In this document: in pieces, positions 1 through 64,000 of the stretch
Position numbering within the stretch: the first letter of the stretch is position 1
Layout: each line of letters opens with the position of its first letter
Assembly: GCA_011939005.1 (NCBI GenBank)
Contig: GCA_011939005.1_4858.1
From: a phage
Reading direction: 5' to 3' (one strand)
Length of the DNA stretch: 64,000 bases
Position numbers and translations under genes: made by a program
Notes under the pieces: generated by a model
What the model saw: only the letters and a program-made list of their open reading frames with translations
The model's database searches: none
What the model was told of the DNA's origin: nothing

Positions 1-107
1 ATGTCTTTCTGCGTAACGTCCTTCGCAGTGACACGAGTAATAATGTAAGAAAGACGAACCAAAAACGCTTTCTTTGCCAACACAACGGTTTGATGTTTAA
101 AACGCAT
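1..107 (-). CDS. hypothetical protein, 5' end only (gene continues beyond window start)
   Basis: ATG at 107 preceded by the conserved leader AATCGACTATTAATCTAAAGGAGTATT; frame stays open to position 1 (MRFKHQTVVLAKKAFLV...); too short for the ORF track. Confidence 0.3.
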   Translation of the reverse strand, partial: MRFKHQTVVLAKKAFLVRLSYIITRVTAKDVTQKD

Positions 108-158
108 TAGAATACTCCTTTAGATTAATAGTCGATTAGAGAGTTTAGTAGTAACTCT

Positions 159-183
159 CACCTAAGTAATATATATCTGAAAT
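159..183 (-). promoter_or_regulatory. early-type promoter motif TTTCAGATATATATTACTTAGGTGA (copy 1)
   Basis: 25-nt motif shared with 29437-29461 and 37940-37964; contains TATATTAC; lies about 50 nt upstream of the start at 107 and just downstream of terminator 240-263. Confidence 0.5.
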
Positions 184-239
184 TTAGTGGACTGGAAGCA
201 AAAAGCATAAGACTGTTCCGATCTGTAAAAAAGACAATA

Positions 240-263
240 CCCTCTTACCCGAAGGTAAGAGGG
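240..263 (-). terminator. intrinsic terminator hairpin, UUCG loop in transcript
   Basis: perfect 10-bp stem CCTCTTACC/GGTAAGAGG with CGAA loop on + (UUCG on -); A-run on + at 226-231; follows stop of 270-893; sequence identical to hairpin at 27500-27523. Confidence 0.5.
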
Positions 264-269
264 GTACAA

Positions 270-893
270 CTAACCTGCCAGAATACGTTCAACGATACGC
301 GCGGCTTGTAACGCTATATCGTCGTCAGCCGTAACACGCATCAGCGGGAACTTATCGCCGCCATCTGTGGTGATGTGGAAAGCAAAACGGTAGTGGTCGC
401 GTAACGCGTCCCAATCAGTCTGTGAGCGCAGATACTTCGCTGTCAGTACCTCATCATCCCAGTTCTTGCCCTGGGCCTCTGCGCGCTTCTTAAAGCGTTC
501 TGTGGCGGTTTCGTAGGATACATCGGTTGCCACGTAAAGTTTCGGTGCGTTAATGTGGTCTAATACCCGTGAACGGAAAACTTCCCCTTTACCATCGACG
601 CCCTGGTAGACAATAGTCGATTGACAAAAACGGTCAAAAATAACGACATCGTGCTCTGGTACAACGAAATCCATCGTGTATTGGAAATCCAGACACATCG
701 CTTTAGCAATGCGTTCGTTAGAAGCGTGCTGGATAACCAGAGAACGTGCACTAATACCGGCTTCAGTGGTATTCGTCGGGTGATTGACGATGATGACATT
801 AACGCCAGCGGAGCGCAACATCGCTTGAATCATTTTCGCGAGTGTTGATTTGCCAGAAAAGTCCGGACCATCCAGCGCCACTGAGTTTAACAT
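270..893 (-). CDS. tmk: thymidylate kinase-like P-loop kinase
   Basis: P-loop LDGPDFSGKST, DRF and lid-like regions align by eye with bacterial Tmk; start moved to ATG 893 (GGGGAAGAA SD) because a terminator hairpin 971-990 lies inside the longer ORF-track extension. Confidence 0.6.
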   Translation of the reverse strand: MLNSVALDGPDFSGKSTLAKMIQAMLRSAGVNVIIVNHPTNTTEAGISARSLVIQHASNERIAKAMCLDFQYTMDFVVPEHDVVIFDRFCQSTIVYQGVDGKGEVFRSRVLDHINAPKLYVATDVSYETATERFKKRAEAQGKNWDDEVLTAKYLRSQTDWDALRDHYRFAFHITTDGGDKFPLMRVTADDDIALQAARIVERILAG

Positions 894-970
894 TTTATTC
901 TTCCCCAAAAGTTTAATTAATTGTAGTGGTGTCACAATATAGCGACCAAACGTAAAGAAAAAAATAAAAC

Positions 971-990
971 AGGCACCCCGAAGGATGCCT
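971..990 (-). terminator. intrinsic terminator hairpin, UUCG loop
   Basis: stem AGGCACCC/GGATGCCT (one mismatch), CGAA loop on +, preceded on + by A-run 948-968; downstream of stop of 1005-1763. Confidence 0.4.
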
Positions 991-1004
991 GACATTAGAT
1001 GTTA

Positions 1005-1763
1005 TTACTCGATAGCCTTGTGGTTCTTCATTTCTGGTGTCCAGGTGTGCTCAATCCATGCTTCGATGACCGGCTTGATGCCCGGACTTTTGAAGAATGC
1101 ATTTAATGACGGCCATTCCCCTAACGCGTACTTGTTAGTGAAATTGAGCGACATTACACTGAAGCCTTCGCGTTTGTTAAACAACGCAGAAGGGGCCAAG
1201 GAATAAGACAACATGGCCTGCGGCGTATCCGATTCGGGACGCAGCAGTGTCATGCGGCGGGTGACACGCAGTTCAATATCGTTGAAGTTAGCCCGGAGGT
1301 CTTCTTTAAATTTGACACTGCGGAAGAAACGATTTCCTGTTTCGGATGCTTTATTTACCAATCGCTCGGTTTGCATCACGTCTTTAAAATACGCATTGAT
1401 GCATTCTTCAATGAAGACATAGCGTGGTGCAGCTTCACGCAGTGCTTCTAAGTCGAACTCTTTCCATGCAGGGATGAGTTCAGGCTTACGGGCGATGTGT
1501 TTAAAGAACATCCTGGCTGAGACTTCACGCAGTGCTTTCAGCAGCCCGCGAATAACAGTTTCCCGCGTTGCGTTAGTTGCGAAGAACTCAGTCGTGCCAT
1601 GTACAACGGTACCGCCTGTTTTAGCGCTGATGAGCTTATGCTCTATCATAATCGGCATCCCGCCCTTGCCGATCATCTCTTCGTTATACAAAAACACATA
1701 ACGATATTCGCCACAGGCAGTGGGGACGGACAGGAACTTTTTCTTCGTAGTATTAACAGTCAT
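1005..1763 (-). CDS. hypothetical protein
   Basis: 252-aa ORF, SD-like AAGAGAGAAA upstream of ATG 1763. Confidence 0.5.
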   Translation of the reverse strand: MTVNTTKKKFLSVPTACGEYRYVFLYNEEMIGKGGMPIMIEHKLISAKTGGTVVHGTTEFFATNATRETVIRGLLKALREVSARMFFKHIARKPELIPAWKEFDLEALREAAPRYVFIEECINAYFKDVMQTERLVNKASETGNRFFRSVKFKEDLRANFNDIELRVTRRMTLLRPESDTPQAMLSYSLAPSALFNKREGFSVMSLNFTNKYALGEWPSLNAFFKSPGIKPVIEAWIEHTWTPEMKNHKAIE

Positions 1764-1855
1764 GGTATTTCTCTCTTAGTTTAAGTTGGTGAGTTTTAAC
1801 CGACTCACAACGGCTTCTAGCATATGCTAAGGATGAAACGTAAATTTTGTACGTC

Positions 1856-1876
1856 TCCCTAAAATAATATCTATCC
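1856..1876 (-). promoter_or_regulatory. promoter-like motif GGATAGATATTATTTTAGGGAG (class 2, copy a)
   Basis: shares GATAGATATTAT(C/T)TTAGGGAG with 22361-22384; sits between terminator 1894-1915 and the start at 1763. Confidence 0.35.
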
Positions 1877-1893
1877 GAAAAACAATAGAGTCG

Positions 1894-1915
1894 ACCCACT
1901 CCCGAAGGAGTGGGT
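1894..1915 (-). terminator. intrinsic terminator hairpin, UUCG loop
   Basis: stem ACCCACTCC/GGAGTGGGT, CGAA loop on +; minus-strand T-rich tract follows; downstream of stop of 1921-2517. Confidence 0.5.
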
Positions 1916-1920
1916 ATAAC

Positions 1921-2517
1921 TCACTGATGATCAACTTTCGGTTCAGACCACTCGGGGACTGGCGGAAGTTTAATATCAGTTGCGTATTCTGATGGCACCG
2001 CGAGTGTGGTAAAGCCACGACACGCCAAATAGTGCTGCATTCGTGCTGCCTGATTCGGTGTATCGGTGATCACCAAATGGGTCTTACGCATAAGTGCGAG
2101 TACCGCCTGTCCTTCTTGCGGCGTAGGTGTGCGTGGATGCTTACTGATAATGCTCATTAACCAGTCACGCGCAATACCACCTACATTACAACTGGCCTCA
2201 CGCAAATCAACCACGCCTTCACCTTCACCCACCACCTGTTTGGTGGAGTTAGGATAAAAGCGATACGGTGCACGACGACGCTTACGACGTACTTCCGAAA
2301 TAGCACGTCCGAGTATCATCTGTGCATGTTTAACGCTACAGCCTTCCACCGGTCTACGCATGTTCGTTACTAAACAGGCAATCTCTAGTACCTTACCGAT
2401 TTGATAACGACGCTTAAAGCCATGACGACTTATGTCTACGTATTCTGGAAGATTGCCGTTTTTATTGATGTTTGCAACCGTAATCAAAAACAGCGAATCG
2501 AGAATCATCTCAGACAT
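1921..2517 (-). CDS. hypothetical protein
   Basis: ORF with ATG at 2517 (GTG at 2520) preceded by AAGGGGAGA SD. Confidence 0.5.
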   Translation of the reverse strand: MSEMILDSLFLITVANINKNGNLPEYVDISRHGFKRRYQIGKVLEIACLVTNMRRPVEGCSVKHAQMILGRAISEVRRKRRRAPYRFYPNSTKQVVGEGEGVVDLREASCNVGGIARDWLMSIISKHPRTPTPQEGQAVLALMRKTHLVITDTPNQAARMQHYLACRGFTTLAVPSEYATDIKLPPVPEWSEPKVDHQ

Positions 2518-2529
2518 CACAGTCTCCCC

Positions 2530-2901
2530 TTAAAACCCCGCAACGACTGCAGCCATAAAGTCATGTACGACTTTACGTTGTTCTGCAAGCGGGTAGCCAA
2601 ATTTAGTAATGTCGTGCATCCACCGAACCCGGTGAGTCCGACCATCGTGACTGAATGTGGAGCGCAGTACCAGGAAATAATCCGCACTGACTCGAAAATG
2701 TAACGAGCAGCTGCCATGTTTGGCTCGCACGGTCAACTGAATACGCTTTACACCGCCGCCTAAATACTTAGCGTCGATGTCGACCTGGTCAACCTCCGAC
2801 ACAGCCCGTAAGGCTTGCGCGACGTCTTCCAGGTCCCCGTTCTTGCTCACATTAGCGCCATGGAGCGCTGCGGTACAGAGTTGAAGCTCTCGATAGAACA
2901 T
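2530..2901 (-). CDS. hypothetical protein
   Basis: 123-aa ORF; AGGAG SD 8 nt upstream of ATG 2901; start lies 55 nt inside the 3' end of the upstream ORF. Confidence 0.45.
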   Translation of the reverse strand: MFYRELQLCTAALHGANVSKNGDLEDVAQALRAVSEVDQVDIDAKYLGGGVKRIQLTVRAKHGSCSLHFRVSADYFLVLRSTFSHDGRTHRVRWMHDITKFGYPLAEQRKVVHDFMAAVVAGF

Positions 2902-3455
2902 CCTTCTAGTCTCCTGTCCCTCCCATAGTTCAAGGGATTTTTATAATACCAATCTTCATGCACAGGAGTCACGCGGATATACCGGCTGTAAAACAACAAG
3001 TATTTGTAGAAGGTATCAATACTGACGTCTTTGTCTACCGATAAAAAGTAGTTTAAAGACGGGTCGTCTGGGAACGACACAAAGATACCGGTGAAGTACG
3101 CATCGGCATAGGGGCCATTAAACGGCGTCACTTCACACTTCAGGCAAGGTAAGCCAACCTGAAACGCGTTCTGTCCTGTCCAGTAAATTCCACGTGTGGT
3201 TGCATCGCGTGTTTTCCCATCGGGACGACAAACAACCCCTGCCATAAAACTGGAGCGTTGACTTGGGTCAGCCGCGTTTAAGAACCGGGTTATTCTGTCT
3301 ACTGAAAAATATTTTAACGTGCCAGGCGGTAATTGCCAGAACTGTCCCATCGCACGTACCACCTTCCAACCAGGGCGATTTCTTGCCCCGAAACGCTTTA
3401 CACAAAAAGTATATCGCGAGCCAGTCTGATGTGGCACGCTGCGGACAGCCACCAT
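2847..3455 (-). CDS. hypothetical protein
   Basis: 202-aa ORF; ATG 3455 immediately follows stop of GNAT gene (TAAnATG). Confidence 0.45.
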   Translation of the reverse strand: MVAVRSVPHQTGSRYTFCVKRFGARNRPGWKVVRAMGQFWQLPPGTLKYFSVDRITRFLNAADPSQRSSFMAGVVCRPDGKTRDATTRGIYWTGQNAFQVGLPCLKCEVTPFNGPYADAYFTGIFVSFPDDPSLNYFLSVDKDVSIDTFYKYLLFYSRYIRVTPVHEDWYYKNPLNYGRDRRLEGCSIESFNSVPQRSMALM

Positions 3456-3456
3456 G

Positions 3457-3921
3457 TTAAAGCTCCTTTACCATATCCTGGTATTCAGTTCGGAATCCGA
3501 AACGTTCATAAAACGCAATAGCACGGTCGTTATTACCGAGCACGTTAAGCTGCATCCATGCGCAGCCTTTTGATTTGCCGTAGTTTTCTACGGCTTCGAT
3601 TAGTTCATGGCCAACGCCTTGCGAACGAACCGATTCATCTACAAAAAAGTTATATACCCAGAGGAAACGTTGTCCCTTTTTGGTGTAGCCGAAGGTGATG
3701 AAACCAACAGCCACACCACGGTCATCAACGGCGCAAGCGCATAGCGTACCTTCACCCCAAACCTCCTCCAGTTTTGAGATTTGATTAAAACCATCACGAC
3801 CGTTTAAGTCGGCGAGTTTTATTTTCTGATCGTCGTATAACTTGTTGTGTAGTCCTAACAAGTCGGCGTAGTATTTCTTTCCATACGGGGAGTTGGGCTT
3901 GGTGACAAAAACGATTTTCAT
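3457..3921 (-). CDS. GNAT family N-acetyltransferase
   Basis: acetyl-CoA binding motif RSQGVGHELIEAVENYGKSKGC and ...AIAFYERFGF; GGAGGG SD; start ATG overlaps upstream stop (ATGA). Confidence 0.6.
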   Translation of the reverse strand: MKIVFVTKPNSPYGKKYYADLLGLHNKLYDDQKIKLADLNGRDGFNQISKLEEVWGEGTLCACAVDDRGVAVGFITFGYTKKGQRFLWVYNFFVDESVRSQGVGHELIEAVENYGKSKGCAWMQLNVLGNNDRAIAFYERFGFRTEYQDMVKEL

Positions 3922-4382
3922 CACACCCTCCAATACATCTGGTAAGCACCTACCTTAAAGCCAGCTTTGTCGTAGAGCGACTTCGCGGCAGCGTTACCGG
4001 CGTTCACGGACAGGTGAACAACTGTACACCCTTTTTCCGTTGCGGATTTCTTTACCGCATCCATCAACGCGGCGCCGTAACCTTTACCACGTGCGCTGCT
4101 GCTAACGACCAGTGAGGATACCGACATCATCGTCACACCCTCTTCAGTCATCGTGCGGTATTGCGCAAAGCCATACAAGACACCGTCGTCCACGACCGCC
4201 AGTAAACGACCCCGGAAGCGCTCGGCTAACGATTTAGCCGGCGTAAAACGGACATTAATACCCGTCTCTTTTCGATAGCTTTCTATTTCGCTTTTGTCCA
4301 GCTCGTTATAAAGCGCGAGGATATCTGTGGAATATTTCCTGCCGTTAGCCGTGTCTGGCCCCACTATGGTAATAATCTTCAT
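3921..4382 (-). CDS. GNAT family N-acetyltransferase (second, tandem)
   Basis: motif ARGKGYGAALMDAVKKSATEKGC ... AAAKSLYDKAGF; GAGGTGA SD; ATGA overlap with upstream gene. Confidence 0.6.
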   Translation of the reverse strand: MKIITIVGPDTANGRKYSTDILALYNELDKSEIESYRKETGINVRFTPAKSLAERFRGRLLAVVDDGVLYGFAQYRTMTEEGVTMMSVSSLVVSSSARGKGYGAALMDAVKKSATEKGCTVVHLSVNAGNAAAKSLYDKAGFKVGAYQMYWRV

Positions 4383-5515
4383 CAGTTCACCTCGGCCAGC
4401 GATTGCTTCGTCCACTCCATTAGACCCTCCGCCACGCGTACCAGTGCCGTGGTGAAAGCGTCTTCCATCGCCATTGCATTACGGTAACGTAACGTGGCCT
4501 CCTTCAGCTCATCCCCTTCTAGGTTCTTAAGCTCGGACTTCATCGCTTCCACTTCTTCGTAAATGCCGGTGTAACCCACAACACGGTTCTTTGTTCCACG
4601 TGCAGCAATAGATTTGATAAGTGCTTCCACAGCCTCTATTGCTTTCCCACACTGATGCATATCCAGCGATTTAATGGTTTCACCATACTCACCGTCACGC
4701 GCAATTGCCCAACTGACCTTACCACTATGGTGCTCAACCACAACGATATTTCCAGGGACAGGAAAAGCTTCCACCTTTTTAAAGGGATCGATGATGCCAA
4801 GCAACCCAGCAGCACGCTTAACTGCCCAGTTCGTAGACTTGCTGATTTGTTTTAAACCTGGGCCTTCAAATGCTTTACTTTTCTTCAGGGCGGTACGTGT
4901 GTAAACTGTGTACTTTTGCACGACCCCTTCGTACGCGTTTGTCTGTTTAGAAAACTTAACACACGCTTCAAAATCTGGCCGATCTTCAAAACAAATTTTA
5001 GACGTCCAGCTACTCGTGTGAACGTCGACCGCAGCGAGTGTTTTGTGGTCATCCAATAACGACATTCGTGCTTTGAGCTTATTGAGCTTACGCTCCATGA
5101 ATGCGGCTTTCGAAGTTATTTCTTTCAAACGGTCGGCTTGTTCTTTCGCTAGCGCTTCCGCGAAATCGTAAAAGCGTAATGCGAGCTTTTTCGAAAGTTT
5201 ACCCGCGCCCTTTGCGGTTGCGCCTAGTCCAGCACCCACTAACTTTCCAGTACCTTTAACAGCTTTCGCAGTAATGCGCCCTGCTGCGCGATGGATGCCA
5301 GCCCGCGGGTCAGTATCAGTCATAAACTGAGCACGCTCCATCGCTTCGCGCGATTCACGAGCAACCAACATATCTTCACCGTCGTCGGTTAAGCACCAAC
5401 GCTGACGAATCGCGCAAACCGCAGGGAAGTCGGGCTTAACTCCCAGACCTTCGAGTGCGACCAGGCGATCGTAGTCGTCAGTCAGGACTTCTAAATCTAA
5501 ATCGAGCGTCGACAT
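4382..5515 (-). CDS. hypothetical protein, possible virion protein
   Basis: 377-aa ORF, AAGGAG SD; Ala/Gly/Lys-rich central region. Confidence 0.5.
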   Translation of the reverse strand: MSTLDLDLEVLTDDYDRLVALEGLGVKPDFPAVCAIRQRWCLTDDGEDMLVARESREAMERAQFMTDTDPRAGIHRAAGRITAKAVKGTGKLVGAGLGATAKGAGKLSKKLALRFYDFAEALAKEQADRLKEITSKAAFMERKLNKLKARMSLLDDHKTLAAVDVHTSSWTSKICFEDRPDFEACVKFSKQTNAYEGVVQKYTVYTRTALKKSKAFEGPGLKQISKSTNWAVKRAAGLLGIIDPFKKVEAFPVPGNIVVVEHHSGKVSWAIARDGEYGETIKSLDMHQCGKAIEAVEALIKSIAARGTKNRVVGYTGIYEEVEAMKSELKNLEGDELKEATLRYRNAMAMEDAFTTALVRVAEGLMEWTKQSLAEVN

Positions 5516-5525
5516 CCCCTGCTCC

Positions 5526-5798
5526 TTACATCTGCGTCAAAGTATAGTAGTAGTTGCGATGTGGCCATCGAACACACAAGGCAAATATCTCTCCCGTATC
5601 CGGCGTGGTGTAAACTGTCTGAATTGGGTCATTTTCTTGTGGTGCGACTTTCGAATCAAAACCGTGGCGTTCCAGGTAATCGAAGAACTCATCCTCGGAG
5701 CCTGGGAACAAGCGAAGGCTAGTCACCTTCTTAATCGGTTTTGACGGCGTAGGGAAGAATGCTTCCCACAAACGACGAGCTAAACTGGTAGTTTGCAT
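5526..5798 (-). CDS. hypothetical protein
   Basis: 90-aa ORF with AGAGGT SD. Confidence 0.45.
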   Translation of the reverse strand: MQTTSLARRLWEAFFPTPSKPIKKVTSLRLFPGSEDEFFDYLERHGFDSKVAPQENDPIQTVYTTPDTGEIFALCVRWPHRNYYYTLTQM

Positions 5799-5828
5799 AA
5801 TAGCGACCTCTGATTAAAGGCAACGTGG

Positions 5829-6428
5829 TCATAATAAGCACAAGCTCTCAAGCCACAGATGTCCTTCAAGCGCATGGTGGTAACAAGGAATACCACACTG
5901 CTTAGCGTATTTCACGCCCATGGCAGTACCGCCGGTCGGATTACCTTGTTTATCTAAAGGCGCAGAGTAATAAACTGCGTCTACAGGCGTTGCTAAATCA
6001 TCGCCCATAATTATATTCAGATTACGGCCATGAAGCGCCCAGGCGAACTCCTGGAGCTTTTCTGGCGCGGGATGAAGCTTACCTACTATCTCACGATAGC
6101 GGTCATCCTGAGGGATTACACGGAACTCTACGTTGGGATTCTGTTTCTTGAGCCAGAGCTTTTTCTCATCGGGTAGGTAACAAATGAACTCATCATCCCA
6201 CGCCATTTTCTTGCCGGTGTTCTGGTCTATTGTATTCGCCCACTGTCGGGCAAATCGGAATTGCAATTGGTCTGGACCACACCAGCAGCCGCCAGAAGAA
6301 AAACGAATCGTGTAATCTTTGGCGTGCAGCGCATTAAACCCACGTAACAATCGCATGTACATTTCAGACATGGTATCTTCATCAGTCTTCCGAGAACCGA
6401 TTACCGCAATTTTATAAATCTTTTTCAT
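5829..6428 (-). CDS. SLOG-superfamily Rossmann-fold protein (DprA/LOG-like), putative
   Basis: N-terminal KIAVIGSR and C-terminal PTGGTAMG resemble DprA/LOG family signatures; strong AGGAGGT SD. Confidence 0.35.
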   Translation of the reverse strand: MKKIYKIAVIGSRKTDEDTMSEMYMRLLRGFNALHAKDYTIRFSSGGCWCGPDQLQFRFARQWANTIDQNTGKKMAWDDEFICYLPDEKKLWLKKQNPNVEFRVIPQDDRYREIVGKLHPAPEKLQEFAWALHGRNLNIIMGDDLATPVDAVYYSAPLDKQGNPTGGTAMGVKYAKQCGIPCYHHALEGHLWLESLCLL

Positions 6429-6477
6429 GGACTTACCTCCTATACGGAGTGGACGATTCGTAAGAAAAAATAAATAC

Positions 6478-6504
6478 CTACCCTCGCTAAACGGGCGAGG
6501 GTAG
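6478..6504 (-). terminator. intrinsic terminator hairpin
   Basis: stem CTACCCTCGC/GCGAGGGTAG; A-run on + side 6463-6470; downstream of stop of 6509-7126. Confidence 0.45.
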
Positions 6505-6508
6505 TGTC

Positions 6509-7126
6509 TTAAACAAACTCACGATAACGAAAACCGTTAAGCTTCGTGATAGTCACTTCTTCTAACAGCTTACACCCCCAGAAACCAGCCAAGTCGTATT
6601 CCAGACCAGGCAACGTTGTCTTGGTTAAGTCTTGGCCGATATGGTACGGTAGCGTAATGCGTGTGCGCGATTCGTAAACAAATGATTCACATTCATAGAC
6701 GAGGACGTATCGATCAGTCGGGATGTCGTACTCTACGTGGCATTGCGCGGGGTTTTCCCACGCCTTACTTACAACGATGCCGCGTTCTGCACACGCCGAT
6801 TCAAAACTGACCATTGCAGGTTCAGACCATACGCGCAAATCGGCCGGTTTACCTTTCGACAAATCAAACCATGTGAGATGTTCAGGTTTCAACGTGATTA
6901 TATCATTTAGGCTCAATTTGCGGTAACGCACAACCACATAGTCATCTGGCTTACTCTTATTAGTCAGCAAAGCACTTACACGACCGTCCGGTTCCGGTGG
7001 ACCATAACTCTCCACTCGGATACGTTCTGTGGTCAGGGGCGTATAAACGGTTTCAGCATTAAAAGCATTGACTAAATCGAGCAAGGTTTGACTATGATGG
7101 TGGTTAAAGTCAATAACAAAAGACAT
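6509..7126 (-). CDS. hypothetical protein
   Basis: start placed at internal ATG 7126 with AGGAGCGAGG SD; ORF-track start at 7159 lacks an SD. Confidence 0.5.
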   Translation of the reverse strand: MSFVIDFNHHHSQTLLDLVNAFNAETVYTPLTTERIRVESYGPPEPDGRVSALLTNKSKPDDYVVVRYRKLSLNDIITLKPEHLTWFDLSKGKPADLRVWSEPAMVSFESACAERGIVVSKAWENPAQCHVEYDIPTDRYVLVYECESFVYESRTRITLPYHIGQDLTKTTLPGLEYDLAGFWGCKLLEEVTITKLNGFRYREFV

Positions 7127-7186
7127 GCCTCGCTCCTGGTATTTGATTAAGGGGGTCATAATACTTCACAGGAAAATAATAAACAG

Positions 7187-7208
7187 TATAGGGGCCGAAG
7201 CCCCTATA
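7187..7208 (-). terminator. intrinsic terminator hairpin, UUCG loop
   Basis: stem TATAGGGGC/GCCCCTATA with CGAA loop on +; A-rich on + side upstream; follows stop of 7217-7606. Confidence 0.45.
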
Positions 7209-7216
7209 CGCTGTGT

Positions 7217-7606
7217 TTAATAATCGTACAAAGGATACCGTGCGGAAATTTCTTTACCTACCCAAAAAGTTAACTGGTGGGTATTAACGCTGCGGTGTGT
7301 TCGTACTGACGGGACAATTGTCGCTTTAACTTTCGGCGAACATGTACCGGCATCTATTGGCTGGTACGTCTTGCGCTTTGTGTTAACGAGATAAAAGCCA
7401 CCGCCCGGACACAGTTCAGAACGCCCGTAGTTGACCACGGCAAACTCACCCTTCTCCACTGTCACGACTGGTTCATCTTTGTCGCTAAATTTTACAGGTG
7501 CGTCGGTTTCCCACATCGGTTTATACTGCGGGAAGTCCTGAATGGTAAAGGCGTTTACTGGCGCAGTAACGCAGAGTATAAACACAGCTAATACAGCACG
7601 CATCAT
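7217..7606 (-). CDS. secreted/periplasmic protein (signal peptide)
   Basis: N-terminus MMRAVLAVFILCVTAPVNA has n-h-c signal peptide features with AxA-like cleavage site. Confidence 0.5.
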   Translation of the reverse strand: MMRAVLAVFILCVTAPVNAFTIQDFPQYKPMWETDAPVKFSDKDEPVVTVEKGEFAVVNYGRSELCPGGGFYLVNTKRKTYQPIDAGTCSPKVKATIVPSVRTHRSVNTHQLTFWVGKEISARYPLYDY

Positions 7607-7608
7607 AT

Positions 7609-8085
7609 CTAGTCCTCTTCCAGATAGGGTAGAAGCCAGTCCATTTTCTCCAAACGGTGAATCATGTTGCGAGTGTTTGGCGATACCTGTAGGGCATCAT
7701 GGAACTGTTTTTTGAAGTGATGCCAGTGATAAGAGAAAGGTTTTGTTGGATAGCCCGCTTCCTTGAGAACTTCTTCCCACTCCAACCTCTGGATAAGGTG
7801 CTCGTCGACCAAAACCTCAACTAAAGCCTTCCAGGCACTCCGACGAAAATGCCGGGACAACCGACGTTTTAAATCGGCATAACTTTTTCTTTTACTGGAC
7901 CGTATTGCTGGTGAAGTCTTACTGTGATGAAAAGAACGTCTCGTAAGATTCAGAATCTTAACAGGAGTGCCCCTAAGCGAACTGTCTGCAATATTCAGTT
8001 CATGCTGAGGAACAAGCTCCACACGGCGGATGACGTTTATACGGGTTCCATCCGTATCTCGTGTTTCGTAAGCAACACGTATCAT
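7609..8085 (-). CDS. hypothetical basic protein
   Basis: 158-aa ORF, Arg/Lys-rich segment KRKSYADLKRRLSRHFRR. Confidence 0.45.
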   Translation of the reverse strand: MIRVAYETRDTDGTRINVIRRVELVPQHELNIADSSLRGTPVKILNLTRRSFHHSKTSPAIRSSKRKSYADLKRRLSRHFRRSAWKALVEVLVDEHLIQRLEWEEVLKEAGYPTKPFSYHWHHFKKQFHDALQVSPNTRNMIHRLEKMDWLLPYLEED

Positions 8086-8102
8086 TATACACTCTCGCTC
8101 GT

Positions 8103-8585
8103 TTAGACGAAATGACCTTCTGCCATCGAAAGAAAAATGGGAACGCTTTCGGCGTAATGTGTTAAAAGCTTTTCCTCCGGTGGCGTGTGTGACGAAATAA
8201 CATTGTAGTTCGTCATACGAAAATACCGTTGGCCGTCAGCAGCAATATACCATCGGTCAATCTGGAAGCCTTGTTGGTGAAAGAATCCTAGCGCGGGAAT
8301 GTTGGTCGGGTGAACACGACAGCTGACGTGTTTACGATCGGAGTTCTGCTGAAGATACTTAAGCATAAACCTGCCGACACCACCGCGGCGAGATTCTTCG
8401 GGTACAACCATATAGACCAAATGGCCAGGTTCCCATGCCATGATTCCCCGCACGATATCATCCTCAACAAACATCGTGAGTTTAATAGGCTCCTCGCGGA
8501 TACTGTTTAAGTCGCGCACCCATTCAACCAGTTCAGGATAAACATTCGCGGGAATCTTATCCTCGACCACATTAATAACAAGCAT
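8103..8585 (-). CDS. GNAT-like acetyltransferase (third)
   Basis: motif ESRRGGVGRFMLKYLQ ... PALGFFHQQGF; ATG at 8585 overlaps upstream stop (ATGA). Confidence 0.4.
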   Translation of the reverse strand: MLVINVVEDKIPANVYPELVEWVRDLNSIREEPIKLTMFVEDDIVRGIMAWEPGHLVYMVVPEESRRGGVGRFMLKYLQQNSDRKHVSCRVHPTNIPALGFFHQQGFQIDRWYIAADGQRYFRMTNYNVISSHTPPEEKLLTHYAESVPIFLSMAEGHFV

Positions 8586-9223
8586 CACTTCTCTCCACTA
8601 AGCAGGTATATGGCTTCTGCCAATGACAGGGACGGTTTTAACAGCATGTGTAGCGGCAGGATTGTTGAACGGTGAAACTGTGCCGGTGTTTTTGCCAGGT
8701 GTTCCAGATAGCGATTGACTGACATTTCTTGCCAATCGATAGTAGGTCGAACCCAGCTTATCTGTAACCATTTCCCCAATGAGACGTCACGCTTACCGCG
8801 TGGCATAATTATACTTAACTTGTACCCGTGGTCGAACTGACGCGGTGGATGACCTGGTTCCCAAGGAACTTCGGGACCTAACGCATCTGCAAGAAACCCT
8901 TCTTTAATTAACACATTTCTGACGGCAGCGAATATCCGTCCTCGTTGCGCGGTGATCTCTTTGACGTGTGCCATGGCATTTAGTTTACGTTTGGTAATTG
9001 CAGCGGAAAGCGCGCTGACAAACTGCCCTTCAACATACGGGGCGTTTAAGCAGCTACGAAACGGCACTACGTAAAACGCCTCCCACAATACTTCTTCGAC
9101 TGCCGCCAATAACAGCGCTTCTTTCTCAGCTGCAGTAAAATCCACAGACAGCATTTTGGTAAACGAACCTAATATAGCGCTAAACGGTAGTAGTACAGAC
9201 CGTTGACGAAATTGTAATTGCAT
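8585..9223 (-). CDS. hypothetical protein
   Basis: 212-aa ORF, AAGGAA SD upstream of ATG 9223. Confidence 0.5.
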   Translation of the reverse strand: MQLQFRQRSVLLPFSAILGSFTKMLSVDFTAAEKEALLLAAVEEVLWEAFYVVPFRSCLNAPYVEGQFVSALSAAITKRKLNAMAHVKEITAQRGRIFAAVRNVLIKEGFLADALGPEVPWEPGHPPRQFDHGYKLSIIMPRGKRDVSLGKWLQISWVRPTIDWQEMSVNRYLEHLAKTPAQFHRSTILPLHMLLKPSLSLAEAIYLLSGEK

Positions 9224-9280
9224 TTTTTATATTCCTTTTGGGTCGTGCTTACACAGTAATTTACGTAGACGTAATAAAAA

Positions 9281-9304
9281 AAATAAGAAGCCTCTTCCCC
9301 CGGA
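9281..9304 (-). terminator. intrinsic terminator hairpin
   Basis: stem CCTCTTC/GAAGAGG around a CCCCCGGAGGA loop; A-run 9266-9275 on +; follows stop of 9321-9893. Confidence 0.4.
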
Positions 9305-9320
9305 GGAGAAGAGGGCTTAA

Positions 9321-9893
9321 TTACACTTTAGGTGCGGTAGTCTGTTGCTTCGCGTTGCTCTTATTCAGCTTGTATTCAACAACTTTGGCACCAATGGCCA
9401 TCGAATTGTAAGCAAGCGTCTTAATCGGCCATGTAAAGAACACGGCCTGAGCAAACAAAGGTAAGAGCGCCACAATCAGCACATCCGTTAACTCTTCTGG
9501 ATAATGCAGGTGTGTGTCCCAGGCCATCGCGCCAGTAATCACCACAGTGGTCAGCACCAACAAAACGATAAGGACTTTCTGAGGACCTTTTAAATTCGGC
9601 CACAGGGTCAATAACGTTTCTTTGGCAAGCTTTTCATCCATACTCTCCACAGCTGCTTTCGCCTGTGATTCAAACGTCTTCGCCATATTCCCAACCTGTT
9701 CAAGAATCAGGGGGCGTAGTGACGTAAGAATCACGTTAGCAGGCTTAGTGACATCAATTACAACATCACTTCCCAAAGCGGTCTGAGCGGCTTTTTTTAG
9801 TCGGGCGCTCTCTTCCAGGCTTAATTTGTTGGTGCCCGCCTGGATAAGAACATCCAACACATCCGTCGAAGCTTCTTGCAAAGACTGCGACAT
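9321..9893 (-). CDS. integral membrane protein
   Basis: two to three hydrophobic helices (VLIVLLVLTTVVITGAMAW, VLIVALLPLFAQAVFF); GGAGGAAAT SD. Confidence 0.5.
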   Translation of the reverse strand: MSQSLQEASTDVLDVLIQAGTNKLSLEESARLKKAAQTALGSDVVIDVTKPANVILTSLRPLILEQVGNMAKTFESQAKAAVESMDEKLAKETLLTLWPNLKGPQKVLIVLLVLTTVVITGAMAWDTHLHYPEELTDVLIVALLPLFAQAVFFTWPIKTLAYNSMAIGAKVVEYKLNKSNAKQQTTAPKV

Positions 9894-9895
9894 CG

Positions 9896-10513
9896 CTATT
9901 TCCTCCGGCGTCTTCCTTTCCGCTTACCGGCCTTAGCTTTAGGAACCTTAACCTTGGGCGGAAGGAGACTATTTAGGTTTAATAAGTTGACCCTGACGAA
10001 GATATTACCCACCGCCACGGCATCGATACTGTGTTCATCCAATACCGATAAGTCGCACCGGGTATGGTTTGCGTAGAGTTTGGTCACCGCTTGCTGCATA
10101 TGCGATTTATCTGTACCCTTTGCTTCCACACCAACGTACGACTTCACAATAATAGGATTAAACCCATGGAGATATTTTTCGGGAAACACGTCCCAAAGCG
10201 TTCGCCGCAACATCAGTTGCAATTCCACCCCAGATTCGTACGCTGAGAGCTTAGCTCTTCGCATGAACGGAGTTTCGGTAGCGACAAAAGTCGGCCTTGC
10301 CAGTTTTAAAAACTCACGAAAGCGTTCTTCTAATTCTACCAAACGCGCATCGCGTTTCCCTACGCACTCACCAAAAGAGCCATTGTGCGTAGGGTCCGCA
10401 ACATGAGCCGTGCCCGCCCAGACAACTTCACCTTGAGGTTGGCCAAATTCCCAGTCGATAACCGCCATCCCAAGATGGGCAGTACCGGGGTCAACAGCCG
10501 CAATCCTCACCAT
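9896..10513 (-). CDS. RuvC-like Holliday junction resolvase
   Basis: IAAVDPGTAHLGMAVI, VATETPF, KSHMQQAV and DAVAVGN align by eye with RuvC catalytic regions; start set at MVRIAAV (ATG 10513), alternative ATG at 10546. Confidence 0.6.
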   Translation of the reverse strand: MVRIAAVDPGTAHLGMAVIDWEFGQPQGEVVWAGTAHVADPTHNGSFGECVGKRDARLVELEERFREFLKLARPTFVATETPFMRRAKLSAYESGVELQLMLRRTLWDVFPEKYLHGFNPIIVKSYVGVEAKGTDKSHMQQAVTKLYANHTRCDLSVLDEHSIDAVAVGNIFVRVNLLNLNSLLPPKVKVPKAKAGKRKGRRRRK

Positions 10514-10545
10514 ACTGTCGGGTAACCTCGGCTCAGGAATCAGCA

Positions 10546-11433
10546 TCAGTTAGCTGTCCCTAAGAACCACGGTGCCGGCTGGCCGATACGGATGGTCAGT
10601 GACAGACGATCGTTGGTCTGTGCCAGGTTAGTGAACAGGGAGATGTAGTACAACGCCTGCACACCGATAGCTTCGTCGTAGCTGAACTGTGAACCGGTAG
10701 CCGACTCACCCGTTTCAGGGGTATCAACGCCAGAGCACAGCGCAATTTCAGAGATAATCGAACTGCGTGGCGTACCACGTAGAATCGCCGTCACGTTCAT
10801 GTATTCCTGAACATCAAACTCAGTCCATGGAATCACCAGGTCTGCGCCCGATTCAACATAACGACCGTCGGGGATCTCTACAGTGCCGTCATCGTCGTAA
10901 TCGTAGTCTGGGAGTTCTTTCGGTACCGGGTTCAGTTCCGCATCGGTATAGACGAAATCTTTGACGGTTTCAACACCGTTTTCGCGAGTGATATCCAGGT
11001 CAGTGGTCTTCACTGCGCGCATGTCGATACGTTTCAGATAATACGCCCAGTAATCCCGCGCGCCGATAGTTTCACGAGTACGGAAAGCGTACTGTTTACG
11101 TTGCTCATCAGACAAGTCATTATCCAACGTACGCAGTACCAATGGAACGCGCGAGAACATCCCTGACGCAATCGGGGATTTCGCGACGGGAACAACGTCT
11201 GCCACAACATCAGACTGATCAACGATGTGACCACGGTTACCCACGCACATGTATCCTAAATGCGGACGTGTAGCGCCATCGGGAACTTTCGAGGTCATGA
11301 GTTTATAAAACTCGTTCATCGTGGATTTCTGTGGGTACTGCACGTCAGCACCTGTCAATAACGCGGTCGTAAGTCGCATCGCGTTAAGAGTCACTGTTGA
11401 CAGTTTACCATCGTAAACTTTGGTGTTAGCCAT
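10546..11433 (-). CDS. hypothetical protein, possible structural protein
   Basis: 295-aa ORF, AGGAGA SD. Confidence 0.5.
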   Translation of the reverse strand: MANTKVYDGKLSTVTLNAMRLTTALLTGADVQYPQKSTMNEFYKLMTSKVPDGATRPHLGYMCVGNRGHIVDQSDVVADVVPVAKSPIASGMFSRVPLVLRTLDNDLSDEQRKQYAFRTRETIGARDYWAYYLKRIDMRAVKTTDLDITRENGVETVKDFVYTDAELNPVPKELPDYDYDDDGTVEIPDGRYVESGADLVIPWTEFDVQEYMNVTAILRGTPRSSIISEIALCSGVDTPETGESATGSQFSYDEAIGVQALYYISLFTNLAQTNDRLSLTIRIGQPAPWFLGTAN

Positions 11434-11953
11434 TTAAAAATTCTCCTGGGCGAAACCCGTCGAGTGCCCGTTTAGTTACCAGCTGCGCCAGCTTACGGGG
11501 AGTTGGGTCAACAAAAGTAATCGCAATCGTGCCTTTGAAAGATAGATGGTGCGGGATTAAGCGCGCCTCATACGATTCCATTTCCGGGGTAATCGGTTCA
11601 ACCATGATATCATAGGTGTCAAGCTGGAGACCCAGCTCATCGACAATATACGGAACTAATTCATGGCTCCATTCCGCCGCACCCTTCGGGACTTCAACCG
11701 TTACGTCTTTAAGTAACTTGTTTAAGTCCGCGCGAGTCAGGTAAAACTCTTGGGTGCCATGTACCCCATTTACAAAGCGCGCCGCAACTTTAGACTCCAC
11801 ACCTTTAGCGCGTCGCTCTGCTTGGGTTAACGGCCACACCCCACGTGGGTTAAACTCGTAGTTATTTTCACTATACGATAACTTAAAAACGTAATTGATT
11901 CTCTCAATCAGAATCTGTTTCGGGGTTTTTGATAAATCTATACGGTATCCCAT
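11426..11953 (-). CDS. hypothetical protein
   Basis: 175-aa ORF with SD-like AAGTGAGAGA. Confidence 0.5.
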   Translation of the reverse strand: MGYRIDLSKTPKQILIERINYVFKLSYSENNYEFNPRGVWPLTQAERRAKGVESKVAARFVNGVHGTQEFYLTRADLNKLLKDVTVEVPKGAAEWSHELVPYIVDELGLQLDTYDIMVEPITPEMESYEARLIPHHLSFKGTIAITFVDPTPRKLAQLVTKRALDGFRPGEFLNG

Positions 11954-11960
11954 AAATCTC

Positions 11961-14144
11961 TCACTTTGGTAATTGGTCTAACCGGAAGCCATCCATGTCA
12001 CGGTCGGCCACGCGCTCGGCAAGCGTCAGCTCCTCAAATGACGTCCGCACACGGATAATATCAATAGGCGGCTGTACCATATCGACCACAACATCCTGCT
12101 CGACCTTCACGCGGATACCAGGGTAGACATTCATCCGCAACTTAATACGTTGCGGGATTGCCATTTCCTTTATCACGGGAGCGACAGGGATGGGCTTATC
12201 CGTCGTCATGAATGAACTACGGCTCACACGCTGCACGTCTGTCAGAGGGTAAATGATATTTGTTGTATCGGCAGCCTCTGCGAGAATATCATCCAGAATC
12301 GGGATGACTGGGTCGGTGACATCGTAGGTGTCAGAACCCATACGTGCGGCAAAATGGACAGTGTACGACGAAAGCTTCGTCATTAACCGCACCATCGCGC
12401 GTTGTATTTCAGCTTGTGAGACAGACGCACGTGTTTCCAGATTAGTGGCCACGTTTAAAGCGTCGGTGGCGATATCCTGCCAGGTTTCCGCGGAGACTAA
12501 CTCGTAATCAAAACCAAACGTTTTGAAGAACTCGTCGTAATCGCGGTAAGGTAGGTCAAGATCGCACTTATAGTCACGGTAATGATAGGTAAACAGCATT
12601 GTGCCGGCAGCACGGTCGGCTAGCTTGTGTCGATTATACGAGTAACGGTAACGACGACGCTTCTGCACCATGATTTCGCTGATTTCATCGTACAGCTCAT
12701 CTGCAGACATCAAATTACCGATAACTTCATGATGCGTGTCCGTGTAATAGTTAATCAACGCATTAAAACGACCGGGCCATGAGCTTGGCAGATGCTGCTC
12801 CATCTCATCAAAACCAACCCAGCGTTTGATTAACACACCAAACACGTTCCACACCGGGATCTTATCCAGTGCTACGCCAGAATAACCTTTGAAGCTCGCA
12901 TACAAGAACAGTGCCAGCAGCTCTTTTGAAGTGAGCTTTAGCGTATCCCCGTTCGTTGGGTTAAGAATTTCGTGGTAAATGTTGTACTGTCCACGTGCCA
13001 CGATATGCATCCACTCGTTGAACAAGCCATGCATAAATTCCCAACGTTCGATGGCCTCTGGGTCAATCGCCGTTACCTCAACTAACTTCGTTGGCAGGTT
13101 CGGATACTGCGTCAAGCTCAAACGCCGATCGAGGTCTTCCTGATAGTCAGGTTCGTGCACTGGGTTATTGTACGCCAGTTTGATTTCTTTCTGGATGATG
13201 TCAGTTGTGCTAACAATGTCCAGGTCACGGCCCGAGTCACGTTCAGTATAGTTAAGCGACGACTGGTAGCCGATCGGGAGTGGTGTCAGGTCATCGTCGC
13301 TGCCCGTCGTCGGGTCGTGAATCTGCTGGGCGACCTTATATCCAACAGCAGGCATACCCCAACCTGTCAGCAGGGTGTCAATCATCCAAGTAAAGATTTC
13401 TTCCTTACCAGAGTTACGTTCCCAGTAACGGATATTGCGATACAGTGTGAATTTCTGCTTGAGGGTCAGGTACGGCATGAACTCGTGCAGTTCTTGGTGC
13501 GAAGCCAAGAACTCGGTCACGTAGTAGGAGTGCGTTTCGGTCGTAAACTGTAATCGTTTGCGGATGTACATGATAAGCCCCGGCCACACCGGGTACTGCT
13601 GCATGTAAAAGGCCAGTACGAAACAGTCGTTGTGAACTTTCCAGCCATCGGCCATGAAACGTACATGTGCCGCACGAATAAAGTTCTCAATATGTGTAAT
13701 TAACGACGTCTCCTGCGGTTCAACTAAAGCAGGATCGTAATACAAAATTGAGCAGTCATCGACACGTATCGCGTATGCAATATCAATCGGATTGAAAGTG
13801 CCGCGAATGTATACTGCGTAGTCCGGATACTCGGCGATTAAGTCATCGATATACTCCGGGTTAGAACGATATACGTTTGAGGTCTTTTTATGACGGGAGA
13901 GGTTCTGCGTCGTTAACTCTATCTGCTCTTGCGTGTCGAGTGACGTAATGTATATCGGCTTGTCGATTGCATGTCGTTTACCTGCTAAGTGTAGGTAATA
14001 CCGCCACGTCTCACGGTTCTCGGAAACGAAACCGCCGTTTTTGGTTATTGCCAGGTTCATCTGTTGTGCGATGCTCTCTGATTTGACAATCAGGGATTTC
14101 GCTAACTGGATAGCCTGGTCACGAAAAATGTTAAATCTCTGCAT
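11961..14144 (-). CDS. hypothetical large protein (727 aa)
   Basis: long ORF; first in-frame ATG at 14144 (ORF-track start 14156 is TTG); diverges from the plus-strand gene starting at 14156. Confidence 0.5.
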   Translation of the reverse strand: MQRFNIFRDQAIQLAKSLIVKSESIAQQMNLAITKNGGFVSENRETWRYYLHLAGKRHAIDKPIYITSLDTQEQIELTTQNLSRHKKTSNVYRSNPEYIDDLIAEYPDYAVYIRGTFNPIDIAYAIRVDDCSILYYDPALVEPQETSLITHIENFIRAAHVRFMADGWKVHNDCFVLAFYMQQYPVWPGLIMYIRKRLQFTTETHSYYVTEFLASHQELHEFMPYLTLKQKFTLYRNIRYWERNSGKEEIFTWMIDTLLTGWGMPAVGYKVAQQIHDPTTGSDDDLTPLPIGYQSSLNYTERDSGRDLDIVSTTDIIQKEIKLAYNNPVHEPDYQEDLDRRLSLTQYPNLPTKLVEVTAIDPEAIERWEFMHGLFNEWMHIVARGQYNIYHEILNPTNGDTLKLTSKELLALFLYASFKGYSGVALDKIPVWNVFGVLIKRWVGFDEMEQHLPSSWPGRFNALINYYTDTHHEVIGNLMSADELYDEISEIMVQKRRRYRYSYNRHKLADRAAGTMLFTYHYRDYKCDLDLPYRDYDEFFKTFGFDYELVSAETWQDIATDALNVATNLETRASVSQAEIQRAMVRLMTKLSSYTVHFAARMGSDTYDVTDPVIPILDDILAEAADTTNIIYPLTDVQRVSRSSFMTTDKPIPVAPVIKEMAIPQRIKLRMNVYPGIRVKVEQDVVVDMVQPPIDIIRVRTSFEELTLAERVADRDMDGFRLDQLPK

Positions 14145-14155
14145 CGGAGACCCCA

Positions 14156-16900
14156 ATGGAAGATATTAGTAAATTAACGGGCGACCCCGCGGTAGCTGCC
14201 ATACTGCGTAAGTCCACGAGCCCGTCGGCTCAGCAGCAACGCGGTAAGCGTGAAGATGGCGGTGTTACACCAACCCGTACAGAACTCACGGGCATTGCGA
14301 GTAGCCGCATTCGCACCGTTAAAAATGCCGAACGTATCTTTGATGCGCTCCCTGAGTTAGAGGTCATTGTTACCATCGCGACCTCCTCACTCCTGTCCAC
14401 AAAAGATTTGATTAACACCACGCTGATTTACGACAACGTGGCTGATATCCCGATCGACCTGCGTCAGCAGTTATTGGAACCTGTGCGTGAATTCCATGAC
14501 CACACGCGCCAGTTGCCCAACAAACTGTATCAGTGGATTTACGATGCACTGAAATCCAAAGGCGCGAGCCCAGTGTTGCTGATTTCAGATACCGGATTCG
14601 ATGAACTCTTCGGCTTAAAGCCGTCTGTTGCAACCGAATCGTTGCGCCGTAGCCAATCTGACTTCTTTGAACGTCAGTTGGGTATCCTGGGCAAGATTGG
14701 CGGTGAGAACAAACCGAAGGTTGGTGTAGAAAGTATTCTGGGCCGTGCACGTGGCGCTGACAAGCCCACCAAGCCACAAACCATTAAACTTAACTTTGCA
14801 TCAGCCCCTAACAGTCCGTTTAAAGCAGACGGTATGTTAGCTTCCCTGGATATCGTTATCACCGACAACCCGCGTATTACCCTGCTACCAGAGGCTTATC
14901 GCCGTGTGGCACAGGAGAATGCTCGCACCGGCCTGTTCGGTCAGTTAGAGCAGTACGCATATGAACAACCTTCTACGCCGACAGGTGCGTCAGAGTATAA
15001 CGCTGACCAGTTCACAGACAGCGAACAAGAGAAGGCAAAACTCGGTTTAATCAACATCGGCGACCTCAACGAAGCGTACCAGAAAACGCCTGAGCAAAAG
15101 CTTTACGGCGAAGTACCGAAGATGAGTTTCTCCGATGCTAACAAAATCGAATACACGGAACGATTACTGCCAGCAGAGTCCACACTCCCGCTCGTTATCG
15201 GTGATGATGTTCGTAACCCCATAGGTTATCTGGCCATCGTTGACGAAATGGGTAACTTCATTAACTCGCGTTCCACACTTTACGGGGATGCGAACTTCAT
15301 GAACTACCTGAACAACGACGGTATGGTAGATTCGACAATCAACCGTGCGAATCTGGGGATGGGCAACACAACCAGAATCACACCAGACATTGCTAACCGC
15401 TTAACAGCGCGTTATGGTGAAATTGCTGAAGACCAGCTAACCAAAGCTCTGGGTGAGGCGTTGGGTGGTGCTGAGATTAGCATGACAGTAACCGAAACGT
15501 TCAGCCGTATCATGCTGGCGCGCCATCTGGCAAAACGCCATACGCAGGTTATTTATATTCCTGCGGAAAACCTTTGCTACTTCGCCACGGACTTTGATGA
15601 AGACGGCATCGGTGTGTCTATTACCGAACGTTCGTTCGTTATCTCTACTGTCCGTATGGCGCTGCTGTTCGCTACCATGAACTCTGCGGTGTTAAACTCT
15701 GCCCGTCACATGCAGTACGACATTGAGTTGGCGCCAGACGACATGAACGGTCAGAAAACAATTGACCAGCTGAAAACAGACATCATGAACTCCTATAACC
15801 GTCGTCAACCGATGTGGGGGGACATGAACGACACCTGGGCAATGACGACAAACGCAGGTATTGCGTTTAACGTTATTGGTAACGACTACTACGGTAGTAC
15901 CAAAGTGTCTGTGTCGGATACTACGCCGGATTATAAATACCCGGATAAGGATTTCGACGAAGGTCTGTTACGTCGCACTTGTCACATCGCAGGTGTTGAC
16001 CCTGACCTGGTAATGACCCCCGAGAACATCGAATTCGCTTCACAGATTTTCTCTAAATCGTTACTGGTCACCCAGCAGGTTGTTAAGAAGCAAGAGATTC
16101 TCTCTAAGCCACTGACACGTTACGTAGTTAATGGGATGTTGGCCTCTCCGTCGTTGCAATCAGCGATGATTAAAATCATTGCAGAGTACATCAACGCTAA
16201 CGGTAATGGGATGACTACTGACCAGATTACGAAAAAGGTCTCTGAGTACCTGGCTGCGTTTATCAACGGTATGAAAGTAACCTTACCACCGCCAGACACC
16301 TCTGCAGCAGCTTCGCAGATGGAGCTGTTCGATAAACGTACGGAGTTCTTTGAGAAGCTGGCTGATCTGGTTGTAACGGATGACATTGCTGCGCAACTCC
16401 AGCAAGAAGGCATCACGATGGACCCGAACGATCTGAAGACGATGATCAAGTCCTTCTATACGCGCAACTGGCTGCGTAAACAAGGCATTGAAACTGACTT
16501 CTTCGATCTGGTTTACGACGATAAATCTCGTCAAGACAACATCACCATGATGACTGATGAAGCGATGGCTGCTTCGAAGACGCTGATTCAGTTGGCGAAA
16601 CGTTTTACAGGTCGTCTGGAAACGTTGGCGAAAAATGCTGACCTTGACCCTAACGAATCTGCTGGCGGATTCAGCGGTGGTTTTGATGCGGGCGGTGACA
16701 CCGGTGGCGGCGAGGGAGATCTCGGTGGTGGAGGTGACGATGATTTAGACCTCGATTTCGATACGGATAACGGAACCGACGGGGATAGTACAGGGGAAAC
16801 GACTGAGTCGACCGAAACCACGGAAACAACTACCGAGGGAACGGAAGGCACAGAAGGTGGTGAAGGAACTACCGACGACAACCCAGACAACGTCCTCTAA
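14156..16900 (+). CDS. RNA polymerase beta-prime N-terminal-like subunit, variant catalytic motif DFDED
   Basis: SRIMLARHL...CYFATDFDEDGIGVS...RMALLFATMNSAVL parallels bacterial beta-prime NRAPTLHRL...NADFDGDQMAVH...ALMMSTNNIL; C-terminal Gly/Asp/Thr/Glu low-complexity tail; GGAGA SD. Confidence 0.5.
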   Translation: MEDISKLTGDPAVAAILRKSTSPSAQQQRGKREDGGVTPTRTELTGIASSRIRTVKNAERIFDALPELEVIVTIATSSLLSTKDLINTTLIYDNVADIPIDLRQQLLEPVREFHDHTRQLPNKLYQWIYDALKSKGASPVLLISDTGFDELFGLKPSVATESLRRSQSDFFERQLGILGKIGGENKPKVGVESILGRARGADKPTKPQTIKLNFASAPNSPFKADGMLASLDIVITDNPRITLLPEAYRRVAQENARTGLFGQLEQYAYEQPSTPTGASEYNADQFTDSEQEKAKLGLINIGDLNEAYQKTPEQKLYGEVPKMSFSDANKIEYTERLLPAESTLPLVIGDDVRNPIGYLAIVDEMGNFINSRSTLYGDANFMNYLNNDGMVDSTINRANLGMGNTTRITPDIANRLTARYGEIAEDQLTKALGEALGGAEISMTVTETFSRIMLARHLAKRHTQVIYIPAENLCYFATDFDEDGIGVSITERSFVISTVRMALLFATMNSAVLNSARHMQYDIELAPDDMNGQKTIDQLKTDIMNSYNRRQPMWGDMNDTWAMTTNAGIAFNVIGNDYYGSTKVSVSDTTPDYKYPDKDFDEGLLRRTCHIAGVDPDLVMTPENIEFASQIFSKSLLVTQQVVKKQEILSKPLTRYVVNGMLASPSLQSAMIKIIAEYINANGNGMTTDQITKKVSEYLAAFINGMKVTLPPPDTSAAASQMELFDKRTEFFEKLADLVVTDDIAAQLQQEGITMDPNDLKTMIKSFYTRNWLRKQGIETDFFDLVYDDKSRQDNITMMTDEAMAASKTLIQLAKRFTGRLETLAKNADLDPNESAGGFSGGFDAGGDTGGGEGDLGGGGDDDLDLDFDTDNGTDGDSTGETTESTETTETTTEGTEGTEGGEGTTDDNPDNVL

Positions 16901-16930
16901 ACAAAAAAAAAAGAAAAAGAAATAAGGTTT

Positions 16931-16952
16931 ACCTCTCCCTTCGGGGAGAGGT
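16931..16952. terminator. bidirectional intrinsic terminator between convergent genes
   Basis: stem ACCTCTCCC/GGGAGAGGT with TTCG loop; T-run on + after (16955-16967) and A-run before (16902-16920). Confidence 0.55.
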
Positions 16953-16964
16953 ACCTTTTCTTTT

Positions 16965-17267
16965 TTAATCTTCTGTAGCAGCTTTGGGTTTATTAACCAG
17001 TTCGTCGAGCATGATACCAATCGCCAGAGGGTCGTTCTGGAAAGGTTCTAGCTTTTCCAATACCTTTGTATCCTTTGCTGCTTTTAACGCCTTCAGGAGG
17101 CCTTTACGGGCGTTATAGAAGATTTGCCAGCGACGTCCATGACTGATCGCTGTTTTGGCTTTGTGGAAGTCGGCTAAGAAAGCTTCAGTCGCTTTGTTTT
17201 CAGGTAACTCAAAGCGAAAACGCACACTACGCTCAAAATCCATATTGACAACAATGAACTTTACCAT
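16965..17267 (-). CDS. hypothetical protein
   Basis: 100-aa ORF with GAGGT SD. Confidence 0.45.
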   Translation of the reverse strand: MVKFIVVNMDFERSVRFRFELPENKATEAFLADFHKAKTAISHGRRWQIFYNARKGLLKALKAAKDTKVLEKLEPFQNDPLAIGIMLDELVNKPKAATED

Positions 17268-17301
17268 GCTCGAACCTCATTATAGAGCTACTCTATAATA
17301 A

Positions 17302-17568
17302 TTACGCCAGCGTAATGTGGTACTTATCAATGTCAGGGAATCGCTCTTTGATCATCCCGCAGAACATATCCAACACCGGATCAGTTTTTGCGGCCTTCTC
17401 CATCTCAGGAAAAACACTACGCAGTGGCACGCCAGGGTTCTGCCCTGCCGTTTTCTTAAGCTCTTCTTTATACTTTGCCAACAGAGATTTAACCCCTGTT
17501 GTCTTCGGGAAGCCACACCCTGCGACCCCATCGTTTTCAAAATAGATTACTGCTTCAACACTAGACAT
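17302..17568 (-). CDS. hypothetical protein
   Basis: start at ATG 17568 with AAGGAG SD (ORF-track start 17586 is GTG). Confidence 0.45.
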   Translation of the reverse strand: MSSVEAVIYFENDGVAGCGFPKTTGVKSLLAKYKEELKKTAGQNPGVPLRSVFPEMEKAAKTDPVLDMFCGMIKERFPDIDKYHITLA

Positions 17569-17608
17569 TTTAATACTCCTTTTCACGATAAAATAAAAAA
17601 TAATAATA

Positions 17609-17626
17609 GGAGACCCGAAGGTCTCC
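17609..17626 (-). terminator. intrinsic terminator hairpin, UUCG loop
   Basis: stem GGAGACC/GGTCTCC with CGAA loop on +; A-rich tract 17591-17608 on +. Confidence 0.5.
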
Positions 17627-17633
17627 GTATTAC

Positions 17634-19304
17634 TTAGTACAACACTGGTGCAGTTTTCTCACCATTGCTCAGAAGCAGGTAGGTGCGCTGCGGCAGCTGC
17701 ATTAACACAATTGCATGTGGCACGTTTTCCTGTACTGCTTCGTAGATAGACACAACCGGGTCTGCGGTATTGCCCAGAGACGCTACCGTAACTACGTCGT
17801 GTTTATCAACAGAATGGTACATGCCTGGAATCACGATGGTGAACTGGCTCTGAATCAGGTTAACCACCTTGCCAGAATCGCTCAGCTTGATAGTCAGTTT
17901 GCGCAGAGAGTTCGCTACCATCAGGAACAGGTCACGGAACCAGTCTTCATATTCACTTACGCCGTTGTCGCCAGCGGTTGCTGTGAACAGATCTTTTACG
18001 AAGAAATCAATATCGCTGATTTTCCGTTCGAAATCGATAGCTTTGAACTTCGGCACATCTTTACCGCGCTTAGTGCCCAGCGACAGCGCGTTGTGTACCA
18101 GGAAAGTGATATTCGCCAGGTACGCATTAGCAAAGCGAGAAATCTCACTGATAACCACTTCTGCTTCACTGCTGTTCGCAATCGCATATTCGTGCAGTTC
18201 TTTCGTGTTCTTACGCAGTTCATCGATCGTACGTTTCACCTTAGCCATGATAGTTTCAACATCTTCTACCAGTGCCAGGTTGTCGAGATCGGATTTCAGT
18301 GCGTCGTGCTTAGCAACAAATTGCTTCATGCGTTCGCACATGTCAGTGTTAACACCGACCAGATACGCGCGATAGCTATCACGTGCACGCACAATCAGGT
18401 CAGCCCCGTCGTAGAAAACAACCTCTTCATTACCGTTAAAGATATCTTGCAACGGTGTAGCCCAATCACGCGTTTCCGCGTAAACAGATTGCTTAATGCG
18501 ACTGTTAGCTTCCTTCGCTGGAATCGACATTTTAAGCTCGGGGGTTTTCAGCTCGTGAAGTGCGTAGTCTTCCATCAAATCAATCTCCTGCAGAATGTTG
18601 TTAATTGGGCCATTGATAGTGTCCTTCTCGGTTTCTTCTGTTGCGCCGAGTGGGGAAAGCACTGGGTTATTAACTGTAGCATTAGACACCGGCATTGGTT
18701 GTACAGGCACCGGTGCTGGTTCAGGCCGGGGCTGTTGTGCTGGGGCTACTTGCGCCGGTTGTGGGTTCAGAATAGGATCATTGACCAGGTTAAGACCTTC
18801 ACCGCCAGCAATCACGGTTAGTGCCGCATCTGTGTTACCAATCTTAACACCACCAGATGGCGCAGAAGACATGGTCAGGCCATCAGTAACACGAACACCG
18901 CCAGAACTGTTACCGCCCAGTAACCCACCTGCGTTGCTACCACCACCTAAACCACCACTGCCACCCAAACCGCCAGACTGCTGAGAACGAATTTCGGCAA
19001 GAATCTTACCGACTTGTTCCCAAGCATTAACCAGTTTGGTGTGACGATCGTCGTTATACGCGTCGCCTGCGTTATGCACCTGCTGATAGGCAGCTGCTTT
19101 ATACGCATCGACCGCATATGCGATAACCTGTGCTTCACTACCCCCTTTGGATGCTGCCCATGCCGCAACATACGTCGCAATCTTTAACGCCTGATCTGGC
19201 GGAATGCTACGGCTGCGCATCACATTATTCAGCTGCGACAGTACCGCGTCCTGATCGAGGTGTTTAACGATGACGTTTTTGATTTGTTCAACAGTAATGC
19301 TCAT
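17634..19304 (-). CDS. hypothetical protein with Gly-rich and Pro-rich linkers
   Basis: 556-aa ORF, AAGGAG SD; GGLGGSGGLGGG and PQPAQVAPAQQPRPEPAPVPV low-complexity segments; strong codon periodicity. Confidence 0.5.
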   Translation of the reverse strand: MSITVEQIKNVIVKHLDQDAVLSQLNNVMRSRSIPPDQALKIATYVAAWAASKGGSEAQVIAYAVDAYKAAAYQQVHNAGDAYNDDRHTKLVNAWEQVGKILAEIRSQQSGGLGGSGGLGGGSNAGGLLGGNSSGGVRVTDGLTMSSAPSGGVKIGNTDAALTVIAGGEGLNLVNDPILNPQPAQVAPAQQPRPEPAPVPVQPMPVSNATVNNPVLSPLGATEETEKDTINGPINNILQEIDLMEDYALHELKTPELKMSIPAKEANSRIKQSVYAETRDWATPLQDIFNGNEEVVFYDGADLIVRARDSYRAYLVGVNTDMCERMKQFVAKHDALKSDLDNLALVEDVETIMAKVKRTIDELRKNTKELHEYAIANSSEAEVVISEISRFANAYLANITFLVHNALSLGTKRGKDVPKFKAIDFERKISDIDFFVKDLFTATAGDNGVSEYEDWFRDLFLMVANSLRKLTIKLSDSGKVVNLIQSQFTIVIPGMYHSVDKHDVVTVASLGNTADPVVSIYEAVQENVPHAIVLMQLPQRTYLLLSNGEKTAPVLY

Positions 19305-19335
19305 TGTAAATAATACTCCTTAAGAGATGTAATAA

Positions 19336-21114
19336 TTAGCGGCCGATTTTAGCAATGTCTTCTTCGGTCGGTCTGATGTACGGGTCCAGTTTAGGATTCC
19401 GCATCATTACCAAACTTGGGTTGGTCTTCATGTACGGGTTGAGGATGTTTGCCTTAAACGGTGCCGACTTAGGAATATAGTAGACGTTACCACATTCCAG
19501 ATGCGACGCAGATGCGTGCTTAGTACGGTCGTTCAAGTTAACGGTCTTGCCTCCTTTCTTCGAACGCTTAGCATCGGTTTCGGTTTGACCGATGGCGTGC
19601 GTAGACACTGCCAATACCATTGATTCTGTAGAGGCATTGAAGAAACTGATACCGCCGTTGCTCGTAATGGTGCGCATCACCAGATTGAGCACGATCTGTT
19701 TGTTCAGTGCGTCTCGAATAGACTTCGCCGCTGTCTCTGGAGTCCGATGTTCCAACTGCCCCAGCTTCCAACGTATTTTCGAGATCGTTGTGGTAAAGCC
19801 ACGTTGGCCCAACAGTAAGTAATCGGTTACCGTGAGACGTTTTCCGTACATAGACGGAATATCATCTTGTTTGGTAAGACGAGTACGCACCATCAGCTGC
19901 GTGGTGTACCAGAGGAAATCAAACATATCCAAATCATCAGGAATGGACGGATCGTTTGCCATCAGCTCACCACGGAAGGTGCTGTTGACATAGCGTTCAC
20001 ATTCCTGGAAGTGGCTGTCCATACTGCGACTCAGTTCGATATCCGAAGGCTTCAGTCCGCGAATACTACGACCCAACACTTCGCGCCAGGAGGCTGCAGA
20101 ATTGAGGTTCGCAATATCTTCGTCCATTGCCATTTCGTTAATCTGTGTAAACAGCCCCGGCAGTGTTGGTGCACGACCGTTCTTACTGTTCTGTTTACCT
20201 GCGTAGTAGTGCGCTGCTTTGAAGAATGCGGCAGTCGCTACCAGCAACAGATGTTCATTCTGATCCCAACGCCCTGCATCGGTGTTAGGCATATCTTCAC
20301 GTTTAACCAACAGTACGTACTGGATGGTCTTCGCGAGTTGTGGCTCACCGGACTGAATCACCACATACTTCGTTAAGTCCACATCACGTACTTTAATCGC
20401 TGGCCAAATCGTCACATCAACGCCCGCATAACGCTTCACGGCTTGTTTAAAGCCATAACGCCCAAAGAGCCAATACATCAGTGGCTTCTCATCGGTGTCG
20501 TGTCCAATCTGTCCAGTTGAGACAAACAGATTCGATGTACCTGGCAAGAACAGCTGCTCAGGGCGACCATTCACCAGAATCTTCGTTGGTTTCTTACAGA
20601 ACTTGATCGACACCTTGCGGGTGAAGTCAAAGTTAATAAAGATACCACCATGCTCACGACAAATACCAGGTTGGTGGATTACAGGTGCTACGTGGTACGT
20701 TGTACCGTAGTAGTTCATTAAGCCGCCACGACGAATAAATGGTAAGCTCATCGGTCGTTGCACCGGACGGGGGTCGCCTGGAACACGGAACGAGGCCATT
20801 ACCATATACGTGTCAGTGGATGAGATGTTAATAATTGACCGGCCACGATTGTTTCGTGAATTGTTATCCGACTTCGATAACTTAAAGATAAAAGCTTCAA
20901 ACGGGGACATCTGACGGCAGCCTAACACCGTTAACCCTTCTGGTAATTTCGGGTTATCGATTTCATCATACGTCAACTCACGACGTAGAATGGTTGCCAC
21001 ACGATCATGTATCCCGTCTTTAGCTTGTGTGTACCCAACTCCTTCTGCAATTGCACGATTAAAAGGCACTATTTCGCCTGCCTCTTTAATCTTCCTAATC
21101 GCATCTTTAAACAC
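19336..21114 (-). CDS. RNA polymerase beta N-terminal-like subunit, putative
   Basis: KILVNGRPEQLFLPG resembles beta FIINGTERVIVSQLHRSPG; C-terminal SHLECGNVYYIPKSAPFKANILN resembles [20 protein letters not shown]; GTG start at 21114 with GAGGGAGG SD. Confidence 0.4.
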   Translation of the reverse strand: MFKDAIRKIKEAGEIVPFNRAIAEGVGYTQAKDGIHDRVATILRRELTYDEIDNPKLPEGLTVLGCRQMSPFEAFIFKLSKSDNNSRNNRGRSIINISSTDTYMVMASFRVPGDPRPVQRPMSLPFIRRGGLMNYYGTTYHVAPVIHQPGICREHGGIFINFDFTRKVSIKFCKKPTKILVNGRPEQLFLPGTSNLFVSTGQIGHDTDEKPLMYWLFGRYGFKQAVKRYAGVDVTIWPAIKVRDVDLTKYVVIQSGEPQLAKTIQYVLLVKREDMPNTDAGRWDQNEHLLLVATAAFFKAAHYYAGKQNSKNGRAPTLPGLFTQINEMAMDEDIANLNSAASWREVLGRSIRGLKPSDIELSRSMDSHFQECERYVNSTFRGELMANDPSIPDDLDMFDFLWYTTQLMVRTRLTKQDDIPSMYGKRLTVTDYLLLGQRGFTTTISKIRWKLGQLEHRTPETAAKSIRDALNKQIVLNLVMRTITSNGGISFFNASTESMVLAVSTHAIGQTETDAKRSKKGGKTVNLNDRTKHASASHLECGNVYYIPKSAPFKANILNPYMKTNPSLVMMRNPKLDPYIRPTEEDIAKIGR

Positions 21115-21125
21115 ACCGGCCTCCC

Positions 21126-22130
21126 TCAGAGAATCATCCCAACGAGTGCTACCCCTGCAGCCAAATACGCGGGAATGGATTTCAAGAACTCCGAGCTATC
21201 TTTTCGCTGATAAGCTCGGGACTCGTATTGGTCTTTACGAACATCGGAACGCAACTTAAGCTCATTCGTCTGGATTGTGTTAAGGGTGTTAATCCTCTCC
21301 TTCTCTAGCGCCAGATTATTAAGTTGTGTACGATAATCGAGGTCTTGCCGATTCTTTTTCTCATCGAGATCTTGCAACTTGGCCTGATACGTGGCTTCCA
21401 GCTTCGCACGAACATCTCGCAACTCTGGAATGTTATCGAGCCACCGATAACGCCTCGCTTCATCTTCAGATGCAAACGCCCGGAACGGGGACATCGGGTC
21501 ATCGAAAGAGTACATTATCATTTTACCCCCTTCGACACACTCCGCACCACCGATTACCATGTAAATACCCTCGTCGTAATACTTCGATCGAATCGGTTCG
21601 ACTTCCAACATCGTTGTATAGAACCTCAGCCACTTTAAAGGTGCTGGGTCTTCGTACTTCTGCACAACTACCACGCCCAAGGCAAATTCTTTACGATCCC
21701 CTCCCGGCTTACCAATAACCTCAGAATCGAGTTTTACTGGTTGGGTAGAGAAAGCCATTCCTAGCTTCTTCAACACCACCAAGTCGCCACGCATTAACGC
21801 ACCGATATCATCAACTACATACATCAGCGTTGTTTCGCCGTTCGTAGTTAATTCCTTACATATCTGCGCATACTGCTTTGGCGAATGTGCGTCGCGCAAA
21901 CCAGATAGGTTAGCACCGTTCGCAAACACCGTATAGGTCACGTAAATAACAATCCCAAATTCCGCCGCTGTGGTGGACGACGGGGCTAAAACAAAATGCC
22001 CGCCACTGAGTTCAGTGACGTAAATGGGAAACCCGGTATTATTTTCGTACGTGATAGTCTTCGACACGGCACCACGGTGCATGGGCCGCTGGGTTAGCGT
22101 TGGCTGAACGTCTAAATCATAACGGTTCAT
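21126..22130 (-). CDS. hypothetical protein with coiled-coil region and C-terminal membrane anchor
   Basis: first in-frame ATG at 22130; C-terminal hydrophobic IPAYLAAGVALVGMIL. Confidence 0.45.
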   Translation of the reverse strand: MNRYDLDVQPTLTQRPMHRGAVSKTITYENNTGFPIYVTELSGGHFVLAPSSTTAAEFGIVIYVTYTVFANGANLSGLRDAHSPKQYAQICKELTTNGETTLMYVVDDIGALMRGDLVVLKKLGMAFSTQPVKLDSEVIGKPGGDRKEFALGVVVVQKYEDPAPLKWLRFYTTMLEVEPIRSKYYDEGIYMVIGGAECVEGGKMIMYSFDDPMSPFRAFASEDEARRYRWLDNIPELRDVRAKLEATYQAKLQDLDEKKNRQDLDYRTQLNNLALEKERINTLNTIQTNELKLRSDVRKDQYESRAYQRKDSSEFLKSIPAYLAAGVALVGMIL

Positions 22131-22166
22131 TGAACATCCCAGTAATAATACCAAAAGAATTATTCA

Positions 22167-22185
22167 CGTAGATAATATCTATCTC
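22167..22185 (-). promoter_or_regulatory. promoter-like motif GAGATAGATATTATCTACG (class 2, copy b)
   Basis: GATAGATATTATC core about 40 nt upstream of ATG 22130. Confidence 0.35.
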
Positions 22186-22243
22186 AGATTACTTTGGGCA
22201 CGGGTTCATACCCAGTGCCCTTAACGTAAAAAACTTTAGGGTA

Positions 22244-22327
22244 TCAAACGTGGTGACCGTTCGCCATAGAACCGCGCCCATCAAACATCGGTGCAACTAG
22301 TCTTGATCTCTCTAAATTGACTTCCAT
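22244..22327 (-). CDS. small ORF (27 aa), candidate
   Basis: AAGGAGA SD 7 nt upstream of ATG 22327 (MEVNLERSRLVAPMFDGRGSMANGHHV); about 40 nt downstream of class-2 motif copy c. Confidence 0.2.
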   Translation of the reverse strand: MEVNLERSRLVAPMFDGRGSMANGHHV

Positions 22328-22360
22328 TACTGTCTCCTTAAGTTAAAACCGAATGACTTT

Positions 22361-22384
22361 CTCCCTAAGATAATATCTATCTAT
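22361..22384 (-). promoter_or_regulatory. promoter-like motif ATAGATAGATATTATCTTAGGGAG (class 2, copy c)
   Basis: near-identical to copy a (1856-1876); directly downstream of terminator 22408-22431. Confidence 0.35.
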
Positions 22385-22407
22385 AAATTTTTAGAAAAAA
22401 AGAAAAA

Positions 22408-22431
22408 GCTTACTCCCCGAAGGGAGTAAGC
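22408..22431 (-). terminator. intrinsic terminator hairpin, UUCG loop
   Basis: perfect 10-bp stem GCTTACTCCC/GGGAGTAAGC, CGAA loop on +, A-run 22394-22407 on +; follows stop of 22463-24763. Confidence 0.55.
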
Positions 22432-22462
22432 TAATCTTAGGCAACGTAATCCTTACGGATTA

Positions 22463-24763
22463 TTAGCCGCCAGCGCCTTCACCGCCAGTACCTGGCTGGG
22501 TAGCGCCGCCGCCAACATCACCCGCATTACCGCCATTAGTACCGCCAGTACCGTTGGAAGTAGTAGTGACGTTGAACGCCAGTTTCTCTTCCACGAACTT
22601 GGTGATACCTTTAATCCAGATCAGACCAGTGATCGGGCAGTGGCAGATGTGCGCGTTACGAGGCTGTACTGCCAGCTCTTTGCTGGTAGCGCCGTTACGC
22701 TGGATGTTGATGTTGGTTACCATGATCGGAGACCAGAAGTGGTTACCCCAGTTCAGAACACAGTAAGAACCGTCATCAGCGGTTGGAACTTTCAGAACCC
22801 ACTGCAGGCGGCGAGTCCAGCTGCCGTCAGCTTCGTTCTTCACACGCCAGCGGTCATCGTTGGTGGTGATAACTTCGTACTCGTAGCGATCGCCCAGCAG
22901 ACGCTGGTCACCCTGAACCAGCAGCAGCATTGCAGCAGTCGGTTCGTCAGTTGCGATAACAACTTTCGGCAGTGCGTTCGGGTCCGCAGTCAGCAGGCGC
23001 AGAGCCGGCATGAAACGAGAATCCTGGATAGCACGAGTTACCTGGTCGCCGATACGCTGTACCAGACCCTGACGGGCGTTGATGAGCGCATCTTTGGTAT
23101 CCAGAGACTGGATCACTTTGTCCACTTCGTAGTCGCTTTCGCTGTACCACGGAGCAACCCAGTGACGGCCCAGGCCGCGGATAGCAGGTTTGTCCCACGG
23201 AGTGATCATGGACGCAGCTGCGTTCTTAACCGCTTCGGTGTAAGACAGAGTCTGAGTGATAGCCAGCATTTCGTTACGGATGTTAACCGCAGAAACGAGG
23301 TCGTCCAGACGTTCGGTGTCGTCGTATTCAACGCCAACCGGAGATTTGGTCATGATCGGAGAACCGTACTGCAGTTTGTAGTTCTCTTGTTCCCAAATCG
23401 GGTCGAGCAGAAGGCCCTGGGTTCTCCGGTTCTCGTTGGTACGAGTACCGTCGAAGCGCCAGCCCAGCAGCTCCAGTTTCAGGTTGTCGATGATGACTTT
23501 GCCGGTGCCGCTTTCGATATCAACAGCAGTACCAGTTGCGTCGTACAGACCTTCGATTTCCAGAGACGGTGCAGTCACGTCAACACGACCAGAGAACTGA
23601 CCGTTGGTGAACAGAGACATGCTGATGTTCATGGAATAACGAATGGTGTAATCGTTCTGTGCCAGAGCGGCCAGTGCCGGGATTTCAGCACCTTTCCAGT
23701 CCAGAGACTTGGCGTTCAGGGAGAACACAGTGCGACGGAACTGCAGGACCAGCTCACGGCCATCACCTTCAGGAGGACGCTGGAAGGTAGCGAACTGCAT
23801 GTCGCGTACGTTCAGTTTGATCAGCGCGCCATCTTTCGCTTCTTCAGTCGGCTTACGCACAGACAGCAGCAGGCTACCCAGCGCTGCACCCGGTGCGATT
23901 TCGTCGGTTTCATCGTAACCTTCCTGCACGATACCCGGATGGGCAGACAGCTGGAACAGGTTCAGACGACGTTCAGAGAAGCTCAGGTAGTTGGTCGGAT
24001 ACGCCGGCACACGACCCAGCTGAACGTTTTCGTTTTCGATGATGTCTTCGGATACGAAGAACTTCGCGTTCTCACCGGTTTCCATCACGTAAGGTACGAT
24101 ACGGATAGCATCGTCCTGCAGGACTTTGTGGTTAGACAGCGCGTTATGCAGCGGCTGACGGTTGTCTTCAACCACGTCTTTGGTCAGCAGGGCGTTCAGG
24201 ATACCACGAGTTACAGTAGTAACTTTGGTACGAACGGTGATGCCGACGTCGTTGGTGTCCACAGTGATGGTCGGGAACAGGGTTTCTGCAAACTTGGATT
24301 GAGTTTCCAGAGCACGCACGTTCAGCGTCCAGGTCAGACCCAGGTTTTTGTCCAGGTCTTTGTTGGTGTAGTATTCAGTTGCGACCAGCGGAGTTTTACC
24401 GTAGTCAGCAGCCAGAGATGCTGCACCAGAAATAGCGATCGGCATGTAGCTGGCGTATTCCGGCTTCGCGCTCTCGGCAGCAACACGGGTCATGAAGTCG
24501 TCTTCGTGACCGGCAGCAGCCAGAATCATCGCAGAAGCAACCTGAGCAGCGTGGCTCATGGTTTTGCCAGGGTTTACAGCTTCGTAGTGCTGCTGAGCAG
24601 TGTCACGCAGGTTGGTGAAGCCGGCAGCATTTTTACGTACAGATTCGCCAACGGCTACGGTTTGCCATACGTCATTAGCGGAAGAGCCTGCCTTGGCAGC
24701 AGCGACCAGAGCATTGCCCTGCTGAACCAGCTGGTCCAGACTAGCGATACGGGTATCTTTCAT
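22463..24763 (-). CDS. major virion structural protein (major capsid protein candidate)
   Basis: 766-aa ORF with AAGGTAAA SD and strong terminator; codon periodicity strong enough to leave a 715-aa antisense frame open; Gly-rich C-terminal tail. Confidence 0.4.
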   Translation of the reverse strand: MKDTRIASLDQLVQQGNALVAAAKAGSSANDVWQTVAVGESVRKNAAGFTNLRDTAQQHYEAVNPGKTMSHAAQVASAMILAAAGHEDDFMTRVAAESAKPEYASYMPIAISGAASLAADYGKTPLVATEYYTNKDLDKNLGLTWTLNVRALETQSKFAETLFPTITVDTNDVGITVRTKVTTVTRGILNALLTKDVVEDNRQPLHNALSNHKVLQDDAIRIVPYVMETGENAKFFVSEDIIENENVQLGRVPAYPTNYLSFSERRLNLFQLSAHPGIVQEGYDETDEIAPGAALGSLLLSVRKPTEEAKDGALIKLNVRDMQFATFQRPPEGDGRELVLQFRRTVFSLNAKSLDWKGAEIPALAALAQNDYTIRYSMNISMSLFTNGQFSGRVDVTAPSLEIEGLYDATGTAVDIESGTGKVIIDNLKLELLGWRFDGTRTNENRRTQGLLLDPIWEQENYKLQYGSPIMTKSPVGVEYDDTERLDDLVSAVNIRNEMLAITQTLSYTEAVKNAAASMITPWDKPAIRGLGRHWVAPWYSESDYEVDKVIQSLDTKDALINARQGLVQRIGDQVTRAIQDSRFMPALRLLTADPNALPKVVIATDEPTAAMLLLVQGDQRLLGDRYEYEVITTNDDRWRVKNEADGSWTRRLQWVLKVPTADDGSYCVLNWGNHFWSPIMVTNINIQRNGATSKELAVQPRNAHICHCPITGLIWIKGITKFVEEKLAFNVTTTSNGTGGTNGGNAGDVGGGATQPGTGGEGAGG

Positions 24764-24775
24764 TTCAAGTTTACC

Positions 24776-25300
24776 TTATTTAGATAAATGACATGCGTAC
24801 AACTGCGTCAGCACTTCGTGCGCAGCAAACTGCGTCGACGTACTGAACGTATCATCCACGACACGAGTCTTGGGACGCATATATTTAAAAAGTTCTGCGC
24901 AGAACATCTTTTTCGCAGCGTGGTCTTCACTTAAAGAAAAACCCGGTCCGGATTTAGCTTCTGCAAAAGACGCCACAACAACATCGCCACGTTGTGAGAA
25001 CACCCAACGTAAACGACCGTCGAATGATTCCCCATATAAATCAGCAAGGGTTTCATTCGTACCTTTCTCAACCAGGTTTAAGACCTGGTCATAATAAAGA
25101 GTCGGAAGTGCAGGTGGTGCCATAATCGATTTATAAATCGAAATAGGGTCACTCACTGGCAGTATGATGGAACTAAAGCCCGACGAGCAGTCATATAACC
25201 AGTTAAAGAAGCTTGCTTGGAGTTCCTCCAACTTTTTAACGCCAGCCCCTTTATCTATGTTAGATTGAACTTCCCACGGTGGACTAAAACGAATTTGCAT
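24776..25300 (-). CDS. hypothetical protein
   Basis: start at ATG 25300; diverges from plus gene starting at 25315. Confidence 0.4.
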   Translation of the reverse strand: MQIRFSPPWEVQSNIDKGAGVKKLEELQASFFNWLYDCSSGFSSIILPVSDPISIYKSIMAPPALPTLYYDQVLNLVEKGTNETLADLYGESFDGRLRWVFSQRGDVVVASFAEAKSGPGFSLSEDHAAKKMFCAELFKYMRPKTRVVDDTFSTSTQFAAHEVLTQLYACHLSK

Positions 25301-25314
25301 TTTAAGGATGCTCC

Positions 25315-26877
25315 ATGAATAGTAAAATGATGTTGATAACCGCCTTAGCCGCACTGTATACAGAATCTATGCTGACGGACCCTAGCAAGGATCATGATGT
25401 CATAAGAAAAGTTCTGATGCAGATCAAGCTTCCGGAATATGCGGAAGATGGCGAAGAGCGCTTTGCACTCATCGAGATCAAGGACATTATCACATCTATC
25501 ATAGACGGCGGCATGGAATACGACCACGCGAGCGTTATGAAGCGCTTGAAGCTGGCCACCACTCAAGTACGTCCTCTATACGATACGATTACCAAATTCC
25601 TCGAAGACGATTTGCCCGAGGAAGAAGACAAACGTACCGAGCATCTTAATCGACAACTGTCTCAATATTATTTCCAACTACGTCAATGTTTACAGAGCGT
25701 CGAACTAAAAACAAAAATGGGTCGCGCGTTTGGAGCATTGAATGGAACTGAGACACGTGTTGATCTGAACACCGCAGTGCTCGAACTCAAAGAGGCGCTA
25801 TCTACGTTCGGTGAACGCTCTCATAATAAGATTCCATCACTGGTCGGTGAGCTGGTTACAGATAATCGGGCTCCGTTTGTTAAAGTGTTCGACTCGATTA
25901 ACAAGAAAGCAGCAGGTAATGGTTTGCAGACGGGCTGGAAAGCCATTAACCAAATGCTCGGTTGTAACAAAGGGATTACCGAAGAACTGTGGCTAATGCC
26001 GGCGTTACCTTTTAACTGTAAGTCTTTGTTCAGTCTCTTACTGAGCTTATCGATTCCTATCTTCAACACGCCTGAGAAAGTAATGGCGGATGTGAAGGGC
26101 ACACTGCAACCAATTATTCTTGACTTGAGTTTAGAAAACGAACTCGACGTTAACTTAGCTTACGGCTATCAAGCACTGTACGGTCATTTTGAAGGACAAG
26201 TTCCACAGATGACCATTGCACAGGATGCAACCGCTGAAGAGAAGTTAGCACACACAACAGCAATGTCTGATTACCTCTGTGGTAAGATTCGCGCAAACGG
26301 TTGGGACTACGTTTTCCAAAAGCACACCAACTCCGATTTTAAAGTGCACTACATCAACGACCTTATTCTCGACTTACGTCGTCGCGGTTATCATGTTGTT
26401 GGCATTCGCGCAGACTACTTAGGCACAATCAGCAAAGCAGGACACGGCAACGGCATTGCCGGGAGTGATATCAAAGAAATTTATCGTATTGCTCGTAACA
26501 TCCAAGTGGTACGCAACCGTGGGTTCTTAATTGCCCCACACCAGATTTCCCCAGAAGGTAAGCGCTTAAAAGCGTTAGACCCGGTAGGTTTCTGTAAGAA
26601 CTTACCTGGTCGTGGTCTTTACGATAGTTGTTCGAGCCTTGATAACGAGGCCGATGGTGAAATGTATTTTAACAAGCGTGTGGTCAACGGCCATAGCTTC
26701 TTAGAAGTTCAACGCGGTAAACACCGCACCATTATCGATACTAAAGAATCTTATCACTACACAGTGATACCTTTCCAGGATGTTGGCATCCTACCTTGGG
26801 ATTGTGATAAAGAAGAAACCGTAACAGCGTCGTCTATCAACTTCTTCACCGGTGGAATGGGTGATGATTTGTTCTAA
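25315..26877 (+). CDS. hypothetical protein
   Basis: 520-aa ORF, AAGGA SD 8 nt upstream. Confidence 0.5.
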   Translation: MNSKMMLITALAALYTESMLTDPSKDHDVIRKVLMQIKLPEYAEDGEERFALIEIKDIITSIIDGGMEYDHASVMKRLKLATTQVRPLYDTITKFLEDDLPEEEDKRTEHLNRQLSQYYFQLRQCLQSVELKTKMGRAFGALNGTETRVDLNTAVLELKEALSTFGERSHNKIPSLVGELVTDNRAPFVKVFDSINKKAAGNGLQTGWKAINQMLGCNKGITEELWLMPALPFNCKSLFSLLLSLSIPIFNTPEKVMADVKGTLQPIILDLSLENELDVNLAYGYQALYGHFEGQVPQMTIAQDATAEEKLAHTTAMSDYLCGKIRANGWDYVFQKHTNSDFKVHYINDLILDLRRRGYHVVGIRADYLGTISKAGHGNGIAGSDIKEIYRIARNIQVVRNRGFLIAPHQISPEGKRLKALDPVGFCKNLPGRGLYDSCSSLDNEADGEMYFNKRVVNGHSFLEVQRGKHRTIIDTKESYHYTVIPFQDVGILPWDCDKEETVTASSINFFTGGMGDDLF

Positions 26878-27010
26878 CGAACACTGGGGAGCTTAGGCTC
26901 CCCTACGGGCAGTTTATGCGTCCTGCCAAGATCAAAAAAAAATACGACGAAGTATTTATATGCATGGAATTACCCGAGTGTTCCAGCACTCGGGTAAGAG
27001 TTATTTCATG

Positions 27011-27157
27011 TTAACTTTTGTTTAGTAGTATTTCACCTCCTAAACCCTTGATACGACGAACAGTGTTCTGCTTGGGCGCAGTCAACTGTTGTACACGTTG
27101 GTTGAATTGGGTTTGCTTAACGTAATAGTTAAGTATTTGCGAACGTAGTTGTTCCAT
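27011..27157 (-). CDS. small protein (48 aa), tandem paralog A
   Basis: AGGAGG SD; MEQLRSQILNYYVKQTQFNQRVQQLTAPKQNTVRRIKGLGGEILLNKS; paralogous to 27270-27416. Confidence 0.45.
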   Translation of the reverse strand: MEQLRSQILNYYVKQTQFNQRVQQLTAPKQNTVRRIKGLGGEILLNKS

Positions 27158-27173
27158 GTAGTGCCTCCTTAGG

Positions 27174-27196
27174 CAGGTTGTTAATATATCGCTGCG
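27174..27196 (-). promoter_or_regulatory. early-type promoter motif variant CAGCGATATATTAACAACCTG
   Basis: ATATATTAAC differs by 1 nt from the ATATATTACC core of the three main copies; about 20 nt upstream of the SD of 27011-27157. Confidence 0.3.
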
Positions 27197-27269
27197 CTGT
27201 GGTGGTACACAATGCACCGATATACTGTCACGGGAGTTAAAAGGGGTGCTCGAACACCCCTGGTTAGTG

Positions 27270-27416
27270 TTACTTCTTATTGAAGATGATGTCACCTCCT
27301 AGTCCTTTAATGGTACGGGTGGAAGTCTGCGGTTGGCGGCTAACCTCTTGCAGACGTTGTTGAAAAGCGACATGTTTCAGCTGTTGCTGACGCAGTTGTT
27401 GCATAAAGGTATTCAT
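27270..27416 (-). CDS. small protein (48 aa), tandem paralog B
   Basis: AGAGGT SD; MNTFMQQLRQQQLKHVAFQQRLQEVSRQPQTSTRTIKGLGGDIIFNKK. Confidence 0.45.
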   Translation of the reverse strand: MNTFMQQLRQQQLKHVAFQQRLQEVSRQPQTSTRTIKGLGGDIIFNKK

Positions 27417-27442
27417 GTTAACCTCTAAGTGGATGTGAATAA

Positions 27443-27464
27443 GCTCTCTCCTTCGGGAGAGAGC
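27443..27464 (+). terminator. plus-oriented intrinsic terminator (hairpin followed by T-run on +)
   Basis: stem GCTCTCTCC/GGAGAGAGC with TTCG loop then GCCTTTTATTTTCTTTT; nearest upstream plus-strand gene ends at 26877. Confidence 0.45.
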
Positions 27465-27499
27465 GCCTTTTATTTTCTTTTCGGAAAATAAATATAAAA

Positions 27500-27523
27500 C
27501 CCTCTTACCCGAAGGTAAGAGGG
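27500..27523 (-). terminator. intrinsic terminator hairpin, UUCG loop
   Basis: identical sequence to hairpin 240-263; follows stop of 27530-28390. Confidence 0.5.
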
Positions 27524-27529
27524 GTACTA

Positions 27530-28390
27530 CTACGGTTTATAATCAACTTCGTTGATCTTACCGCAAGCCGGACAAGTAATGTTCATTGTCTGCGAAGTGT
27601 AGCGATGGGTTCTCGGTACGGTAGCGACATGGTTGCGGTTACAGCCGGAACACGTCCAGCCAACCACTGGTGCCTTCGATTGTTTCTGGGCAGGTGTGTC
27701 TTCTTTTAACAATGCGACTACCGCGTGAAATTTACGAAGCTCTGCGTTAACATGCGCTTCCCAGTCGGCGTCCAAACGCGCCGTGAACCAACGTTGAATC
27801 TTCTGGCCAAGTCCGTCTTGATTTTCTTCTTCATGGGACATCACAAACTTGAGATTTGCGCGACCCCATTGCACGACGTTCTCTACTTTAATCCCGTCTA
27901 CGGTGTCGCTGATTGGCGTATAGTTAAAAGTTGGATAGGTGAGATAACAAGCTTCAGCTGTTGCAAAGACAGTATTGCCTTCAAACAGTGCCATGGCCTC
28001 ATCGCCCTTAGCATCCTTCTGTGCGGCTTCCAATCGTGGGCAATGGAAACCTTCAAGTTGTTGGATTTTGGTCGTTAGCGCATTGATACCCTGTAGCACG
28101 GCAATGCGCTTTTTGCTGTCTGTGATCGTCGCCATTACCTTGCACAACGCGCGCGAGATAGCGCTATACATTGACGTTTTGCGGTTTTCATCGAGGAAGC
28201 GCTCTTGCTGCTCCAGGTCGTAAGAAGACAGGCCGTAGCTCTGCCCTTCGACCAACACGACGTAAGTACGACGTTTGTCACGGTCCAGCTGGACAATGGC
28301 CGCATCGGTTAACGGATCGCTAGCCAATACTTCGTGGTCTGGAGGTAGGGGGAAATCTGAACTTTTGATAAAATCAGTAATGCTGTACAT
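27530..28390 (-). CDS. hypothetical protein with C-terminal zinc-ribbon
   Basis: start at ATG 28390 with AAGGA SD; C-terminal CSGC...CPAC (two CxxC pairs). Confidence 0.5.
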   Translation of the reverse strand: MYSITDFIKSSDFPLPPDHEVLASDPLTDAAIVQLDRDKRRTYVVLVEGQSYGLSSYDLEQQERFLDENRKTSMYSAISRALCKVMATITDSKKRIAVLQGINALTTKIQQLEGFHCPRLEAAQKDAKGDEAMALFEGNTVFATAEACYLTYPTFNYTPISDTVDGIKVENVVQWGRANLKFVMSHEEENQDGLGQKIQRWFTARLDADWEAHVNAELRKFHAVVALLKEDTPAQKQSKAPVVGWTCSGCNRNHVATVPRTHRYTSQTMNITCPACGKINEVDYKP

Positions 28391-28394
28391 TTTT

Positions 28395-28811
28395 TTAGTC
28401 CTTAAGAGAGTTAATAAAGTCATCTAAACTAATATCACGGAATGGGAAGTAAACACCTTCAAGCGGAATCGTGTAGTGTTCACTAATGGCACGTTGCCAA
28501 TCCAGAACAGTTGCGGGGTAGTTCACAACCTCAAAGTTAGGATGCGTAATTGGCGGAATTGCGTTGTAAACATAGCCGTTAATATTTTTCGATGGGAACG
28601 CTGCACGGAACTTCGGCTCCATGTAGAACATTTCCTCTTTTACTTCCTGGCCTTCCCAGAAACGATAGCCACCCTTACCGTCAGGAATATAAATCGCCTT
28701 GTCACGGGGTATAGGGGAATCCTTGGATAGCGGAACAAATCGTCCGTACTGGTCAAGGACCATCCAGTCGGTGTCATTCTTTAAATACTTTTGGAGCTTC
28801 TCATTAATCAT
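28395..28811 (-). CDS. hypothetical protein
   Basis: 138-aa ORF. Confidence 0.5.
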   Translation of the reverse strand: MINEKLQKYLKNDTDWMVLDQYGRFVPLSKDSPIPRDKAIYIPDGKGGYRFWEGQEVKEEMFYMEPKFRAAFPSKNINGYVYNAIPPITHPNFEVVNYPATVLDWQRAISEHYTIPLEGVYFPFRDISLDDFINSLKD

Positions 28812-28836
28812 TTTTCACGTTCCTTAGGCAAAAAAT

Positions 28837-28858
28837 AATACCACCCGTAGGTGGTATT
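28837..28858 (-). terminator. intrinsic terminator hairpin
   Basis: stem AATACCACC/GGTGGTATT with CGTA loop; A-run 28829-28836 on +; follows stop of 28871-29059. Confidence 0.45.
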
Positions 28859-28870
28859 AAATTAGCTATA

Positions 28871-29059
28871 CTACTTCTTCCCGAGTTCCCCACGGAACTT
28901 CGCCAGCTCTTCTTTCCAGTCCGGCTTCGGTAGTGCGCTTTTCGGCCCCACGATAAATGTGCGTTCTGAGGTTTGCGGATTCACCTCTACTGCTTCATTA
29001 TCTTCCACTTCACGAAGCACGATTCCGTTTTTACCATCGTAATTAACTAAAACACCCAT
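28871..29059 (-). CDS. hypothetical small protein
   Basis: 62-aa ORF; start overlaps upstream stop. Confidence 0.4.
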   Translation of the reverse strand: MGVLVNYDGKNGIVLREVEDNEAVEVNPQTSERTFIVGPKSALPKPDWKEELAKFRGELGKK

Positions 29060-29241
29060 TAGTAAATCTCCTGCTGCATTGGAAACACATTACCTGTCGG
29101 TGAGACGAGTAAGACTTGTGCGGTAACGTGAACGATTTCTTCTTCGTCCTGACGACGAACACTGTTAGTGAGATTATCCCACTCACGTTTAACACGCGGG
29201 TGAGATAAGAACTCGGCAAACTGCGCATCAGAAAAGTCCAT
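29059..29241 (-). CDS. hypothetical small protein
   Basis: start set at ATG 29241 (MDFSDAQ...), overlapping the upstream stop as TAATG. Confidence 0.35.
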   Translation of the reverse strand: MDFSDAQFAEFLSHPRVKREWDNLTNSVRRQDEEEIVHVTAQVLLVSPTGNVFPMQQEIY

Positions 29242-29384
29242 TAGCCGCGACCTGTACACATGGCAACAGAGTTACCGTTATCGATGCACTTGTTGTAATC
29301 TTGAGTTACAGTGATAGACAGTACCGCGAAAGCAACAACAGCAACGATGGCGAAGATGGCACGTTTATGGTTACGAGTTAACAT
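29241..29384 (-). CDS. small hydrophobic membrane peptide (47 aa)
   Basis: ATG 29384 preceded by conserved leader ...CTAAAGGAGTATTACC; single hydrophobic helix AIFAIVAVVAFAVLSITV; below ORF-track length cutoff. Confidence 0.35.
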   Translation of the reverse strand: MLTRNHKRAIFAIVAVVAFAVLSITVTQDYNKCIDNGNSVAMCTGRG

Positions 29385-29436
29385 GGTAATACTCCTTTAG
29401 ATTAATAGTCGATTGTGTTGATAGATTGTCTTCTAT

Positions 29437-29461
29437 CACCTAGGTAATATATATCTGAAAT
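29437..29461 (-). promoter_or_regulatory. early-type promoter motif TTTCAGATATATATTACCTAGGTGA (copy 2)
   Basis: 25-nt motif, identical to 37940-37964 and 1 nt different from 159-183. Confidence 0.5.
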
Positions 29462-29480
29462 TATTTTTATTCAGAGTACA

Positions 29481-29532
29481 CCCTCTATAACGCTCTCAAA
29501 CGCGTTTTGAGAGCTTTTATCACTATAGAGGG
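29481..29532 (-). other. nested palindromic stem-loop element
   Basis: outer 9-bp stem CCCTCTATA/TATAGAGGG enclosing inner 8-bp hairpin CTCTCAAA-CGCG-TTTGAGAG; lies between terminator 29597-29619 and promoter 29437-29461. Confidence 0.35.
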
Positions 29533-29596
29533 TCGTTCTACCGTTAGAGAGGCTTTAGAAGGTTGTGAGTGCGTTTAGAGGGCTAAAATAAAGAGA

Positions 29597-29619
29597 CCTG
29601 GTCTCACAAGGAGACCAGG
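29597..29619 (-). terminator. intrinsic terminator hairpin
   Basis: stem CCTGGTCTC/GAGACCAGG with ACAAG loop; A-rich 29584-29594 on +; follows stop of 29627-30424. Confidence 0.5.
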
Positions 29620-29626
29620 CACACTT

Positions 29627-30424
29627 TTACATCAAATCCAGGCTCTGTGAGACCGCAACTTCCGGTTCACTGATGCCGCTGGTCACTGACAATGTAAAGC
29701 GACGATCGTTAATCACTTCAACTGCTTCGCTCGCACGCAGTGAATACTTGTCGGCGATTGGCAGTACACTGTTATCGTTCTGTGGCGGCAGAATCTGCGC
29801 CGGGAACGGAATGTACGAGTTGAAAGTGATATACGGACCGACTTGCATCATCGGGAACACTTCGTTCACGTTATTCGACATCCCTTCATCCGAAGAGATA
29901 ACGGAGTGACGCAGACAGGCACGCAAGCCAACGGTGTACTCCGGATCGCGCGATTCGCCGATCAGTGCGAAACGGAACACATTGAAATCGTAGTCGTCTG
30001 CAGCGAAGTGTTCTGGCAGGATACGCTGTACGTATTCAGGGTAAGTGGTCACGTCACCCGGAATAACATTCACGGCGAGTTTCTGTGCCAGGAAATACGC
30101 ATTCGCGAAACCATACTGACCCGCCAGCGCGGCTGAAATCGGTGCTGTGGTTACGCAGTGCAGGAATAAGTGATAACCCAGCCCGCCTTTATCTTCGATT
30201 GCCAGGTCCTTCTTACTCTGCACACCGTCAGCAGTATAAATAACTGCTACTGTCTTATCCAACGTCGACGCCATGACAAAATCCAACTGCACCTCACCGC
30301 TCTGCGGTAGTACCTTAACCAGGCGATCCCAGAGCTTGGTCGGTTTGGTGAAGTTAGCGGCTTCATACGCGTCAATGTCGAGAACAGTTTGGCCGGTCAT
30401 GCGAAAGGTGTGAATCGCTTTCAT
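29627..30424 (-). CDS. hypothetical protein, possible structural protein
   Basis: 265-aa ORF with AAGGAAAA SD. Confidence 0.5.
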   Translation of the reverse strand: MKAIHTFRMTGQTVLDIDAYEAANFTKPTKLWDRLVKVLPQSGEVQLDFVMASTLDKTVAVIYTADGVQSKKDLAIEDKGGLGYHLFLHCVTTAPISAALAGQYGFANAYFLAQKLAVNVIPGDVTTYPEYVQRILPEHFAADDYDFNVFRFALIGESRDPEYTVGLRACLRHSVISSDEGMSNNVNEVFPMMQVGPYITFNSYIPFPAQILPPQNDNSVLPIADKYSLRASEAVEVINDRRFTLSVTSGISEPEVAVSQSLDLM

Positions 30425-30467
30425 TGCAATATTTTCCTTAAGGTTACTTACGGGTCATACTAGATGA

Positions 30468-31781
30468 CTAAGCTGTAAATTTTTCATCTTTGAGCCAAAG
30501 GCTCAGTTGTGATTGGGTGTTATAGCGTCCCGATGCCATCGTTTGACCGTCGATAGCAGACTGGAACACCTCCCCCACCAACGTGCCGTAGCGGGTATAG
30601 ACCCCATACTCGTTGGCAAAAACGTATTTTACTGGCATACCGGGATATAGGATACCGTGCGTTGAACGGTTCCAGGTTGTTTGCACAATCGTACCCAGAC
30701 TCATCTCTAGTTTAGACCGCTGTGGTTTATCGGTATCACTAAAGTGTTTATCAGGATCGATGGGTGCGTTAACTACGCCACCGGGATACGCAGCAGGGTC
30801 AGCCTGTGCCACAAATTTATCAGGTGTGGTCATACTGATGTCGCCAGGCGTAAATGAACTACTACGCCCATCCAACACACGTACAGACCCTACCCGGTAA
30901 CCCGTACCCTGGTTAAGCGCAGTCTGGTCACGGTATTCCAAACTACTGGTGTCGCCGCCACAAATCAGATAGATAACATTACCCGCGATATCGGTGGTGC
31001 GGTCAATGTGAGCAGCCTGTTCACGAGGCAAGTTATAAATGACCAGTTTAGGCTTAGTTGTGTTATTAAACTTCAACGAGTCCCAAGGTCGATACAGATA
31101 CCAACGTTGTAGGTATTGGAAGACTCCAATACCTTTGCTGTAAACACCGTAGTGGTTCTGCAGATAATCAAACACGCTTAAGAAGTCTTCGGAGTCTGGT
31201 ATAACGATGTCCCGATATGCCTGCTGTTCTTCTTCATCGTATTCAATCCCTTTCAACTGCCCCTCTGCAGCCACCCCTTCCGGCAACGTATCCGCCAATA
31301 TCGAGCGAGCCACTGTTAACCCATCTGTTTCGTGGTAGATGCCGCCCACTTGACGATTACGCAGGAACCACATCGACTCATCCATCAGCTCCAATGTTAC
31401 CAAAGCGATAGATTTCTCATCAGACTGACTCAAGAACATCGTCGGTGTTTCCGCGTTGTGGTCGCGGTTATTTATCACGATGCCGCGGTAGTTAAAGACC
31501 CCCGCGATTTTCTGTCCACGACGCAATAACAGCTTTACCTTCAAATCCCCTTCTGCGGACGACGTGATCATTCGCATGTGGCTGTAGGGGATAGCCAAGG
31601 TGAGATGTGTCAACAAACAGATATCACGCGTAAAGTGACCGGTGTGAATAATAGACAACATCTTCAACACCGTCACTGGGGCACCGTGCACCGTGAGGAA
31701 TATCCCGTAGTCGATAGCCGGTAACCCCCGAGCATTAGCGATGTGACCGTTCGCCATCTGTTGTAACCGACCAAACGACAT
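30468..31781 (-). CDS. hypothetical protein, possible structural protein
   Basis: 437-aa ORF with GAGGAGGT SD; TAATG overlap with upstream gene. Confidence 0.5.
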   Translation of the reverse strand: MSFGRLQQMANGHIANARGLPAIDYGIFLTVHGAPVTVLKMLSIIHTGHFTRDICLLTHLTLAIPYSHMRMITSSAEGDLKVKLLLRRGQKIAGVFNYRGIVINNRDHNAETPTMFLSQSDEKSIALVTLELMDESMWFLRNRQVGGIYHETDGLTVARSILADTLPEGVAAEGQLKGIEYDEEEQQAYRDIVIPDSEDFLSVFDYLQNHYGVYSKGIGVFQYLQRWYLYRPWDSLKFNNTTKPKLVIYNLPREQAAHIDRTTDIAGNVIYLICGGDTSSLEYRDQTALNQGTGYRVGSVRVLDGRSSSFTPGDISMTTPDKFVAQADPAAYPGGVVNAPIDPDKHFSDTDKPQRSKLEMSLGTIVQTTWNRSTHGILYPGMPVKYVFANEYGVYTRYGTLVGEVFQSAIDGQTMASGRYNTQSQLSLWLKDEKFTA

Positions 31782-32320
31782 TAGCGACCTCCTCGGGCTC
31801 TATAAGCGTACTCAATACGTTTCATAATCGTATCATTAAAACGGTGGAGTTTAGACTCCAGGCGGACCTGTCCAAATAACGACTGAACACAGTCCGCCAT
31901 CGTTGCGGTGGGTTTCTTGAAATACCCGTAGCGGTTAGCCACAGGAAACAGTTTCGAAGCCAGCACATTGAACTGACGCAACCCTTCGATAGGGACTTCC
32001 CGGTAAATCAGCGTCGGGTTCTCCAGATAGTTCAGCCAGTCCGCAAGGTGTTCCATAATCCACCCGTACACTTTAATCCCGTCATGCGGGTCGTGTACAT
32101 CTAACGCACCACCGGTCGCTAAATACTCAGCAGCTTCCGAGGGGTGCAGATAGATAGGCTTCATGTTCAGTAACAACGCTTGTCGTTTCTTCGGGTCTTC
32201 TGGCAAGAACAATCCGTGTTCCTGACTGGCGTAGGTTGTGATGGTTGCGTATTCCGGTACCCGGAAGAACACCCACGCTTTAAACAGCATAAATGCTGCA
32301 CTGCGCTTCTTCTCCGACAT
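31781..32320 (-). CDS. hypothetical protein
   Basis: 179-aa ORF with GAGGTAGTA SD. Confidence 0.5.
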   Translation of the reverse strand: MSEKKRSAAFMLFKAWVFFRVPEYATITTYASQEHGLFLPEDPKKRQALLLNMKPIYLHPSEAAEYLATGGALDVHDPHDGIKVYGWIMEHLADWLNYLENPTLIYREVPIEGLRQFNVLASKLFPVANRYGYFKKPTATMADCVQSLFGQVRLESKLHRFNDTIMKRIEYAYRARGGR

Positions 32321-32322
32321 TA

Positions 32323-33678
32323 CTACCTCGCGTATTTCAAAATCACGTAGACCATCGGGACGTAATAGAACTGACTGTCCTTCGGTAAAGCCAGCACCAA
32401 TTCTGCTAAACGTGCAGCCACTTCACTAGGTACTGGTTGTTTGTTCAGATACAGGTACAAACAATGCTCCAGAACCGAGCTGTACGAGCCGCTATAGAAC
32501 GTTTCGCTTAACAGGTAGGGTTTATACGTCAACGGCAGAAAAGCCACCATATCCTCGCCTGCGTTGCCCTGATACTCAGGGAACATAACCGGTTCGAATG
32601 CTTCGAACTCTGGCCACTCCCCATCGTACGTTGCCAACTGACGAATCTGTGATGTAAAGTAACGCGTCGAACTGAACTGTGACCATGCAATAGTGTTGCG
32701 GGTCTGCATCGTTCTGAATGTGCGCGGGTTAACTGCGCTGCATTCTTTCTCGACGTACGGTAGCAGTTCTGGCTGTTGATTTAACAACACCGTGAACAGT
32801 GTTTCGATATCCTGCACAGGTTTCGGCGGGTGTGGGTAAATACGGATATCTTTACCAACGGTTCGAAGACCAATAGCCTTCACAAACATCGCCAAGAAGA
32901 CGTCGTAGTAGCCACCTGCCTTTAACCCGTCGAGTTTCCAGTCGCGTGGATAAGCAAGGGTTTCTAAACTGGTATCGTAGAAACGGCGAACAAACGTCGT
33001 CTCAATGTCCTTAATGCGGTCTCCCAGCTCCAGGAACGTACGATACTCGTTGGGGGTCAGTAAGGTATCACCACCGGTCCACGCGCGCTCACGGACGTAA
33101 TGGAGCGTTCTCACAGTGCACAGACGAATCGTCTCTGCAATCTGCGGTGTAATCTCGTACAACATCGTGTAACGTATCTGGTACGTTGCAATTTTGTTGT
33201 TCGACATTCGGGTAACGGCAGTGATGTTAAACAGTCCGTGTCGATGGTCGCCTATCGGCGCAACAAAGAAGTCACCCTCGTTCGGTGTAATCGATGCTAC
33301 CAGGGTCGACGTCCCGGTCAGTTCGAAAGTCTTACGTTGTTCGTCCTGCGTACGGTCGAGCGGTGCGTTAACACGTAATGACAGATTAACAATCTTAAGC
33401 AGCTGTTGCGTAGGGCTGTCATTCTGAGTATCGAACATCGTCTTCGGATCGTTGCGACCCGACAACGCGTGATAAAAATCAACCGGCCATTCAGAACCTT
33501 CGTTGTATTGCAGGAGATACTGTTTCGGAATCCTGTCGAAGTCCGTTACCGTGGTGCGGGTTGGAATCGTTACCAAGTTGCTGGCTTCTTTTACCCCGTC
33601 CTGCGGTTTATTGATAATCGGAATCTCAGGTTCAACAGGAACGAATTTAGTATCACCCCTCTTGTTCGCCTTGAGCAT
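32323..33678 (-). CDS. hypothetical protein, possible structural protein
   Basis: 451-aa ORF with GAGGAG SD. Confidence 0.5.
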   Translation of the reverse strand: MLKANKRGDTKFVPVEPEIPIINKPQDGVKEASNLVTIPTRTTVTDFDRIPKQYLLQYNEGSEWPVDFYHALSGRNDPKTMFDTQNDSPTQQLLKIVNLSLRVNAPLDRTQDEQRKTFELTGTSTLVASITPNEGDFFVAPIGDHRHGLFNITAVTRMSNNKIATYQIRYTMLYEITPQIAETIRLCTVRTLHYVRERAWTGGDTLLTPNEYRTFLELGDRIKDIETTFVRRFYDTSLETLAYPRDWKLDGLKAGGYYDVFLAMFVKAIGLRTVGKDIRIYPHPPKPVQDIETLFTVLLNQQPELLPYVEKECSAVNPRTFRTMQTRNTIAWSQFSSTRYFTSQIRQLATYDGEWPEFEAFEPVMFPEYQGNAGEDMVAFLPLTYKPYLLSETFYSGSYSSVLEHCLYLYLNKQPVPSEVAARLAELVLALPKDSQFYYVPMVYVILKYAR

Positions 33679-35155
33679 TATCGGCTCCTCTGATGGCTAT
33701 AATCGTGGTATTAAATTGCGTCAACAGGACACGGCGATAGAACTTCGTGATTTCATCAATCACACTTGGTGGTAACACAGGTTTATCCCACCACCAATCC
33801 GGGCAATCCCAATCTGGGAATAACCACTCAATAAGCACTTTTGCCGCTTTTGGATAAAGATGCAGTGGCCATAAGTCCATATTACGCCAGTCGTGTATTG
33901 CCGACTCTGTTAAGTAGTACGCTTTCTCGACATGAACTTCACGGTTACGTAGCGAGAAGACACCGTTTTCCCAATGGTAGAAACGTGGTTCAATGATTTG
34001 ACCATTCTCGAACAATTCCATACGGATAATGCCCGTCTGACCTGTCGGGTCTATCGTGCGACAGTGCTCGATATAAGGAACCACGTCGGCATTCCAGACA
34101 TACGGTAAATCATCGATACTACAAACCTCAGGGTCGATCATGTTTTCTTCACCGAAGGCTACATCGGTGCCGAACACATGCAGAAGCTTTGCTTTTAGCG
34201 GCGAGTGTGTACGTTCGAACTGTTCTGTCGGTGACAGCAGATACGGTAGGCGTAAGAACTGGCGAGATTCATTAATCCACCAAGTGCCGTCAAGGTTCTT
34301 TTGCTGTTGGTGACGTTGCACGCCCTCTTCATTACTCACAAACGGTGGGTCTATCTCAGGCCACCATTCATCAGGCAACGGTGTCTGGTTGATAATGTAC
34401 GGGTAGGTAATCACCACCTCTTCGGGTCGCTGATACGAGAAGCGTATAACGAAGCTGGTCTCGTAATGGTTTTCGTCGTTATCCCAGGTAGGAGAGATAA
34501 CATCGTAAACCGTCTCGATACGGGTTGGTGCATAACGCACCGCTAAGACATTCTGGCCACCGGCGACATTGCCTGTGGTGAAAACGTCGGGTGTGAAATG
34601 TGCCTTTAGATAGGCTTTAAAGTCATCGTATTTCGGCACACGGGTCCCTGCGGCGATATAGCATTCGTTCAATAGCTTAAGCGCAGGTTTTGGAATCAAG
34701 TAATACGCTTCGGATTCTGTCATGGTCGAATAGCGACCCATGTCGATAAGTGAATCCAGGCGGTTCGCCCAACGTAACAATTCGTCACGCGATGGGCCGA
34801 CACGCCGTAGCGTGATAGTCACGTTATACATTACGCGGACAGGAGCGGCGCGTACTTGGTCTTCGGGGTTATGGAAGAATGGAATCTCTGCCGCTAACCC
34901 AACTTGACGGTTAATGCGTGCGCGTTCATCACGTTCTTCTTCCACTTCGACGTAGACACGGTTCGGTGCTGAATAGTCCACCGGTGTCTCATCGCCGAGC
35001 GTAGAGCCTGGCTGATGGGCGGTGTTGAAGCTATCCGTGAAAACAACACTGGCACGTTCAATACCAGATTCGTTTAGCACACGTTCTACGACGCCGTCGA
35101 CCACAGCTTTGCGCATGGTCTTGTCCAACGATGGAATTTCAAAATACTGTTGCAT
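33653..35155 (-). CDS. hypothetical protein, possible structural protein
   Basis: 500-aa ORF with GAGGGACAG SD; 26-nt overlap with downstream gene. Confidence 0.5.
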   Translation of the reverse strand: MQQYFEIPSLDKTMRKAVVDGVVERVLNESGIERASVVFTDSFNTAHQPGSTLGDETPVDYSAPNRVYVEVEEERDERARINRQVGLAAEIPFFHNPEDQVRAAPVRVMYNVTITLRRVGPSRDELLRWANRLDSLIDMGRYSTMTESEAYYLIPKPALKLLNECYIAAGTRVPKYDDFKAYLKAHFTPDVFTTGNVAGGQNVLAVRYAPTRIETVYDVISPTWDNDENHYETSFVIRFSYQRPEEVVITYPYIINQTPLPDEWWPEIDPPFVSNEEGVQRHQQQKNLDGTWWINESRQFLRLPYLLSPTEQFERTHSPLKAKLLHVFGTDVAFGEENMIDPEVCSIDDLPYVWNADVVPYIEHCRTIDPTGQTGIIRMELFENGQIIEPRFYHWENGVFSLRNREVHVEKAYYLTESAIHDWRNMDLWPLHLYPKAAKVLIEWLFPDWDCPDWWWDKPVLPPSVIDEITKFYRRVLLTQFNTTIIAIRGADNAQGEQEG

Positions 35156-35204
35156 TAGCTGTCCCTCGTTGTAGTCATATCACTGGCCTAAAACGCAAAA
35201 AAAA

Positions 35205-35227
35205 GAAAGGGAGCCGAAACTCCCTTC
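35205..35227 (-). terminator. intrinsic terminator hairpin
   Basis: stem AGGGAG/CTCCCT with CCGAAA loop; A-run 35196-35204 on +; follows stop of 35233-35562. Confidence 0.45.
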
Positions 35228-35232
35228 GTGTT

Positions 35233-35562
35233 TTAGTGGGCCAGCCAAGCCAGCTGCCACTTCTTACATTTTATTCCGCTGTGCCCAACCGGATTGCGGA
35301 TAATGTCCATCGTTTGCCCGACAACGAATTCAATCATCTTGTCTGATAGCATTTTACCCATCGCGATAGAGAGGGCCGTAATTTGATCAGGGTCATCGAT
35401 GTACGCATAGACCGGCTCATTACTGCCGAAGATAAGATAGAAGGAACCCTCGCACACCACGATTGAGGTCAGTGGCACGATACACCCGGTATACTCTCTC
35501 GCCAGTTCAGCCGCTTTTGGGGTTACTTCCATCACGTAACCCTTAACAGATTTCTTTTCCAC
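35233..35562 (-). CDS. hypothetical protein
   Basis: ORF begins with GTG at 35562 (GGAG SD) right after DHFR stop; alternative ATG at 35532 with AAGGG SD. Confidence 0.4.
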   Translation of the reverse strand: MEKKSVKGYVMEVTPKAAELAREYTGCIVPLTSIVVCEGSFYLIFGSNEPVYAYIDDPDQITALSIAMGKMLSDKMIEFVVGQTMDIIRNPVGHSGIKCKKWQLAWLAH

Positions 35563-35563
35563 T

Positions 35564-36115
35564 TTAAACTCCAGCGATACGATTTAAAATTTGATACGTC
35601 CAACGGTGCGTGTGTTTCTGGCCGTCGGGTAAATGGGTCATGGTGTAGTCGACTTGAAAAACATCTCTGTCGATTTCTGGGAAGAAAGCATCTGCACCTT
35701 CAACGGCAATGTCAATACGCGATAGATAAATACGATCCGCACGAGCGAGGGTTTGTTGATAAACTGATGCGCCACCAATAATCATCACCTCTTGCTCTTT
35801 TCCGGTATCTTTCTCGATACGTTCCAGAGCTTTGATGGCTAAATCAATACTCGTGTGAAACGTCACCAAACGCATGTCCGTGTGTTCTTCCCGGCCACTG
35901 ATATACCCTTCTGGGTTACGAGTAACAATTAAGTTGCCGCGGTTAGGCAAAGGACGACAACCTAACGATTCCCAGGTCTTACTGCCCATGATAACGTTCT
36001 TCCCTGTGGTGATTGCCTTAAAGTTAGCCAGGTCGGCAGGCAGACGCCACGGCAGTTCATTGTTTTTACCGATGGCGTTGTTGCGGTCCATCGCGACGAT
36101 AATAGAGAGTTTCAC
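35564..36115 (-). CDS. frd: dihydrofolate reductase
   Basis: IIVAMDRNNAIGKNNELPWRLPADLANFKAITTGKNVIMGSKTWESLG..RPLPNRGNLIVTR and IIGGASVY match the DHFR signature regions closely. Confidence 0.85.
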   Translation of the reverse strand: MKLSIIVAMDRNNAIGKNNELPWRLPADLANFKAITTGKNVIMGSKTWESLGCRPLPNRGNLIVTRNPEGYISGREEHTDMRLVTFHTSIDLAIKALERIEKDTGKEQEVMIIGGASVYQQTLARADRIYLSRIDIAVEGADAFFPEIDRDVFQVDYTMTHLPDGQKHTHRWTYQILNRIAGV

Positions 36116-36483
36116 GGTTTGCTCCTACGGGCTTTAGATAATTCTTTCATTGCGTGGCGTAAATGGCGACTAAATTCAAGACGGCTATACGAGAATGTCA
36201 CCGGATAGTCCAGAATCACCGACAGTGATACCGTTCTGGCATCCACATCGACCAACAGACTGTTCGTACAGCAACCTGCAAACATCCCACTACCAACCAA
36301 CGGCCTCTTAAGCCTAATAGTTAGCGTACCAAGCCATTCTCTGTCGCCGAGCAGCAACAAGGCCTCTGCCAGGTCTTCTTCAACTACCGCTAGACAGTAT
36401 TCGTCATCTCGTACACGGAGGCGAATCTGCGGTTCTACGTTTGCGGTTTCTGGCGTCATCTCAAATTTAAATTTATCGGTCAT
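36112..36483 (-). CDS. hypothetical protein
   Basis: ORF with ATG 36483 (GTG 36486); its stop overlaps the DHFR start. Confidence 0.45.
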   Translation of the reverse strand: MTDKFKFEMTPETANVEPQIRLRVRDDEYCLAVVEEDLAEALLLLGDREWLGTLTIRLKRPLVGSGMFAGCCTNSLLVDVDARTVSLSVILDYPVTFSYSRLEFSRHLRHAMKELSKARRSKP

Positions 36484-36501
36484 CACACAATCCCAAAAAA
36501 G

Positions 36502-36524
36502 AAGGTGGCATGTTAGGCCACCTT
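36502..36524 (-). terminator. intrinsic terminator hairpin
   Basis: stem AAGGTGGC/GCCACCTT; A-run 36495-36501 on +; follows stop of 36531-37076. Confidence 0.45.
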
Positions 36525-36530
36525 ATTAAA

Positions 36531-37076
36531 TCATTGAACCATACGCTGCGCGTCGTAAGACGGTGCGAGGTTCACAACACGACCATGTAGAGTTTGCTCT
36601 GCTTCGTCTAACAGGTCATCACGTACGAGTGTCTGGCGAATATAGAGTGTTGCACGCACCCCTTCTGCATTATAAGGAGCGGTGACCATTTTGGTCTGGT
36701 AACCATCAATCGTCACCGGAACACGCTCACCGTTACGACGAACAAAATGCTCCAACTTACCGTAATCGTGACTGCAGACTTTAGACATGTCAGACAATCC
36801 CGCATCGATTAAATATTTCCAAAGTGCGATGATGCCTTCTGAGCAATGTTTGTTAAGTTCGCCTTCGACGACAAACTCGTACCCACCGTACGTTAGAATG
36901 TGCGTGCCTGCTGAGCGACGGTCACATTCTAAAATAAACACACCTAGACCAATCATAACTGGACGTGGAATTGTCATGACACTGGTACTAAATTGCAGCG
37001 TAGTAACCTCATCCCAAAGGGGCGATGATTTATCGTTACTTACGCTAACAATATCTTTAAGATTGACACGTTTCAT
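36531..37076 (-). CDS. hypothetical protein
   Basis: 181-aa ORF; start preceded by conserved leader AATCGACCATTAATCTTAAGGAGTATT. Confidence 0.5.
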   Translation of the reverse strand: MKRVNLKDIVSVSNDKSSPLWDEVTTLQFSTSVMTIPRPVMIGLGVFILECDRRSAGTHILTYGGYEFVVEGELNKHCSEGIIALWKYLIDAGLSDMSKVCSHDYGKLEHFVRRNGERVPVTIDGYQTKMVTAPYNAEGVRATLYIRQTLVRDDLLDEAEQTLHGRVVNLAPSYDAQRMVQ

Positions 37077-37114
37077 TATAAATACTCCTTAAGATTAATG
37101 GTCGATTACATACG

Positions 37115-37130
37115 GTTTCGGGCTAACGTA
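37115..37130 (-). promoter_or_regulatory. possible degenerate early-type promoter (GTAAATATTACGTTAG)
   Basis: ATATTAC core followed by the conserved leader of 36531-37076; no terminator between it and the upstream gene. Confidence 0.25.
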
Positions 37131-37134
37131 ATAT

Positions 37135-37896
37135 TTACGCTGCTGGTTCTTCAGCGGTTTTCACTTCAACTGGTTTCATCAGCGAGTTCGCACAGTCGAA
37201 GATAGCATCCAGGAAACCACGGAACGGCTTCATGGCTTCACGCTGGGCGTTCTGACGTTCTTCTTCAGCTGCGACTTCTTGCGCCTGAATTTCTTCAGCA
37301 GTCAGCTCCGGGTGTTCCGTCATGCTTTCTGCCAGCGTCATCACTTTCGGCTGCGCATTCCGAATCGGAATACGGCGGATGACCTTGGTGATGTTCCCGA
37401 GCTTCATGCCACCCAGCACGGTTTCGAACAGCGTACCGAAATCCTGCAGTGGATCTTCGCTGACTTCCAGTACCGCCGGAGTCGCAACCAGACCAATGGC
37501 AATGACCAGTTCAACAACAGTGTCAGTGACGTGCACAGCGAACGGGGTGTCTTCCATCTGCAGGTAAGTGTTACCATTATAGGTCACCGGAATGAATTTG
37601 ATTTCTTCCCCTTTCTTCAGTCGCAGTGTATCGACTGCGGCTTTGTACTGAACTTCGTACAGTTCCGGTTTAACACCGTCAACGTTATCCAGTGTAAAGA
37701 GCAGGTCACCAACCGCCATACGGCGCGGCAGTTTGCGTTTGTTGATTTCGCGCAGCCAGACTTGTAAGCCTGTGAATTGAATTGGGGACAGTATAATTTT
37801 AAAGCCGTTGGTTGCTTGCAGGATAGCACCGTCGTCTTCGTTACGTTCGATAGAGCCATTAGCCAGAGTGAGCAGATTGATAGTTTTCATTTTCAT
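37135..37896 (-). CDS. hypothetical protein with acidic C-terminus
   Basis: 253-aa ORF downstream of promoter copy 3. Confidence 0.5.
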   Translation of the reverse strand: MKMKTINLLTLANGSIERNEDDGAILQATNGFKIILSPIQFTGLQVWLREINKRKLPRRMAVGDLLFTLDNVDGVKPELYEVQYKAAVDTLRLKKGEEIKFIPVTYNGNTYLQMEDTPFAVHVTDTVVELVIAIGLVATPAVLEVSEDPLQDFGTLFETVLGGMKLGNITKVIRRIPIRNAQPKVMTLAESMTEHPELTAEEIQAQEVAAEEERQNAQREAMKPFRGFLDAIFDCANSLMKPVEVKTAEEPAA

Positions 37897-37939
37897 ATTC
37901 CTTAAGTGATAGTCGGTTAAAAGATTACCAATGCAATCT

Positions 37940-37964
37940 CACCTAGGTAATATATATCTGAAAT
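37940..37964 (-). promoter_or_regulatory. early-type promoter motif TTTCAGATATATATTACCTAGGTGA (copy 3)
   Basis: 25-nt motif identical to copy 2; directly downstream of terminator 37999-38020. Confidence 0.5.
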
Positions 37965-37998
37965 CTTTTCTAATCCGAGACAAAAAAAGAAAGGGTAA

Positions 37999-38020
37999 AT
38001 CCCCCACCGAAGTGGGGGAT
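37999..38020 (-). terminator. intrinsic terminator hairpin, UUCG loop
   Basis: stem ATCCCCCAC/GTGGGGGAT with CGAA loop on +; A-run 37982-37993 on +; follows stop of 38033-39292. Confidence 0.55.
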
Positions 38021-38032
38021 TCGCCAGTCTAA

Positions 38033-39292
38033 TTACTTAGACTTTTCGTACGCACCGATACCAGCGCTGATGTAGCCGTTAACGCCGGCGATCAGGTTTT
38101 TCTGGCCGGTTGCAACGCAACGTTCGGTCCAGGAGATGTACTGGTTCGCAACGGTGATTGCACGACGTGCAACACGGACGTTGGAAGTCAGTTCTGCGTT
38201 GTCGTCGATCTTCACGCCGTCGATACGTTTCAGCAGTTTCTCAATAGCCTGCTCGTAACGCTCTTGAGCCTGGTTATTTTTGTGGTATGCTTTCACGTTC
38301 TCTTCGACTGCTTTACCCAGCTGGTTGAAGAACGCAACCAGGGAAGACAGAGTCTGAGCAGACGGAGTAGAAACAGACTGCTCTACGCTACCTTCGGCGT
38401 CGATAACAGTGAAGGAAGCTTCCAGGTCATCCCCATTCACTTTCACTTCGGCTTTACCGATCTGGTTGCCCAGCAGCTGAACTTCGCCCGCTTTACCTGC
38501 GGTTGCTTTGTTAACCGCTGCTGCAAAGCCAGAGCCCAGTTTGCCGCCTTCAACTGCGCCAACCATAGCGGTAGCGGCTGCAACAACTGCATCCTGCTCA
38601 GCGTAAATGCTGCCGATAGAAGACATAACGCCTTTCAGGGTGTTGATGTCGTCACCGACGAACTTACCACCGGTGGTCAGGTTCTTAATGAACCCACCGC
38701 TAACGGTGTCTTTCTTCTGCTTGCCCAGGCCACGCAGAGCAGCGTCATATTTCTTAGCACGCGCCTGAATGGATTTACCCTGGTTGCTGAACTTCAGCCA
38801 ACGGTCTTTAACCTTACGGCCTTGTTCTTTCAGCCAGTCGTAGATGCGCTGCAGGAACGCTTTGATGTCGTCCCACAGGCTTTCACGAGCAACCTGGCGG
38901 CGCTTACGTGCACCGTAAGATTCCTGCGCGACGCTTACGCGGTGGTCGAATGCCCAACGTTTACGGATAGATTCCTGCGCAACGTCCAGCTGCTCAGCAG
39001 CTTCGTCAGGCATATCTTCTTCCACTTCCATTGGCTCTTCGCCATCTTCACCTTCACCGTCAGCGGCAGCTTCAGCAGCATCGACTGCTTCCAGCTGCGC
39101 GTCGGTTTCGTCGCCGTCTTCTGCCAGCACATCTGCTTCAGCATCCAGCTGGTCGATCGGTTTGGTGTCGTGCTCGATGTCAGCCAGAGTACCTTCTACG
39201 GACTCAGCCGGCAGCTCGATACCGTCCGGAACGACAGTACCTGTACCTTCGACAGATTCACGCGCGAGTTTACTTTTTACAAAGTTTGCCAT
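38033..39292 (-). CDS. abundant virion-type protein, paralog 1 (acidic N-terminal region)
   Basis: 419 aa; N-terminus MANFVKSKLARESVE and C-terminus GIGAYEKSK shared with 39370-40647; strong codon periodicity; GAGGA SD. Confidence 0.5.
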   Translation of the reverse strand: MANFVKSKLARESVEGTGTVVPDGIELPAESVEGTLADIEHDTKPIDQLDAEADVLAEDGDETDAQLEAVDAAEAAADGEGEDGEEPMEVEEDMPDEAAEQLDVAQESIRKRWAFDHRVSVAQESYGARKRRQVARESLWDDIKAFLQRIYDWLKEQGRKVKDRWLKFSNQGKSIQARAKKYDAALRGLGKQKKDTVSGGFIKNLTTGGKFVGDDINTLKGVMSSIGSIYAEQDAVVAAATAMVGAVEGGKLGSGFAAAVNKATAGKAGEVQLLGNQIGKAEVKVNGDDLEASFTVIDAEGSVEQSVSTPSAQTLSSLVAFFNQLGKAVEENVKAYHKNNQAQERYEQAIEKLLKRIDGVKIDDNAELTSNVRVARRAITVANQYISWTERCVATGQKNLIAGVNGYISAGIGAYEKSK

Positions 39293-39369
39293 CTTTTTCT
39301 ATCCTCTAGGCGGTACGCCGTGTACCGCCATTAATGATTTGTCAACCGACGTTTGGTACGTAAAGCGGA

Positions 39370-40647
39370 TTAAGCTTTAGACTTTTCGTACGCGCCGATA
39401 CCAGCACCGATGTAGCCGTTCAGACCGCTGATAACAGTGTTACCAACATGCGCCACGGCACGGTTCAGAGTCTGGTAGTTACGCACAGCCTGGTCGGCTG
39501 CAGTACGTGCATTACGCAGTGCTTCCCACTCGCCTTCGTCGTTGGATTTATCCAGGGCAGCAGCAGCTTTGGCAGCAGCCTGCTCCAGTTTCTCAACTTC
39601 GGCGTCATAGGAGCGGAAGTCCTGCAGCACTTTCTCGAAACCTTTACCGATCGCATCAAGAGCGGTTGCTGCAGACGCCAGTGCGGTAATTGCCGGGGTA
39701 GCAATCTCTTTCGTGTCGGTAGAGTCGCCAGTTGACAGGAACGCCACCGCAGTGTACTCCTGGCCGCCGGCCAGAGTTTTGCTACCGATCTGCACATAGG
39801 CGTTGCCTGGCAGTGCCAGAACTTTCTGACCGCCTTCGCCATCTTCGAACTGCGGCAGGGTGCGCAGTTTCTTAGCAGCGGTACCGAACAGGGCAACATC
39901 AACAGCGCCTTTAGCAGCCGTTGCAGTACCTTCTGCAGTTTTGGTGATCGCTACGGCAGAGTCAGCCGCCTGAGAGGACAGCTTGTTGATAGCGTCTTTC
40001 GCTTTACCGCCGGTCAGCTCTTTCGCGATAGCGATGGAGTTGGCCACATCGAAGTCGCCTTCGATAGACAGTTTGCTAATAAAGCCGCCAGAGATGTTTT
40101 CTTTCTTCTGCTTACCGAGCTTACGCAGCATCTCTTGGTAAGCTTTCGCACGTTTCTGTGCAGACTTACCAACGTTGATGTATTTCAGTTTCAGCTCTTT
40201 CGCTTTCGCGATAACTGCTTTACACAGTTCAACGAAGCGCTTGAACAGATCTTTCAGGGTTTCTTTCCAGCCTTCCTGAGCTGCTTTGGTCATGCCACGG
40301 CCACGGCGATAAGATTCGCGCGCCAGTTTGGTACGATCGATAGCCCAACGCTTACGGATAGATTCCTGCGCCACTTCGGTGTGAGCGATGGCTTCTTCAG
40401 GCATCTCTTCACCGTTTTCGATTTTTTCGTCAGCAGCGTCGATAGCAGCTTCGGTACGCTCGGTATCAGCAGCCAGAGTTTCCTGGTCACCATCGAGCTG
40501 TTCCAGCTGACCGTCAATAGACGCAACTTCTGCCAGCTGAACGTCGATGTTCTCTTCTGCCGGTTCAACGTTGCTCAGACCGTCGATTACGTCGCCGGTA
40601 GCTTCAACGGACTCGCGGGCGAGTTTACTTTTTACAAAGTTTGCCAT
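39370..40647 (-). CDS. abundant virion-type protein, paralog 2
   Basis: 425 aa; same termini as paralog 1 with near-identical nucleotide sequence at both gene ends; AAGGAA SD. Confidence 0.5.
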   Translation of the reverse strand: MANFVKSKLARESVEATGDVIDGLSNVEPAEENIDVQLAEVASIDGQLEQLDGDQETLAADTERTEAAIDAADEKIENGEEMPEEAIAHTEVAQESIRKRWAIDRTKLARESYRRGRGMTKAAQEGWKETLKDLFKRFVELCKAVIAKAKELKLKYINVGKSAQKRAKAYQEMLRKLGKQKKENISGGFISKLSIEGDFDVANSIAIAKELTGGKAKDAINKLSSQAADSAVAITKTAEGTATAAKGAVDVALFGTAAKKLRTLPQFEDGEGGQKVLALPGNAYVQIGSKTLAGGQEYTAVAFLSTGDSTDTKEIATPAITALASAATALDAIGKGFEKVLQDFRSYDAEVEKLEQAAAKAAAALDKSNDEGEWEALRNARTAADQAVRNYQTLNRAVAHVGNTVISGLNGYIGAGIGAYEKSKA

Positions 40648-40703
40648 TTGTTTCGGTTCCTTTGGTTATAACCCAATTACACGCCCCTAGATAAGGGGCC
40701 CCC

Positions 40704-41261
40704 TTAGGGACGTGCGATTTTTAAAAACACTGCTAACGACGAGATCATATCGGATAACCCGTTCGGACGTGTCAACCAACGTGCCAGCAGTTCGTGGTCT
40801 GCATAAGATAATAGACGCCGGTCAGGCGTGTACGTCTGATGCGCAGTTCCCATACGGCGAACTTGCCCACTACGACCGTAAGCCGCAGCAAGAAGTCGTG
40901 AGCCCAGGGAACCGGTTCGCTCTACTTGCTTAGTAGAGTGGATATCGTTCATGTACGATACCAGAAGAACGGACCACTGTCCTGTTGACACTGTACGGCG
41001 TTTACCGTCAAGTATGAACGATGCAGATTCGTTATAAAACGTATTAAACGTAAAACCGACCTGCGGATATTCGTCATATAATACTTGTTGGACAGAGTCA
41101 GCGCCCATCATGCGGAAATACGGCAGCACGACGGCTGCAGCTTCCAGGGTTTCATGTATCAGTTCGTCGTCATGAACCAGCACGGGGTTTTGGGTCAGTT
41201 TCGCCATGTAGTTTTTAATCAACTTCTCGGCGAGGTTAAAATTCTGGTCATTGTCAAACAT
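40704..41261 (-). CDS. hypothetical protein
   Basis: 185-aa ORF with AGGAGAG SD. Confidence 0.5.
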   Translation of the reverse strand: MFDNDQNFNLAEKLIKNYMAKLTQNPVLVHDDELIHETLEAAAVVLPYFRMMGADSVQQVLYDEYPQVGFTFNTFYNESASFILDGKRRTVSTGQWSVLLVSYMNDIHSTKQVERTGSLGSRLLAAAYGRSGQVRRMGTAHQTYTPDRRLLSYADHELLARWLTRPNGLSDMISSLAVFLKIARP

Positions 41262-41284
41262 GAGACTCTCCTGATAATACGGTC

Positions 41285-42217
41285 TTAGACCAGACCGTAT
41301 TTTTTCTCCAGACGTTCACGTTTGTACTTGAGTTCCATCAAGCGCTTTTCGTGCGCTTCGATGAGTTTCTCAATGTGCACGTCCCCTTCACCGGCAGCCA
41401 GTTGTTTCTTGTACAACAGAATACGCAGCTCAGTCGCTTTCGCGGCTTCCACGCACTCGTCATAACGATCCATTTGCCATTCTGCAATATTCAGACGCAC
41501 GCGGTAGACGATCGACAGCGGGAACGGAACGGAGGACATACCCAGTGGATCAGTGGTGTTCGAACCGAACTGCTGAACCAATTGGCTATATGTCTCTTCG
41601 TCAAACACCGCTTCGGGTATCTCAGCGTAGTCTGCTTTCAGTTTGGTAATGGGGGTTGCCAGGACGCGCACCGCAATACAGAAAGACGTCTTACGAGTTT
41701 GCAGATACTGAAGGTCTTTCGGACCGATTCCCTTCACTGCAATGTTCGAGTCTTGTACAGCGGCAATCTCTTCGGCCGTGATGTAGTTAATCAGGGTGCT
41801 AGCGTAACCGACGAAGAACTCGATCATATCCAGCAACTGCAACACGGTTTGTTTGTTGAACGTTAGAGATGACGTCACCAACGTCTTCCCGATATCGCGG
41901 TCGATACACTGCTCCAGGAAAGGTCGCAGCGCCTGTACGTTCTGCATAGACGCGATGACGTACTCCAGCATACTTGCGTTACGTAACCCTTTAACTTCCA
42001 AACCGGAGCTATGCAGGTACTTAACGATTTCAGTAGAAAGGTCTGCAACAGGCTTCGCTTTAAATGGCTTACCCTGGACACTTCCCACCAGTTCCTGGAG
42101 GTTCTGGAACTGTGGCTCTAATGCAGCAATCGAGTCGCAGTTAGATGACAGTTGGTTTTTTAAGTTCGTGGCTTCGAAGCTCGGCAGCAACATCGCCAAC
42201 ATATTCGGAATCGGCAT
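41285..42217 (-). CDS. hypothetical protein
   Basis: start at ATG 42217 with AAGGGGAAAAGA SD (ORF-track start 42262 overlaps upstream gene). Confidence 0.5.
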   Translation of the reverse strand: MPIPNMLAMLLPSFEATNLKNQLSSNCDSIAALEPQFQNLQELVGSVQGKPFKAKPVADLSTEIVKYLHSSGLEVKGLRNASMLEYVIASMQNVQALRPFLEQCIDRDIGKTLVTSSLTFNKQTVLQLLDMIEFFVGYASTLINYITAEEIAAVQDSNIAVKGIGPKDLQYLQTRKTSFCIAVRVLATPITKLKADYAEIPEAVFDEETYSQLVQQFGSNTTDPLGMSSVPFPLSIVYRVRLNIAEWQMDRYDECVEAAKATELRILLYKKQLAAGEGDVHIEKLIEAHEKRLMELKYKRERLEKKYGLV

Positions 42218-42227
42218 TCTTTTCCCC

Positions 42228-43346
42228 TTACAGTACCGGATTCGCGCCGACGCGATAGGCATCGATGATTTTGTTTACATCGCCGCTACCGGACTTCGCC
42301 TTGCTAAAGTCTGATTTGTCGAGTTCTTGAGACCCGGTCTGGCCACGCGTATAAATGGTTACACGGTTCCAGGTCTGGTCGACAACCACGTAGTAAACAG
42401 TCAGGGTGTCTTTGAACACACGCTGGCGGATATTGTAATCATCGAAGTCACCGCCCAGCTGAGCAGTCAGATCGTCGATAGTTTCTTGAGAAACCACCAT
42501 AACCGAAGACGCGTTGTTGATGGATGGGCTCAGCGTCAGTAGGCCAGACAGCCAGTTGGCGTTTTTCTTTTCCATCATCTTGCGGTAATAACCGGACTTA
42601 TCACGGAAGCGGTTCTTACGGTATTCTTCGATAAGGTCATTACACAGCGCGATATCTTTCGCGTAGCTGAGAGAACCGACCTTCGCACGCAGCACGCGTT
42701 CCCAGAAGGTTTTAGTCTGATCGCTGAACGCAATCAGTGTTTTCATTTCGTCGGTTGGCAGAGACTTCACATCAAGACGCAGACGCATCGGCAGCTCAAC
42801 TTTATTACCGTCACGTTCGAAGGTAACAGAGAACACTTTACCGTTGGACAGTCCTTCTTGATCATGCAGGAGCTTCAGTGTGTTGTTCGGCAGCACAGAA
42901 CCTGCGGATGATTCAGTCGCTACTTTGTTATCGGATTTCTGGCGACGGGATTCACCGACCGCAAGCCCGATTTTATCGTATGACGGCAGCGCGTGACGGG
43001 AGGACTCGCCGATTGCGAAAGACGCTAAGCGAGAACCCGAACGTGCAGCCGCGTCGAGGGCATTACGACGGGTGCTAACCTGGTCAAGCGTACCAAGGAT
43101 ATCAACCTCAGGAACACCTACCAGAATTGAGATGGCGGTAAGTTGGTTGCCCGCGAGCAGGATTTGGATTTTCTCCAGAATACCTGGCAGGTAATCTAAG
43201 CCCAACAGACTTTGTTCAACCAGCGTGGTGTGCTCGTTGTACAGCACAGAGTTGAATTCTTCCGTCGATTCCGCCCGCTGGCGAAGCAGCATGGGAAACT
43301 TAGAAAGAAAGGAGACGAGCGATGTCTCAAATGTTTTTTCTGCCAT
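42228..43346 (-). CDS. hypothetical protein
   Basis: 372-aa ORF; diverges from plus gene at 43369. Confidence 0.5.
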   Translation of the reverse strand: MAEKTFETSLVSFLSKFPMLLRQRAESTEEFNSVLYNEHTTLVEQSLLGLDYLPGILEKIQILLAGNQLTAISILVGVPEVDILGTLDQVSTRRNALDAAARSGSRLASFAIGESSRHALPSYDKIGLAVGESRRQKSDNKVATESSAGSVLPNNTLKLLHDQEGLSNGKVFSVTFERDGNKVELPMRLRLDVKSLPTDEMKTLIAFSDQTKTFWERVLRAKVGSLSYAKDIALCNDLIEEYRKNRFRDKSGYYRKMMEKKNANWLSGLLTLSPSINNASSVMVVSQETIDDLTAQLGGDFDDYNIRQRVFKDTLTVYYVVVDQTWNRVTIYTRGQTGSQELDKSDFSKAKSGSGDVNKIIDAYRVGANPVL

Positions 43347-43368
43347 TTTTAACTAAACTCCGGAGTTA

Positions 43369-44631
43369 ATGATGAGTAACGAGACCGATAAGAACGATCC
43401 GGGGTATGACCCGAATACCGACTACGACAATTCGTATCAAAACCCGAATAATATCGATGCAGTACCATCGGTCGCCGACTACTTTGACCGTCGACTGTCC
43501 GATGCGAAACCCACCACGGCGTACAACGTTAATGATGAGTTATCGGGTTGGAATGACCGTATCCGTCTTACGTTAGGTTTGGGTCTGGCTGCGCAGCGTG
43601 TGACCAACCCCTACATGGGGTTCAACCATATGATGGCGTCGAACCCGACGCCTGTTAACCGTGAGTACGGTGGCCTAACCTTCATTACCCGCCCTGACTT
43701 CAACTTGTGCTTTGACAACATTGCCAACTCGCGCAAGATGTCGAACATGGCTTCTCAGCCGAAATCGTCACTCGACTATTCCATTCTGGCAGCGTTAGAC
43801 CCAGATTTTGAATTGGGGTTCTCTGATTCACCGATGGAAGATGGGCGAAGAAAGAACCGTTTGGGCACGCCATTCATGAAGGACATTATGTTTGACAATC
43901 TTCAGGCATTCATACCATTGCTGAGTACACAGATGCTGAGCCTCTCGGGGATGCCTGACCAGTCTGTCGATAACTGGATGTCTGAAGAAGGTTTAATGCG
44001 CGAACAGTGGGGTATGGTTGACTCCACACATGAAATCAATAACCAGTACAGTATGTCGATGTCGCTGAACAACCCATACGGCAACCCAATCATGCGAATG
44101 ATGGGCGTGTGGCTGGAGTATATGTCCGGCATTAAGATGGGTAAGTTCAAACCGAAGATGCGTAATTCCATCCAGCGTCGCATTGACTACCAATCGAGGA
44201 TGTACGGGTTTAAATACGACGCGCTCGGAAACATCACTCGTTTCTGGACAGCGTGTGTTTGTTGGCCGATGAACGATAACGCCGGTCAAATGGCGAATGT
44301 CGATAACACCAAGCCTCAATTAAATGACGACACCACAATTAACCTCAACTGGCAATGCATCGGGGCGCGCTTCGATGACCCATTGTACATGGAGATGTTC
44401 AACTTGACGGTGTCTATGTTTAACCCGGATATGATGCCGCAACCAGGGAGCGTTGCAGCGGGCAACTTTATCCCGATTGCTGAAGACCAGCTTGTGCCGA
44501 TTGCACCACAGCTACTACCGCTGTTCAACTACTACGGCTATCCGCACATCGACTCCCTGCGTCGTAAACTGACCTGGTATGTTTATCAGGCAGATTACCA
44601 ATTCATCCTTAAACGAGCGGGCTTACTGTAA
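43369..44631 (+). CDS. hypothetical protein, possible structural protein
   Basis: 420-aa ORF, GGAG SD; stop overlaps next start (TAATG). Confidence 0.5.
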   Translation: MMSNETDKNDPGYDPNTDYDNSYQNPNNIDAVPSVADYFDRRLSDAKPTTAYNVNDELSGWNDRIRLTLGLGLAAQRVTNPYMGFNHMMASNPTPVNREYGGLTFITRPDFNLCFDNIANSRKMSNMASQPKSSLDYSILAALDPDFELGFSDSPMEDGRRKNRLGTPFMKDIMFDNLQAFIPLLSTQMLSLSGMPDQSVDNWMSEEGLMREQWGMVDSTHEINNQYSMSMSLNNPYGNPIMRMMGVWLEYMSGIKMGKFKPKMRNSIQRRIDYQSRMYGFKYDALGNITRFWTACVCWPMNDNAGQMANVDNTKPQLNDDTTINLNWQCIGARFDDPLYMEMFNLTVSMFNPDMMPQPGSVAAGNFIPIAEDQLVPIAPQLLPLFNYYGYPHIDSLRRKLTWYVYQADYQFILKRAGLL

Positions 44632-47591
44632 TGACTACGAAAACGTACGACGCATTATCGAAAGACTTGCTGCTGATGGCACATAACCCATCGGCAATGC
44701 AGTCATTAATGCTGAACCAGCTCCAAGACGTGCAGGACGCCGACGGGCAAATCCTGCTACGTGACCCGACCGACCCGGTGGTCTACATGACCGAGGTCGG
44801 AATTACGATGGGCCACACGATTATCCAGGGCGATCGGGACACCATTCCGAAAATGTTCCCCTCTATGGCACAAACTCACGACGATCTGTTCCGCCACATG
44901 TCTGACGTGGATTATGTCGATGTTTTTGCCCAGCCATCACAAGCGACCTTACTGCTGCTTCTAGATGTCGACTCTCTATTAGCGAAGGCGATGCCGTTAA
45001 ACGTGGCAGGTATTCGTAAAGTCGTGATTCCACGGGATACCGTCTTTACTGTTTCAGGTTACAACTTTGCCATCCAGTATCCTATCGAAATTCGAGTGCT
45101 GCCGTATGGTACCGTTGATAATCCAGCCTTCCAGGTCTTGTGGATTACCGAAACCCAGTCACCGATATCGCCCGTAACCACTAACGCGTTGGACTGGGAG
45201 TTGACAAGTGTTCCTAGCACACCGTCGCAGATACTGGCCATCCGTATTCCGGTGATGCAGTACAGTGTAAAGGACGAGAACGATACGTTGTTGGGGCAGA
45301 ACACGTTTGTGATGACGCGCACGTTCACCAACAAGTTCTTCTACGCACGGGTGTGGAATAAACCGTCCAATTCAAACACCTGGACAGAAATCCATCACAC
45401 GCACAGTCGTGACGTTTACGATCCAAACACACCTACGGCGCTGATTCAAGTCGTTAACCAGTCCATTCGCTGTACGATACCGTCTATCTACATGGCGAAG
45501 AACCTGGTAAGTGGTGAAATCCGCATGGACGTATATACGACCATCGGGCCACTCGACCTCGACGTTTCTGCATTTCCGGCGGACGAGTACACCTTCTCAT
45601 TGCGCGACTTGAACGGTGAATACGATGCGGGATACATCAACCCGTTGAAATCATTCTCCATCAAAATGCTGGTTGCGGAAGAAGGCAGTTACGCCACTGG
45701 GGGGCGTACACAACTTTCGTTTGATGAGTTGCGTGACCGTGTGGTAAACAATGCAGTGGGGATTCGCAAACTGCCAGTAACAGAGAAGCAGTTAGAAGCC
45801 ACGGTATCGGATTACGGCCTGACCTTGTCCAAGCCGAACGATTACGTAACTGGGCGTACTTACTTCCTGACTGCGCCGATGCCGGAGTCCACGTTATCTA
45901 AAGTGAGTTCCCCTATCGGGACCATCACCGCCCCGCTGTACTTTAGCTGGGATGAACTGGTGAAACTGCCGACGGTCCGTATTAACGGCAACCGTTTGAC
46001 GATTGAGCCAGATACACTGTATCGCTTTACGGATACCAGTCTGCAAATCGATGCGGAGATGACCATCCTTGCGAAGACCATGCGTAAAGAAGATTTGGTT
46101 AACGCGGGTAACACTAACCGTTACCTGTTCACGCCGTTCCATTACGTGGTGGACATTAACAACAAATCTTGCGATGTTCGTATTTACCAACTCGATAAAC
46201 CGCAGCTAAACTCAAAACGTTTCGTTAGCACCAACGTGACAACGGAGCTGAGTGTTGTCACTGCAGATTATCAGATTGAGAAAACGGCCGAAGGTTATAT
46301 CCTGCGCACTGTGACTAAATCAGAACCGCCATACCAGGCGTTAAGTGATGACCAGGTCTTTGCGCAGATTTCCTTCTCGCCACGCAACGCAGACGGTAAG
46401 TTGGCGTACATCAACGGCACCTTAGTGGGTCGTCAAGGTTCGGAGCGTGTATGGGAATTCTTGTTGAAAACCAATCTCGATGTTGACCGTAACGATGAGT
46501 TGATTATCAACAACACCCGAATCACCACCGAAGTGGATGTGGACACACCTGCACCGTTGTTAACCGAGTATAACGTGTTCTACGGCTGTACGGGTTACTA
46601 CCCCGGTAATTACGAACGCGCTGAAATGGATACAATGATTGTACCGCCTGCGCGCGATGGTATTGGGATTACTCATGAGATTTTCAAAATCGAGCTGGGT
46701 AAAGCCATGTCCTATTACTGGCGAAAAGCACGTGCAGTAACGGACAGCATCAACTACGAATACTACCAGAAGGATGTTCTGGCGTATTGGGAAAAGGATG
46801 TTATTAAAACCAAAGACGACGGTGTAACGCCTGAGTATACGTACGACCCTAATGCTGTTCCACCGTTGCAAATCACGTACCTGCATCGTAAAGGCGATCC
46901 GAAAATAGACCCGGCCACCGGTGAACAAGAAATCGCACACCACGTTGGGGAGCAAATCTTCGACGGGAACGGTCAGCCTATTATTGCGAAACCGCGCAGT
47001 ATTAAGTTCCGTAGTGAAATGGCTGTCTTCGATGCCCGTTATAAGTTCGCAACCTCGAAAGCGGTTAAAGCGTACCTTGATAGCGTAATTGACAACATCA
47101 TCAACTATGTTACGGTGGTACTGCCTAATTTGAAACCACTGCTGTTGGAGCAAACTGAAGGCTTCTTTGTTCCTATCACCACGATGGGTTATATCGACGT
47201 ACGTACCGAAGACGGGGTTGTGTCACCACTGCCTGCTGAAAACCAGTTCACTGTCAAATATTACCTCACGGCAGCGAACCGCGCAAACAGCGAGCTTCTG
47301 GCACAAATCCGGAAACGGACTTCGCAAGTCATTAACGATTATCTGTCAACACATCTGACCGTTTCAGCAACCGAGATTGGTAATGCGCTACGCACCACGC
47401 TTAACGATGCCATTATCGGTGTTGAACTCGACGACATGGGGCCAGATAAAGACCTGCGACTGTTCACTGTCATTACCGAAGCGGCACGTGCCACGATTGG
47501 TAAGAAGCTCGATATCGAAGCCAACGGCGACATCGGTTTGAAAGATGACATCGTACTGTCGTACAACCGTCACGATACCGAAAAAGAATAA
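44631..47591 (+). CDS. hypothetical large protein (986 aa), possible structural protein
   Basis: long ORF translationally coupled to 43369-44631; followed by bidirectional terminator. Confidence 0.5.
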   Translation: MTTKTYDALSKDLLLMAHNPSAMQSLMLNQLQDVQDADGQILLRDPTDPVVYMTEVGITMGHTIIQGDRDTIPKMFPSMAQTHDDLFRHMSDVDYVDVFAQPSQATLLLLLDVDSLLAKAMPLNVAGIRKVVIPRDTVFTVSGYNFAIQYPIEIRVLPYGTVDNPAFQVLWITETQSPISPVTTNALDWELTSVPSTPSQILAIRIPVMQYSVKDENDTLLGQNTFVMTRTFTNKFFYARVWNKPSNSNTWTEIHHTHSRDVYDPNTPTALIQVVNQSIRCTIPSIYMAKNLVSGEIRMDVYTTIGPLDLDVSAFPADEYTFSLRDLNGEYDAGYINPLKSFSIKMLVAEEGSYATGGRTQLSFDELRDRVVNNAVGIRKLPVTEKQLEATVSDYGLTLSKPNDYVTGRTYFLTAPMPESTLSKVSSPIGTITAPLYFSWDELVKLPTVRINGNRLTIEPDTLYRFTDTSLQIDAEMTILAKTMRKEDLVNAGNTNRYLFTPFHYVVDINNKSCDVRIYQLDKPQLNSKRFVSTNVTTELSVVTADYQIEKTAEGYILRTVTKSEPPYQALSDDQVFAQISFSPRNADGKLAYINGTLVGRQGSERVWEFLLKTNLDVDRNDELIINNTRITTEVDVDTPAPLLTEYNVFYGCTGYYPGNYERAEMDTMIVPPARDGIGITHEIFKIELGKAMSYYWRKARAVTDSINYEYYQKDVLAYWEKDVIKTKDDGVTPEYTYDPNAVPPLQITYLHRKGDPKIDPATGEQEIAHHVGEQIFDGNGQPIIAKPRSIKFRSEMAVFDARYKFATSKAVKAYLDSVIDNIINYVTVVLPNLKPLLLEQTEGFFVPITTMGYIDVRTEDGVVSPLPAENQFTVKYYLTAANRANSELLAQIRKRTSQVINDYLSTHLTVSATEIGNALRTTLNDAIIGVELDDMGPDKDLRLFTVITEAARATIGKKLDIEANGDIGLKDDIVLSYNRHDTEKE

Positions 47592-47597
47592 AAAGCA

Positions 47598-47623
47598 CTA
47601 CCCTCTCCCGAAGGAGAGGGTAG
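47598..47623. terminator. bidirectional intrinsic terminator between convergent genes
   Basis: 11-bp stem CTACCCTCTCC/GGAGAGGGTAG with CGAA loop; T-run on + after, A-run before. Confidence 0.6.
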
Positions 47624-47632
47624 CCTTTTATT

Positions 47633-49366
47633 TTATTCGCCGTCAAGCATGTTTTTGCGATTATTGCCTTTCACCAACGGGTTACGTTTGGCCAGGTTCA
47701 GTATCGTCTGCAATGTAGCGGCAGCACTGCAACAACGACGCACCAACGACAGGTTACGACGCAAGCCGACGAAGAGGTCTTCGTCACCGTCTGGGGAGAA
47801 TAACACCATCGAGAGTTCACGACCGTCGGTACGCAGGCCAGAAGGCTGATTAAGCTCATTCATGATGACTTCGCTAATCAGGTTAACGTATTCAACGTTA
47901 TCCTTGGTTGCTTTCTGGAACTGCTCCAACACTTTAATCGTGTTGTTAACCGCCTTATCCAGTGCACTGTAACGATTCAGGTTAGTCGCAGCGGTGTCGT
48001 TGGTAAAGCCTTGTTTACCTAACGTTACCACTACAGCCAGCAACTCACGTTCGTCACCAACCGATAACGTGCCTGCCTGGCGCATTTGCTCTAAGCACTC
48101 GCGTCCCAAGAACGCAGATGCTTGTGCGTTGACCAATACCTTACCAGGCACGAAGTCCACACCATCGTCATGACCCACTAAACCACGAACTTTGTTTTCT
48201 GGGATAACGACCAAAGGTGCAGTAGCGTATTCGAATCCTTTGCGGGAAACGTCGCTGATGATGAAGTTCATCGTGGTGTTCAGCTGCGCTAACGCCTGAC
48301 CGAAAATAAGCGCGGTGTCGTGTGCTGCTTTGTTAACTTGCTTACCGTTGTGCGTGGTGGTTGAACCTTGCTGATTCTTAAAACCTTCGGCGACGCTTGG
48401 GTCAATCATCGCTTTAAAGGCACTCTGGAGCGAGCCAAAGTAACCGATAAGTTCGCTGGCAACATTCGACATCTGATGGAAGTTCAACAGGTTCGGAATA
48501 CGCACACCGGCTTCGCGAGCAGACTTCGGTAACGCCTGCCAGGCTTTCTTACCCACTTCAATCGGGTAGATACCGTACGTCACGTTGTGTTGTAACAGGG
48601 TGTCTAACAGATCGTGAATAACCTGCTGGCTTGACTGACGTTTCTTAGTGTAGCCTTTGAACAACTCAGTGAACGGCGAACGACCCAGCGCGCTACTCAA
48701 GTCGTTCAGATACTCTTCCGCGTTCATGTTCGTAAACACTTCGTCGGCCATCGCGATAGCCAAGTTCAGGTTTTCCAGGTCACGACCTTTCAGACCCTTA
48801 GAGGCTTCGATGTATGCATCTTTCACTGCGCTGATTTTCAGCTGACCAATGATAGTATTTTCGGTCTGGGAGAAACTCTCTGCTTTTTCGCCGACTTTCT
48901 CAGCGTAACCTTCGCCGTCAAATTCGCCATTACCAGCAAACCCGTTACCGTTGCTGATAATCCAACCGATGATTTTGATAATCGCGGTCATGATCAACAC
49001 AACCAATCCCACTTTACCTGCATTTGCCCAGGATTCGAGCGCAACAATAGTCTCTTTCTGGTGCGTGCGGGTATAGTTCGAGGTCAGGATTTTGCGAACG
49101 GCTTCGGGAATTGTACCTGGGCGAGAAGATTCAACAGCGACAGCGACATCTTTCGACAGACCTGCGCGACGCACTTCGTCAAGAATCGCGTCAATTTGCA
49201 GAATCAGTCGAGAGCCGTAGATTAAGTCAGCTTCGTTGCGTTGCATGTACAGATTGAGCTGGTTGACAGAATCAATACGCTCGGCCATACGTGAACGCAG
49301 GACTTCACCGATCTCCCCCAAACGCCATTTGGGGTGGGTGGCGTTACCTGTCATTTCCATGCTCAT
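47633..49366 (-). CDS. hypothetical membrane-anchored protein
   Basis: 577-aa ORF; hydrophobic segment VGLVVLIMTAIIKIIGWII; stop of upstream gene overlaps start. Confidence 0.5.
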   Translation of the reverse strand: MSMEMTGNATHPKWRLGEIGEVLRSRMAERIDSVNQLNLYMQRNEADLIYGSRLILQIDAILDEVRRAGLSKDVAVAVESSRPGTIPEAVRKILTSNYTRTHQKETIVALESWANAGKVGLVVLIMTAIIKIIGWIISNGNGFAGNGEFDGEGYAEKVGEKAESFSQTENTIIGQLKISAVKDAYIEASKGLKGRDLENLNLAIAMADEVFTNMNAEEYLNDLSSALGRSPFTELFKGYTKKRQSSQQVIHDLLDTLLQHNVTYGIYPIEVGKKAWQALPKSAREAGVRIPNLLNFHQMSNVASELIGYFGSLQSAFKAMIDPSVAEGFKNQQGSTTTHNGKQVNKAAHDTALIFGQALAQLNTTMNFIISDVSRKGFEYATAPLVVIPENKVRGLVGHDDGVDFVPGKVLVNAQASAFLGRECLEQMRQAGTLSVGDERELLAVVVTLGKQGFTNDTAATNLNRYSALDKAVNNTIKVLEQFQKATKDNVEYVNLISEVIMNELNQPSGLRTDGRELSMVLFSPDGDEDLFVGLRRNLSLVRRCCSAAATLQTILNLAKRNPLVKGNNRKNMLDGE

Positions 49367-49806
49367 GAAATTTGCCCTTTCAGTTCTGCCATGTAGAAAC
49401 CAACCACTTCCATAAAGCGGCTAATCCACAGACCGACGGTTTCCCAGATATCTTCCCCGAGTGCCTGGTTGAAAATCTCACGAACAGAGAAACTTTCCAG
49501 GGCTTTAGCGCCGCCATACACGTTGCAGTAACGATTGCAGTACAGACCCACGGTCATGTCCTCAATCACGCCCAAATCAACACAGTACAGCTCGTTAACG
49601 TCAGAGACGATATTACGCATTACCGGACGTAAAAACGTCCCAGCGGCCTCTGCAGCGCCATATTGGCCATTATCAGCCAGTACCGCGTTATACGCCAGTG
49701 AGAAAGCAACCAGGCCGGTCAAAGCACGCTGGGCGTGTACGCCTTTCCCTTCGTTGGTACGTTTGAAATCCAGTACCAGGTTATTTAAAGAAACTTTATG
49801 CGTCAT
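49363..49806 (-). CDS. hypothetical protein
   Basis: 147-aa ORF with AAGGGTA SD. Confidence 0.45.
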   Translation of the reverse strand: MTHKVSLNNLVLDFKRTNEGKGVHAQRALTGLVAFSLAYNAVLADNGQYGAAEAAGTFLRPVMRNIVSDVNELYCVDLGVIEDMTVGLYCNRYCNVYGGAKALESFSVREIFNQALGEDIWETVGLWISRFMEVVGFYMAELKGQIS

Positions 49807-49821
49807 GTTAAGTACCCTTAC

Positions 49822-51174
49822 TTAGGAAGAAGTCGCCTGACTAAGCTTCGCAGAAGCCACACGCAGGTCATTAGAAAGATAGCGCTCCATCGTACGCTGA
49901 TAATCCACCCCAGCACGTTCACGGCGACCGCCAGGGGTCAGCGTTTTCATGATGAAGCTAAAGACGTTGTCTTTGTCTTTCACGGTTTTCAGTAGTTCGT
50001 CGATAGACGCAATGCCCTGCAGAATACGTTTACGATGTTCGTTCGCTTCTTTCGTGGTACTGCCTTTTAAGGTGTTCAGCTCTTCCACTAAGTTACGACG
50101 CATCGTCTCAAAACGTTCCTGCGGCGGATCGTAGATGGTGTTGCGTGGGTCGTTCACAATCAGGCCGAACGCGACTGAGATAGTCGTGAAGAACAGGCCA
50201 ACTGGATTAGTCGAAGCCACAATCAGCAGCGAAACGTTAAGCATCTCCAGCATCAGATGCACGCCGTAGTTCATGTACGACGCGTTCCGGCAGAGATAGA
50301 ATTGAGACGTTTCGATTTTGTACAGGGCTGACGCCAGGTACGGGGCTGCACCAAAGCGAGCTGCGAAGTCATCTGCAGCACGTTCCCAGGTACGGTTAGC
50401 GAACCCTTCCGAACCGGTAACAAACGGACGCTCAAGCAGAATGTCTGTCACTAGATGCATGTAGATGTTCTCTTTAGACATCTCTTTGCAGATAGTTTCC
50501 GGCTGATTCACTTTGGTGTTCAGCATACGTTCAACGTCTTTTACGACTTTTAAACGCACGGTCGGGTCTTCTGTTTGCATCATGCGGTTCGCTGCAGCAT
50601 CCGCAATCAGGTTCGTTACTACCGTACGCATCAAGGTACGGAAATAGTAATAGATGTGGCCGACTTCATGTAGAATAATCGCCGCGACTTCTAAATCCGT
50701 TAACTCGATACCGGTCAGTAGTTTCGGGGTCAGCCAAAGTGGGGACGGCACCTTGCTGAGTTCGCCTGAAAGCTTCGCATTTTTATCGTCGAACTCGCCG
50801 TTCAGCTCGTTCTCTTTTAAGAACTTACTGTAGACATCCAGGTCGATGTTACCCTGCACCATCTTGCGTTGCAGGTCGGCGATGATTGGGTTGTTCGCGT
50901 CGAGCTTCGGTGGCTCCACACCCGCAAACACAACGTCCGCCACACCTAAGTCGGACCCGTTACGAGGCAGGACTGTAATACCGTTGTTGTCAAAGACCCA
51001 GGCAGCAATACCAGAACTCTGATAACCCGCTGGCGAGAAGTCGCCCGCATCACGGAACTTACGTACCACTTCCGCCAAAGAGGCGAGTTTCTTTTTATCT
51101 TGGAATCCGATGGATTCCGAGGCCACGGCTTTCGCGTCGGCCAACGAGGTTATGTGCTTTTGCCAGTGTCCCAT
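49822..51174 (-). CDS. HExxH zinc metallopeptidase-like membrane protein, putative
   Basis: AIILHEVGHIYYY contains HExxH; C-terminal hydrophobic helices (VSLLIVASTNPVGLFFTTISVAFGLIV); AAAGGAACG SD. Confidence 0.4.
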   Translation of the reverse strand: MGHWQKHITSLADAKAVASESIGFQDKKKLASLAEVVRKFRDAGDFSPAGYQSSGIAAWVFDNNGITVLPRNGSDLGVADVVFAGVEPPKLDANNPIIADLQRKMVQGNIDLDVYSKFLKENELNGEFDDKNAKLSGELSKVPSPLWLTPKLLTGIELTDLEVAAIILHEVGHIYYYFRTLMRTVVTNLIADAAANRMMQTEDPTVRLKVVKDVERMLNTKVNQPETICKEMSKENIYMHLVTDILLERPFVTGSEGFANRTWERAADDFAARFGAAPYLASALYKIETSQFYLCRNASYMNYGVHLMLEMLNVSLLIVASTNPVGLFFTTISVAFGLIVNDPRNTIYDPPQERFETMRRNLVEELNTLKGSTTKEANEHRKRILQGIASIDELLKTVKDKDNVFSFIMKTLTPGGRRERAGVDYQRTMERYLSNDLRVASAKLSQATSS

Positions 51175-51244
51175 TTAGACGTTCCTTTTAGAAAATACGT
51201 TACCCACAAATCAGTATAGCAGACACCATATTTGAGAGTAGACC

Positions 51245-53029
51245 ATGGAAATCAATACCTATTACGCACCCGAGGATGTCATCGCTAAAGAGTGCAAGCA
51301 CGTCGCTTATGCGACGGACGAAGAAAAAGAAAATGACTTTGTCCTCATCAAAGAGGTCATCCATACTAAGGATGGCAGGCTTATCCCGCGCTTGGTAATG
51401 CGTGAGAATTTAAAGCGTCCGGTGTACGTTACCCGTGAAGAATATCGTAACCACCAGGAGAAAAAAGAGTTCGAAGAAAAAGGAAAATGTCAAGAACTCT
51501 GGACTACTGATGCGCAGATGGCGAAGACGTTGCAGATGGGTTTAGGTGCACGTTTCCCTGACCCGAAAAAGAACCTGCGCCGAGTCTGTACTAGCCCGTA
51601 CGTTTATTGGGCCGACTTACCGATTACCAGCTGGATTAAACAGAAATACTTAAAGCGCTGGCCGAACAATATCAGTCCTAACCGTCTTTGCGTATACGAC
51701 GTGGAGACTAACGAAATGGACGGCACGAAGGAACCGTGGATCGTGTCATTTATCTTAGACGATGAAATCCATTTCTTTGGTGCTAAGAACTACATGGACC
51801 GCATCGGTAAAAACGCGGAAGAAGTCATTCTCAAAAAAGCGCAGGAACTCTTAAGCAAAATCGAATTCGATGAGAAAGACAAAAAGACTGGCGAAAAGGT
51901 GACAAAGACCAAAGACATTATCAGCGGTTATAAAATATTCACCTATACCTGCGCTACGGCAGGGCAGTGCATCGTCAGGATGTTCGAAGAAATTCATCCA
52001 CGTCTTCCTGATTTGCTGGTCGCATGGAACCACCAGTTCGATATTTCACGCATGTTGGAAACCTTGCAGAAAGAAGGTATCGATCCACTGGGCGTCTTTA
52101 ACCATCCGGATGTTCCGGAGAAATACCGTCGTCTATGGTTTAAAGAAGACCAGGCGAACAAAAAGACAGAATCCAAGTCACTCACCAAAGCACCGTCACA
52201 ACAGTGGCACGTACTCTACTGTACTGCGTCTTTCTACTGTGTGGATGCCATGGTGCTGTTTCGTTCGTTGCGTGTCCACGAAGGGCAACGTCCTTCGTAC
52301 AAGTTATCTGCCATACTGTACACCGAACTCGGTTTACACAAACTCGACATTCCTGGACTGCCGTATGAAGATAACCTGCAATGGCACATAAAAGCACAAC
52401 GGGACTACCCTGCCGAATATGCCGTATACAACATGATGGATAACTTGTTAATCGTGTTGCTGGATAAGAAGACGAACGACCTGTCTTCAGCAATATCCAT
52501 TCTGGCAGGTTTCTCAATGTACGATATCTTCCCGTCGCTACCAAAACGTATCTGCGTGGCCTTTACCTATTATCTGTATGACAAAGGATACGTCATCGGT
52601 TCCGTAGGGTCTGCAATGCGTAACGATTACGATGAAGAGGTTATCGGTACAGACGGTTGGATTGTTACCCTGACAGCATGTATGAATGCTGAGAACGGTC
52701 TGAATAACATTCTGGAGGAGATTGACGAATATTACTCTGCGTTCCGTGGACAAACTGCGGATGCGGACTTAACCCAGGCTTACCCATCGGCCACAAACAT
52801 GATGAACCAGTCTCGTGAGACCACACTCATTGAGCTGCTATCCATCAATGGGGTTAGTGAAGAGATTCGACGTCGCACGGGCGTCAACTTAACTGCTGGG
52901 CGAGTTAATGCCATGGAAATAGCGACAGACTTCTTCTGCTTACCGGACAAAGACACTGTCCTGTCTACGTTCTTACGTAAGCAAGGGGAAGTAGTGACAG
53001 AGCCTATGGAGTACATCTGCGGGTTCTAA
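51245..53029 (+). CDS. DEDDy-type 3'-5' exonuclease domain protein
   Basis: Exo I VYDVETNE, Exo II NHQFDISRM, Exo III YNMMD at family-B-polymerase-like spacing; no polymerase motif A (DxxSLYPS) or C (DTD) seen. Confidence 0.45.
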   Translation: MEINTYYAPEDVIAKECKHVAYATDEEKENDFVLIKEVIHTKDGRLIPRLVMRENLKRPVYVTREEYRNHQEKKEFEEKGKCQELWTTDAQMAKTLQMGLGARFPDPKKNLRRVCTSPYVYWADLPITSWIKQKYLKRWPNNISPNRLCVYDVETNEMDGTKEPWIVSFILDDEIHFFGAKNYMDRIGKNAEEVILKKAQELLSKIEFDEKDKKTGEKVTKTKDIISGYKIFTYTCATAGQCIVRMFEEIHPRLPDLLVAWNHQFDISRMLETLQKEGIDPLGVFNHPDVPEKYRRLWFKEDQANKKTESKSLTKAPSQQWHVLYCTASFYCVDAMVLFRSLRVHEGQRPSYKLSAILYTELGLHKLDIPGLPYEDNLQWHIKAQRDYPAEYAVYNMMDNLLIVLLDKKTNDLSSAISILAGFSMYDIFPSLPKRICVAFTYYLYDKGYVIGSVGSAMRNDYDEEVIGTDGWIVTLTACMNAENGLNNILEEIDEYYSAFRGQTADADLTQAYPSATNMMNQSRETTLIELLSINGVSEEIRRRTGVNLTAGRVNAMEIATDFFCLPDKDTVLSTFLRKQGEVVTEPMEYICGF

Positions 53030-53045
53030 AACAAAAAAAGAAAGG

Positions 53046-53069
53046 CCTCTCTACCCTAGGGTAGAGAGG
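53046..53069. terminator. bidirectional intrinsic terminator between convergent genes
   Basis: stem CCTCTCTAC/GTAGAGAGG; T-run on + after (53072-53080) and A-run before (53030-53045). Confidence 0.55.
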
Positions 53070-53078
53070 TACTTTTAT

Positions 53079-53579
53079 TTAACCGCCAAAGGCGTGCATA
53101 ACCAGCGAACGCAGGTCCGGGTCGTTCAGGCGACGGGCCAGGCGGTCAACATCGTTGGTATCACGAAAACGGCCTTTATCGGCGCAACGTGCGTAACGAA
53201 TCAGCATGTTAATAAAGATAACGAAGACTTCACGCTCGTCACGATTCGGGAAGTTCTCACTGATACGGTTATTAGCAGCCGGTGCGTAGAAAATACCGTT
53301 ACGGTGCTTATTAGCCGCTTCTACAAAGGCGTAGAAACCGTCCAGGAAGGCCTGACCGCGCAGTTTAAACAGCTCACGGAAAGAGTGATGCAGCTTATTA
53401 TACGCATCTTTCTCAGCCTGGGTACCAGATGCTTTGCGTGGACCGGCATTGTTACCTGCTTCATCGAGCATCGTGGTGATCAGTTTAACACGATATTGGT
53501 CGTCGTTGCTGTAAGAAGCGCTATCACGGACCACGCCTTCTGTACGCGGGTCAAGGGTAGTAGTGTCTTTCTTAGTCAT
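53079..53579 (-). CDS. hypothetical protein
   Basis: start at ATG 53579 with AAGGA SD. Confidence 0.45.
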   Translation of the reverse strand: MTKKDTTTLDPRTEGVVRDSASYSNDDQYRVKLITTMLDEAGNNAGPRKASGTQAEKDAYNKLHHSFRELFKLRGQAFLDGFYAFVEAANKHRNGIFYAPAANNRISENFPNRDEREVFVIFINMLIRYARCADKGRFRDTNDVDRLARRLNDPDLRSLVMHAFGG

Positions 53580-53592
53580 GAGGAAACAATCC

Positions 53593-54891
53593 TTAGGTGA
53601 TGTGGAATTTAGGGATGTACTCTTTAACCACGGTTTCACGACCGTGCATCGCACCCATTGCAGTGGTCATAACGTTCGAGAAGCCGGAAGAGATATCCGC
53701 AGCGATTGCCCGTGGCTCTTCTGCTTTGTGTGCAGAGGAGCACGCCGCACAACAGTCTACGTGACCTTGCTGACATAAGATGGGTCGGCGGAGTCGAACA
53801 ACTTTACCAAATTGAGTTTTCAAATACTCTTCGGTGAGTTGGGTAACTTTACCGTTAACCATCGCGTTCATGCCAACATAACGCTTGTAGTTATACTGGT
53901 TAATTACAACTGCATGTGTCAGTTTTGTCCCGCAATCACCAGGTACGATTTTGTGGTTCTGGAAGATCATCTGGATGATACGTACTTGCTCACCACCCTT
54001 AGCGGTTTCTGCACCACGCATGAAGGAACCTTCACGAGTGTCATTGAACTTCTCTACCAGGTACTTCATCCCGGTCTGATCAACTTCCATCAGACTCGTT
54101 GGGATTAAGGTAAAATCTGCACCTTCTTTAAAAGCGGTCTGAATACCATACATCAGCATCAGCTTACGGCGACGCATACGCGCTTTAGGCGAGCTGTAGA
54201 ACTCAACGGACTGGTCGCCACTCAACCACTCTTTATCAAGTTCGTCGAGAGCTTTTTCAATCATAACGATAACCGCAGGGTTATCCAGTTCGTCTTTGTG
54301 CTTCAACAGCAACGCATCACGTACCTTATACGCGTCAGGATGCGTTGTAAGGCTTCTAATTGTTCCTGTTGGGACAATCCCACGACACAACGGAGCAAGC
54401 TCGTGTAGACCCCCTACAAAGCGTCCTATCATGTACGGTCGAATCGCGTCTTCGTTGTCTGGATCGGTGTCATCATATTCCACACAACGCTCATACATCT
54501 CTTTACGGTAGGCTAGTGGGTCACGAGACTCTGCCAGATACGGGAGACGGGTACCGAAAGCGTAATAGATAGCAATCCAGTTAAAGACATAGCGACCCAC
54601 GGTAGTCGGAATGGGACCAGCTAAACCTGGGTACATCTCAGGACGCAATTCAAACTGCTCTTCCGGCACGAACAGCCCTTCATCTTTTTTGCACCCTTCA
54701 ATCGGCACCCATTTAATTTCTTCGTTTTCCCAGTAGTGGGGCAAGCCGTCAATGTAGTTCAGGTCGTATTGCTCAGGTGGCTCACCTTTTTCATTAAAGA
54801 TAGCCACGTTGAAAACCGCAATACGCCACACCAGTCTACGCCAAGCTTCTGCTTTACACGCAGCGACCAGATAATCAATCTTGTTCATCAT
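53593..54891 (-). CDS. RNA polymerase beta-prime C-terminal-like subunit (paralog 1)
   Basis: GDCGTKLTH and RLRRPILCQQGHVDCCAACSS parallel beta-prime DDCGTHEG and VRSVVSCDTDFGVCAHCYG; GGAGGTAG SD. Confidence 0.45.
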   Translation of the reverse strand: MMNKIDYLVAACKAEAWRRLVWRIAVFNVAIFNEKGEPPEQYDLNYIDGLPHYWENEEIKWVPIEGCKKDEGLFVPEEQFELRPEMYPGLAGPIPTTVGRYVFNWIAIYYAFGTRLPYLAESRDPLAYRKEMYERCVEYDDTDPDNEDAIRPYMIGRFVGGLHELAPLCRGIVPTGTIRSLTTHPDAYKVRDALLLKHKDELDNPAVIVMIEKALDELDKEWLSGDQSVEFYSSPKARMRRRKLMLMYGIQTAFKEGADFTLIPTSLMEVDQTGMKYLVEKFNDTREGSFMRGAETAKGGEQVRIIQMIFQNHKIVPGDCGTKLTHAVVINQYNYKRYVGMNAMVNGKVTQLTEEYLKTQFGKVVRLRRPILCQQGHVDCCAACSSAHKAEEPRAIAADISSGFSNVMTTAMGAMHGRETVVKEYIPKFHIT

Positions 54892-55759
54892 CTACCTCCG
54901 CGTCCCCACTAGCGTATATGACTTTCAACGCTTCCAATCCTTTCCGCAAGATTTCTCCAGGCGGGACGTTGTCGACGTTCAACAGGGCAAGGTTCTTTTC
55001 TAAGTCACCGTAAGCCCCATCAAACTCCGCATGAGGAATAATCGATAAGCCCACCGCATACATCGTCAGCAAATCAATTTCGCTAACATCTTCTACGCGA
55101 AACTCTAACGACTGCTGCACCACCGTTAAGTCTGGCTCAGCAGGCAGATTCATAAAGACAAACGCTGACGGGTTCTCAGGGAACAACCGCAAGTAAGCGA
55201 CGATACGCTGTTGACGCTCGTCGTCGCCGTTTCGTTTCTGGCTTTCCAACGACTCTGCTGCTAAGAAGTTCTCCATCACGGTAAGCACGCGTGGGCTGAC
55301 AACAGTAATCAGGTCTTCGAAGTGCAGGTTTTCGTCACCGTAAACATAACGACACATGTTCTCCAGGATATACTCTGGTGTCTCACCAGAGGAGACAATC
55401 CCGTAAAGGGCATCACTGTCTTCGAACTCTTCGAAGGCTTCCAACACACCGTGAAGGATACGTACGGTTTCTTTCGGTTTCTGGAAGACGATTTGTGGAT
55501 TAAGTCCGATACCGAGGCGGTTGCCTAATCCAACCGCTACCTTCACGATAATGGATTCCAGACGGACAGTTTCGTCCGCGGGGTCAGACAACGGGTTGCT
55601 ATAAACATCGGATAACGCCACATCGTAACCGTAATCCATACCGAGCGTCACTAAATCTAGCATCGGTGCTGCACGACCTTCGTGACGGTTGACTGTCAAT
55701 ACAGCCGCATAGTCGGTATAAATATCAATCATGGCTCTGTTCCATAGTGAAAAGGGCAT
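54875..55759 (-). CDS. hypothetical protein
   Basis: 294-aa ORF; start uncertain (ATG 55759 or 55732). Confidence 0.4.
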   Translation of the reverse strand: MPFSLWNRAMIDIYTDYAAVLTVNRHEGRAAPMLDLVTLGMDYGYDVALSDVYSNPLSDPADETVRLESIIVKVAVGLGNRLGIGLNPQIVFQKPKETVRILHGVLEAFEEFEDSDALYGIVSSGETPEYILENMCRYVYGDENLHFEDLITVVSPRVLTVMENFLAAESLESQKRNGDDERQQRIVAYLRLFPENPSAFVFMNLPAEPDLTVVQQSLEFRVEDVSEIDLLTMYAVGLSIIPHAEFDGAYGDLEKNLALLNVDNVPPGEILRKGLEALKVIYASGDAEVDDEQD

Positions 55760-55788
55760 TCATACCAAGGCGAATAAAAAAAAGAAAA

Positions 55789-55804
55789 CGGGGCCGAAGC
55801 CCCG
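55789..55804 (-). terminator. intrinsic terminator hairpin, UUCG loop
   Basis: stem CGGGGC/GCCCCG with CGAA loop on +; A-run 55775-55788 on +; follows stop of 55813-56184. Confidence 0.5.
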
Positions 55805-55812
55805 AATTTCTA

Positions 55813-56184
55813 TTAATGTCCCGTCAGATCTTTCTCCAGCTCTTTTAGCGCACGTTCACCTGCCACCTGCTCGCCGGCTTTGGCGATAATCGCTTTGCGA
55901 CGACGGATATTGTCGAGCATCAGCAGTATCTGCCAGCGGGGGCGGTCGAGGAACTCGTCTATCGACATCCGGTAGTTTTCACCGACCTCTTCACGTAAGT
56001 AAGTGGCGTACCAGATATCGTAAAGACTACCGTATACCGGGTTTTCAAAATCCGACAACCCTACCTGATGGTCGCCGGTATTAAGAGCCAGTGTACGGTC
56101 ATACGCTTCCAGAAGCTCGTTATGGGCTTCCTGATACGTAATAGGACGTGTGCTACGCTGCTTGAAGAGAGAGGTGGTATCCAT
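55813..56184 (-). CDS. hypothetical protein
   Basis: 123-aa ORF; no clear SD. Confidence 0.4.
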   Translation of the reverse strand: MDTTSLFKQRSTRPITYQEAHNELLEAYDRTLALNTGDHQVGLSDFENPVYGSLYDIWYATYLREEVGENYRMSIDEFLDRPRWQILLMLDNIRRRKAIIAKAGEQVAGERALKELEKDLTGH

Positions 56185-56228
56185 CTTGAGCGTTGTAATG
56201 ATTTGCTCGGACGGAACGTCTTCCTGGT

Positions 56229-58199
56229 CTAGCCAATATCGGCGTATTGATCCAGCAAGAATTTCTGAATCTCGGACACCACTCGAGAGAGCACGAAAAA
56301 AACCCTGTCCGGTGAGATGGTAACAATACCACGATACAGACCGTCTTTCTCGCCGTGTGTTTTACCGCACGCCGGGCAGCGTTTACCCATGTAACCGAAT
56401 ACCGCTAAACGTGTACGTTCGTTGTATTCAGCAATTGCGTTTTCAAACTGACCAACGTAGATACGGTCGGAAGACAGCTCTTCCAGCATCTCAACGATTT
56501 TCGCTGTGTCGGTTTCAGTTTGTGGGATAACCTGCATTTCACCGTTTACTTCACGTTGCTCATTAACAGTGATAGATTTCACCATGTGAGCGTAGCGCGT
56601 TAAGCGACGGGCTTCCGCAGTTAAACGCATATGGGATTCACGTTCACGCTCGGTAGCAAATTCAGACAGCGCTGCCGTAGTTGACGCGTTAACGTCTTCA
56701 ATCCACTTCTCGGTGGAGTCAAAGAAGCTACCCAGGGTAGAACGGCCAAATTCAACACGCACGTCGTGGTATTCAAATACCGAGGATGGGTCAACCTGAT
56801 GCGCCGCGATATATTCGCGCTGTTCAGCAATAGAAATCACTGGACGCTCAGTACCGCGTTGACGTGCCCACAGTTGTTTCTGCAGGTCGCTAAACAGACC
56901 GGAACCGAAACGGATACAGCGTGCGATATTCAGCTTCACATCTTCCTGCTGGTTGCAGCCGTCTTCGCCACACATCAGCGTCCATGGAATACCAGACGGC
57001 CACTTCGCCTGCAACGGACCCAGAATAACCAGCCAGTAGTCAGCCAGATCAATGGTATCCAACAGCACAGTACGCAGATCGTTACCCGCACAATCGATGG
57101 TTGCTTCGGTAACAAACTGAAGTGCGAATTCAACCATGTGGCGCATGTACACGCCAGAAGACGACGACAGCATCAATCCGTAGGTCTGCATACCGATGGT
57201 CGCAGTTTCCAGCGTTAGACGCATGTCGAAGTCACAAAGGTCACGTTCATGCGGTGCGCGGAAGCCCACGTAGATACCTGTGGCCGGCAACCAAACCATG
57301 TTCGGAATACCCGACTTACGTACACGACGCAAAGCAGCCAGCGCGCCAGTGTGCATATTGTCACGCGGTGCAATAGCACCAGATGCCTTGCCGTCCGGCA
57401 ACATCACGCGCTGTTCCCAAGCGGTGTCACCACGGTCCAGTGCACCAGCGAATGCCGGTACGCCGTCCTGTAGACGTGGCGGTGTCATGTTCAAAGCGCG
57501 ATAGATGTCGTCGTAAACCTGTTGCTGTTCAGGGCTTTCGAATAGCAGCCGGCCGTCTTTCGGTGAACGTTTAATATTACCGAGGAACTTTTGCAGGGAG
57601 TCTGCAATGATGTTAGGGTCTTGTTTCAGACCAATCAACATCTTCGACTGTGTCAGAATACGATCGGCTTCATCTTCACCCATTTCGGCGGTTTCAGCTA
57701 AATGGGTATTACCGAAGTCAATCTCACGCATCTGTTGTTGTTCCGGAACCTTCGGTGCTGCATCTTCCATTTCTTTTACAGCCGGCTGTGCCGGTGCAAC
57801 CGCTTCCGGAGCTTTTGGCTGCGGAGCAGGTTCTACCGTAGGCGCTTTCTCTACTACCGGTTCCGGGGCACGATGTAGGTGCTCCTGCACCTGTTCAGCA
57901 AAAGTCTGAGGTGCCGGTGGTACAGGCGCAGCAGGTTCAGGCAACGCCTCTTCTACAAACGTCGGACGCTCAAGCTTAGGCTCCGGACGATGATAGTGTT
58001 GGTGATAAACTTCTTCTGCACGGGCAAAAGAAAAATCGGGGTTGGCTTGTTTAATAGCCATGATGATTGCATCCGAGGTCGCGTCATCAGGCACGGTCGG
58101 AAGAATCATCTCTTGTTGGGTAGCAGCCGCCACAGGGGCTGGCTGGTCGGGATTAGGGCGACGGGCATTACCCGGACGCTGATCTTGGATCTCAGACAT
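56229..58199 (-). CDS. hypothetical protein with Pro/Ala-rich N-terminal region
   Basis: 656-aa ORF with GAGGAAG SD; low-complexity PAPxP repeats near N-terminus; CPACGK near C-terminus. Confidence 0.5.
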   Translation of the reverse strand: MSEIQDQRPGNARRPNPDQPAPVAAATQQEMILPTVPDDATSDAIIMAIKQANPDFSFARAEEVYHQHYHRPEPKLERPTFVEEALPEPAAPVPPAPQTFAEQVQEHLHRAPEPVVEKAPTVEPAPQPKAPEAVAPAQPAVKEMEDAAPKVPEQQQMREIDFGNTHLAETAEMGEDEADRILTQSKMLIGLKQDPNIIADSLQKFLGNIKRSPKDGRLLFESPEQQQVYDDIYRALNMTPPRLQDGVPAFAGALDRGDTAWEQRVMLPDGKASGAIAPRDNMHTGALAALRRVRKSGIPNMVWLPATGIYVGFRAPHERDLCDFDMRLTLETATIGMQTYGLMLSSSSGVYMRHMVEFALQFVTEATIDCAGNDLRTVLLDTIDLADYWLVILGPLQAKWPSGIPWTLMCGEDGCNQQEDVKLNIARCIRFGSGLFSDLQKQLWARQRGTERPVISIAEQREYIAAHQVDPSSVFEYHDVRVEFGRSTLGSFFDSTEKWIEDVNASTTAALSEFATERERESHMRLTAEARRLTRYAHMVKSITVNEQREVNGEMQVIPQTETDTAKIVEMLEELSSDRIYVGQFENAIAEYNERTRLAVFGYMGKRCPACGKTHGEKDGLYRGIVTISPDRVFFVLSRVVSEIQKFLLDQYADIG

Positions 58200-58812
58200 T
58201 AGCCGCTTCCTCGGTTTCTACTACAACGTCGTTGTGATCGACGATGGCGTTTTTAGGGAGTTCTTTCGAATTATTAGCCAGAGCTTCAGCCAACAGAACC
58301 TCGGCTTGTTCCACGGTATGACCGTTATTCAGCGCCTGCTTCACGAACTTCACTTTCGCGTTATACGTGGAGAAGATTTCGATACTGGTGCCCTGAATAT
58401 CCATCGCAAGCATGTTTGCCCGCTGGTCAATCAGGGACAGTTCGGTGTGGTCGACGTGGAACTGGTCTTTGATTTCTTTCCACGTTTTGCTGTTATCGTT
58501 CAGCATGTCAAACACCGGCACAGCCTTAGCATCTGCCTCAACAATCAGTTTACCGAACAGCTCTTTGCCTTGCTGACACATGCCAAGGAAAGCCGCCTGT
58601 GCTTCATCCAGCGCTTTCAACGTAAAGGCTTTCAGCTCTTCGTGCGTAATGGCTTCAGTTACTTCACGCTCCCGATCAATTCTGCCTGACAGGAATTCGG
58701 TACTTTCGATAAACACAGCTTGTTTTTTCAACACAGACTGCATCATCGCCTTGACGAAATCGCGGGCGTCTTTACGTGGGTTATAAGCGGGTTTCTTTTT
58801 GCGACGACTCAT
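58192..58812 (-). CDS. hypothetical protein
   Basis: start at ATG 58812 with AAAGGA SD (MSRRKKKPAYNP...). Confidence 0.45.
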   Translation of the reverse strand: MSRRKKKPAYNPRKDARDFVKAMMQSVLKKQAVFIESTEFLSGRIDREREVTEAITHEELKAFTLKALDEAQAAFLGMCQQGKELFGKLIVEADAKAVPVFDMLNDNSKTWKEIKDQFHVDHTELSLIDQRANMLAMDIQGTSIEIFSTYNAKVKFVKQALNNGHTVEQAEVLLAEALANNSKELPKNAIVDHNDVVVETEEAANV

Positions 58813-58872
58813 CGTAATAATCCTTTTGAAATTAGGGGTTGGGTGTATACACAATATACACCCAAAACGTGA

Positions 58873-59256
58873 TTAACTTGCATCGTGTGGAACAGTCACC
58901 CAATCGTGCCATTTTTCAGAGTAAAGACGATAAGCCATCTTTGGATTCTGATCGACACTACCGGCCGGGTTCTCATTCCACAACACGTACGTATATAACT
59001 CGTACGACGAAATGTTACGGATACTTGACGTGCGGGTGACGTAATACGTCAACCCGCGTTGGTTAAGGAACAGGCCGCTGTAATGTTCAGTGACCATGTA
59101 GTAATGAAACGCCTGGTTGATAGTGGCGTCGGTACAGAGTTTCTTAGCGACGTCTTCTACGCCGGGATACGCCTTTAGAATGTTTTCGAGAAAACTTGCT
59201 AAAGTCATTCCGATGTAGGGTGGCAGCGGCTCTGCTGGACGCGGCGGAGTGAGCAT
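58873..59256 (-). CDS. hypothetical protein
   Basis: 127-aa ORF whose 5' part overlaps the 3' end of the helicase gene; start uncertain. Confidence 0.35.
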   Translation of the reverse strand: MLTPPRPAEPLPPYIGMTLASFLENILKAYPGVEDVAKKLCTDATINQAFHYYMVTEHYSGLFLNQRGLTYYVTRTSSIRNISSYELYTYVLWNENPAGSVDQNPKMAYRLYSEKWHDWVTVPHDAS

Positions 59257-60850
59257 GTGATTTCCTTACAACGTAGGGGGATGTCGCGATACGGAACGAC
59301 AATACGACATCCTTGAGTGATTTCTGGCGGGCATTCAAGTAATTGCAATGCTTCGGTACGTTATACGCATGGAATAACCACACCGTTGGGTCTATTTCAC
59401 CCCACTCGTTGTGGAGAATCTTACGTGGACGACCAGCCATCTGTTCGTTCAGTTGCTGGTCTTCTACCGGGGTTGAGATGTACATGTGCACCAACCCAGG
59501 TTTATCGACCGCAGTCCCCGCTTTCCCCGGTGTGGAGATAGAGAAGTCTGCTTGGATAAAGTCGTCATACGAATCACCTGCATTATATTTCGACACCATT
59601 AAGGCGTGGAATATAGGGTCACGCGACAACTTATCTTTCACATACTCGGTAAAGAACTCACACATTGCAACGGTTGCAAAGAGTATCAAACATTTCTGAC
59701 CCGGCTGGTACCGCTTAAGAAACGATTTCTCAACCACATCCCAAATCATGTTTGCGTATTCTAAGTGTAAGTTCTCTTTAATCAGTTTCCCTTCGAAGAG
59801 TTTGTGGTTATACGGCGTCATCTTCGACGCCCACCACGCAAACTTCTTATCATCTAAACGGTAGTACAACGCTTTCACGTCGACTACCGGAACGATAGGG
59901 ATACTGATACGGCACTCCATTGGGAAACGCTCCATGTACCGTTCAGCGATAAACGCTTTACTGGAACCAGGAGTTAGCGTTGCAGACATTTCAATACTTG
60001 GTGGCGGGTTAAGCATTACGCCTGCCATGTAGACCAGGTGGAAATGCTCATGTACCTCATCCATTCCCAACAACCCGATACCCAGTACGTCGTAAAACGT
60101 ATCCAAGTCTACAGGGTTTGTTGCGGCTGTGTTAATGTACTCCTTCAGGAAACGCTGTAGCGTCACCGTAGGGAGGATTATCAGCTTAATCCCACGTCTA
60201 TCCAGCTCACCCGATTTACCCATCTCCAGGGCCTCGTAGATGGCCTGCACGCCGGTACAAACCAGCACGCCATCGCGAGATTCCCTTAAGCCCGTCGGGT
60301 CGTCAGTGGTATCGAATATCCACTTCGGAACATAGGTCGGTCGAATGATAAGACCTGTCCTAACGCCCTTCTTAACAACCACTTTCATGAAGCTTTTAGA
60401 TTTCCCGGCTCCGGTCTGGATGGCAAATATCGTCTGCTGTCGACCTGGGGTCATCGCCGCTTCGCTAACTTCGTTCTGATAATAGAAACGTGAGTTAGGA
60501 TCGGTGACCTCGAGATCGAATCCGTAATTATCAAACGTGCACTTATAAGGTTCTGCACGTTCGGGATGGTGCTCTGTCAGCTTGTACTGAAAAGCATATT
60601 CAATTGCTGCCCGTTGGAGGATATGTTTAATCTTCTCAGCGAACACTTTATGGAAAATGAATGTCCTTAAAGACGGAATGTGGGCGTAGTACGCGTCACC
60701 GCGTTCCGTAGTTATTCGTCCATGTTGCTTGCCCATCTTTGGGGCGTGCATATTCTCTTCGGCCCACGCGAGTATGGCCCTTTCAGCCTGGCGGATGGGG
60801 ACTTCAACCCGTACCCCCATACTCGTGTAAGTCATTTGAATTTCTACCAT
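59144..60850 (-). CDS. SF2 DExH-box helicase
   Basis: motif I IQTGAGKSKS, motif II GMDEVHE, motif III SAT; start at ATG 60850 just downstream of terminator 60875-60893; Arg-rich C-terminal tail. Confidence 0.55.
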   Translation of the reverse strand: MVEIQMTYTSMGVRVEVPIRQAERAILAWAEENMHAPKMGKQHGRITTERGDAYYAHIPSLRTFIFHKVFAEKIKHILQRAAIEYAFQYKLTEHHPERAEPYKCTFDNYGFDLEVTDPNSRFYYQNEVSEAAMTPGRQQTIFAIQTGAGKSKSFMKVVVKKGVRTGLIIRPTYVPKWIFDTTDDPTGLRESRDGVLVCTGVQAIYEALEMGKSGELDRRGIKLIILPTVTLQRFLKEYINTAATNPVDLDTFYDVLGIGLLGMDEVHEHFHLVYMAGVMLNPPPSIEMSATLTPGSSKAFIAERYMERFPMECRISIPIVPVVDVKALYYRLDDKKFAWWASKMTPYNHKLFEGKLIKENLHLEYANMIWDVVEKSFLKRYQPGQKCLILFATVAMCEFFTEYVKDKLSRDPIFHALMVSKYNAGDSYDDFIQADFSISTPGKAGTAVDKPGLVHMYISTPVEDQQLNEQMAGRPRKILHNEWGEIDPTVWLFHAYNVPKHCNYLNARQKSLKDVVLSFRIATSPYVVRKSHAHSAASSRAAATLHRNDFSKFSRKHSKGVSRRRRRR

Positions 60851-60874
60851 GCTGCCCCTCTTCGCACAAAAAAA

Positions 60875-60893
60875 GAGGGGCGCAAGGCCCCTC
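60875..60893 (-). terminator. intrinsic terminator hairpin
   Basis: stem GAGGGGC/GCCCCTC with GCAAG loop; A-run 60867-60874 on +; follows stop of 60897-63002. Confidence 0.5.
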
Positions 60894-60896
60894 GGT

Positions 60897-63002
60897 TTAC
60901 AACTCAATTACCACAGCGGCTCCTAGGTCATCGTACAACGATGCCGGGATTTTGTACTCGGTATAAAAACCAACGCGATCGATATTCCCCTGCTGTCCTT
61001 CAAACAACAACATCGGAATTGCTGAGCGCAAACTAATGAGCGTGTTGTGATCGACAAACCGTTTCCCGGTGGCATTAGTAGAATCCTCACTGTCAAATCC
61101 TACTGCCGGGAACGGATTGGTTGGCGACTCTACACGAGATATCGCCAACATAATCGCAATATGCGTCATCGGTATACCACTCAGCTTACGCTGGATATAC
61201 TTAAACGTGTCCATCAACGCATAAGTACACTGTTTCTCTGTAGCACCACCCATCTCAACCAACGTCACTGGTTTCACACGACCTTGTTTCTTGTTCAGCT
61301 TCACAGTCGATGCTGTGTTGATGATTTCCACAATGTCTTCGTTCTTATCAGCTGCAATCGAACGGAGCTTGGTTTCTAAGCCGGCTACGAACTCCGCCAT
61401 CGATTCAGAACGGTTGGTGTAGACCAGGACCGGGTGTTTCGGGTTCCATCCTTTCAAAGGAATCTGAACCGTCTTCTTCTCGATACGAATGTTCGCACGT
61501 TGTTTCAAGAAGTAATGCAAGAACGGTTTAGAGAAGTTCCCACAAACACCCATTCGCACATCGATAGAATCCGCAGCGATTATCTGCCCATCTTCTAAAC
61601 GACGTTGGAAAGTTAAGTCGGTGATTTCTGGTAATGCCGTTTCATCAATTGCATCGAGATCTTCATGATACGCAATCTGGCTCAGCTCCGAATAAACTTT
61701 GTCGGTAACAACCAACTCGTATTCTGACCAATTCCCACGCTGTGGTTTTGGCAGCAAGCACAACCCTTTCAGAGAGTTATGTTTGTATTCGGTCATATAC
61801 TCACGCATACGTGGGGTGAGTACCAGGTTGAGCAGATAACGCAAGAAGTCAAGGTGCTTGGTAGAGAGAATTCCCTGTGTACCCTTTTCCGAGATGGACG
61901 TGGATGCCAGATGACCTGGTGACGTACCTTCAGAGAGGTTATAAATCAAATCCCCCATACAGGTCGCACAGATGGACTGATTCGCCATCTCTTTACAGGT
62001 CATGGCACTACGGAAGACCAGCGGTTTGCCAACCAGGTCTGCGTATCCGCCTTTCTCAAATCTCAACCACGGACCATTATCGCCTTCTAAACGATAACGC
62101 ATCCCCACCATCGCTTTATAGGCACGCTCATCCAGCTGCGTATCCTTAAACGTGTAGCGGTGTGCGTGAGTTGTACCGCAGTCGTCGTACGTGAAATACA
62201 TCAGTACGTTTGCTGCCAACTGCAGTTTACGTGAGGCGTATTCTGCTTCGGCAATCTTGTCAGTGTTGTACAAGTGGGAACGTGAAGTTGCACCGGATTC
62301 TTTCAAACGCGAAATAACCGAATGCATTCCGGTAAAGAAGCCTTCCCACACCTGATTGGTGTATACACGTGAGTCAATTTCTGATGTTTTACCACGCACG
62401 AAGGCTTGCAATACCTGGTTCATCTTCACAGTACCGTCCAGTACCGACATCACGACCGGGTTATACCGTAGCGCAGGGTCTTTGAAGATTTTCTCGATAA
62501 GCTTGTACGCTTCTTCAACCATATCCCGACCATCTTCATCGTAGCCAGTAGGATATTGCACTTCCCACTGACGGATGAGTTCGAAGTTCGGATGGTCGTA
62601 GATCTCCATCATCGTATCAAAGTCGATTGTCGTGCAATAGGACAGCAGGTTCTTCACTGTCATGTTGAACGCATCGGCGTAGACATGTTGACTCAGGATA
62701 TAACGCGTTTCAGCAAGGTCGACACCTGCTTTACGGGCCAGTACCGCTGCTTCCGACATAAAGTCCAGATGCAGGTCATCTGTTGCTACCTGACCTGGAC
62801 GATACGCCATGGTCGATGGAGTGGGCACCTGCGGATACAGACGCGACACACCCCAATACGGCCAGCTGAGTTTGATGTGGCGACTAGACATTTCCAACGA
62901 CTTACCATCGTCGAAAGTCACGTAATAACGCCCGCGTAGTTTCCACACCTGATCAGAGTTAAGCATACGCAAATCACGCACGTGTACAGAACGACCCGCC
63001 AT
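60897..63002 (-). CDS. RNA polymerase beta-prime C-terminal-like subunit (paralog 2, trigger-loop region)
   Basis: YDDCGTTHA, RSAMTCKEMANQSICATCMG and SISEKGTQGILSTKH parallel beta-prime DDCGTHEG, RSVVSCDTDFGVCAHCYG and SIGEPGTQLTMRTFH. Confidence 0.5.
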   Translation of the reverse strand: MAGRSVHVRDLRMLNSDQVWKLRGRYYVTFDDGKSLEMSSRHIKLSWPYWGVSRLYPQVPTPSTMAYRPGQVATDDLHLDFMSEAAVLARKAGVDLAETRYILSQHVYADAFNMTVKNLLSYCTTIDFDTMMEIYDHPNFELIRQWEVQYPTGYDEDGRDMVEEAYKLIEKIFKDPALRYNPVVMSVLDGTVKMNQVLQAFVRGKTSEIDSRVYTNQVWEGFFTGMHSVISRLKESGATSRSHLYNTDKIAEAEYASRKLQLAANVLMYFTYDDCGTTHAHRYTFKDTQLDERAYKAMVGMRYRLEGDNGPWLRFEKGGYADLVGKPLVFRSAMTCKEMANQSICATCMGDLIYNLSEGTSPGHLASTSISEKGTQGILSTKHLDFLRYLLNLVLTPRMREYMTEYKHNSLKGLCLLPKPQRGNWSEYELVVTDKVYSELSQIAYHEDLDAIDETALPEITDLTFQRRLEDGQIIAADSIDVRMGVCGNFSKPFLHYFLKQRANIRIEKKTVQIPLKGWNPKHPVLVYTNRSESMAEFVAGLETKLRSIAADKNEDIVEIINTASTVKLNKKQGRVKPVTLVEMGGATEKQCTYALMDTFKYIQRKLSGIPMTHIAIMLAISRVESPTNPFPAVGFDSEDSTNATGKRFVDHNTLISLRSAIPMLLFEGQQGNIDRVGFYTEYKIPASLYDDLGAAVVIEL

Positions 63003-64000
63003 TATTTATCCTCCCGAATTGGACGCACTAATTCAAAACCTTCACAGCGATGGATGTTACGTATCATCCTGTCAATCTGCGAATCACCCATTGGTAGTTT
63101 CTTACGATCGACCAGCACCCCTGGATTGGTTGGTGTTGGCGAGTTATACAGCCCCGTTACGATCGCACGGTGTACCGCAGGGTTATTAGCGCGGTCATGA
63201 GTTTCGGGGAAGTTGCCCGGACCAAAGCCGTCGGTAAGACGCTGCTCGGAAGGACCACCCCACTTCAACCCTTTCAGGTTAATCGGATATGAACCACGTC
63301 CTTGGTTGGATGCATCAATACAACCCAAATAGTTCGTGTACATCGACGAGATACTGGAGAACTCACGACCGGTTTTATCCAGGCGCAGAGTCTCTACCAT
63401 GCCGACGTAGAACTGGTTCTTCGTCCACTCTTTCTCACCCTGATAGTTAGTAATCAGTAGCTTAGACTTGCGTGGTGCATACTCGCCTAGAGCACGGCAG
63501 ATTTCTACCTGGGTAGCATTCAATTCGTGGGGAAGCCAGATACGAATCGTGAAGTCGTAAATCTCTTTAAAGAGTTCCAGACGTGACCCAGTATCCGGGT
63601 GACTGGAATTGAGATAGAATGTCCAGCGTGGGTTATAGCGATCGATATAGTCCATCAGGATTTCCCAGGCTTCGTCAACCTGGTTGGCGGCAAGTAATGG
63701 TTTCAACCGCATCTTCAACTGCTCGGATGCAGCAGACCAATACATGTGGAACAGCGCAGCATAAGTCGAACGACGAATTACGGCGTTCATGGAACGAATG
63801 ACATGCACACGTTCTCCGAACTCGTTAATCGGCATTTCTTCATCAGGCCGCACTGCGCCCACGATACCTTTTGTACCTGAACGGTCGGTGATTTTCGATG
63901 AGACGGTAACTGGGATTGGATAACGTACCACGATGCGTATCGTGTAGCTACCAATTGGGTCCCAGAGACCACGCTGAACCGGCTGCGCCAGTTTGTTCAA
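63002..64000 (-). CDS. RNA polymerase beta C-terminal-like subunit, 5'-truncated by window edge
   Basis: SSKITDRSGTKGIVGAVRPDEEMPINEFGERVHVIRSMNAV parallels beta [46 protein letters not shown]; ORF open to window end. Confidence 0.45.
   Translation of the reverse strand: MNKLAQPVQRGLWDPIGSYTIRIVVRYPIPVTVSSKITDRSGTKGIVGAVRPDEEMPINEFGERVHVIRSMNAVIRRSTYAALFHMYWSAASEQLKMRLKPLLAANQVDEAWEILMDYIDRYNPRWTFYLNSSHPDTGSRLELFKEIYDFTIRIWLPHELNATQVEICRALGEYAPRKSKLLITNYQGEKEWTKNQFYVGMVETLRLDKTGREFSSISSMYTNYLGCIDASNQGRGSYPINLKGLKWGGPSEQRLTDGFGPGNFPETHDRANNPAVHRAIVTGLYNSPTPTNPGVLVDRKKLPMGDSQIDRMIRNIHRCEGFELVRPIREDK

Follow-up and report, generated by a model that had tools for sequence, protein, structure and literature searches.

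In phiKZ, the virion RNA polymerase transcribes from the early promoters (Ceyssens 2014, as reported in PMC8244752 and PMC7598289). Phage AR9 has the early consensus AAATATATATTAT-(6N)-G+1, which is assigned to the virion-packaged polymerase (vRNAP) because early transcription is chloramphenicol-independent (PMC5312081), and in phiKZ and phiR1-37 transcription likewise starts 6 nt past the element. The PeSL cassettes of T4-type phages are repeated units of ~100 bp (PMC2839356, PMC4122927). They combine a stem-loop that resembles a terminator with a strong early promoter and a Shine-Dalgarno (SD) sequence, and are placed before small genes of unknown function, and the elements described here resemble them in this build and placement.

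The window, a stretch of 64,000 nucleotides of phage DNA, is ~98% identical to SPN3US and shows, in reverse complement, the genome of an SPN3US-like (Seoulvirus) jumbo phage, a giant phage of Salmonella. SPN3US encodes both vRNAP and nvRNAP. Three repeats of a 25-mer in the window are probably (roughly 70%) early-gene expression cassettes of this SPN3US-like, phiKZ-related jumbo phage. Each of the three control cassettes is ~110 bases long and runs from a promoter to a hairpin at the 5′ start of the message and then to a common ribosome-loading leader. For SPN3US-like phages, we infer both the label "early" and the position "+1". A sequence-only reading had described the 25-mer, the hairpins, the leader and two degenerate copies; the first two stand, the leader stands in part and the degenerate copies do not. 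The features of the cassettes are as follows.

240-263, minus strand: intrinsic terminator before cassette A, CCCTCTTACCTTCGGGTAAGAGGG plus T-run, at the end of the upstream thymidylate-kinase operon
160-197 (-38 to -1), minus strand: cassette A promoter, TATATTAC class, 46.0 bits, predicted start G at 159
139-159, minus strand: cassette A 5′-terminal hairpin, GAGAGTT-ACTACTA-AACTCTC, +1 to +21
105-134, minus strand: cassette A leader box CGACTAT, SD AAGGAG and ATG (105-107), 5′ UTR of 52 nt
29596-29620, minus strand: intrinsic terminator after the upstream gene, followed by a long compound hairpin and then cassette B
29438-29475, minus strand: cassette B promoter, TATATTAC class, 45.1 bits, predicted start G at 29437
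29420-29437, minus strand: cassette B 5′-terminal hairpin, GATAGA-AGACAA-TCTATC
29382-29411, minus strand: cassette B leader box, SD and ATG (29382-29384), 5′ UTR of 53 nt
37997-38022, minus strand: intrinsic terminator, GAATCCCCCACTTCGGTGGGGGATT plus T-run, after an internal-head-protein gene, ahead of cassette C
37941-37978, minus strand: cassette C promoter, TATATTAC class, 47.0 bits, predicted start G at 37940
37921-37940, minus strand: cassette C 5′-terminal hairpin, GAGATTGC-ATTG-GTAATCTT, 60.5 bits
37888-37915, minus strand: cassette C diverged leader, CGACTATCACTTAAGGAATATGAAAATG, likely start ATG 37888-37890
37074-37104, minus strand: promoter-less leader-box copy, CGACCATTAATCTTAAGGAGTATT plus ATG, before the cassette C operon's second gene

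The 25-mer TTTCAGATATATATTACYTAGGTGA is found exactly three times in the window, at 158-182, 29436-29460 and 37939-37963, all on the minus strand as first read, although the coordinates had been given one base too high. Shuffled sequences gave no match (0/100). The 25-mer forms the core of a ~40-bp promoter that consists, in order, of an A-rich tract, TTTCAGATA, TATATTAC and YTAGGT, and that carries the phiKZ early (vRNAP) core TATATTAC-N6-G. With the family matrix, the supposed degenerate copies reach -0.3 bits (27174-27196) and -14.5 bits (37115-37130), versus 38-47 bits for true copies, and are ruled out as members of the promoter family. What had been caught is the best-conserved, consensus-grade subclass of a larger family, with six TATATTAC sites per SPN3US genome out of ~23 sites.

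A hairpin directly follows each full copy of the 25-mer (GAGAGTT/AACTCTC, GATAGA/TCTATC and GAGATTGC/GTAATCTT), and the observation that pairing is kept while the sequence differs extends to 42 distinct related copies, which come from jumbo phages of the SPN3US-like and Erwinia groups. The cassette A orthologues in SPFM4 and Asesino retain the stem and have an altered loop. The hairpin exists and its structure is under selection. Folding gives a mean z-score of -2.31 against dinucleotide shuffles, and 31 of 40 copies have a 5′-terminal stem, whereas shuffles average 9 and reach at most 15, and downstream control windows give 0-4 of 40. Among 38 related copies, the stem begins at the predicted +1 in 32. 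In a covariation alignment that was fitted to the model and consists of mutually related sequences, 91.7% of cells are paired vs 74.2% in shuffles (0/500 shuffles reach 91.7%), and double (compensatory) changes occur at 5 of 8 stem pairs; sliding the 3′ partner by one to three columns leaves only 38-52% paired. The covarying structure belongs to the sense-strand RNA: owing to G·U pairs, the sense strand gives a better fold than the antisense strand in 35 of 40 copies, and thus the hairpin acts at the RNA level. Within SPN3US, the hairpin is found at 6/6 TATATTAC sites but at only 3/17 other family sites (Fisher p = 0.0008). The phiKZ early transcripts mostly show no 5′ hairpin (mean z -0.39), therefore it is not intrinsic to vRNAP promoters. 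It also counts against the overall reading that the stems are short, with A/U-rich pairing and -6 to -8 kcal/mol.

The same hairpins could be read as promoter-proximal attenuators or terminators, which would release RNAs of ~20-25 nt or tune read-through and would not stabilise the mRNA. A T-run of 4 or more follows 10 of 38 hairpins and in the SPN3US copy 165706 a true terminator follows at +24 to +52, thus some attenuation role may exist, and there is a precedent in 201phi2-1, which produces sRNAs via premature termination in 5′ UTRs. However, most copies have no U-tract, and the two copies with the exact leader (starts 159 and 29437) continue with TAATCG and AACACA. The stems are rich in A/U, none of those at the three cassettes is called as a terminator, and termination would not need a strict +1 start. 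As the main function of the hairpin, attenuation is therefore unlikely.

The leader had been described as common to all full copies. The 24-nt sequence CGACTATTAATCTAAAGGAGTATT is indeed exact after two of the three (111-134 and 29388-29411, minus strand), but after the third it has diverged to CCGACTATCACTTAAGGAA. A third close match to the 24-mer (37081-37104, 2 mismatches) is situated before the next gene and has no promoter; the failed degenerate promoter at 37115-37130 sits just upstream of this leader-box copy. The composite of box, SD and ATG (CGACYAT-N-AAGGAG) occurs 10 times in the genome vs 0.9 expected, and the box is also found before internal genes that have no promoter. The leader is predicted to be unpaired. 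Cassette A precedes a helix-turn-helix (HTH) regulator (SPN3US gp101) that runs off the window start, cassette B a 47-aa hydrophobic small protein (SPN3US 65485-65628), and cassette C the equivalent of SPN3US gp55. The leader box might reflect common descent of duplicated cassettes instead of function.

A related question is whether the cassettes are chiefly mobile units of the PeSL kind, with ~100-bp identity arising from recombination that shuffles the flanked genes and with hairpin and leader conservation as a by-product of gene conversion. The layout (terminator, early promoter, stem-loop and SD at the 3′ end) is that of PeSL, the 27-nt leaders are identical in two SPN3US copies, and SPFM1 has a scrambled cassette copy. 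However, the downstream genes are orthologous between Salmonella and Erwinia phages and cassette positions are thus stable, with no evident shuffling, unlike PeSL. The stems vary among copies with pairing retained, which is the opposite of homogenisation, and the leader box is kept also at the promoter-less internal genes. PeSL promoters are of the sigma-70 type and their G/C-rich stem-loop functions as a terminator around the promoter, whereas in the SPN3US-like cassettes the transcript opens with the covarying hairpin, which makes up its first 20 nt, and the terminator is a separate upstream element. Mobility as the main explanation is thus improbable.

The likeness of the core to the phiKZ vRNAP early consensus, put forward in the sequence-only reading, proved correct. 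There are 11 occurrences of TATATTAC-N6-G in phiKZ bases 1-100,000, all on the coding strand and 10 of them intergenic; of the intergenic sites, one is upstream of PHIKZ068 and another precedes PHIKZ054, for which dRNA-seq shows an early primary start (PMC8244752). A matrix trained on the phiKZ sites alone and then scored on SPN3US places the six TATATTAC sites at ranks 1-6 of 480,750 positions, which supports the vRNAP early-promoter interpretation. Both phages have the identical core and, six bases past it, the G; both also have an A/T-rich tract between -20 and -35, and intergenic sites in gene orientation upstream of nvRNAP/chimallin-region genes. They differ in host and phage genus, and the invariant block is longer in the SPN3US group (TTTCAGATATATATTACYTAGGTGAG), where a second core, GATAGATATTAT, is the commoner one; the early leaders of phiKZ are short, and most have no hairpin. 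AR9 displays an equal architecture and a nearly equal element (ATATATATTAY-N6-G), but it has a uracil-containing genome and a Gram-positive host and is not nucleus-forming, and a 5′ hairpin or leader module has not been reported for it.

By eye, the motif could also pass for an early promoter of the host sigma-70 kind, like those of T4-type phages: the hexamer TATATT matches the -10 consensus TATAAT at 5/6 positions, TTAAAA would be a weak -35 (4/6) 17 bp upstream, and the implied start falls near the same G. In a consensus scan, however, none of the three cassettes shows a sigma-70-like site, ~40 bp are conserved including positions irrelevant to sigma-70, and phiKZ, whose early transcription in Pseudomonas is ascribed to vRNAP, uses the same core. 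A sigma-70 promoter is thus very unlikely.

With the family matrix the window contains six members, not three, at 38-47 bits, and the next best site scores 8.5 bits. The three added sites have the GATAGATATTAT core.

1858-1895, minus strand: family promoter, GATAGATATTAT class, 38.0 bits, predicted start 1857
22166-22203, minus strand: family promoter, GATAGATATTAT class, 42.5 bits, predicted start 22165
22364-22401, minus strand: family promoter, GATAGATATTAT class, 45.1 bits, predicted start 22363

The first has a terminator just upstream, and its transcript begins with an 8-bp 5′ hairpin (1835-1857). The second heads the operon of gp76, gp77 (nvRNAP beta N-terminal fragment) and gp78, and the third directly follows the major-capsid-gene terminator and drives a 27-aa small ORF (22244-22327). 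Five of the six window promoters, including all three cassettes, have an intrinsic terminator upstream. In SPN3US the ~23 sites (at least 29 bits) fit GATA[G/T]ATATTA[T/C]-N6-G, and apart from weak reverse-strand images of the same sites none beyond them exceeds ~12 bits. Most sites outside the TATATTAC subclass have the GATAGATATTAT core and short leaders without a hairpin. The genome-wide search shows the family to be intergenic and strictly strand-specific, in gene orientation. Family promoters head all three nvRNAP-subunit clusters (gp22-gp23, gp30-32 plus gp34-35, and gp76-gp77), two of these positions being syntenic with phiKZ early promoters, and none of the ~23 sites is directly upstream of any vRNAP gene. 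These properties support the view that the family behaves like early promoters.

Several copies are found within virion-gene regions, e.g. after internal head protein genes and the major capsid gene, as might be expected of middle or late (nvRNAP) promoters. But the motif resembles neither the middle motif of phiKZ (AAAATTACC/TACT at about -22) nor its late one (TATG+1), the family heads the nvRNAP genes themselves, the SPN3US minus-strand structural blocks have no copy by the family matrix, and a terminator insulates each cassette copy from the upstream late gene, which makes a middle or late role highly improbable. N4 vRNAP requires a DNA hairpin and both N4 and phiKZ-type systems carry the polymerase in the virion, but a hairpin acting as DNA within the promoter is hardly credible here given its position downstream of the predicted start, its G·U pairs and better folding of the sense than of the template strand, and its absence from phiKZ promoters and from 14 of the 17 other SPN3US family promoters.

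If the repeats are early-gene cassettes, the multisubunit vRNAP would recognise the promoter and start transcription at the G six bases past TATATTAC, as suggested by the sequence together with phiKZ, AR9 and phiR1-37. The transcript would begin with GAGAG and immediately form a stem-loop of 6-9 bp in which its first nucleotide takes part. The phi10 promoter of T7 is likewise read by a phage polymerase, and in the gene 10 leader a stem-loop at +1 opens the transcript, after which come an unstructured A/U-rich enhancer and a strong SD. In E. coli, mRNAs are stabilised by 5′-terminal stem-loops that leave at most a few 5′ nucleotides unpaired, e.g. in the ompA 5′ UTR. The SPN3US-like cassettes share with both the stem-loop at the transcript start, and with T7 also the A/U-rich stretch and strong SD, but there is no sequence relationship and the SPN3US-like polymerase is multisubunit. 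The T7 and ompA stem-loops stabilise mRNA, and a stabilising effect in the SPN3US-like cassettes is putative; judged from its position alone, the hairpin would protect the 5′ end by sequestering it, slowing 5′-end-dependent decay (RppH/RNase E). The 25-35-nt unstructured A/U-rich leader that follows, with the box (T/C)GACYAT ~26 nt before the ATG and the strong AAGGAG SD, may give efficient ribosome loading, and the upstream terminator would insulate the unit from preceding, often late, genes. The promoter type is already known; the attached hairpin and leader add a modest new detail.

The 25-nt repeat that a sequence-only reading had taken for a promoter occurs in exactly three copies, all on the minus strand, and is found in none of the shuffled sequences; its coordinates had been placed one base too high. 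The copies found by exact match are:

158–182, minus strand, 25-mer of cassette A (promoter, hairpin and leader unit, predicted start 159)
29436–29460, minus strand, 25-mer of cassette B (predicted start 29437)
37939–37963, minus strand, 25-mer of cassette C (predicted start 37940)

A hairpin directly follows each copy (3/3), as that reading proposed. The 24-nt leader said to come after each copy is exact at 111–134 and 29388–29411, while the leader of cassette C has diverged; a third near-match with 2 mismatches (37081–37104) is situated ahead of the next gene after cassette C and has no promoter. Two further sites described as degenerate promoter copies do not belong with the others, as they score −0.3 and −14.5 bits with a position matrix of the promoter family (the family matrix) vs 38–47 bits for the real copies.

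When reversed, a 4-kb piece of the window shows 98% identity to the Salmonella jumbo phage SPN3US and related phages (Seoulvirus), and the window corresponds to approximately 31–95 kb of NC_027402. The majority of its genes are on the minus strand. SPN3US is related to phiKZ and is annotated with genes of a virion-packaged RNA polymerase (vRNAP; gp42, gp218, gp240, gp241, gp244) and of a non-virion RNA polymerase (nvRNAP; gp35, gp77 and others), where the original gp number equals 266 minus the ACQ60 locus tag.

The exact TATATTAC core is present at three window sites and six SPN3US sites. A search of the complete SPN3US genome gives six copies of the full motif CAGATATATATTACYTAGGTG, five of them exact and the sixth with one mismatch; every copy is intergenic and in gene orientation. 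Loosening the core to GATA[G/T]ATATTA[T/C] adds many further SPN3US sites with an identical flank pattern, in which an A-rich tract and TTTCA/TCTGA precede the core, and CTnnGn and a G come after it. The family matrix was derived from 20 such SPN3US sites. With it, the SPN3US scan is bimodal: 23 sites score 29 bits or more, all are on the coding strand, and one of the 23 is within a coding sequence. The best other matches (21 bits or less) are reverse-strand (minus-strand) shadows of the core. The window scan gives six sites, all on the minus (coding) strand, the next best match being 8.5 bits:

159, minus strand, predicted start
1857, minus strand, predicted start
22165, minus strand, predicted start
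22363, minus strand, predicted start
29437, minus strand, predicted start
37940, minus strand, predicted start

In these matrix scans the motif is clearly not equally frequent on both strands or in coding sequence, which supports the promoter reading. The A/T-rich upstream sequence ATTAAAAAWRATTTCAG (around −20 and −30), a feature of the phiKZ-type class, is kept across 40 copies, and every copy has a G directly after the six-base spacer.

Weak reverse-strand matches are present because the GATAGATATTATCT core is partly palindromic (AGATA-N5-TATCT). They are found at SPN3US 191601 (−)/191621 (+) and at window 22185 (+). The reverse match at SPN3US 191.6 kb (20.6 bits) faces a divergently transcribed gene, and its position suggests a possible bidirectional site.

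According to one review (PMC7598289), the early operons of all jumbo phages that encode an RNAP carry, near −10, an A/T-rich element of approximately 10 nt that is highly conserved and can be detected bioinformatically. In AR9 the early consensus reads AAATATATATTAT-(6N)-G+1, and in phiKZ and phiR1-37 the start likewise lies 6 nt past the element (PMC5312081). The likeness of the core to the phiKZ early consensus, noted in the sequence-only reading, was checked directly in the phiKZ sequence, where the exact TATATTAC is found. The first 100 kb of phiKZ contain 11 copies of TATATTAC-N6-G, none of them off the coding strand and 10/11 intergenic. One site is upstream of PHIKZ054, for which dRNA-seq gives a primary start with the early motif (PMC8244752), and another is upstream of PHIKZ068, the sigma-like nvRNAP subunit. 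A matrix made from 10 phiKZ sites only places the six SPN3US TATATTAC sites at ranks 1–6 of 480,750 positions (26–33 bits); sites with a GATATTAY core take ranks 7–10 and recur lower in the list.

Family promoters are gene-oriented, at operon heads and, but for the one within a coding sequence, intergenic, as in the phiKZ-type class. They head the nvRNAP operons gp22-gp23 (15633), gp30-32 (23829) and gp34-35 (28988) of SPN3US, and in the window the promoters at 22165/22363 head the gp76-gp77 nvRNAP operon; the broader family thus precedes genes of the kind made first under the phiKZ-type class. No family promoter is directly upstream of any SPN3US vRNAP gene. By tblastn, SPN3US gp23, gp30 and gp34 match PHIKZ055, 068 and 071/073, and therefore two family promoters hold positions syntenic with those of early promoters in phiKZ. 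Members of the TATATTAC subclass precede genes with no assigned function, an HTH regulator and a DHFR-containing operon. Genes 3′ of the cassettes likewise have no assigned function except the HTH regulator and, farther along the cassette C operon, DHFR; Pfam and PHROGs gave no function for the proteins encoded downstream. The gene content behind the window promoters is typical of early genes.

At the level of sequence, the sites carry each feature of the phiKZ-type vRNAP early-promoter class, and we infer from this likeness that SPN3US-group sites start at the G (+1) and are active immediate-early. The specificity of the vRNAP promoter appears nearly unchanged between phiKZ (Pseudomonas) and SPN3US (Salmonella), as judged from the motifs. 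A literature search found no transcriptome or transcript map of SPN3US-like phages, and a full-text search for TATATTAC returned only unrelated papers. A loose IMG/VR scan (TTTAA-N4-TATATTAC-N6-G) gave, among the matches listed, mostly chance matches in A/T-rich contigs. The promoter class is known already, and an early motif of SPN3US was probably predicted by Lavysh in 2016 (reference 18 of PMC7598289).

An intrinsic terminator is situated just upstream of five of the six window promoters, as found by a terminator scan:

240–263, minus strand, terminator
1896–1925, minus strand, terminator
22405–22440, minus strand, terminator
29596–29620, minus strand, terminator
37997–38022, minus strand, terminator

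Four of these terminators, which precede cassette A, cassette C and the starts at 1857 and 22363, have a C-rich stem and a CTTCGG loop; that of cassette B (29596–29620) has another stem and loop. Conserved terminator motifs have been reported in phiKZ and 201phi2-1. The terminators insulate these five promoters from upstream genes, including those of internal head proteins and the major capsid protein.

Several other elements are found near these sites. A 27-aa open reading frame with a strong Shine-Dalgarno sequence (TAAGGAG) is at window 22244–22327 (−), between the tandem family promoters at 22363 and 22165 and right behind the gene of the major capsid protein; the NC_027402 annotation does not list it, and a hairpin (GGGCAC..GTGCCC) follows. 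The 170-nt intergenic region upstream of cassette B, window 29461–29630 (−), has an unusually strong fold (MFE −50.7 kcal/mol, z −4.24), in which the terminator precedes a long compound hairpin, CCCTCTATA..GCTCTCAAA-ACGCG-TTTGAGAGC..TATAGAGGG; a structured 3′ end and a small RNA are both possible readings. Outside the window, SPN3US NC_027402 165686–165790 contains a TATATTAC promoter and hairpin, then a bona fide terminator at +24 to +52 (GGCTACCTTCGGGTAGCC then T6), past which lie a CGACTGT box and the gp180 start codon, ATG. Such a terminator would give an RNA of approximately 55 nt or act as an attenuator.

The sequence-only reading also proposed a 5′ RNA structure that co-varies, and this is borne out, as pairing is kept with differing stems both against shuffles and in a covariance-model alignment. 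An exact-pattern scan of IMG/VR gave 49 matches, 41 of which are distinct copies on jumbo-phage contigs (SPN3US, phiEaH2, ChrisDB, Huxley, Caitlin, Phobos and several uncultivated genomes). The first 28 nt of 40 copies fold with a mean z = −2.31 relative to dinucleotide shuffles. A stem of at least 5 bp beginning at +1 to +3 is present in 31/40 copies (shuffles: mean 9.1, maximum 15), and control windows farther downstream show such a stem in 0–4/40. The first paired base is offset from the predicted +1 by 0 in 32, by 1 in 1 and by 2 in 5 of the 38 folded copies, i.e. the stem begins 0–2 nt from the predicted 5′ end as in ompA / T7 gene 10-type stem-loops. Stems differ widely, e.g. GAACTTGC/GTAAGTTT, GAGCATTGA/TCAATGCTT, GAGGAT/ATCCTC and GATAGA/TCTATC.

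MAFFT with RNAalifold on unanchored +1 to +30 sequences predicted no structure because loop lengths vary, and a covariance-model alignment of 42 distinct rows was used in its place. In this alignment, which is fitted to the model and made of related sequences, 91.7% of cells hold standard pairs vs 74.2% in shuffles (0/500 shuffles reach it), 51 cells are changed on both sides vs 18.4 in shuffles, compensatory change is seen in 5/8 pairs, and sliding the 3′ partner leaves 38–52% paired. The shuffle and downstream-window controls on the 40 copies are independent of any alignment. In the orthologous copy that precedes the HTH-regulator gene, SPFM4 and Erwinia phage Asesino retain the stem but have a different loop. 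The sense strand folds better than the antisense strand in 35/40 copies by way of G·U pairs, and therefore the hairpin works at the level of the RNA, or at any rate of the non-template strand. Structure rather than sequence is selected in the RNA strand (91.7% paired, double changes, G·U), as in a stabilising stem-loop. A search of the whole window against Rfam 15 at gathering score gave no match.

The hairpin is found in all six SPN3US TATATTAC promoters vs 3/17 other family promoters (Fisher p = 0.0008); most SPN3US promoters of the non-TATATTAC type have leaders of 21–36 nt, with no room for a hairpin. Early transcripts of phiKZ are mostly without a 5′ hairpin (mean z −0.39), and therefore the hairpin is not required for vRNAP initiation. 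It is tied to the TATATTAC subclass and not to the polymerase. Among ten phiKZ early promoters, the PHIKZ054 (nuclear-shell/chimallin) transcript alone has a strong 5′-terminal hairpin (phiKZ 45568–45648; 28 nt, z −2.8).

No pairing is predicted between the hairpin and the end of the Shine-Dalgarno sequence, and the leader is 45–64 nt long in 37/39 copies with a placeable start codon. In about half of the copies, across genera, (T/C)GACYAT is found just 5′ of AAGGAG/AAGGAA. The composite of box, Shine-Dalgarno sequence and ATG occurs 10 times in SPN3US vs 0.9 expected, and four of these lie in the window. Three to four box copies are ahead of internal genes of TATATTAC-started operons (window 37074–37104, SPN3US 167595 and 224200 included); at these promoter-less genes, too, the box is approximately 26 nt ahead of the ATG. 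Thus the box is tied to translation initiation and not to the promoter. A sigma-70 −35 element and a palindromic operator were considered for the box and dropped: spacing to −10-like hexamers is poor, and the box tracks the ATG rather than the start site and is present at internal genes. The leader of the 22363 transcript carries TTTTAACTTAAGGAG at window 22330–22345 (−), which seems to resemble the "epsilon" enhancer region of T7 gene 10, TTAACTTTAAGAAGGAG.

The sites form a repeat family with a strand and position bias, share the phiKZ early core and, in the TATATTAC subclass, carry a selected RNA hairpin at the predicted 5′ end. The 5′ stem-loops of ompA and T7 gene 10 stabilise mRNAs and serve as a model for the role of such a hairpin. 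In the SPN3US-group cassettes, vRNAP would initiate at the G. By analogy with ompA and T7 gene 10, the hairpin would sequester the 5′ end and slow RppH/RNase E-dependent decay. The unstructured leader, box and strong Shine-Dalgarno sequence would maximise translation.

That the hairpin is instead an intrinsic terminator or attenuator is unlikely. A real terminator is present at +24 to +52 of SPN3US 165706, but only 10/38 hairpins are followed by a T-run of four or more, and the terminator scan calls the upstream terminators and not the cassette hairpins, which do not combine a G/C stem with a U-tract. About as improbable is a shuffling cassette like the PeSLs (promoter-early stem-loops) of T4-type phages. 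The layout is equal (PMC2839356, PMC4122927), but the promoter type differs, with no sigma-70-like site at the three cassettes, and cassette positions are stable with stems that are not homogenised. Genes behind the cassettes are mostly orthologous across genera, and one scrambled copy is found, in SPFM1. There (LR535901 148435–149761) the parts of cassette A come in the order leader and gene start, promoter and hairpin 5′ arm, terminator; recombination or an error of assembly may account for this. A host sigma-70 promoter is very improbable, as a consensus scan gave no match at any of the three cassettes, and an nvRNAP middle or late promoter is more improbable still, since the motifs of that class are unlike the family motif. 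A DNA-hairpin promoter as in N4 can practically be dismissed, as the hairpin spans +1 to +27, downstream of the start, and folds better in the sense strand.

Beyond stabilisation, it is conceivable, if doubtful, that the TATATTAC cassettes make up a small post-transcriptional regulon in which a phage factor recognises the +1 hairpin and the (T/C)GACYAT box. Such a factor could repress or activate translation, act as an RNase, or sort or export the transcripts of the injected polymerase. If so, approximately 6 immediate-early operons would be coordinated apart from approximately 17 other early promoters.

In the searched literature, no description was found of a coupled hairpin-leader module, whether as confined to consensus-grade promoters or as conserved between the jumbo phages of Salmonella and those of Erwinia, and the text of a 2026 review does not use "hairpin", "stem-loop" or "UTR" anywhere. 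For the SPN3US/Erwinia group of jumbo phages, the likely promoters of the vRNAP (early promoters) are now mapped at the sequence level, with exact predicted starts at the G six bases 3′ of TATATTAC/GATATTAT (SPN3US 56313, 65432, 94258 and others). The module is tripartite, i.e. a consensus-grade promoter, a covarying 5′ hairpin and a common translation leader; most early genes of phiKZ do not have it. Should the hairpin stabilise early mRNAs, it would be a way to secure the immediate-early burst before protective compartments form, and the cassettes would provide compact expression parts for engineering these phages.

Follow-up and report, generated by a model that had tools for sequence, protein, structure and literature searches.

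The closest described systems are the giant phages phiKZ and 201phi2-1. In phiKZ, 133 termination sites were located by ONT-cappable-seq, 61 of which carry a common stem-loop and TTAT motif (5'-BCCYCCCCHWWDGGGRRGGBYTTATKYYGT-3') (PMC10914365). In 201phi2-1, 132 sites were mapped, the eight that were tested terminate in vivo, and motif A resembles that of phiKZ (PMC11512511). Likewise, transcription of phage AR9 stops at predicted terminators (PMC5312081). Hairpins with the same C(UUCG)G loop and closing pair as those described below are reported as abundant, mostly intergenic elements of phage T4, a large virulent enterobacterial phage, where the papers citing Tuerk et al. 1988 PNAS (PMC8948821, PMC4371310) tie them to termination and to the stability of mRNA. 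The E. coli rho-independent terminators (d'Aubenton Carafa et al. 1990, cited in PMC3972237) share the GC-rich hairpin, a tetraloop preference, a U-tract, placement after stop codons and bidirectionality at convergent genes.

Here we analysed a 64-kb stretch of phage DNA (the window), which carries genes for split RNA polymerase (RNAP) beta/beta' subunits and is ~97% identical to the Salmonella jumbo phage SPN3US and 97-99% identical to SPN3US-group phages. Its source is an SPN3US-like, nucleus-forming giant phage of Salmonella/E. coli. It belongs to the same lineage as phiKZ and 201phi2-1, with which it has in common a phage nucleus and multisubunit RNAPs of the split type, and its intergenic hairpins resemble theirs in the pyrimidine-rich 5' arm, the purine-rich 3' arm, the C-G closing pair, the frequent occurrence of TTAT in the tail (here at no fixed position), the placement behind genes including the major capsid gene, and the existence of bidirectional examples. 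UUCG was also the commonest loop in a 50-kb sample of phiKZ (5 of ~17 loci). In contrast, phiKZ stems are shorter than those of the window, which mostly measure 10-11 bp, the phiKZ tail reads TTATG(Y)YGT whereas a long T-rich tract of 10-14 nt is found here, and UUCG is far more dominant here (~40-70% of candidates). A scan for the literal phiKZ motif that allowed up to three mismatches gave zero matches in the window, compared with five in 50 kb of phiKZ as positive control. The phiKZ and 201phi2-1 sites were mapped whereas those reported here are predicted; the searched literature yielded no transcript 3'-end data or transcriptome for SPN3US and its close relatives. From their structure, placement, strand bias, conservation and covariation we infer that the hairpins are very probably factor-independent (intrinsic) transcription terminators of this SPN3US-like jumbo phage.

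Results

Hairpin census in the window

Strong hairpins occur at 25 intergenic loci of the window; their stems measure 6-12 bp and their dG values range from -10.6 to -22.8 kcal/mol. About 20 of these begin 4-14 nt 3' of a stop codon (overall range 4-31 nt), in line with a preliminary description of this DNA that had reported about 20 GC-rich hairpins directly after stop codons. Read on the transcribed strand, 13 of the 25 loci have a UUCG loop, which is a clear plurality at about half of the loci, so that the earlier statement that most loops read UUCG was a slight overstatement. All but one of the 13 are closed by a C-G pair, and two further loops read UCCG and UACG. The 5' arm is the pyrimidine-rich one in 15 hairpins versus 4. 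Measured against 100 dinucleotide shuffles of the window, perfect tetraloop hairpins with a stem of at least 8 bp were enriched 12-fold (12 observed, 1.0 expected, shuffle maximum 4), and hairpins with TTCG/CGAA loops numbered 11, compared with 0.15 expected (shuffle maximum 1). All 11 are intergenic, although no more than 2.9 kb of the 64-kb window lies between genes. The individual hairpins are as follows.

240-263, minus strand: C(UUCG)G, 7 nt past the thymidylate kinase (gp166 homolog) stop; tail TATTGTCTTTTTT; dG -17.2; repeat copy 1
970-991, minus strand: C(UUCG)G with one G.U pair, 14 nt past the gp167 stop; adjoining T-run (TTTTATTTTTTT); classic terminator form
1894-1915, minus strand: C(UUCG)G, 6 nt past the gp168 stop; T-run 11 nt downstream, then promoter-like motif B
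6478-6504, minus strand: 10-bp stem, 7-nt loop, 5 nt past the gp175 stop; T-rich tail
7186-7209, minus strand: C(UUCG)G, 8 nt past the gp176 stop; T-rich tail
9291-9314, minus strand: C(UCCG)G, 7 nt past the gp180 stop; tail CTTCTTATTTTTTTT
16930-16953, both strands: bidirectional, between convergent gp185 (plus) and gp186 (minus); UUCG on the plus strand; T-rich tails on both strands
17609-17626, minus strand: C(UUCG)G, 8 nt past the gp188 stop
22407-22432, minus strand: C(UUCG)G, 31 nt past the major capsid protein stop; adjoining T-run
26886-26903, plus strand: UUAG loop, 9 nt past the stop of the plus-strand DnaB-like helicase gene; without a T-run and therefore not a canonical terminator
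26970-26997, minus strand: strong hairpin past the small ORF gp194; no T-run
27242-27261, minus strand: UCGA loop, 9 nt past the small ORF gp195; short tail TTTAAC
27443-27464, plus strand: C(UUCG)G, with UUCG and T-rich tail on the plus strand; faces the terminator at 27500-27523
27500-27523, minus strand: C(UUCG)G, 7 nt past the gp196 stop; adjoining T-rich tail; repeat copy 2
28836-28859, minus strand: C(UACG)G, 12 nt past the gp198 stop; adjoining T6 run
29596-29620, minus strand: 10-bp stem, 5-nt loop CUUGU, 7 nt past the gp201 stop; position kept in 6/6 relatives
35206-35227, minus strand: UUCG closed by U.G, 6 nt past the gp207 stop; T8 run
36502-36524, minus strand: 8-bp stem, 7-nt loop, past the gp210 stop; followed by CTTTTTT
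37997-38022, minus strand: C(UUCG)G, 11 nt past the internal head protein (gp212) stop; tail ACCCTTTCTTTTTTT
39309-39329, minus strand: in the gp213/gp212 intergenic region, immediately 5' of the ribosome-binding site of gp212; no T-run; more probably involved in stability or translation than in termination
40683-40699, minus strand: short hairpin, 5 nt past the gp214 stop; no T-run
47597-47624, both strands: bidirectional, 12 bp, between convergent gp218 (plus) and gp219 (minus); UUCG on the minus strand; T-rich tails on both strands; dG -22.8
53045-53070, both strands: bidirectional, palindromic CUAG loop, between the convergent DNA polymerase (plus) and gp223 (minus) genes; T-rich tails on both strands
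55789-55804, minus strand: C(UUCG)G, 9 nt past the gp226 stop; followed by TTTTCTTTTTTTT
58839-58865, minus strand: AT-rich 11-bp stem, 8 nt past the gp229 stop; no T-run
60854-60893, minus strand: terminator hairpin at 60875-60893, loop CUUGC then T7, 4 nt past the RNAP subunit gene gp231

The tails on both strands at the three sites between convergent genes agree with the bidirectionality already proposed for them. At the last locus, an alternative hairpin (60854-60881) overlaps the terminator hairpin; its formation would sequester the Shine-Dalgarno sequence of gp230. Recurrent promoter-like motifs lie downstream of several hairpins, which is the expected pattern at transcription-unit boundaries.

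Strand bias and conservation

The SPN3US genome contains 28 UUCG hairpins, all located at most 120 nt past a stop codon. In 23 the UUCG reading is sense-only and in four the hairpin lies between convergent genes, leaving one that is antisense-only (p = 3e-6), namely 27443-27464, which is separated by 566 nt from the end of the closest plus-strand gene upstream of it (DnaB). G.U pairs lengthen the stem on the sense strand in 13 cases versus 3. Among 52 SPN3US candidates, 22 have a UUCG loop and every other loop occurs at most twice, the closing pair is C-G in 48, and the 5' arm is pyrimidine-rich in 39 versus 10 (mean 66% pyrimidine). The tail of the 52 candidates is T-rich from +4 to +14, with TTAT at most 16 nt past the stem in 26 and A at +7 in 16; TTAT sits inside the longer T-tract at no fixed position.

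In each of six relatives from five genera (STsAS, Asesino, Machina, Kwan, CR5 and Phobos), UUCG accounts for 5-9 of 9-13 candidates. Hairpin position and loop are conserved across five other genera. At the orthologous 3' ends of the capsid, internal head protein and gp188 genes, C(UUCG)G is invariant and the stems differ by compensatory substitutions: a UUCG hairpin lies 3' of the capsid gene in 6/6 relatives and in phiKZ, orthologues of 37997-38022 have UUCG in 6/6 relatives with different stems, and orthologues of 17609-17626 have UUCG in STsAS, Asesino, Machina and Kwan with a different stem in each. For 9291-9314, whose own loop is UCCG, the orthologues in Machina, Kwan and Phobos read UUCG. 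The C-G closing pair was found in 17/17 orthologous hairpins (alignment A1). In the covariation set, stem cells were paired in 96% compared with 51% after shuffling, a percentage inflated by the way the set was picked, for which the vicinity of orthologous stop codons was searched for the best hairpin enclosing TTCG, and the covariation score was 1.13 compared with 0.20. The covariation supports the predicted helix. Together with the stop-codon placement, the 23:1 sense orientation of UUCG, the 13:3 sense bias of G.U pairs and the T-rich tails, the covarying stems support the terminator behaviour at the RNA level that had been assigned to these hairpins.

T-tracts and a possible stabilising role

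In the window, the first TTT lies 0-3 nt past the stem in 17 of the 28 strand-specific readings and 4-11 nt past it in nine, and is absent in two. Across SPN3US, the distance from the stem to the first TTTT has a bimodal distribution (0-3 nt in 23 candidates, 5-10 nt in 26). A T-run 4-11 nt past a perfect stem is found at 240-263, 1894-1915, 9291-9314, 16930-16953 (minus reading), 17609-17626 and 37997-38022. The gap of 5-8 nt noted in the preliminary description exists at about six sites, but the special polymerase to which it was thought to point is not indicated: the intervening bases are mostly T-rich or stem-extending, the gap shrinks once bulged stem extensions are allowed, and it is not conserved at orthologous sites. 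Being T-rich and unconserved, it therefore does not identify the polymerase. Five hairpins have no T-run at all (26886, 26970, 39309, 40683 and 58839), and the canonical terminator model does not fit every hairpin.

These five, and the six with a displaced T-run, would suit hairpins that mainly act as RNA-stabilising 3' (or 5') structures, blocking 3'-to-5' exonucleases and setting mature ends without releasing the polymerase, while the transcripts end or are processed elsewhere. C(UUCG)G is a thermodynamically extreme loop, such hairpins stabilise T4 mRNAs according to the work cited in PMC8948821 (Tuerk 1988; T4 gene 32), and the SPN3US annotation includes a 3'-5' exoribonuclease and a ribonuclease. 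As the main function, stabilisation is nevertheless improbable, because at least five of the first eight nucleotides past the stem are T in 18/28 readings, and because none of the relatives has lost the long T-rich tail although the stems change, whereas a pure exonuclease block needs no U-tract. Moreover, the bidirectional sites carry tails on both sides, and the similar elements of phiKZ and 201phi2-1 coincide with primary 3' ends (PMC10914365, PMC11512511). Terminators and RNA-stabilising 3' structures are inseparable by sequence alone and not mutually exclusive.

Which RNA polymerase reads the signals

The phage family suggests that the signals are most likely read by the phage virion and non-virion multisubunit RNAPs and not by the host polymerase: the split RNAP genes are present, phiKZ is transcribed independently of its host, exclusively by its own enzymes (PMC10914365), and a phage nucleus is formed by SPN3US and Asesino (PMC13282480). 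The preference for phage over host RNAP in the preliminary description is plausible on this basis, although not for its original reason, the T-run gap. It is very unlikely that we are dealing with ordinary terminators for the Salmonella/E. coli RNAP transcribing these phage genes. Hairpin and U-tract do have the form recognised by bacterial RNAP, 201phi2-1 terminators function in uninfected host cells (PMC11512511), and E. coli rho-independent terminators include UUCG and GAAA loops (d'Aubenton Carafa 1990, as cited in PMC3972237); however, the phage encodes two multisubunit RNAPs, the SPN3US DNA is enclosed in the phage nucleus (PMC13282480), and sigma-70-like promoters are not enriched (15 found, 23.6 expected). 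In addition, loop, closing pair and arm composition are sharply unlike those in a 200-kb E. coli K-12 sample run through the same pipeline, a small baseline of 21 terminator-like hairpins: UUCG occurs in 1/21 compared with 25/62 phage hairpins (p = 0.002), closing C in 8/21 compared with 48/52, and pyrimidine-rich 5' arms in 6 versus 11 against 39 versus 10. Terminator density in the K-12 sample is ~2.5 times lower than in the phage.

Identical copies and recurring stems

The hairpins at 240-263 and 27500-27523 had been described as identical over 25 nt. The quoted string indeed matches exactly at both sites (241-267 and 27501-27527; 0 expected), but it is 27 nt long, and the maximal exact repeat comprises 29 nt (239-267 and 27499-27527); a third copy is present in SPN3US. 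Identical 10-nt arms form 4 pairs compared with 0.02 expected under a position-independent model, and the stem CCTACTCC recurs at non-orthologous sites in three genera. DNA-level palindromes, such as mobile REP/MITE-like elements, protein-binding sites or recombination/replication signals, would account for these identities and for their extension 5 nt past the hairpin in the two window copies, yet they are an extremely improbable explanation given that no strand preference would be expected of them, whereas loop orientation tracks the genes, G.U pairs are biased towards the sense strand and it is on the 3' side of that strand that the T-rich tail is located, that the copies have no flanking target duplications and share at most a few flanking bases, and that orthologous stems change by compensation.

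On the intrinsic-terminator reading, the identical copies are members of the terminator population that share sequence through copying or gene conversion and not by chance. A further-reaching idea, which we regard as rather unlikely, is that the SPN3US/Erwinia branch of nucleus-forming jumbo phages uses a sequence-constrained terminator 'code' (a C-G-closed UUCG cap, a few recurring pyrimidine-rich 5' arms and a long T/TTAT tail), read specifically by the non-canonical multisubunit RNAPs of the phage or by a putative phage RNA-binding factor and spreading as copy-and-paste cassettes within and between genomes. If true, this would explain the identical non-orthologous arms and the sharp difference from host terminators.

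Discussion

In the mechanism that we propose for the predicted terminators, the nascent RNA past the stop codon would fold into a GC-rich hairpin of 7-12 bp, for which the extra-stable C(UUCG)G tetraloop would provide nucleus and cap at about half of the sites. The T-rich tract of 10-14 nt that comes next gives a weak rU:dA hybrid, beside which the forming hairpin would release the transcript, and after release the same hairpin could shield the 3' end from 3'-to-5' exonucleases. The pyrimidine-rich 5' arm ending in CC, the purine-rich 3' arm, the C-G closing pair and the T-rich tail, often with TTAT, form a clade-wide style.

The UUCG-capped terminators are a real finding but not a new kind of element, because their loop choice is common to related giant phages and already known from T4. 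T4 is transcribed by a modified host RNAP, whereas the hairpins described here are most likely read by the phage's own polymerases. To our knowledge, the biochemistry of termination by the split multisubunit RNAPs of jumbo phages has hardly been studied. Since the hairpins are clearly defined in loop, closing pair, arm composition and tail, and differ in these from those of the host, they make good templates for in vitro termination assays, and for enterobacterial synthetic biology they are candidates for terminators that are short and strong and in part bidirectional. For the SPN3US group itself, the predicted terminators number ~45-60 per genome; they form a set that is compact and conserved, and useful as markers for transcription units in SPN3US-like genomes.

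The window belongs to an SPN3US-like jumbo phage

Megablast assigned the window to the genus Seoulvirus, the jumbo phages of the SPN3US group, with 97–99% identity to SPN3US, EC001, JN03 and others; its counterpart in the SPN3US record is the antiparallel stretch at ~30.4–94.4 kb. Mapping of the SPN3US coding sequences revealed 68 genes, nearly all on the minus strand, including the major head protein, a DnaB-like helicase, DNA polymerase, internal head proteins and several split RNA-polymerase beta/beta' subunits, and only 2.9 kb of the window is intergenic DNA. In Pfam searches, 63002-64000 (minus) matched RNA_pol_Rpb2_6, and 60897-63002 (minus) weakly matched Rpb1_5. A 164-aa ORF at 3921-4415 (minus), between the gp171 and gp172 homologs (gp numbers are those of SPN3US), is additional to the SPN3US gene set, and gp206 is absent; 35156-35232 is just 77 nt of intergenic DNA containing a UUCG terminator.

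UUCG-capped hairpins follow window genes

Judged from sequence, the post-gene hairpins of the window are most likely intrinsic terminators. Folding of all intergenic regions on both strands, together with a stem-loop scan, revealed 25 strong hairpin loci (dG -10.6 to -22.8 kcal/mol), ~20 of which start 4–14 nt past a stop codon. UUCG forms 12 loops on the transcribed strand and a 13th, at 27443-27464, on the plus strand, and 12 of these 13 are closed by a C-G pair; one UCCG and one UACG loop were also found. While the preliminary description had most loops reading UUCG, the tetraloop is indeed common but accounts for about half of them. In comparison with 100 dinucleotide shuffles, perfect tetraloop hairpins with stems of 8 bp or longer were enriched (12 observed, 1.0 expected), as were hairpins with TTCG/CGAA loops (11 observed, 0.15 expected), all 11 of which are intergenic. 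The sole long perfect hairpin found inside a gene, a 10-bp tetraloop hairpin at 31111-31134 with a sense-strand GUCU loop, lies within the coding sequence of virion protein gp202.

T-rich tails were found on both strands of the three hairpins between convergent genes, in line with their proposed bidirectionality. The T-run had also been described as separated from the stem, and an offset of 4–11 nt was indeed observed at six hairpins, although the bases in between either are rich in T or lengthen the stem. Because the stem-to-T-run distance varies between orthologues, and partly vanishes once stems may extend through bulges, this spacing is not conserved, and the suggestion of a polymerase-specific gap was rejected. 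The hairpins at 26886, 26970, 39309, 40683 and 58839 lack a T-run and more probably act in stability or translation. Searches for known structured RNAs returned nothing meaningful (Rfam at gathering thresholds over the whole window, Rfam by E-value for 26700-27700, and a tRNA scan), indicating that the hairpins are not parts of such RNAs. A generic promoter/terminator scan of 1-20000, with 33 found and 20.6 expected, was too permissive to inform.

The hairpin signal is strand-specific

The whole SPN3US genome was assembled and run through the pipeline used on the window. Among its 52 post-stop hairpins with T-rich tails, the loop is UUCG in 22 and any other sequence at most twice, and 48 of 52 have a C-G closing pair. 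The 5' arm is pyrimidine-rich in 39/52 and purine-rich in 10/52, and the tail is T-rich over +4 to +14, with A at +7 in 16/52 and TTAT in 26/52 candidates.

Since a perfect palindrome folds alike on both strands, only loop, G.U pairs and tail can reveal a strand preference. All 28 UUCG hairpins of SPN3US follow a stop codon by no more than 120 nt; the loop reads UUCG in the sense orientation only at 23 of them and in the antisense only at one, and four are located between convergent genes (binomial p=3e-6). In addition, G.U pairs extend the stem 13 times on the sense strand versus three times on the antisense strand. A DNA palindrome or mobile element was therefore rejected as an explanation, because loop, G.U pairs and tail are all strand-specific.

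Hairpin positions are conserved while stems change

Syntenic regions of 43–46 kb were fetched from six relatives in five genera (STsAS, Asesino, Machina, Kwan, CR5 and Phobos), whose nucleotide identity in the capsid region is 72–85%. UUCG represents 5–9 of the 9–13 terminator-like hairpins in each relative, and the 3' ends of the orthologous capsid, internal head protein, gp188, gp180 and gp201 genes carry a hairpin in every phage. At the first three of these, C(UUCG)G is invariant and the stem sequence changes. Across 17 aligned sequences, pairing is kept in 96% of stem cells compared to 51% after shuffling, the former value being inflated by picking the best hairpin around TTCG per site; cells changed on both sides numbered 72 versus 23, with covariation scores of 1.13 and 0.20, respectively. 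Positional conservation with differing stems does not depend on this picking.

Host terminators differ, and phiKZ shares the architecture

As a host baseline, 200 kb of E. coli K-12 were passed through the same pipeline, resulting in 21 terminator-like hairpins. UUCG was found in 1/21 of these compared to 25/62 in the phage (Fisher p=0.002), and the closing base was C in 8/21 compared to 48/52 (p=3e-6). Unlike in the phage, the K-12 5' arm is not pyrimidine-rich (6 versus 11). The lone UUCG hairpin of the K-12 sample (L015, 2228-2247) lies inside the cryptic prophage e14, outside the core chromosome.

In 50 kb of phiKZ, UUCG was again the commonest loop (5 of ~17 loci, one of them behind the capsid gene), with CCCTCTCC/GGAGAGGG-type stems and TTATG tails. 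These stems and tails agree with the published motif BCCYCCCCHWWDGGGRRGGBYTTATKYYGT, present at 61 of 133 phiKZ termination sites mapped by ONT-cappable-seq (PMC10914365). A literal search for this motif gave five matches in the phiKZ sample and none in the window; membership of the window hairpins in the phiKZ sequence motif was thus rejected, and what is shared is the architecture.

Identical copies and recurring stems

The hairpins after the gp166 and gp196 homologs had been described as sharing an identical repeat of 25 nt. The repeat is exact but longer: a 27-mer occurs twice (241-267 and 27501-27527; 0 expected), and the maximal identity spans 29 nt (239-267 and 27499-27527). In SPN3US, CCCTCTTACC-UUCG-GGTAAGAGGG occurs three times, after gp196, gp166 and gp061, the first two being counterparts of the window's copies, whose likeness continues as far upstream as the stop codon, TAGT(A/T)GTACC. 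Among 30 SPN3US terminators, four identical 10-nt arm pairs were observed compared to 0.02 expected under a position-specific arm model; measured against a position-independent model, identical 10-nt arms are ~200-fold in excess within SPN3US. The stem CCTACTCC is shared by non-orthologous sites of SPN3US, Asesino and Machina; in these three genera the following terminator stem stands behind genes that are not orthologous:

Machina (L009) 20049-20072 and 34107-34128; Asesino (L008) 26595-26618; SPN3US 113924-113947: terminator (A)CCCTACTCC-UUCG-GGAGTAGGG(T)

The excess of arm pairs together with the recurrence across genera indicates that the repeats are not due to chance, and suggests terminator copying or gene conversion, or selection that favours a small number of stem sequences.

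Neighbouring promoter-like motifs and unusual loci

Recurrent promoter-like motifs lie directly downstream of several hairpins, which would fit transcription-unit boundaries.

166-178, 29444-29456 and 37947-37959, minus strand: exact 13-mer AGATATATATTAC within the longer shared motif TTTCAGATATATATTACCTAGGTGA
1862-1874, 22170-22182 and 22368-22380, minus strand: second recurrent motif, ATAGATATTATCT(TAGGG)

The AGATATATATTAC 13-mer stands upstream of the gp165, gp200 and gp211 homologs, shortly past terminators, and has six matches at up to two mismatches (0.94 expected). It is probably a class of phage-RNAP promoter and resembles the AT-rich phiKZ early promoter. ATAGATATTATCT(TAGGG), located upstream of gp190 and just past the terminators of the capsid gene and gp168, has seven such matches (0.86 expected) and probably represents a second promoter class.

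Between the DnaB-like helicase gene (plus) and gp196 (minus), the 650 nt of 26878-27530 are dense in strong hairpins and carry two 48-aa ORFs, gp194 and gp195. Here, 27443-27464 (plus), the genome's only UUCG hairpin against local genes, faces the 27500-27523 terminator. No canonical terminator belongs to the helicase gene itself, which suggests either that its 3' UTR is long and runs antisense to the small ORFs or that the stretch encodes an RNA missing from the annotation, and the plus-strand hairpin may end helicase read-through across the antisense of the two tiny ORFs. At 60854-60893 (minus), the terminator hairpin behind the RNAP subunit gene gp231 lies at 60875-60893 and is followed by T7. 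Its 3' arm is also used by a more stable hairpin (60854-60881, dG -16.7), in whose own 3' arm the Shine-Dalgarno sequence of gp230, a helicase gene, is buried; because the two folds are mutually exclusive, the locus may act as a translational switch.

Proposed mechanism and polymerase

Intergenic C(UUCG)G hairpins of phages have been familiar since T4 (Tuerk 1988, as cited in PMC8948821), and phiKZ-like phages already have known conserved terminator motifs. Our literature search found no transcriptome, 3'-end mapping or earlier terminator description for the SPN3US group. A fast-folding C(UUCG)G-capped hairpin beside a U-rich hybrid would release the transcript, and the same hairpin would then shield its 3' end; more speculatively, the 5' arm may be pyrimidine-rich because such an arm is unable to pair with the U-tract, avoiding a competing fold. 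Transcription of phiKZ does not depend on the host (PMC10914365), SPN3US, like Asesino, builds a phage nucleus (PMC13282480), and transcripts of AR9, phiKZ and 201phi2-1 end at such hairpins (PMC5312081, PMC10914365, PMC11512511). On these three grounds, we infer that the polymerases reading the terminators are the phage's own.

Follow-up and report, generated by a model that had tools for sequence, protein, structure and literature searches.

A 64,000-nt stretch of phage DNA (hereafter the window) carries on its minus strand three copies of a short motif upstream of start codons, which raises the question of whether these elements are promoters and, if so, which polymerase reads them and when. 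The window shares 99.1% identity with Escherichia phage EC001 and 98.3% with SPN3US and, judged by its sequence, comes from an SPN3US-like, phiKZ-related jumbo phage. The reading favoured here, to which we assign a probability of roughly 0.8, is that the three copies are early promoters of this phage, read by the multisubunit RNA polymerase (RNAP) carried in the virion and injected with the DNA.

The core GATAGATATTAT occurs exactly three times in the window, each on the minus strand (1864-1875, 22172-22183, and 22370-22381; copies a, b, and c), and a search allowing up to two mismatches returns 12 matches against 3.5 expected, a number reached by none of 100 shuffles. Moreover, copies a and c share the 21-mer GATAGATATTATYTTAGGGAG (1855-1875 and 22361-22381; 0 expected), so that the original prediction of three minus-strand copies, two of them extending into a longer common string, was accurate. 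The putative promoters, all with T at core position 12 (T-type), are as follows.

1855..1891, minus strand: copy a, T-type, footprint; core GATAGATATTAT at 1864-1875, predicted start G 1857
22163..22199, minus strand: copy b, T-type, footprint; core at 22172-22183, predicted start G 22165
22361..22397, minus strand: copy c, T-type, footprint; core at 22370-22381, predicted start G 22363

The footprint of copy a spans -16 to +21, counted from core position 1, and its orthologous sites are SPN3US 92541 and, in the Erwinia phage Asesino, 94431. Copy b is kept in SEGD1 and Asesino, with a single site at the corresponding place in CR5, and the core of copy c is conserved in SEGD1, SPAsTU, and Asesino, with divergent flanks. 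The cores of copies a, b, and c end 100, 41, and 42 nt, respectively, before the ATGs at 1763, 22130, and 22327, the last of which opens a 27-codon remnant ORF; a spacing of 40-100 nt had been noted at first for copies a and c. For copy b, the predicted start would leave a 35-nt 5' UTR up to the ATG at 22130. Each copy is preceded by a hairpin.

22407-22432, minus strand: intrinsic terminator of the major capsid gene, before copy c; 11-bp stem, TTCG loop, T tail
About 1894-1915, minus strand: hairpin before copy a; 9-bp stem, TTCG loop, sequence ACCCACTCCTTCGGGAGTGGGT
22196-22220, minus strand: hairpin directly upstream of copy b; GGGCAC(T)GGG...CCCGTGCCC, without a T tail

The position of copies a and c directly behind strong terminators, as first described, is thus correct for copy c, whose upstream terminator is canonical and has a stem that is invariant in the Asesino alignment. 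The hairpin before copy a was not called by a strict terminator scan because its T-rich run begins 12 nt past the stem; it lies past the point where the upstream ORF stops and probably terminates the upstream operon. Copy b also follows a hairpin, though this layout had been ascribed to copies a and c only, and in Asesino a different 5-bp stem occupies its place. Known structured RNAs were ruled out for the intergenic regions, as no Rfam match at or above the gathering score was obtained in the whole window. On the whole, the description of promoter-like elements at operon starts, often right behind terminators, is supported. The location of copies c and b beside the major structural (capsid) gene is incidental: the capsid gene ends at its terminator, and the two copies serve the genes downstream.

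The window contains three further sites, with the core GATATATATTAC and C at position 12 (C-type).

166..177, minus strand: C-type member GATATATATTAC, followed by TTAGGTGAGAG and a conserved 5' UTR
29444..29455, minus strand: C-type member GATATATATTAC
37947..37958, minus strand: C-type member GATATATATTAC

The six window sites, three of each type, align position by position as one family, and the T-type cores differ from the GATATATATTAC sites of the window at core positions 5 and 12 only. The copies had initially been proposed as a second motif class serving a different temporal programme, a proposal that was not sustained: they fall in the same alignment as the GATATATATTAC sites, both variants correspond to published early consensuses, and T-type sites head the operons of the non-virion RNAP (nvRNAP). 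The two sets are, at the level of sequence, variants of one family. Specifically, the SPN3US genome holds 23 family sites, all on the gene-sense strand, with the consensus tctAAAAAatTTCAGATAGATATTATCTATGTGAg; 21 of them lie strictly within non-coding DNA, which makes up 6.4% of the genome (P = 1.6e-23), and this confirms the intergenic enrichment proposed as a check on the motif. Of the 23, 7 are C-type and 16 T-type, and those at 7391, 15615, and 191603 lie in intergenic regions between divergent genes. In 21 SPN3US sites, the core ends 32-141 nt before the ATG, with two outliers at 239 and 267 nt. One intragenic copy, at SPN3US 25227, has no conserved counterpart in Asesino and is probably a chance or non-functional match. 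Partial dyad symmetry is also apparent, beyond what a simple promoter model requires, with a site-by-site mean of 6.5 of 11 pairs for the T-type and 6.9 for the C-type against a background of 2.7; the notion that T-type sites are the more palindromic, true of the consensus (10/11 versus 7/11) and not of the individual sites, was dropped.

A phylogenetic footprint built from 22 orthologous site pairs of SPN3US and Asesino delimits 37 conserved base pairs. Counted from core position 1, the A at -11, the A at -1, and the G at +19 are identical in 100% of the pairs, the T at -5 in 95%, and the A at +20 in 91%; the core positions are 86-100% identical, apart from position 8 (68%), over a background of about 45%. 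Upstream of the core, the consensus contains the A/T-rich element AAAAAnTTCA, and 7 nt downstream of it lies the conserved GA, which is likely the transcription start. Family sites are also found at corresponding places in CR5, a third genus. Of the two variant positions, only position 12 is stable: its base, C or T, is unchanged in 22/22 SPN3US/Asesino pairs. In CR5, T replaces C at two of the orthologous positions. A G at core position 5 was rejected as a class marker, as another base takes its place in 3/22 Asesino pairs and CR5 mostly has T there.

These elements suggest how the sites may work. The virion RNAP, whose SPN3US subunits have been assigned by proteomics (gp241, gp218, gp240, gp42, and gp244), would be packaged and injected with the DNA and would read the sites, with the A/T-rich upstream stretch (...AAAAAnTTCA, with the invariant A at -11 and the T at -5) as the first conserved part and the core GATA(G/T)ATATTA(T/C) acting as an extended -10-like element. 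Transcription would start at the GA 7 nt past the core, which would place the octamer of core positions 5-12 at about -10, and the upstream terminator or hairpin would close the previous operon, so that each promoter would open a new early operon.

The resemblance of the core TATTAT to the bacterial -10 hexamer TATAAT (5/6 positions) might instead point to promoters read by the host sigma-70 polymerase. This is hardly credible: a scan for -35 and -10 hexamers spaced by 16-18 nt finds, at copies a, b, and c alike, no pair in which the motif takes part, and the sigma-70 reading was rejected on this result. Furthermore, an A-tract occupies the place where the -35 element would sit, phiKZ replicates in the presence of rifampicin, and the motif is common to phages of unrelated hosts (Pseudomonas, Klebsiella, and Erwinia). 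The symmetry of the sites could also be taken to indicate operators to which a dimeric protein, such as a phage helix-turn-helix (HTH) protein, binds, instead of or besides promoters. Indeed, the consensus TCAGATAGATA-T-TATCTATGTGA is complementary at 10/11 arm positions, individual sites pair at 4-9 of 11 positions against a background of 2.7 +/- 1.4, a matrix scan of the reverse strand returns the same sites, and an HTH gene (SPN3US 94310-94675) closely follows a C-type site. Nonetheless, a symmetric operator has no need of the common orientation relative to genes seen in 23/23 sites, the symmetry is incomplete and in part simply reflects AT-rich sequence, and the conserved upstream A/T tract and downstream GA are asymmetric, all of which makes the operator reading very unlikely.

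The genes behind the copies bear on the time at which the promoters would fire.

1005..1763, minus strand: first gene behind copy a; hypothetical protein of 252 aa, homologue of SPN3US 92653-93411
270-995: next ORF after the first gene of copy a; thymidylate kinase in SPN3US
22244..22327, minus strand: remnant ORF between copies c and b, 27 codons
21126..22130, minus strand: homologue of SPN3US gp76, hypothetical protein of 334 aa; first gene of the copy b operon
19336..21114, minus strand: homologue of SPN3US gp77 and PHIKZ123, nvRNAP subunit; match 7ogp_E, E = 3e-20
17634..19304, minus strand: homologue of SPN3US gp78, next gene of the copy b operon

Copy a would drive the hypothetical gene and then the 270-995 ORF, and copy b would drive gp76, gp77, and gp78. 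The gp77 protein has been described as a fragment of the nvRNAP beta subunit (Thomas 2016), and gp78 is essential in SPN3US, with a regulatory role proposed by its authors; a PDB search found no relative of gp76 among solved structures, nor of SPN3US gp22. The ORF at 22244..22327 is the residue of a gene for 233-270 aa (SEGD1_076, Asesino gp92) that has undergone an internal deletion of about 600 bp, and copy c may once have driven this gene, now deleted in this phage. The stretch between copies c and b is thus the remnant of a protein gene, and a conserved small RNA at this place was rejected; the conserved sRNA reported in 201phi2-1 is located upstream of a tail gene, unlike the c-b interval.

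Annotated RNAP subunit genes are present, and T-type sites immediately precede the operons that contain four confirmed nvRNAP subunit genes, namely gp77 (homologue of PHIKZ123), gp30 (homologue of PHIKZ068), gp34 (homologue of PHIKZ071), and its neighbour gp35. A further, fifth gene (SPN3US 17704-19299), which carries an RNAP beta subunit annotation, follows the sites at 15615 and 15708. Since T-type sites head the operons of the nvRNAP, they would have to fire before that enzyme exists, and we infer that they are read by the injected virion polymerase and are hence early. This position does not strictly prove an early promoter, because some nvRNAP genes of 201phi2-1 are preceded by middle or late promoters, the early promoters being several kilobases upstream.

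The same arrangement in 201phi2-1, with middle promoters at some nvRNAP genes, lends something to the alternative that T-type sites form a separate temporal class, delayed-early or middle, read by a different form of enzyme from that of the C-type, for example the nvRNAP joined by a specificity factor or the virion RNAP aided by an early phage protein. The constancy of position 12 in all 22 pairs, in a family that uses both bases, would fit such a class, as would the division of the genes: C-type sites mostly head short hypothetical genes and the HTH protein, with a uniform leader of 50-55 nt, and T-type sites head genes for the nvRNAP, DNA polymerase, helicase, SbcD, thymidylate kinase, and thymidylate synthase, all promoters of nvRNAP operons being T-type in three genera. 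However, T-type is the sole early-type motif reported for the phages OBP and N1M2, and the classes are blurred by mixed combinations at positions 5 and 12 in SPN3US (GATAGATATTAC at 4428 and GATATATGTTAT at 238182) and by the two C-to-T switches in CR5. Moreover, the nvRNAP operons of SPN3US have no C-type site upstream from which read-through would be plausible (the nearest to gp34/35 is 24 kb off, across opposite-strand genes), so that the T-type sites must be read by something before the nvRNAP exists. Lastly, the phiKZ middle promoter has TACT at about -22 after an A-rich repeat and the late promoter has TATG overlapping the start site; the sequences of copies a, b, and c fit neither definition, and TATG is absent from the predicted start regions (TTAGGGAG, CTACGTGA) of the window copies. 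A separate class is accordingly improbable.

Within the early-promoter reading, the conservation of C or T in 22/22 pairs suggests that the two variants are not fully equivalent, and a difference in strength or timing inside the early programme is possible. A bolder version, which is offered as tentative and is rather doubtful, is that SPN3US-like phages have two non-interchangeable sub-classes of promoters for the injected polymerase, split by the last core base (at about -7/-8), with the C-type, its leader about 52 nt long, serving immediate host-takeover genes and the T-type serving a slightly later or differently tuned set of non-virion polymerase, replication, and nucleotide-metabolism genes. 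The difference could be one of affinity or could depend on an early phage factor acting on the partly palindromic site, and, if true, would add an undescribed level of temporal control within the 'early' programme of phiKZ-like phages.

The practical outcome is a map of probable start points for the injected polymerase of SPN3US-type phages, comprising six sites in the window and 23 in SPN3US, each with a predicted start, with genes of the second polymerase found directly behind such sites. The map can be used for annotation, for the design of reporters and engineered phages in the Salmonella/E. coli model system, and to choose templates for in vitro work on the poorly characterised virion RNAP. 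The sole point that goes beyond finding a known motif again is that the C and T variants are kept apart through evolution, which could reveal a sub-structure in early transcription.

The family is most likely the kind of early promoter known from phiKZ-like phages and not a new type of signal. Its 23 sites in SPN3US correspond to the tens of copies per genome of that kind (28-32 early promoters in phiKZ, 31 in N1M2). The promoters of the N4 virion RNAP are alike in function only, as they serve an injected virion polymerase and early genes; the N4 enzyme is single-subunit and recognises a DNA hairpin, whereas here the RNAP is multisubunit and the sites are AT-rich, with partial symmetry and no stable hairpin. 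The resemblance is far closer to OBP (Pseudomonas) and N1M2 (Klebsiella), in which the predicted early, virion RNAP promoter has the consensus KATATTAT, contained in the core GATAGATATTAT; the N1M2 paper, with the predicted early promoter AWWWWWTTTCARRYAKATATTATYWAAGTGWA, was the sole match of a literature search for the motif strings. The fuller consensus of the two phages (...AWWWWWTTTCARRYAKATATTATYWAAGTG...) matches that of the T-type at nearly every position: the two share an A/T tract upstream, TTCA, the KATATTAT core with its T in position 12, and a GTG downstream. Its placement is also alike, at operon starts, including one before a gene for an RNAP beta subunit. The motifs of OBP and N1M2 and the sites described here are alike bioinformatic predictions; a single degenerate motif was reported for those phages, whereas the SPN3US-like group also keeps a distinct variant with C at position 12. 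That variant points to phiKZ and 201phi2-1, whose early promoter element is TATATTAC: C-type sites contain TATATTAC and then GTG, 4 nt later, as in the 201phi2-1 consensus TATATTACDWHDGTG, and copies a, b, and c differ from it by T instead of C at the last core position and by G at position 5. The promoters of these two phages consist of an extended -10 element and a T-rich upstream element and have mapped start sites, whereas those given here are predicted. In both, the mapped early starts are found about 10 bp past the motif, which fits the GA found here 7 nt after the core, and both use a two-polymerase transcription strategy, as do the SPN3US-like phages.

In reverse complement, the window corresponds to SPN3US ~31-95 kb, with 98.3% identity to this Salmonella phage and 99.1% to Escherichia phage vB_EcoM_EC001. 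SPN3US-type phages belong to the phiKZ-related jumbo phages and have two multisubunit RNA polymerases, namely the virion-packaged vRNAP (gp241, gp218, gp240, gp42, and gp244) and a second, non-virion nvRNAP made after infection (Thomas et al.). As originally predicted, GATAGATATTAT occurs exactly at three places on the minus strand of the window (copies a, b, and c), and copies a and c are alike beyond the core, sharing the 21-mer GATAGATATTATYTTAGGGAG, which is not a chance expectation. When up to two mismatches are allowed, 3.5 matches are expected in the window and 12 are present, a number that no shuffle attains. Judged from the sequence, the three copies are the T-variant (T at core position 12) of the known phiKZ-like jumbo-phage early-promoter family, here in an SPN3US-type phage.

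Motif cores and neighboring features in the window
1864-1875, minus strand: core of copy a
1894-1915, minus strand: hairpin with a 9-bp stem and TTCG loop; copy a lies 18 nt beyond
22172-22183, minus strand: core of copy b
22196-22220, minus strand: hairpin before copy b without a T tail, seen in the sequence
22244-22327, minus strand: 27-codon remnant ORF between the capsid terminator and the gp76 homologue, by comparison with L006 674-1372 (SEGD1_076) and L007 682-1491 (Asesino)
22370-22381, minus strand: core of copy c
22407-22432, minus strand: intrinsic terminator ending the major capsid gene, from the terminator scan; copy c lies 25 nt beyond

A position matrix built iteratively from all GATAKATATTAY-like sites and scanned over the whole SPN3US genome finds 23 sites on the plus strand, with mirror-image matches to them on the minus strand. 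Each of the 23 is oriented in the gene sense, 21 are strictly non-coding (6.4% of the genome, P = 1.6e-23), which is the intergenic enrichment that the original prediction had called for, and the distance from core end to start codon is 32-141 nt in 21 sites and 239 and 267 nt in the others. An exact GATAGATATTAT within a PHIKZ068-like gene (SPN3US 25227-25238, L001), 267 nt ahead of the next gene, is absent from Asesino and is therefore probably non-functional. The sites comprise the C-type, tttcaGATATATATTACyTAGGTGAGAG (seven in SPN3US; three in the window, at 166, 29444, and 37947), and the T-type, GATAGATATTATcTnnGTGA (16 in SPN3US including close variants; three in the window). In the alignment of the six window sites the difference is confined to core positions 5 and 12, so that the supposed second motif class gives way to two variants of what is, by sequence, a single family. 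C-type promoters form ~80-nt cassettes (window 95-177, 29373-29455, and 37876-37958, minus strand) in which the core is followed by TAGGTGAGAG and a short hairpin, after which the common leader AATCGACTATTAATCTAAAGGAGTATT runs up to the start codon; the 5' UTR is 50-55 nt in six of seven SPN3US copies.

The extent of the element emerges from 22 SPN3US sites paired with orthologues in Asesino, a phage of another genus with ~75% DNA identity in the capsid gene. Compared without gaps, the flanks are ~45% identical and core positions 1-12 86-100% identical (68% at position 8); counting from core position 1, A at -11, A at -1, and G at +19 are 100% identical, T at -5 95%, and A at +20 91%. The conserved columns thus span a footprint between -16 and +21, ~37 bp long. 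The conserved GA, 7 nt past the core, is likely the start region; it places the octamer (core 5-12) at ~-10.5, and the predicted start sites are 1857, 22165, and 22363 on the minus strand. A hexamer scan rules out sigma-70 promoters, and an Rfam search of the whole window gives no match. The partial dyad symmetry of the sites (4-9 of 11 arm pairs against a background of 2.7) leaves room for a dimeric regulator that would target them, or for use in both directions where three of the intergenic regions are divergent; yet all sites strictly follow the gene sense and the conserved positions are asymmetric, which argues for a primary role as promoters. The three regions (SPN3US 7391, 15615, and 191603; L001, L004) carry sites between divergent genes with high mirror-image matrix scores and an opposite-strand start codon at 124, 58, and 33 nt, respectively; all three are conserved in Asesino and may be bidirectional. 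Taking operon starts, orientation, and the match to published consensuses together, the elements first described as promoter-like are very likely promoters.

The claimed position of copies a and c right after strong terminators holds for copy c, which follows a textbook intrinsic terminator, but the hairpin before copy a is not called a terminator by the strict scan because its T-run is displaced. A C-TTCG-G tetraloop on a 9-12 bp stem is common to many operon-end hairpins, including window 22407-22432 and 1894-1915 (minus strand) and those upstream of SPN3US 4428, 56295, 94240, 109894, and 113987; at eight of the 23 promoter sites, both variants among them, a hairpin of this kind with a T-rich tail lies no more than 62 nt upstream. 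The leaders after copy a (window ~1828-1841, minus strand) and the SPN3US 109894 site (~109925-109938) share the 14-mer AAATTTACGTTTCA, apart from which their 5' UTRs are unrelated. Ahead of copy b, the stem reads ACGCG...CGCGT in Asesino (L007 ~1510-1540) and GGGCAC...GTGCCC at the same position of the window, a hint that a structure lacking a T tail is conserved there. A genuine gene of 233-270 codons (SEGD1_076/Asesino gp92) lies between copies c and b in SEGD1, Proteus phage 7, many SPFM phages, and Erwinia phage Asesino; it has a ~600 bp internal deletion in the window, SPN3US, and EC001, while CR5 has a single site after the capsid gene. On this comparative evidence, copies c and b are successive operon promoters, unconnected with capsid gene expression. 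The remnant ORF has kept an intact ribosome-binding site and a promoter of its own.

The gene two positions past copy b (19336-21114, minus strand) is a homologue of PHIKZ123 (7ogp_E, E = 3e-20), a subunit of the phiKZ nvRNAP of solved structure (7ogp); its SPN3US counterpart, gp77, is an nvRNAP beta subunit fragment, and the next protein, gp78, is essential and possibly regulatory (Thomas et al.). In SPN3US, T-type sites also lie directly ahead of the homologue of PHIKZ068 (sigma-like), of the PHIKZ071 homologue gp34, with gp35, identified as nvRNAP beta' by Thomas et al., next in line, and of an operon with 17704-19299, an RNAP beta subunit by annotation alone. The SPN3US genome scan finds no C-type site within plausible read-through distance of the nvRNAP operons, and the nvRNAP cannot transcribe its own genes before it has been made; we therefore infer that T-type sites are used by a polymerase present at the start of infection, although the rule that nvRNAP-gene promoters are early is not absolute, 201phi2-1 being an exception. 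The different temporal class initially proposed is unsupported as stated, the motif being the T-variant of a known early family.

According to reviews, every RNAP-encoding jumbo phage has an AT-rich ~10-nt motif centered around -10 relative to the early starts, and middle and late promoters are not findable bioinformatically. In phiKZ, the motif accompanies 28-32 mapped early start sites and takes the form of an extended -10 box preceded, upstream of -19, by a T-rich element; in 201phi2-1, it lies ~10 bp upstream of the mapped start site. Predicted early promoters are tabulated in PMC7058600 for N1M2 (TBYAWWWWWTTTCARRYAKATATTATYWAAGTGWA), OBP (BSHAWWWWWTTTYARRYAKATATTATYWWADTG), 201phi2-1 (...TTTRARR_BTATATTACDWHDGTG), and phiKZ (TATATTAC); the SPN3US consensus tctAAAAAatTTCAGATAGATATTATCTATGTGAg is the OBP/N1M2 motif nearly base for base.

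Novelty, if any, lies in the conserved C/T split alone. Position 12 occurs in two forms (7 C, 15 T) yet is unchanged in all 22 SPN3US/Asesino pairs, which has a chance of <4e-4 if the position is neutral with a change rate of at least 0.3; position 5 is altered in three pairs. CR5 likewise has only T-type promoters at its nvRNAP operons, keeps two C-type sites, and has C replaced by T at two orthologous positions. Downstream of C-type sites, after a very uniform leader of 50-55 nt, lie short hypothetical genes and one for an HTH protein, while genes for polymerase, replication, and nucleotide metabolism follow T-type sites. These patterns are suggestive of a functional difference but not decisive, since positions 5 and 12 also occur in mixed combinations (SPN3US 4428 and 238182) and the T-type alone is reported in OBP and N1M2. 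The C-type sites of the SPN3US group contain the octamer of phiKZ and 201phi2-1 with the same GTG spacing.
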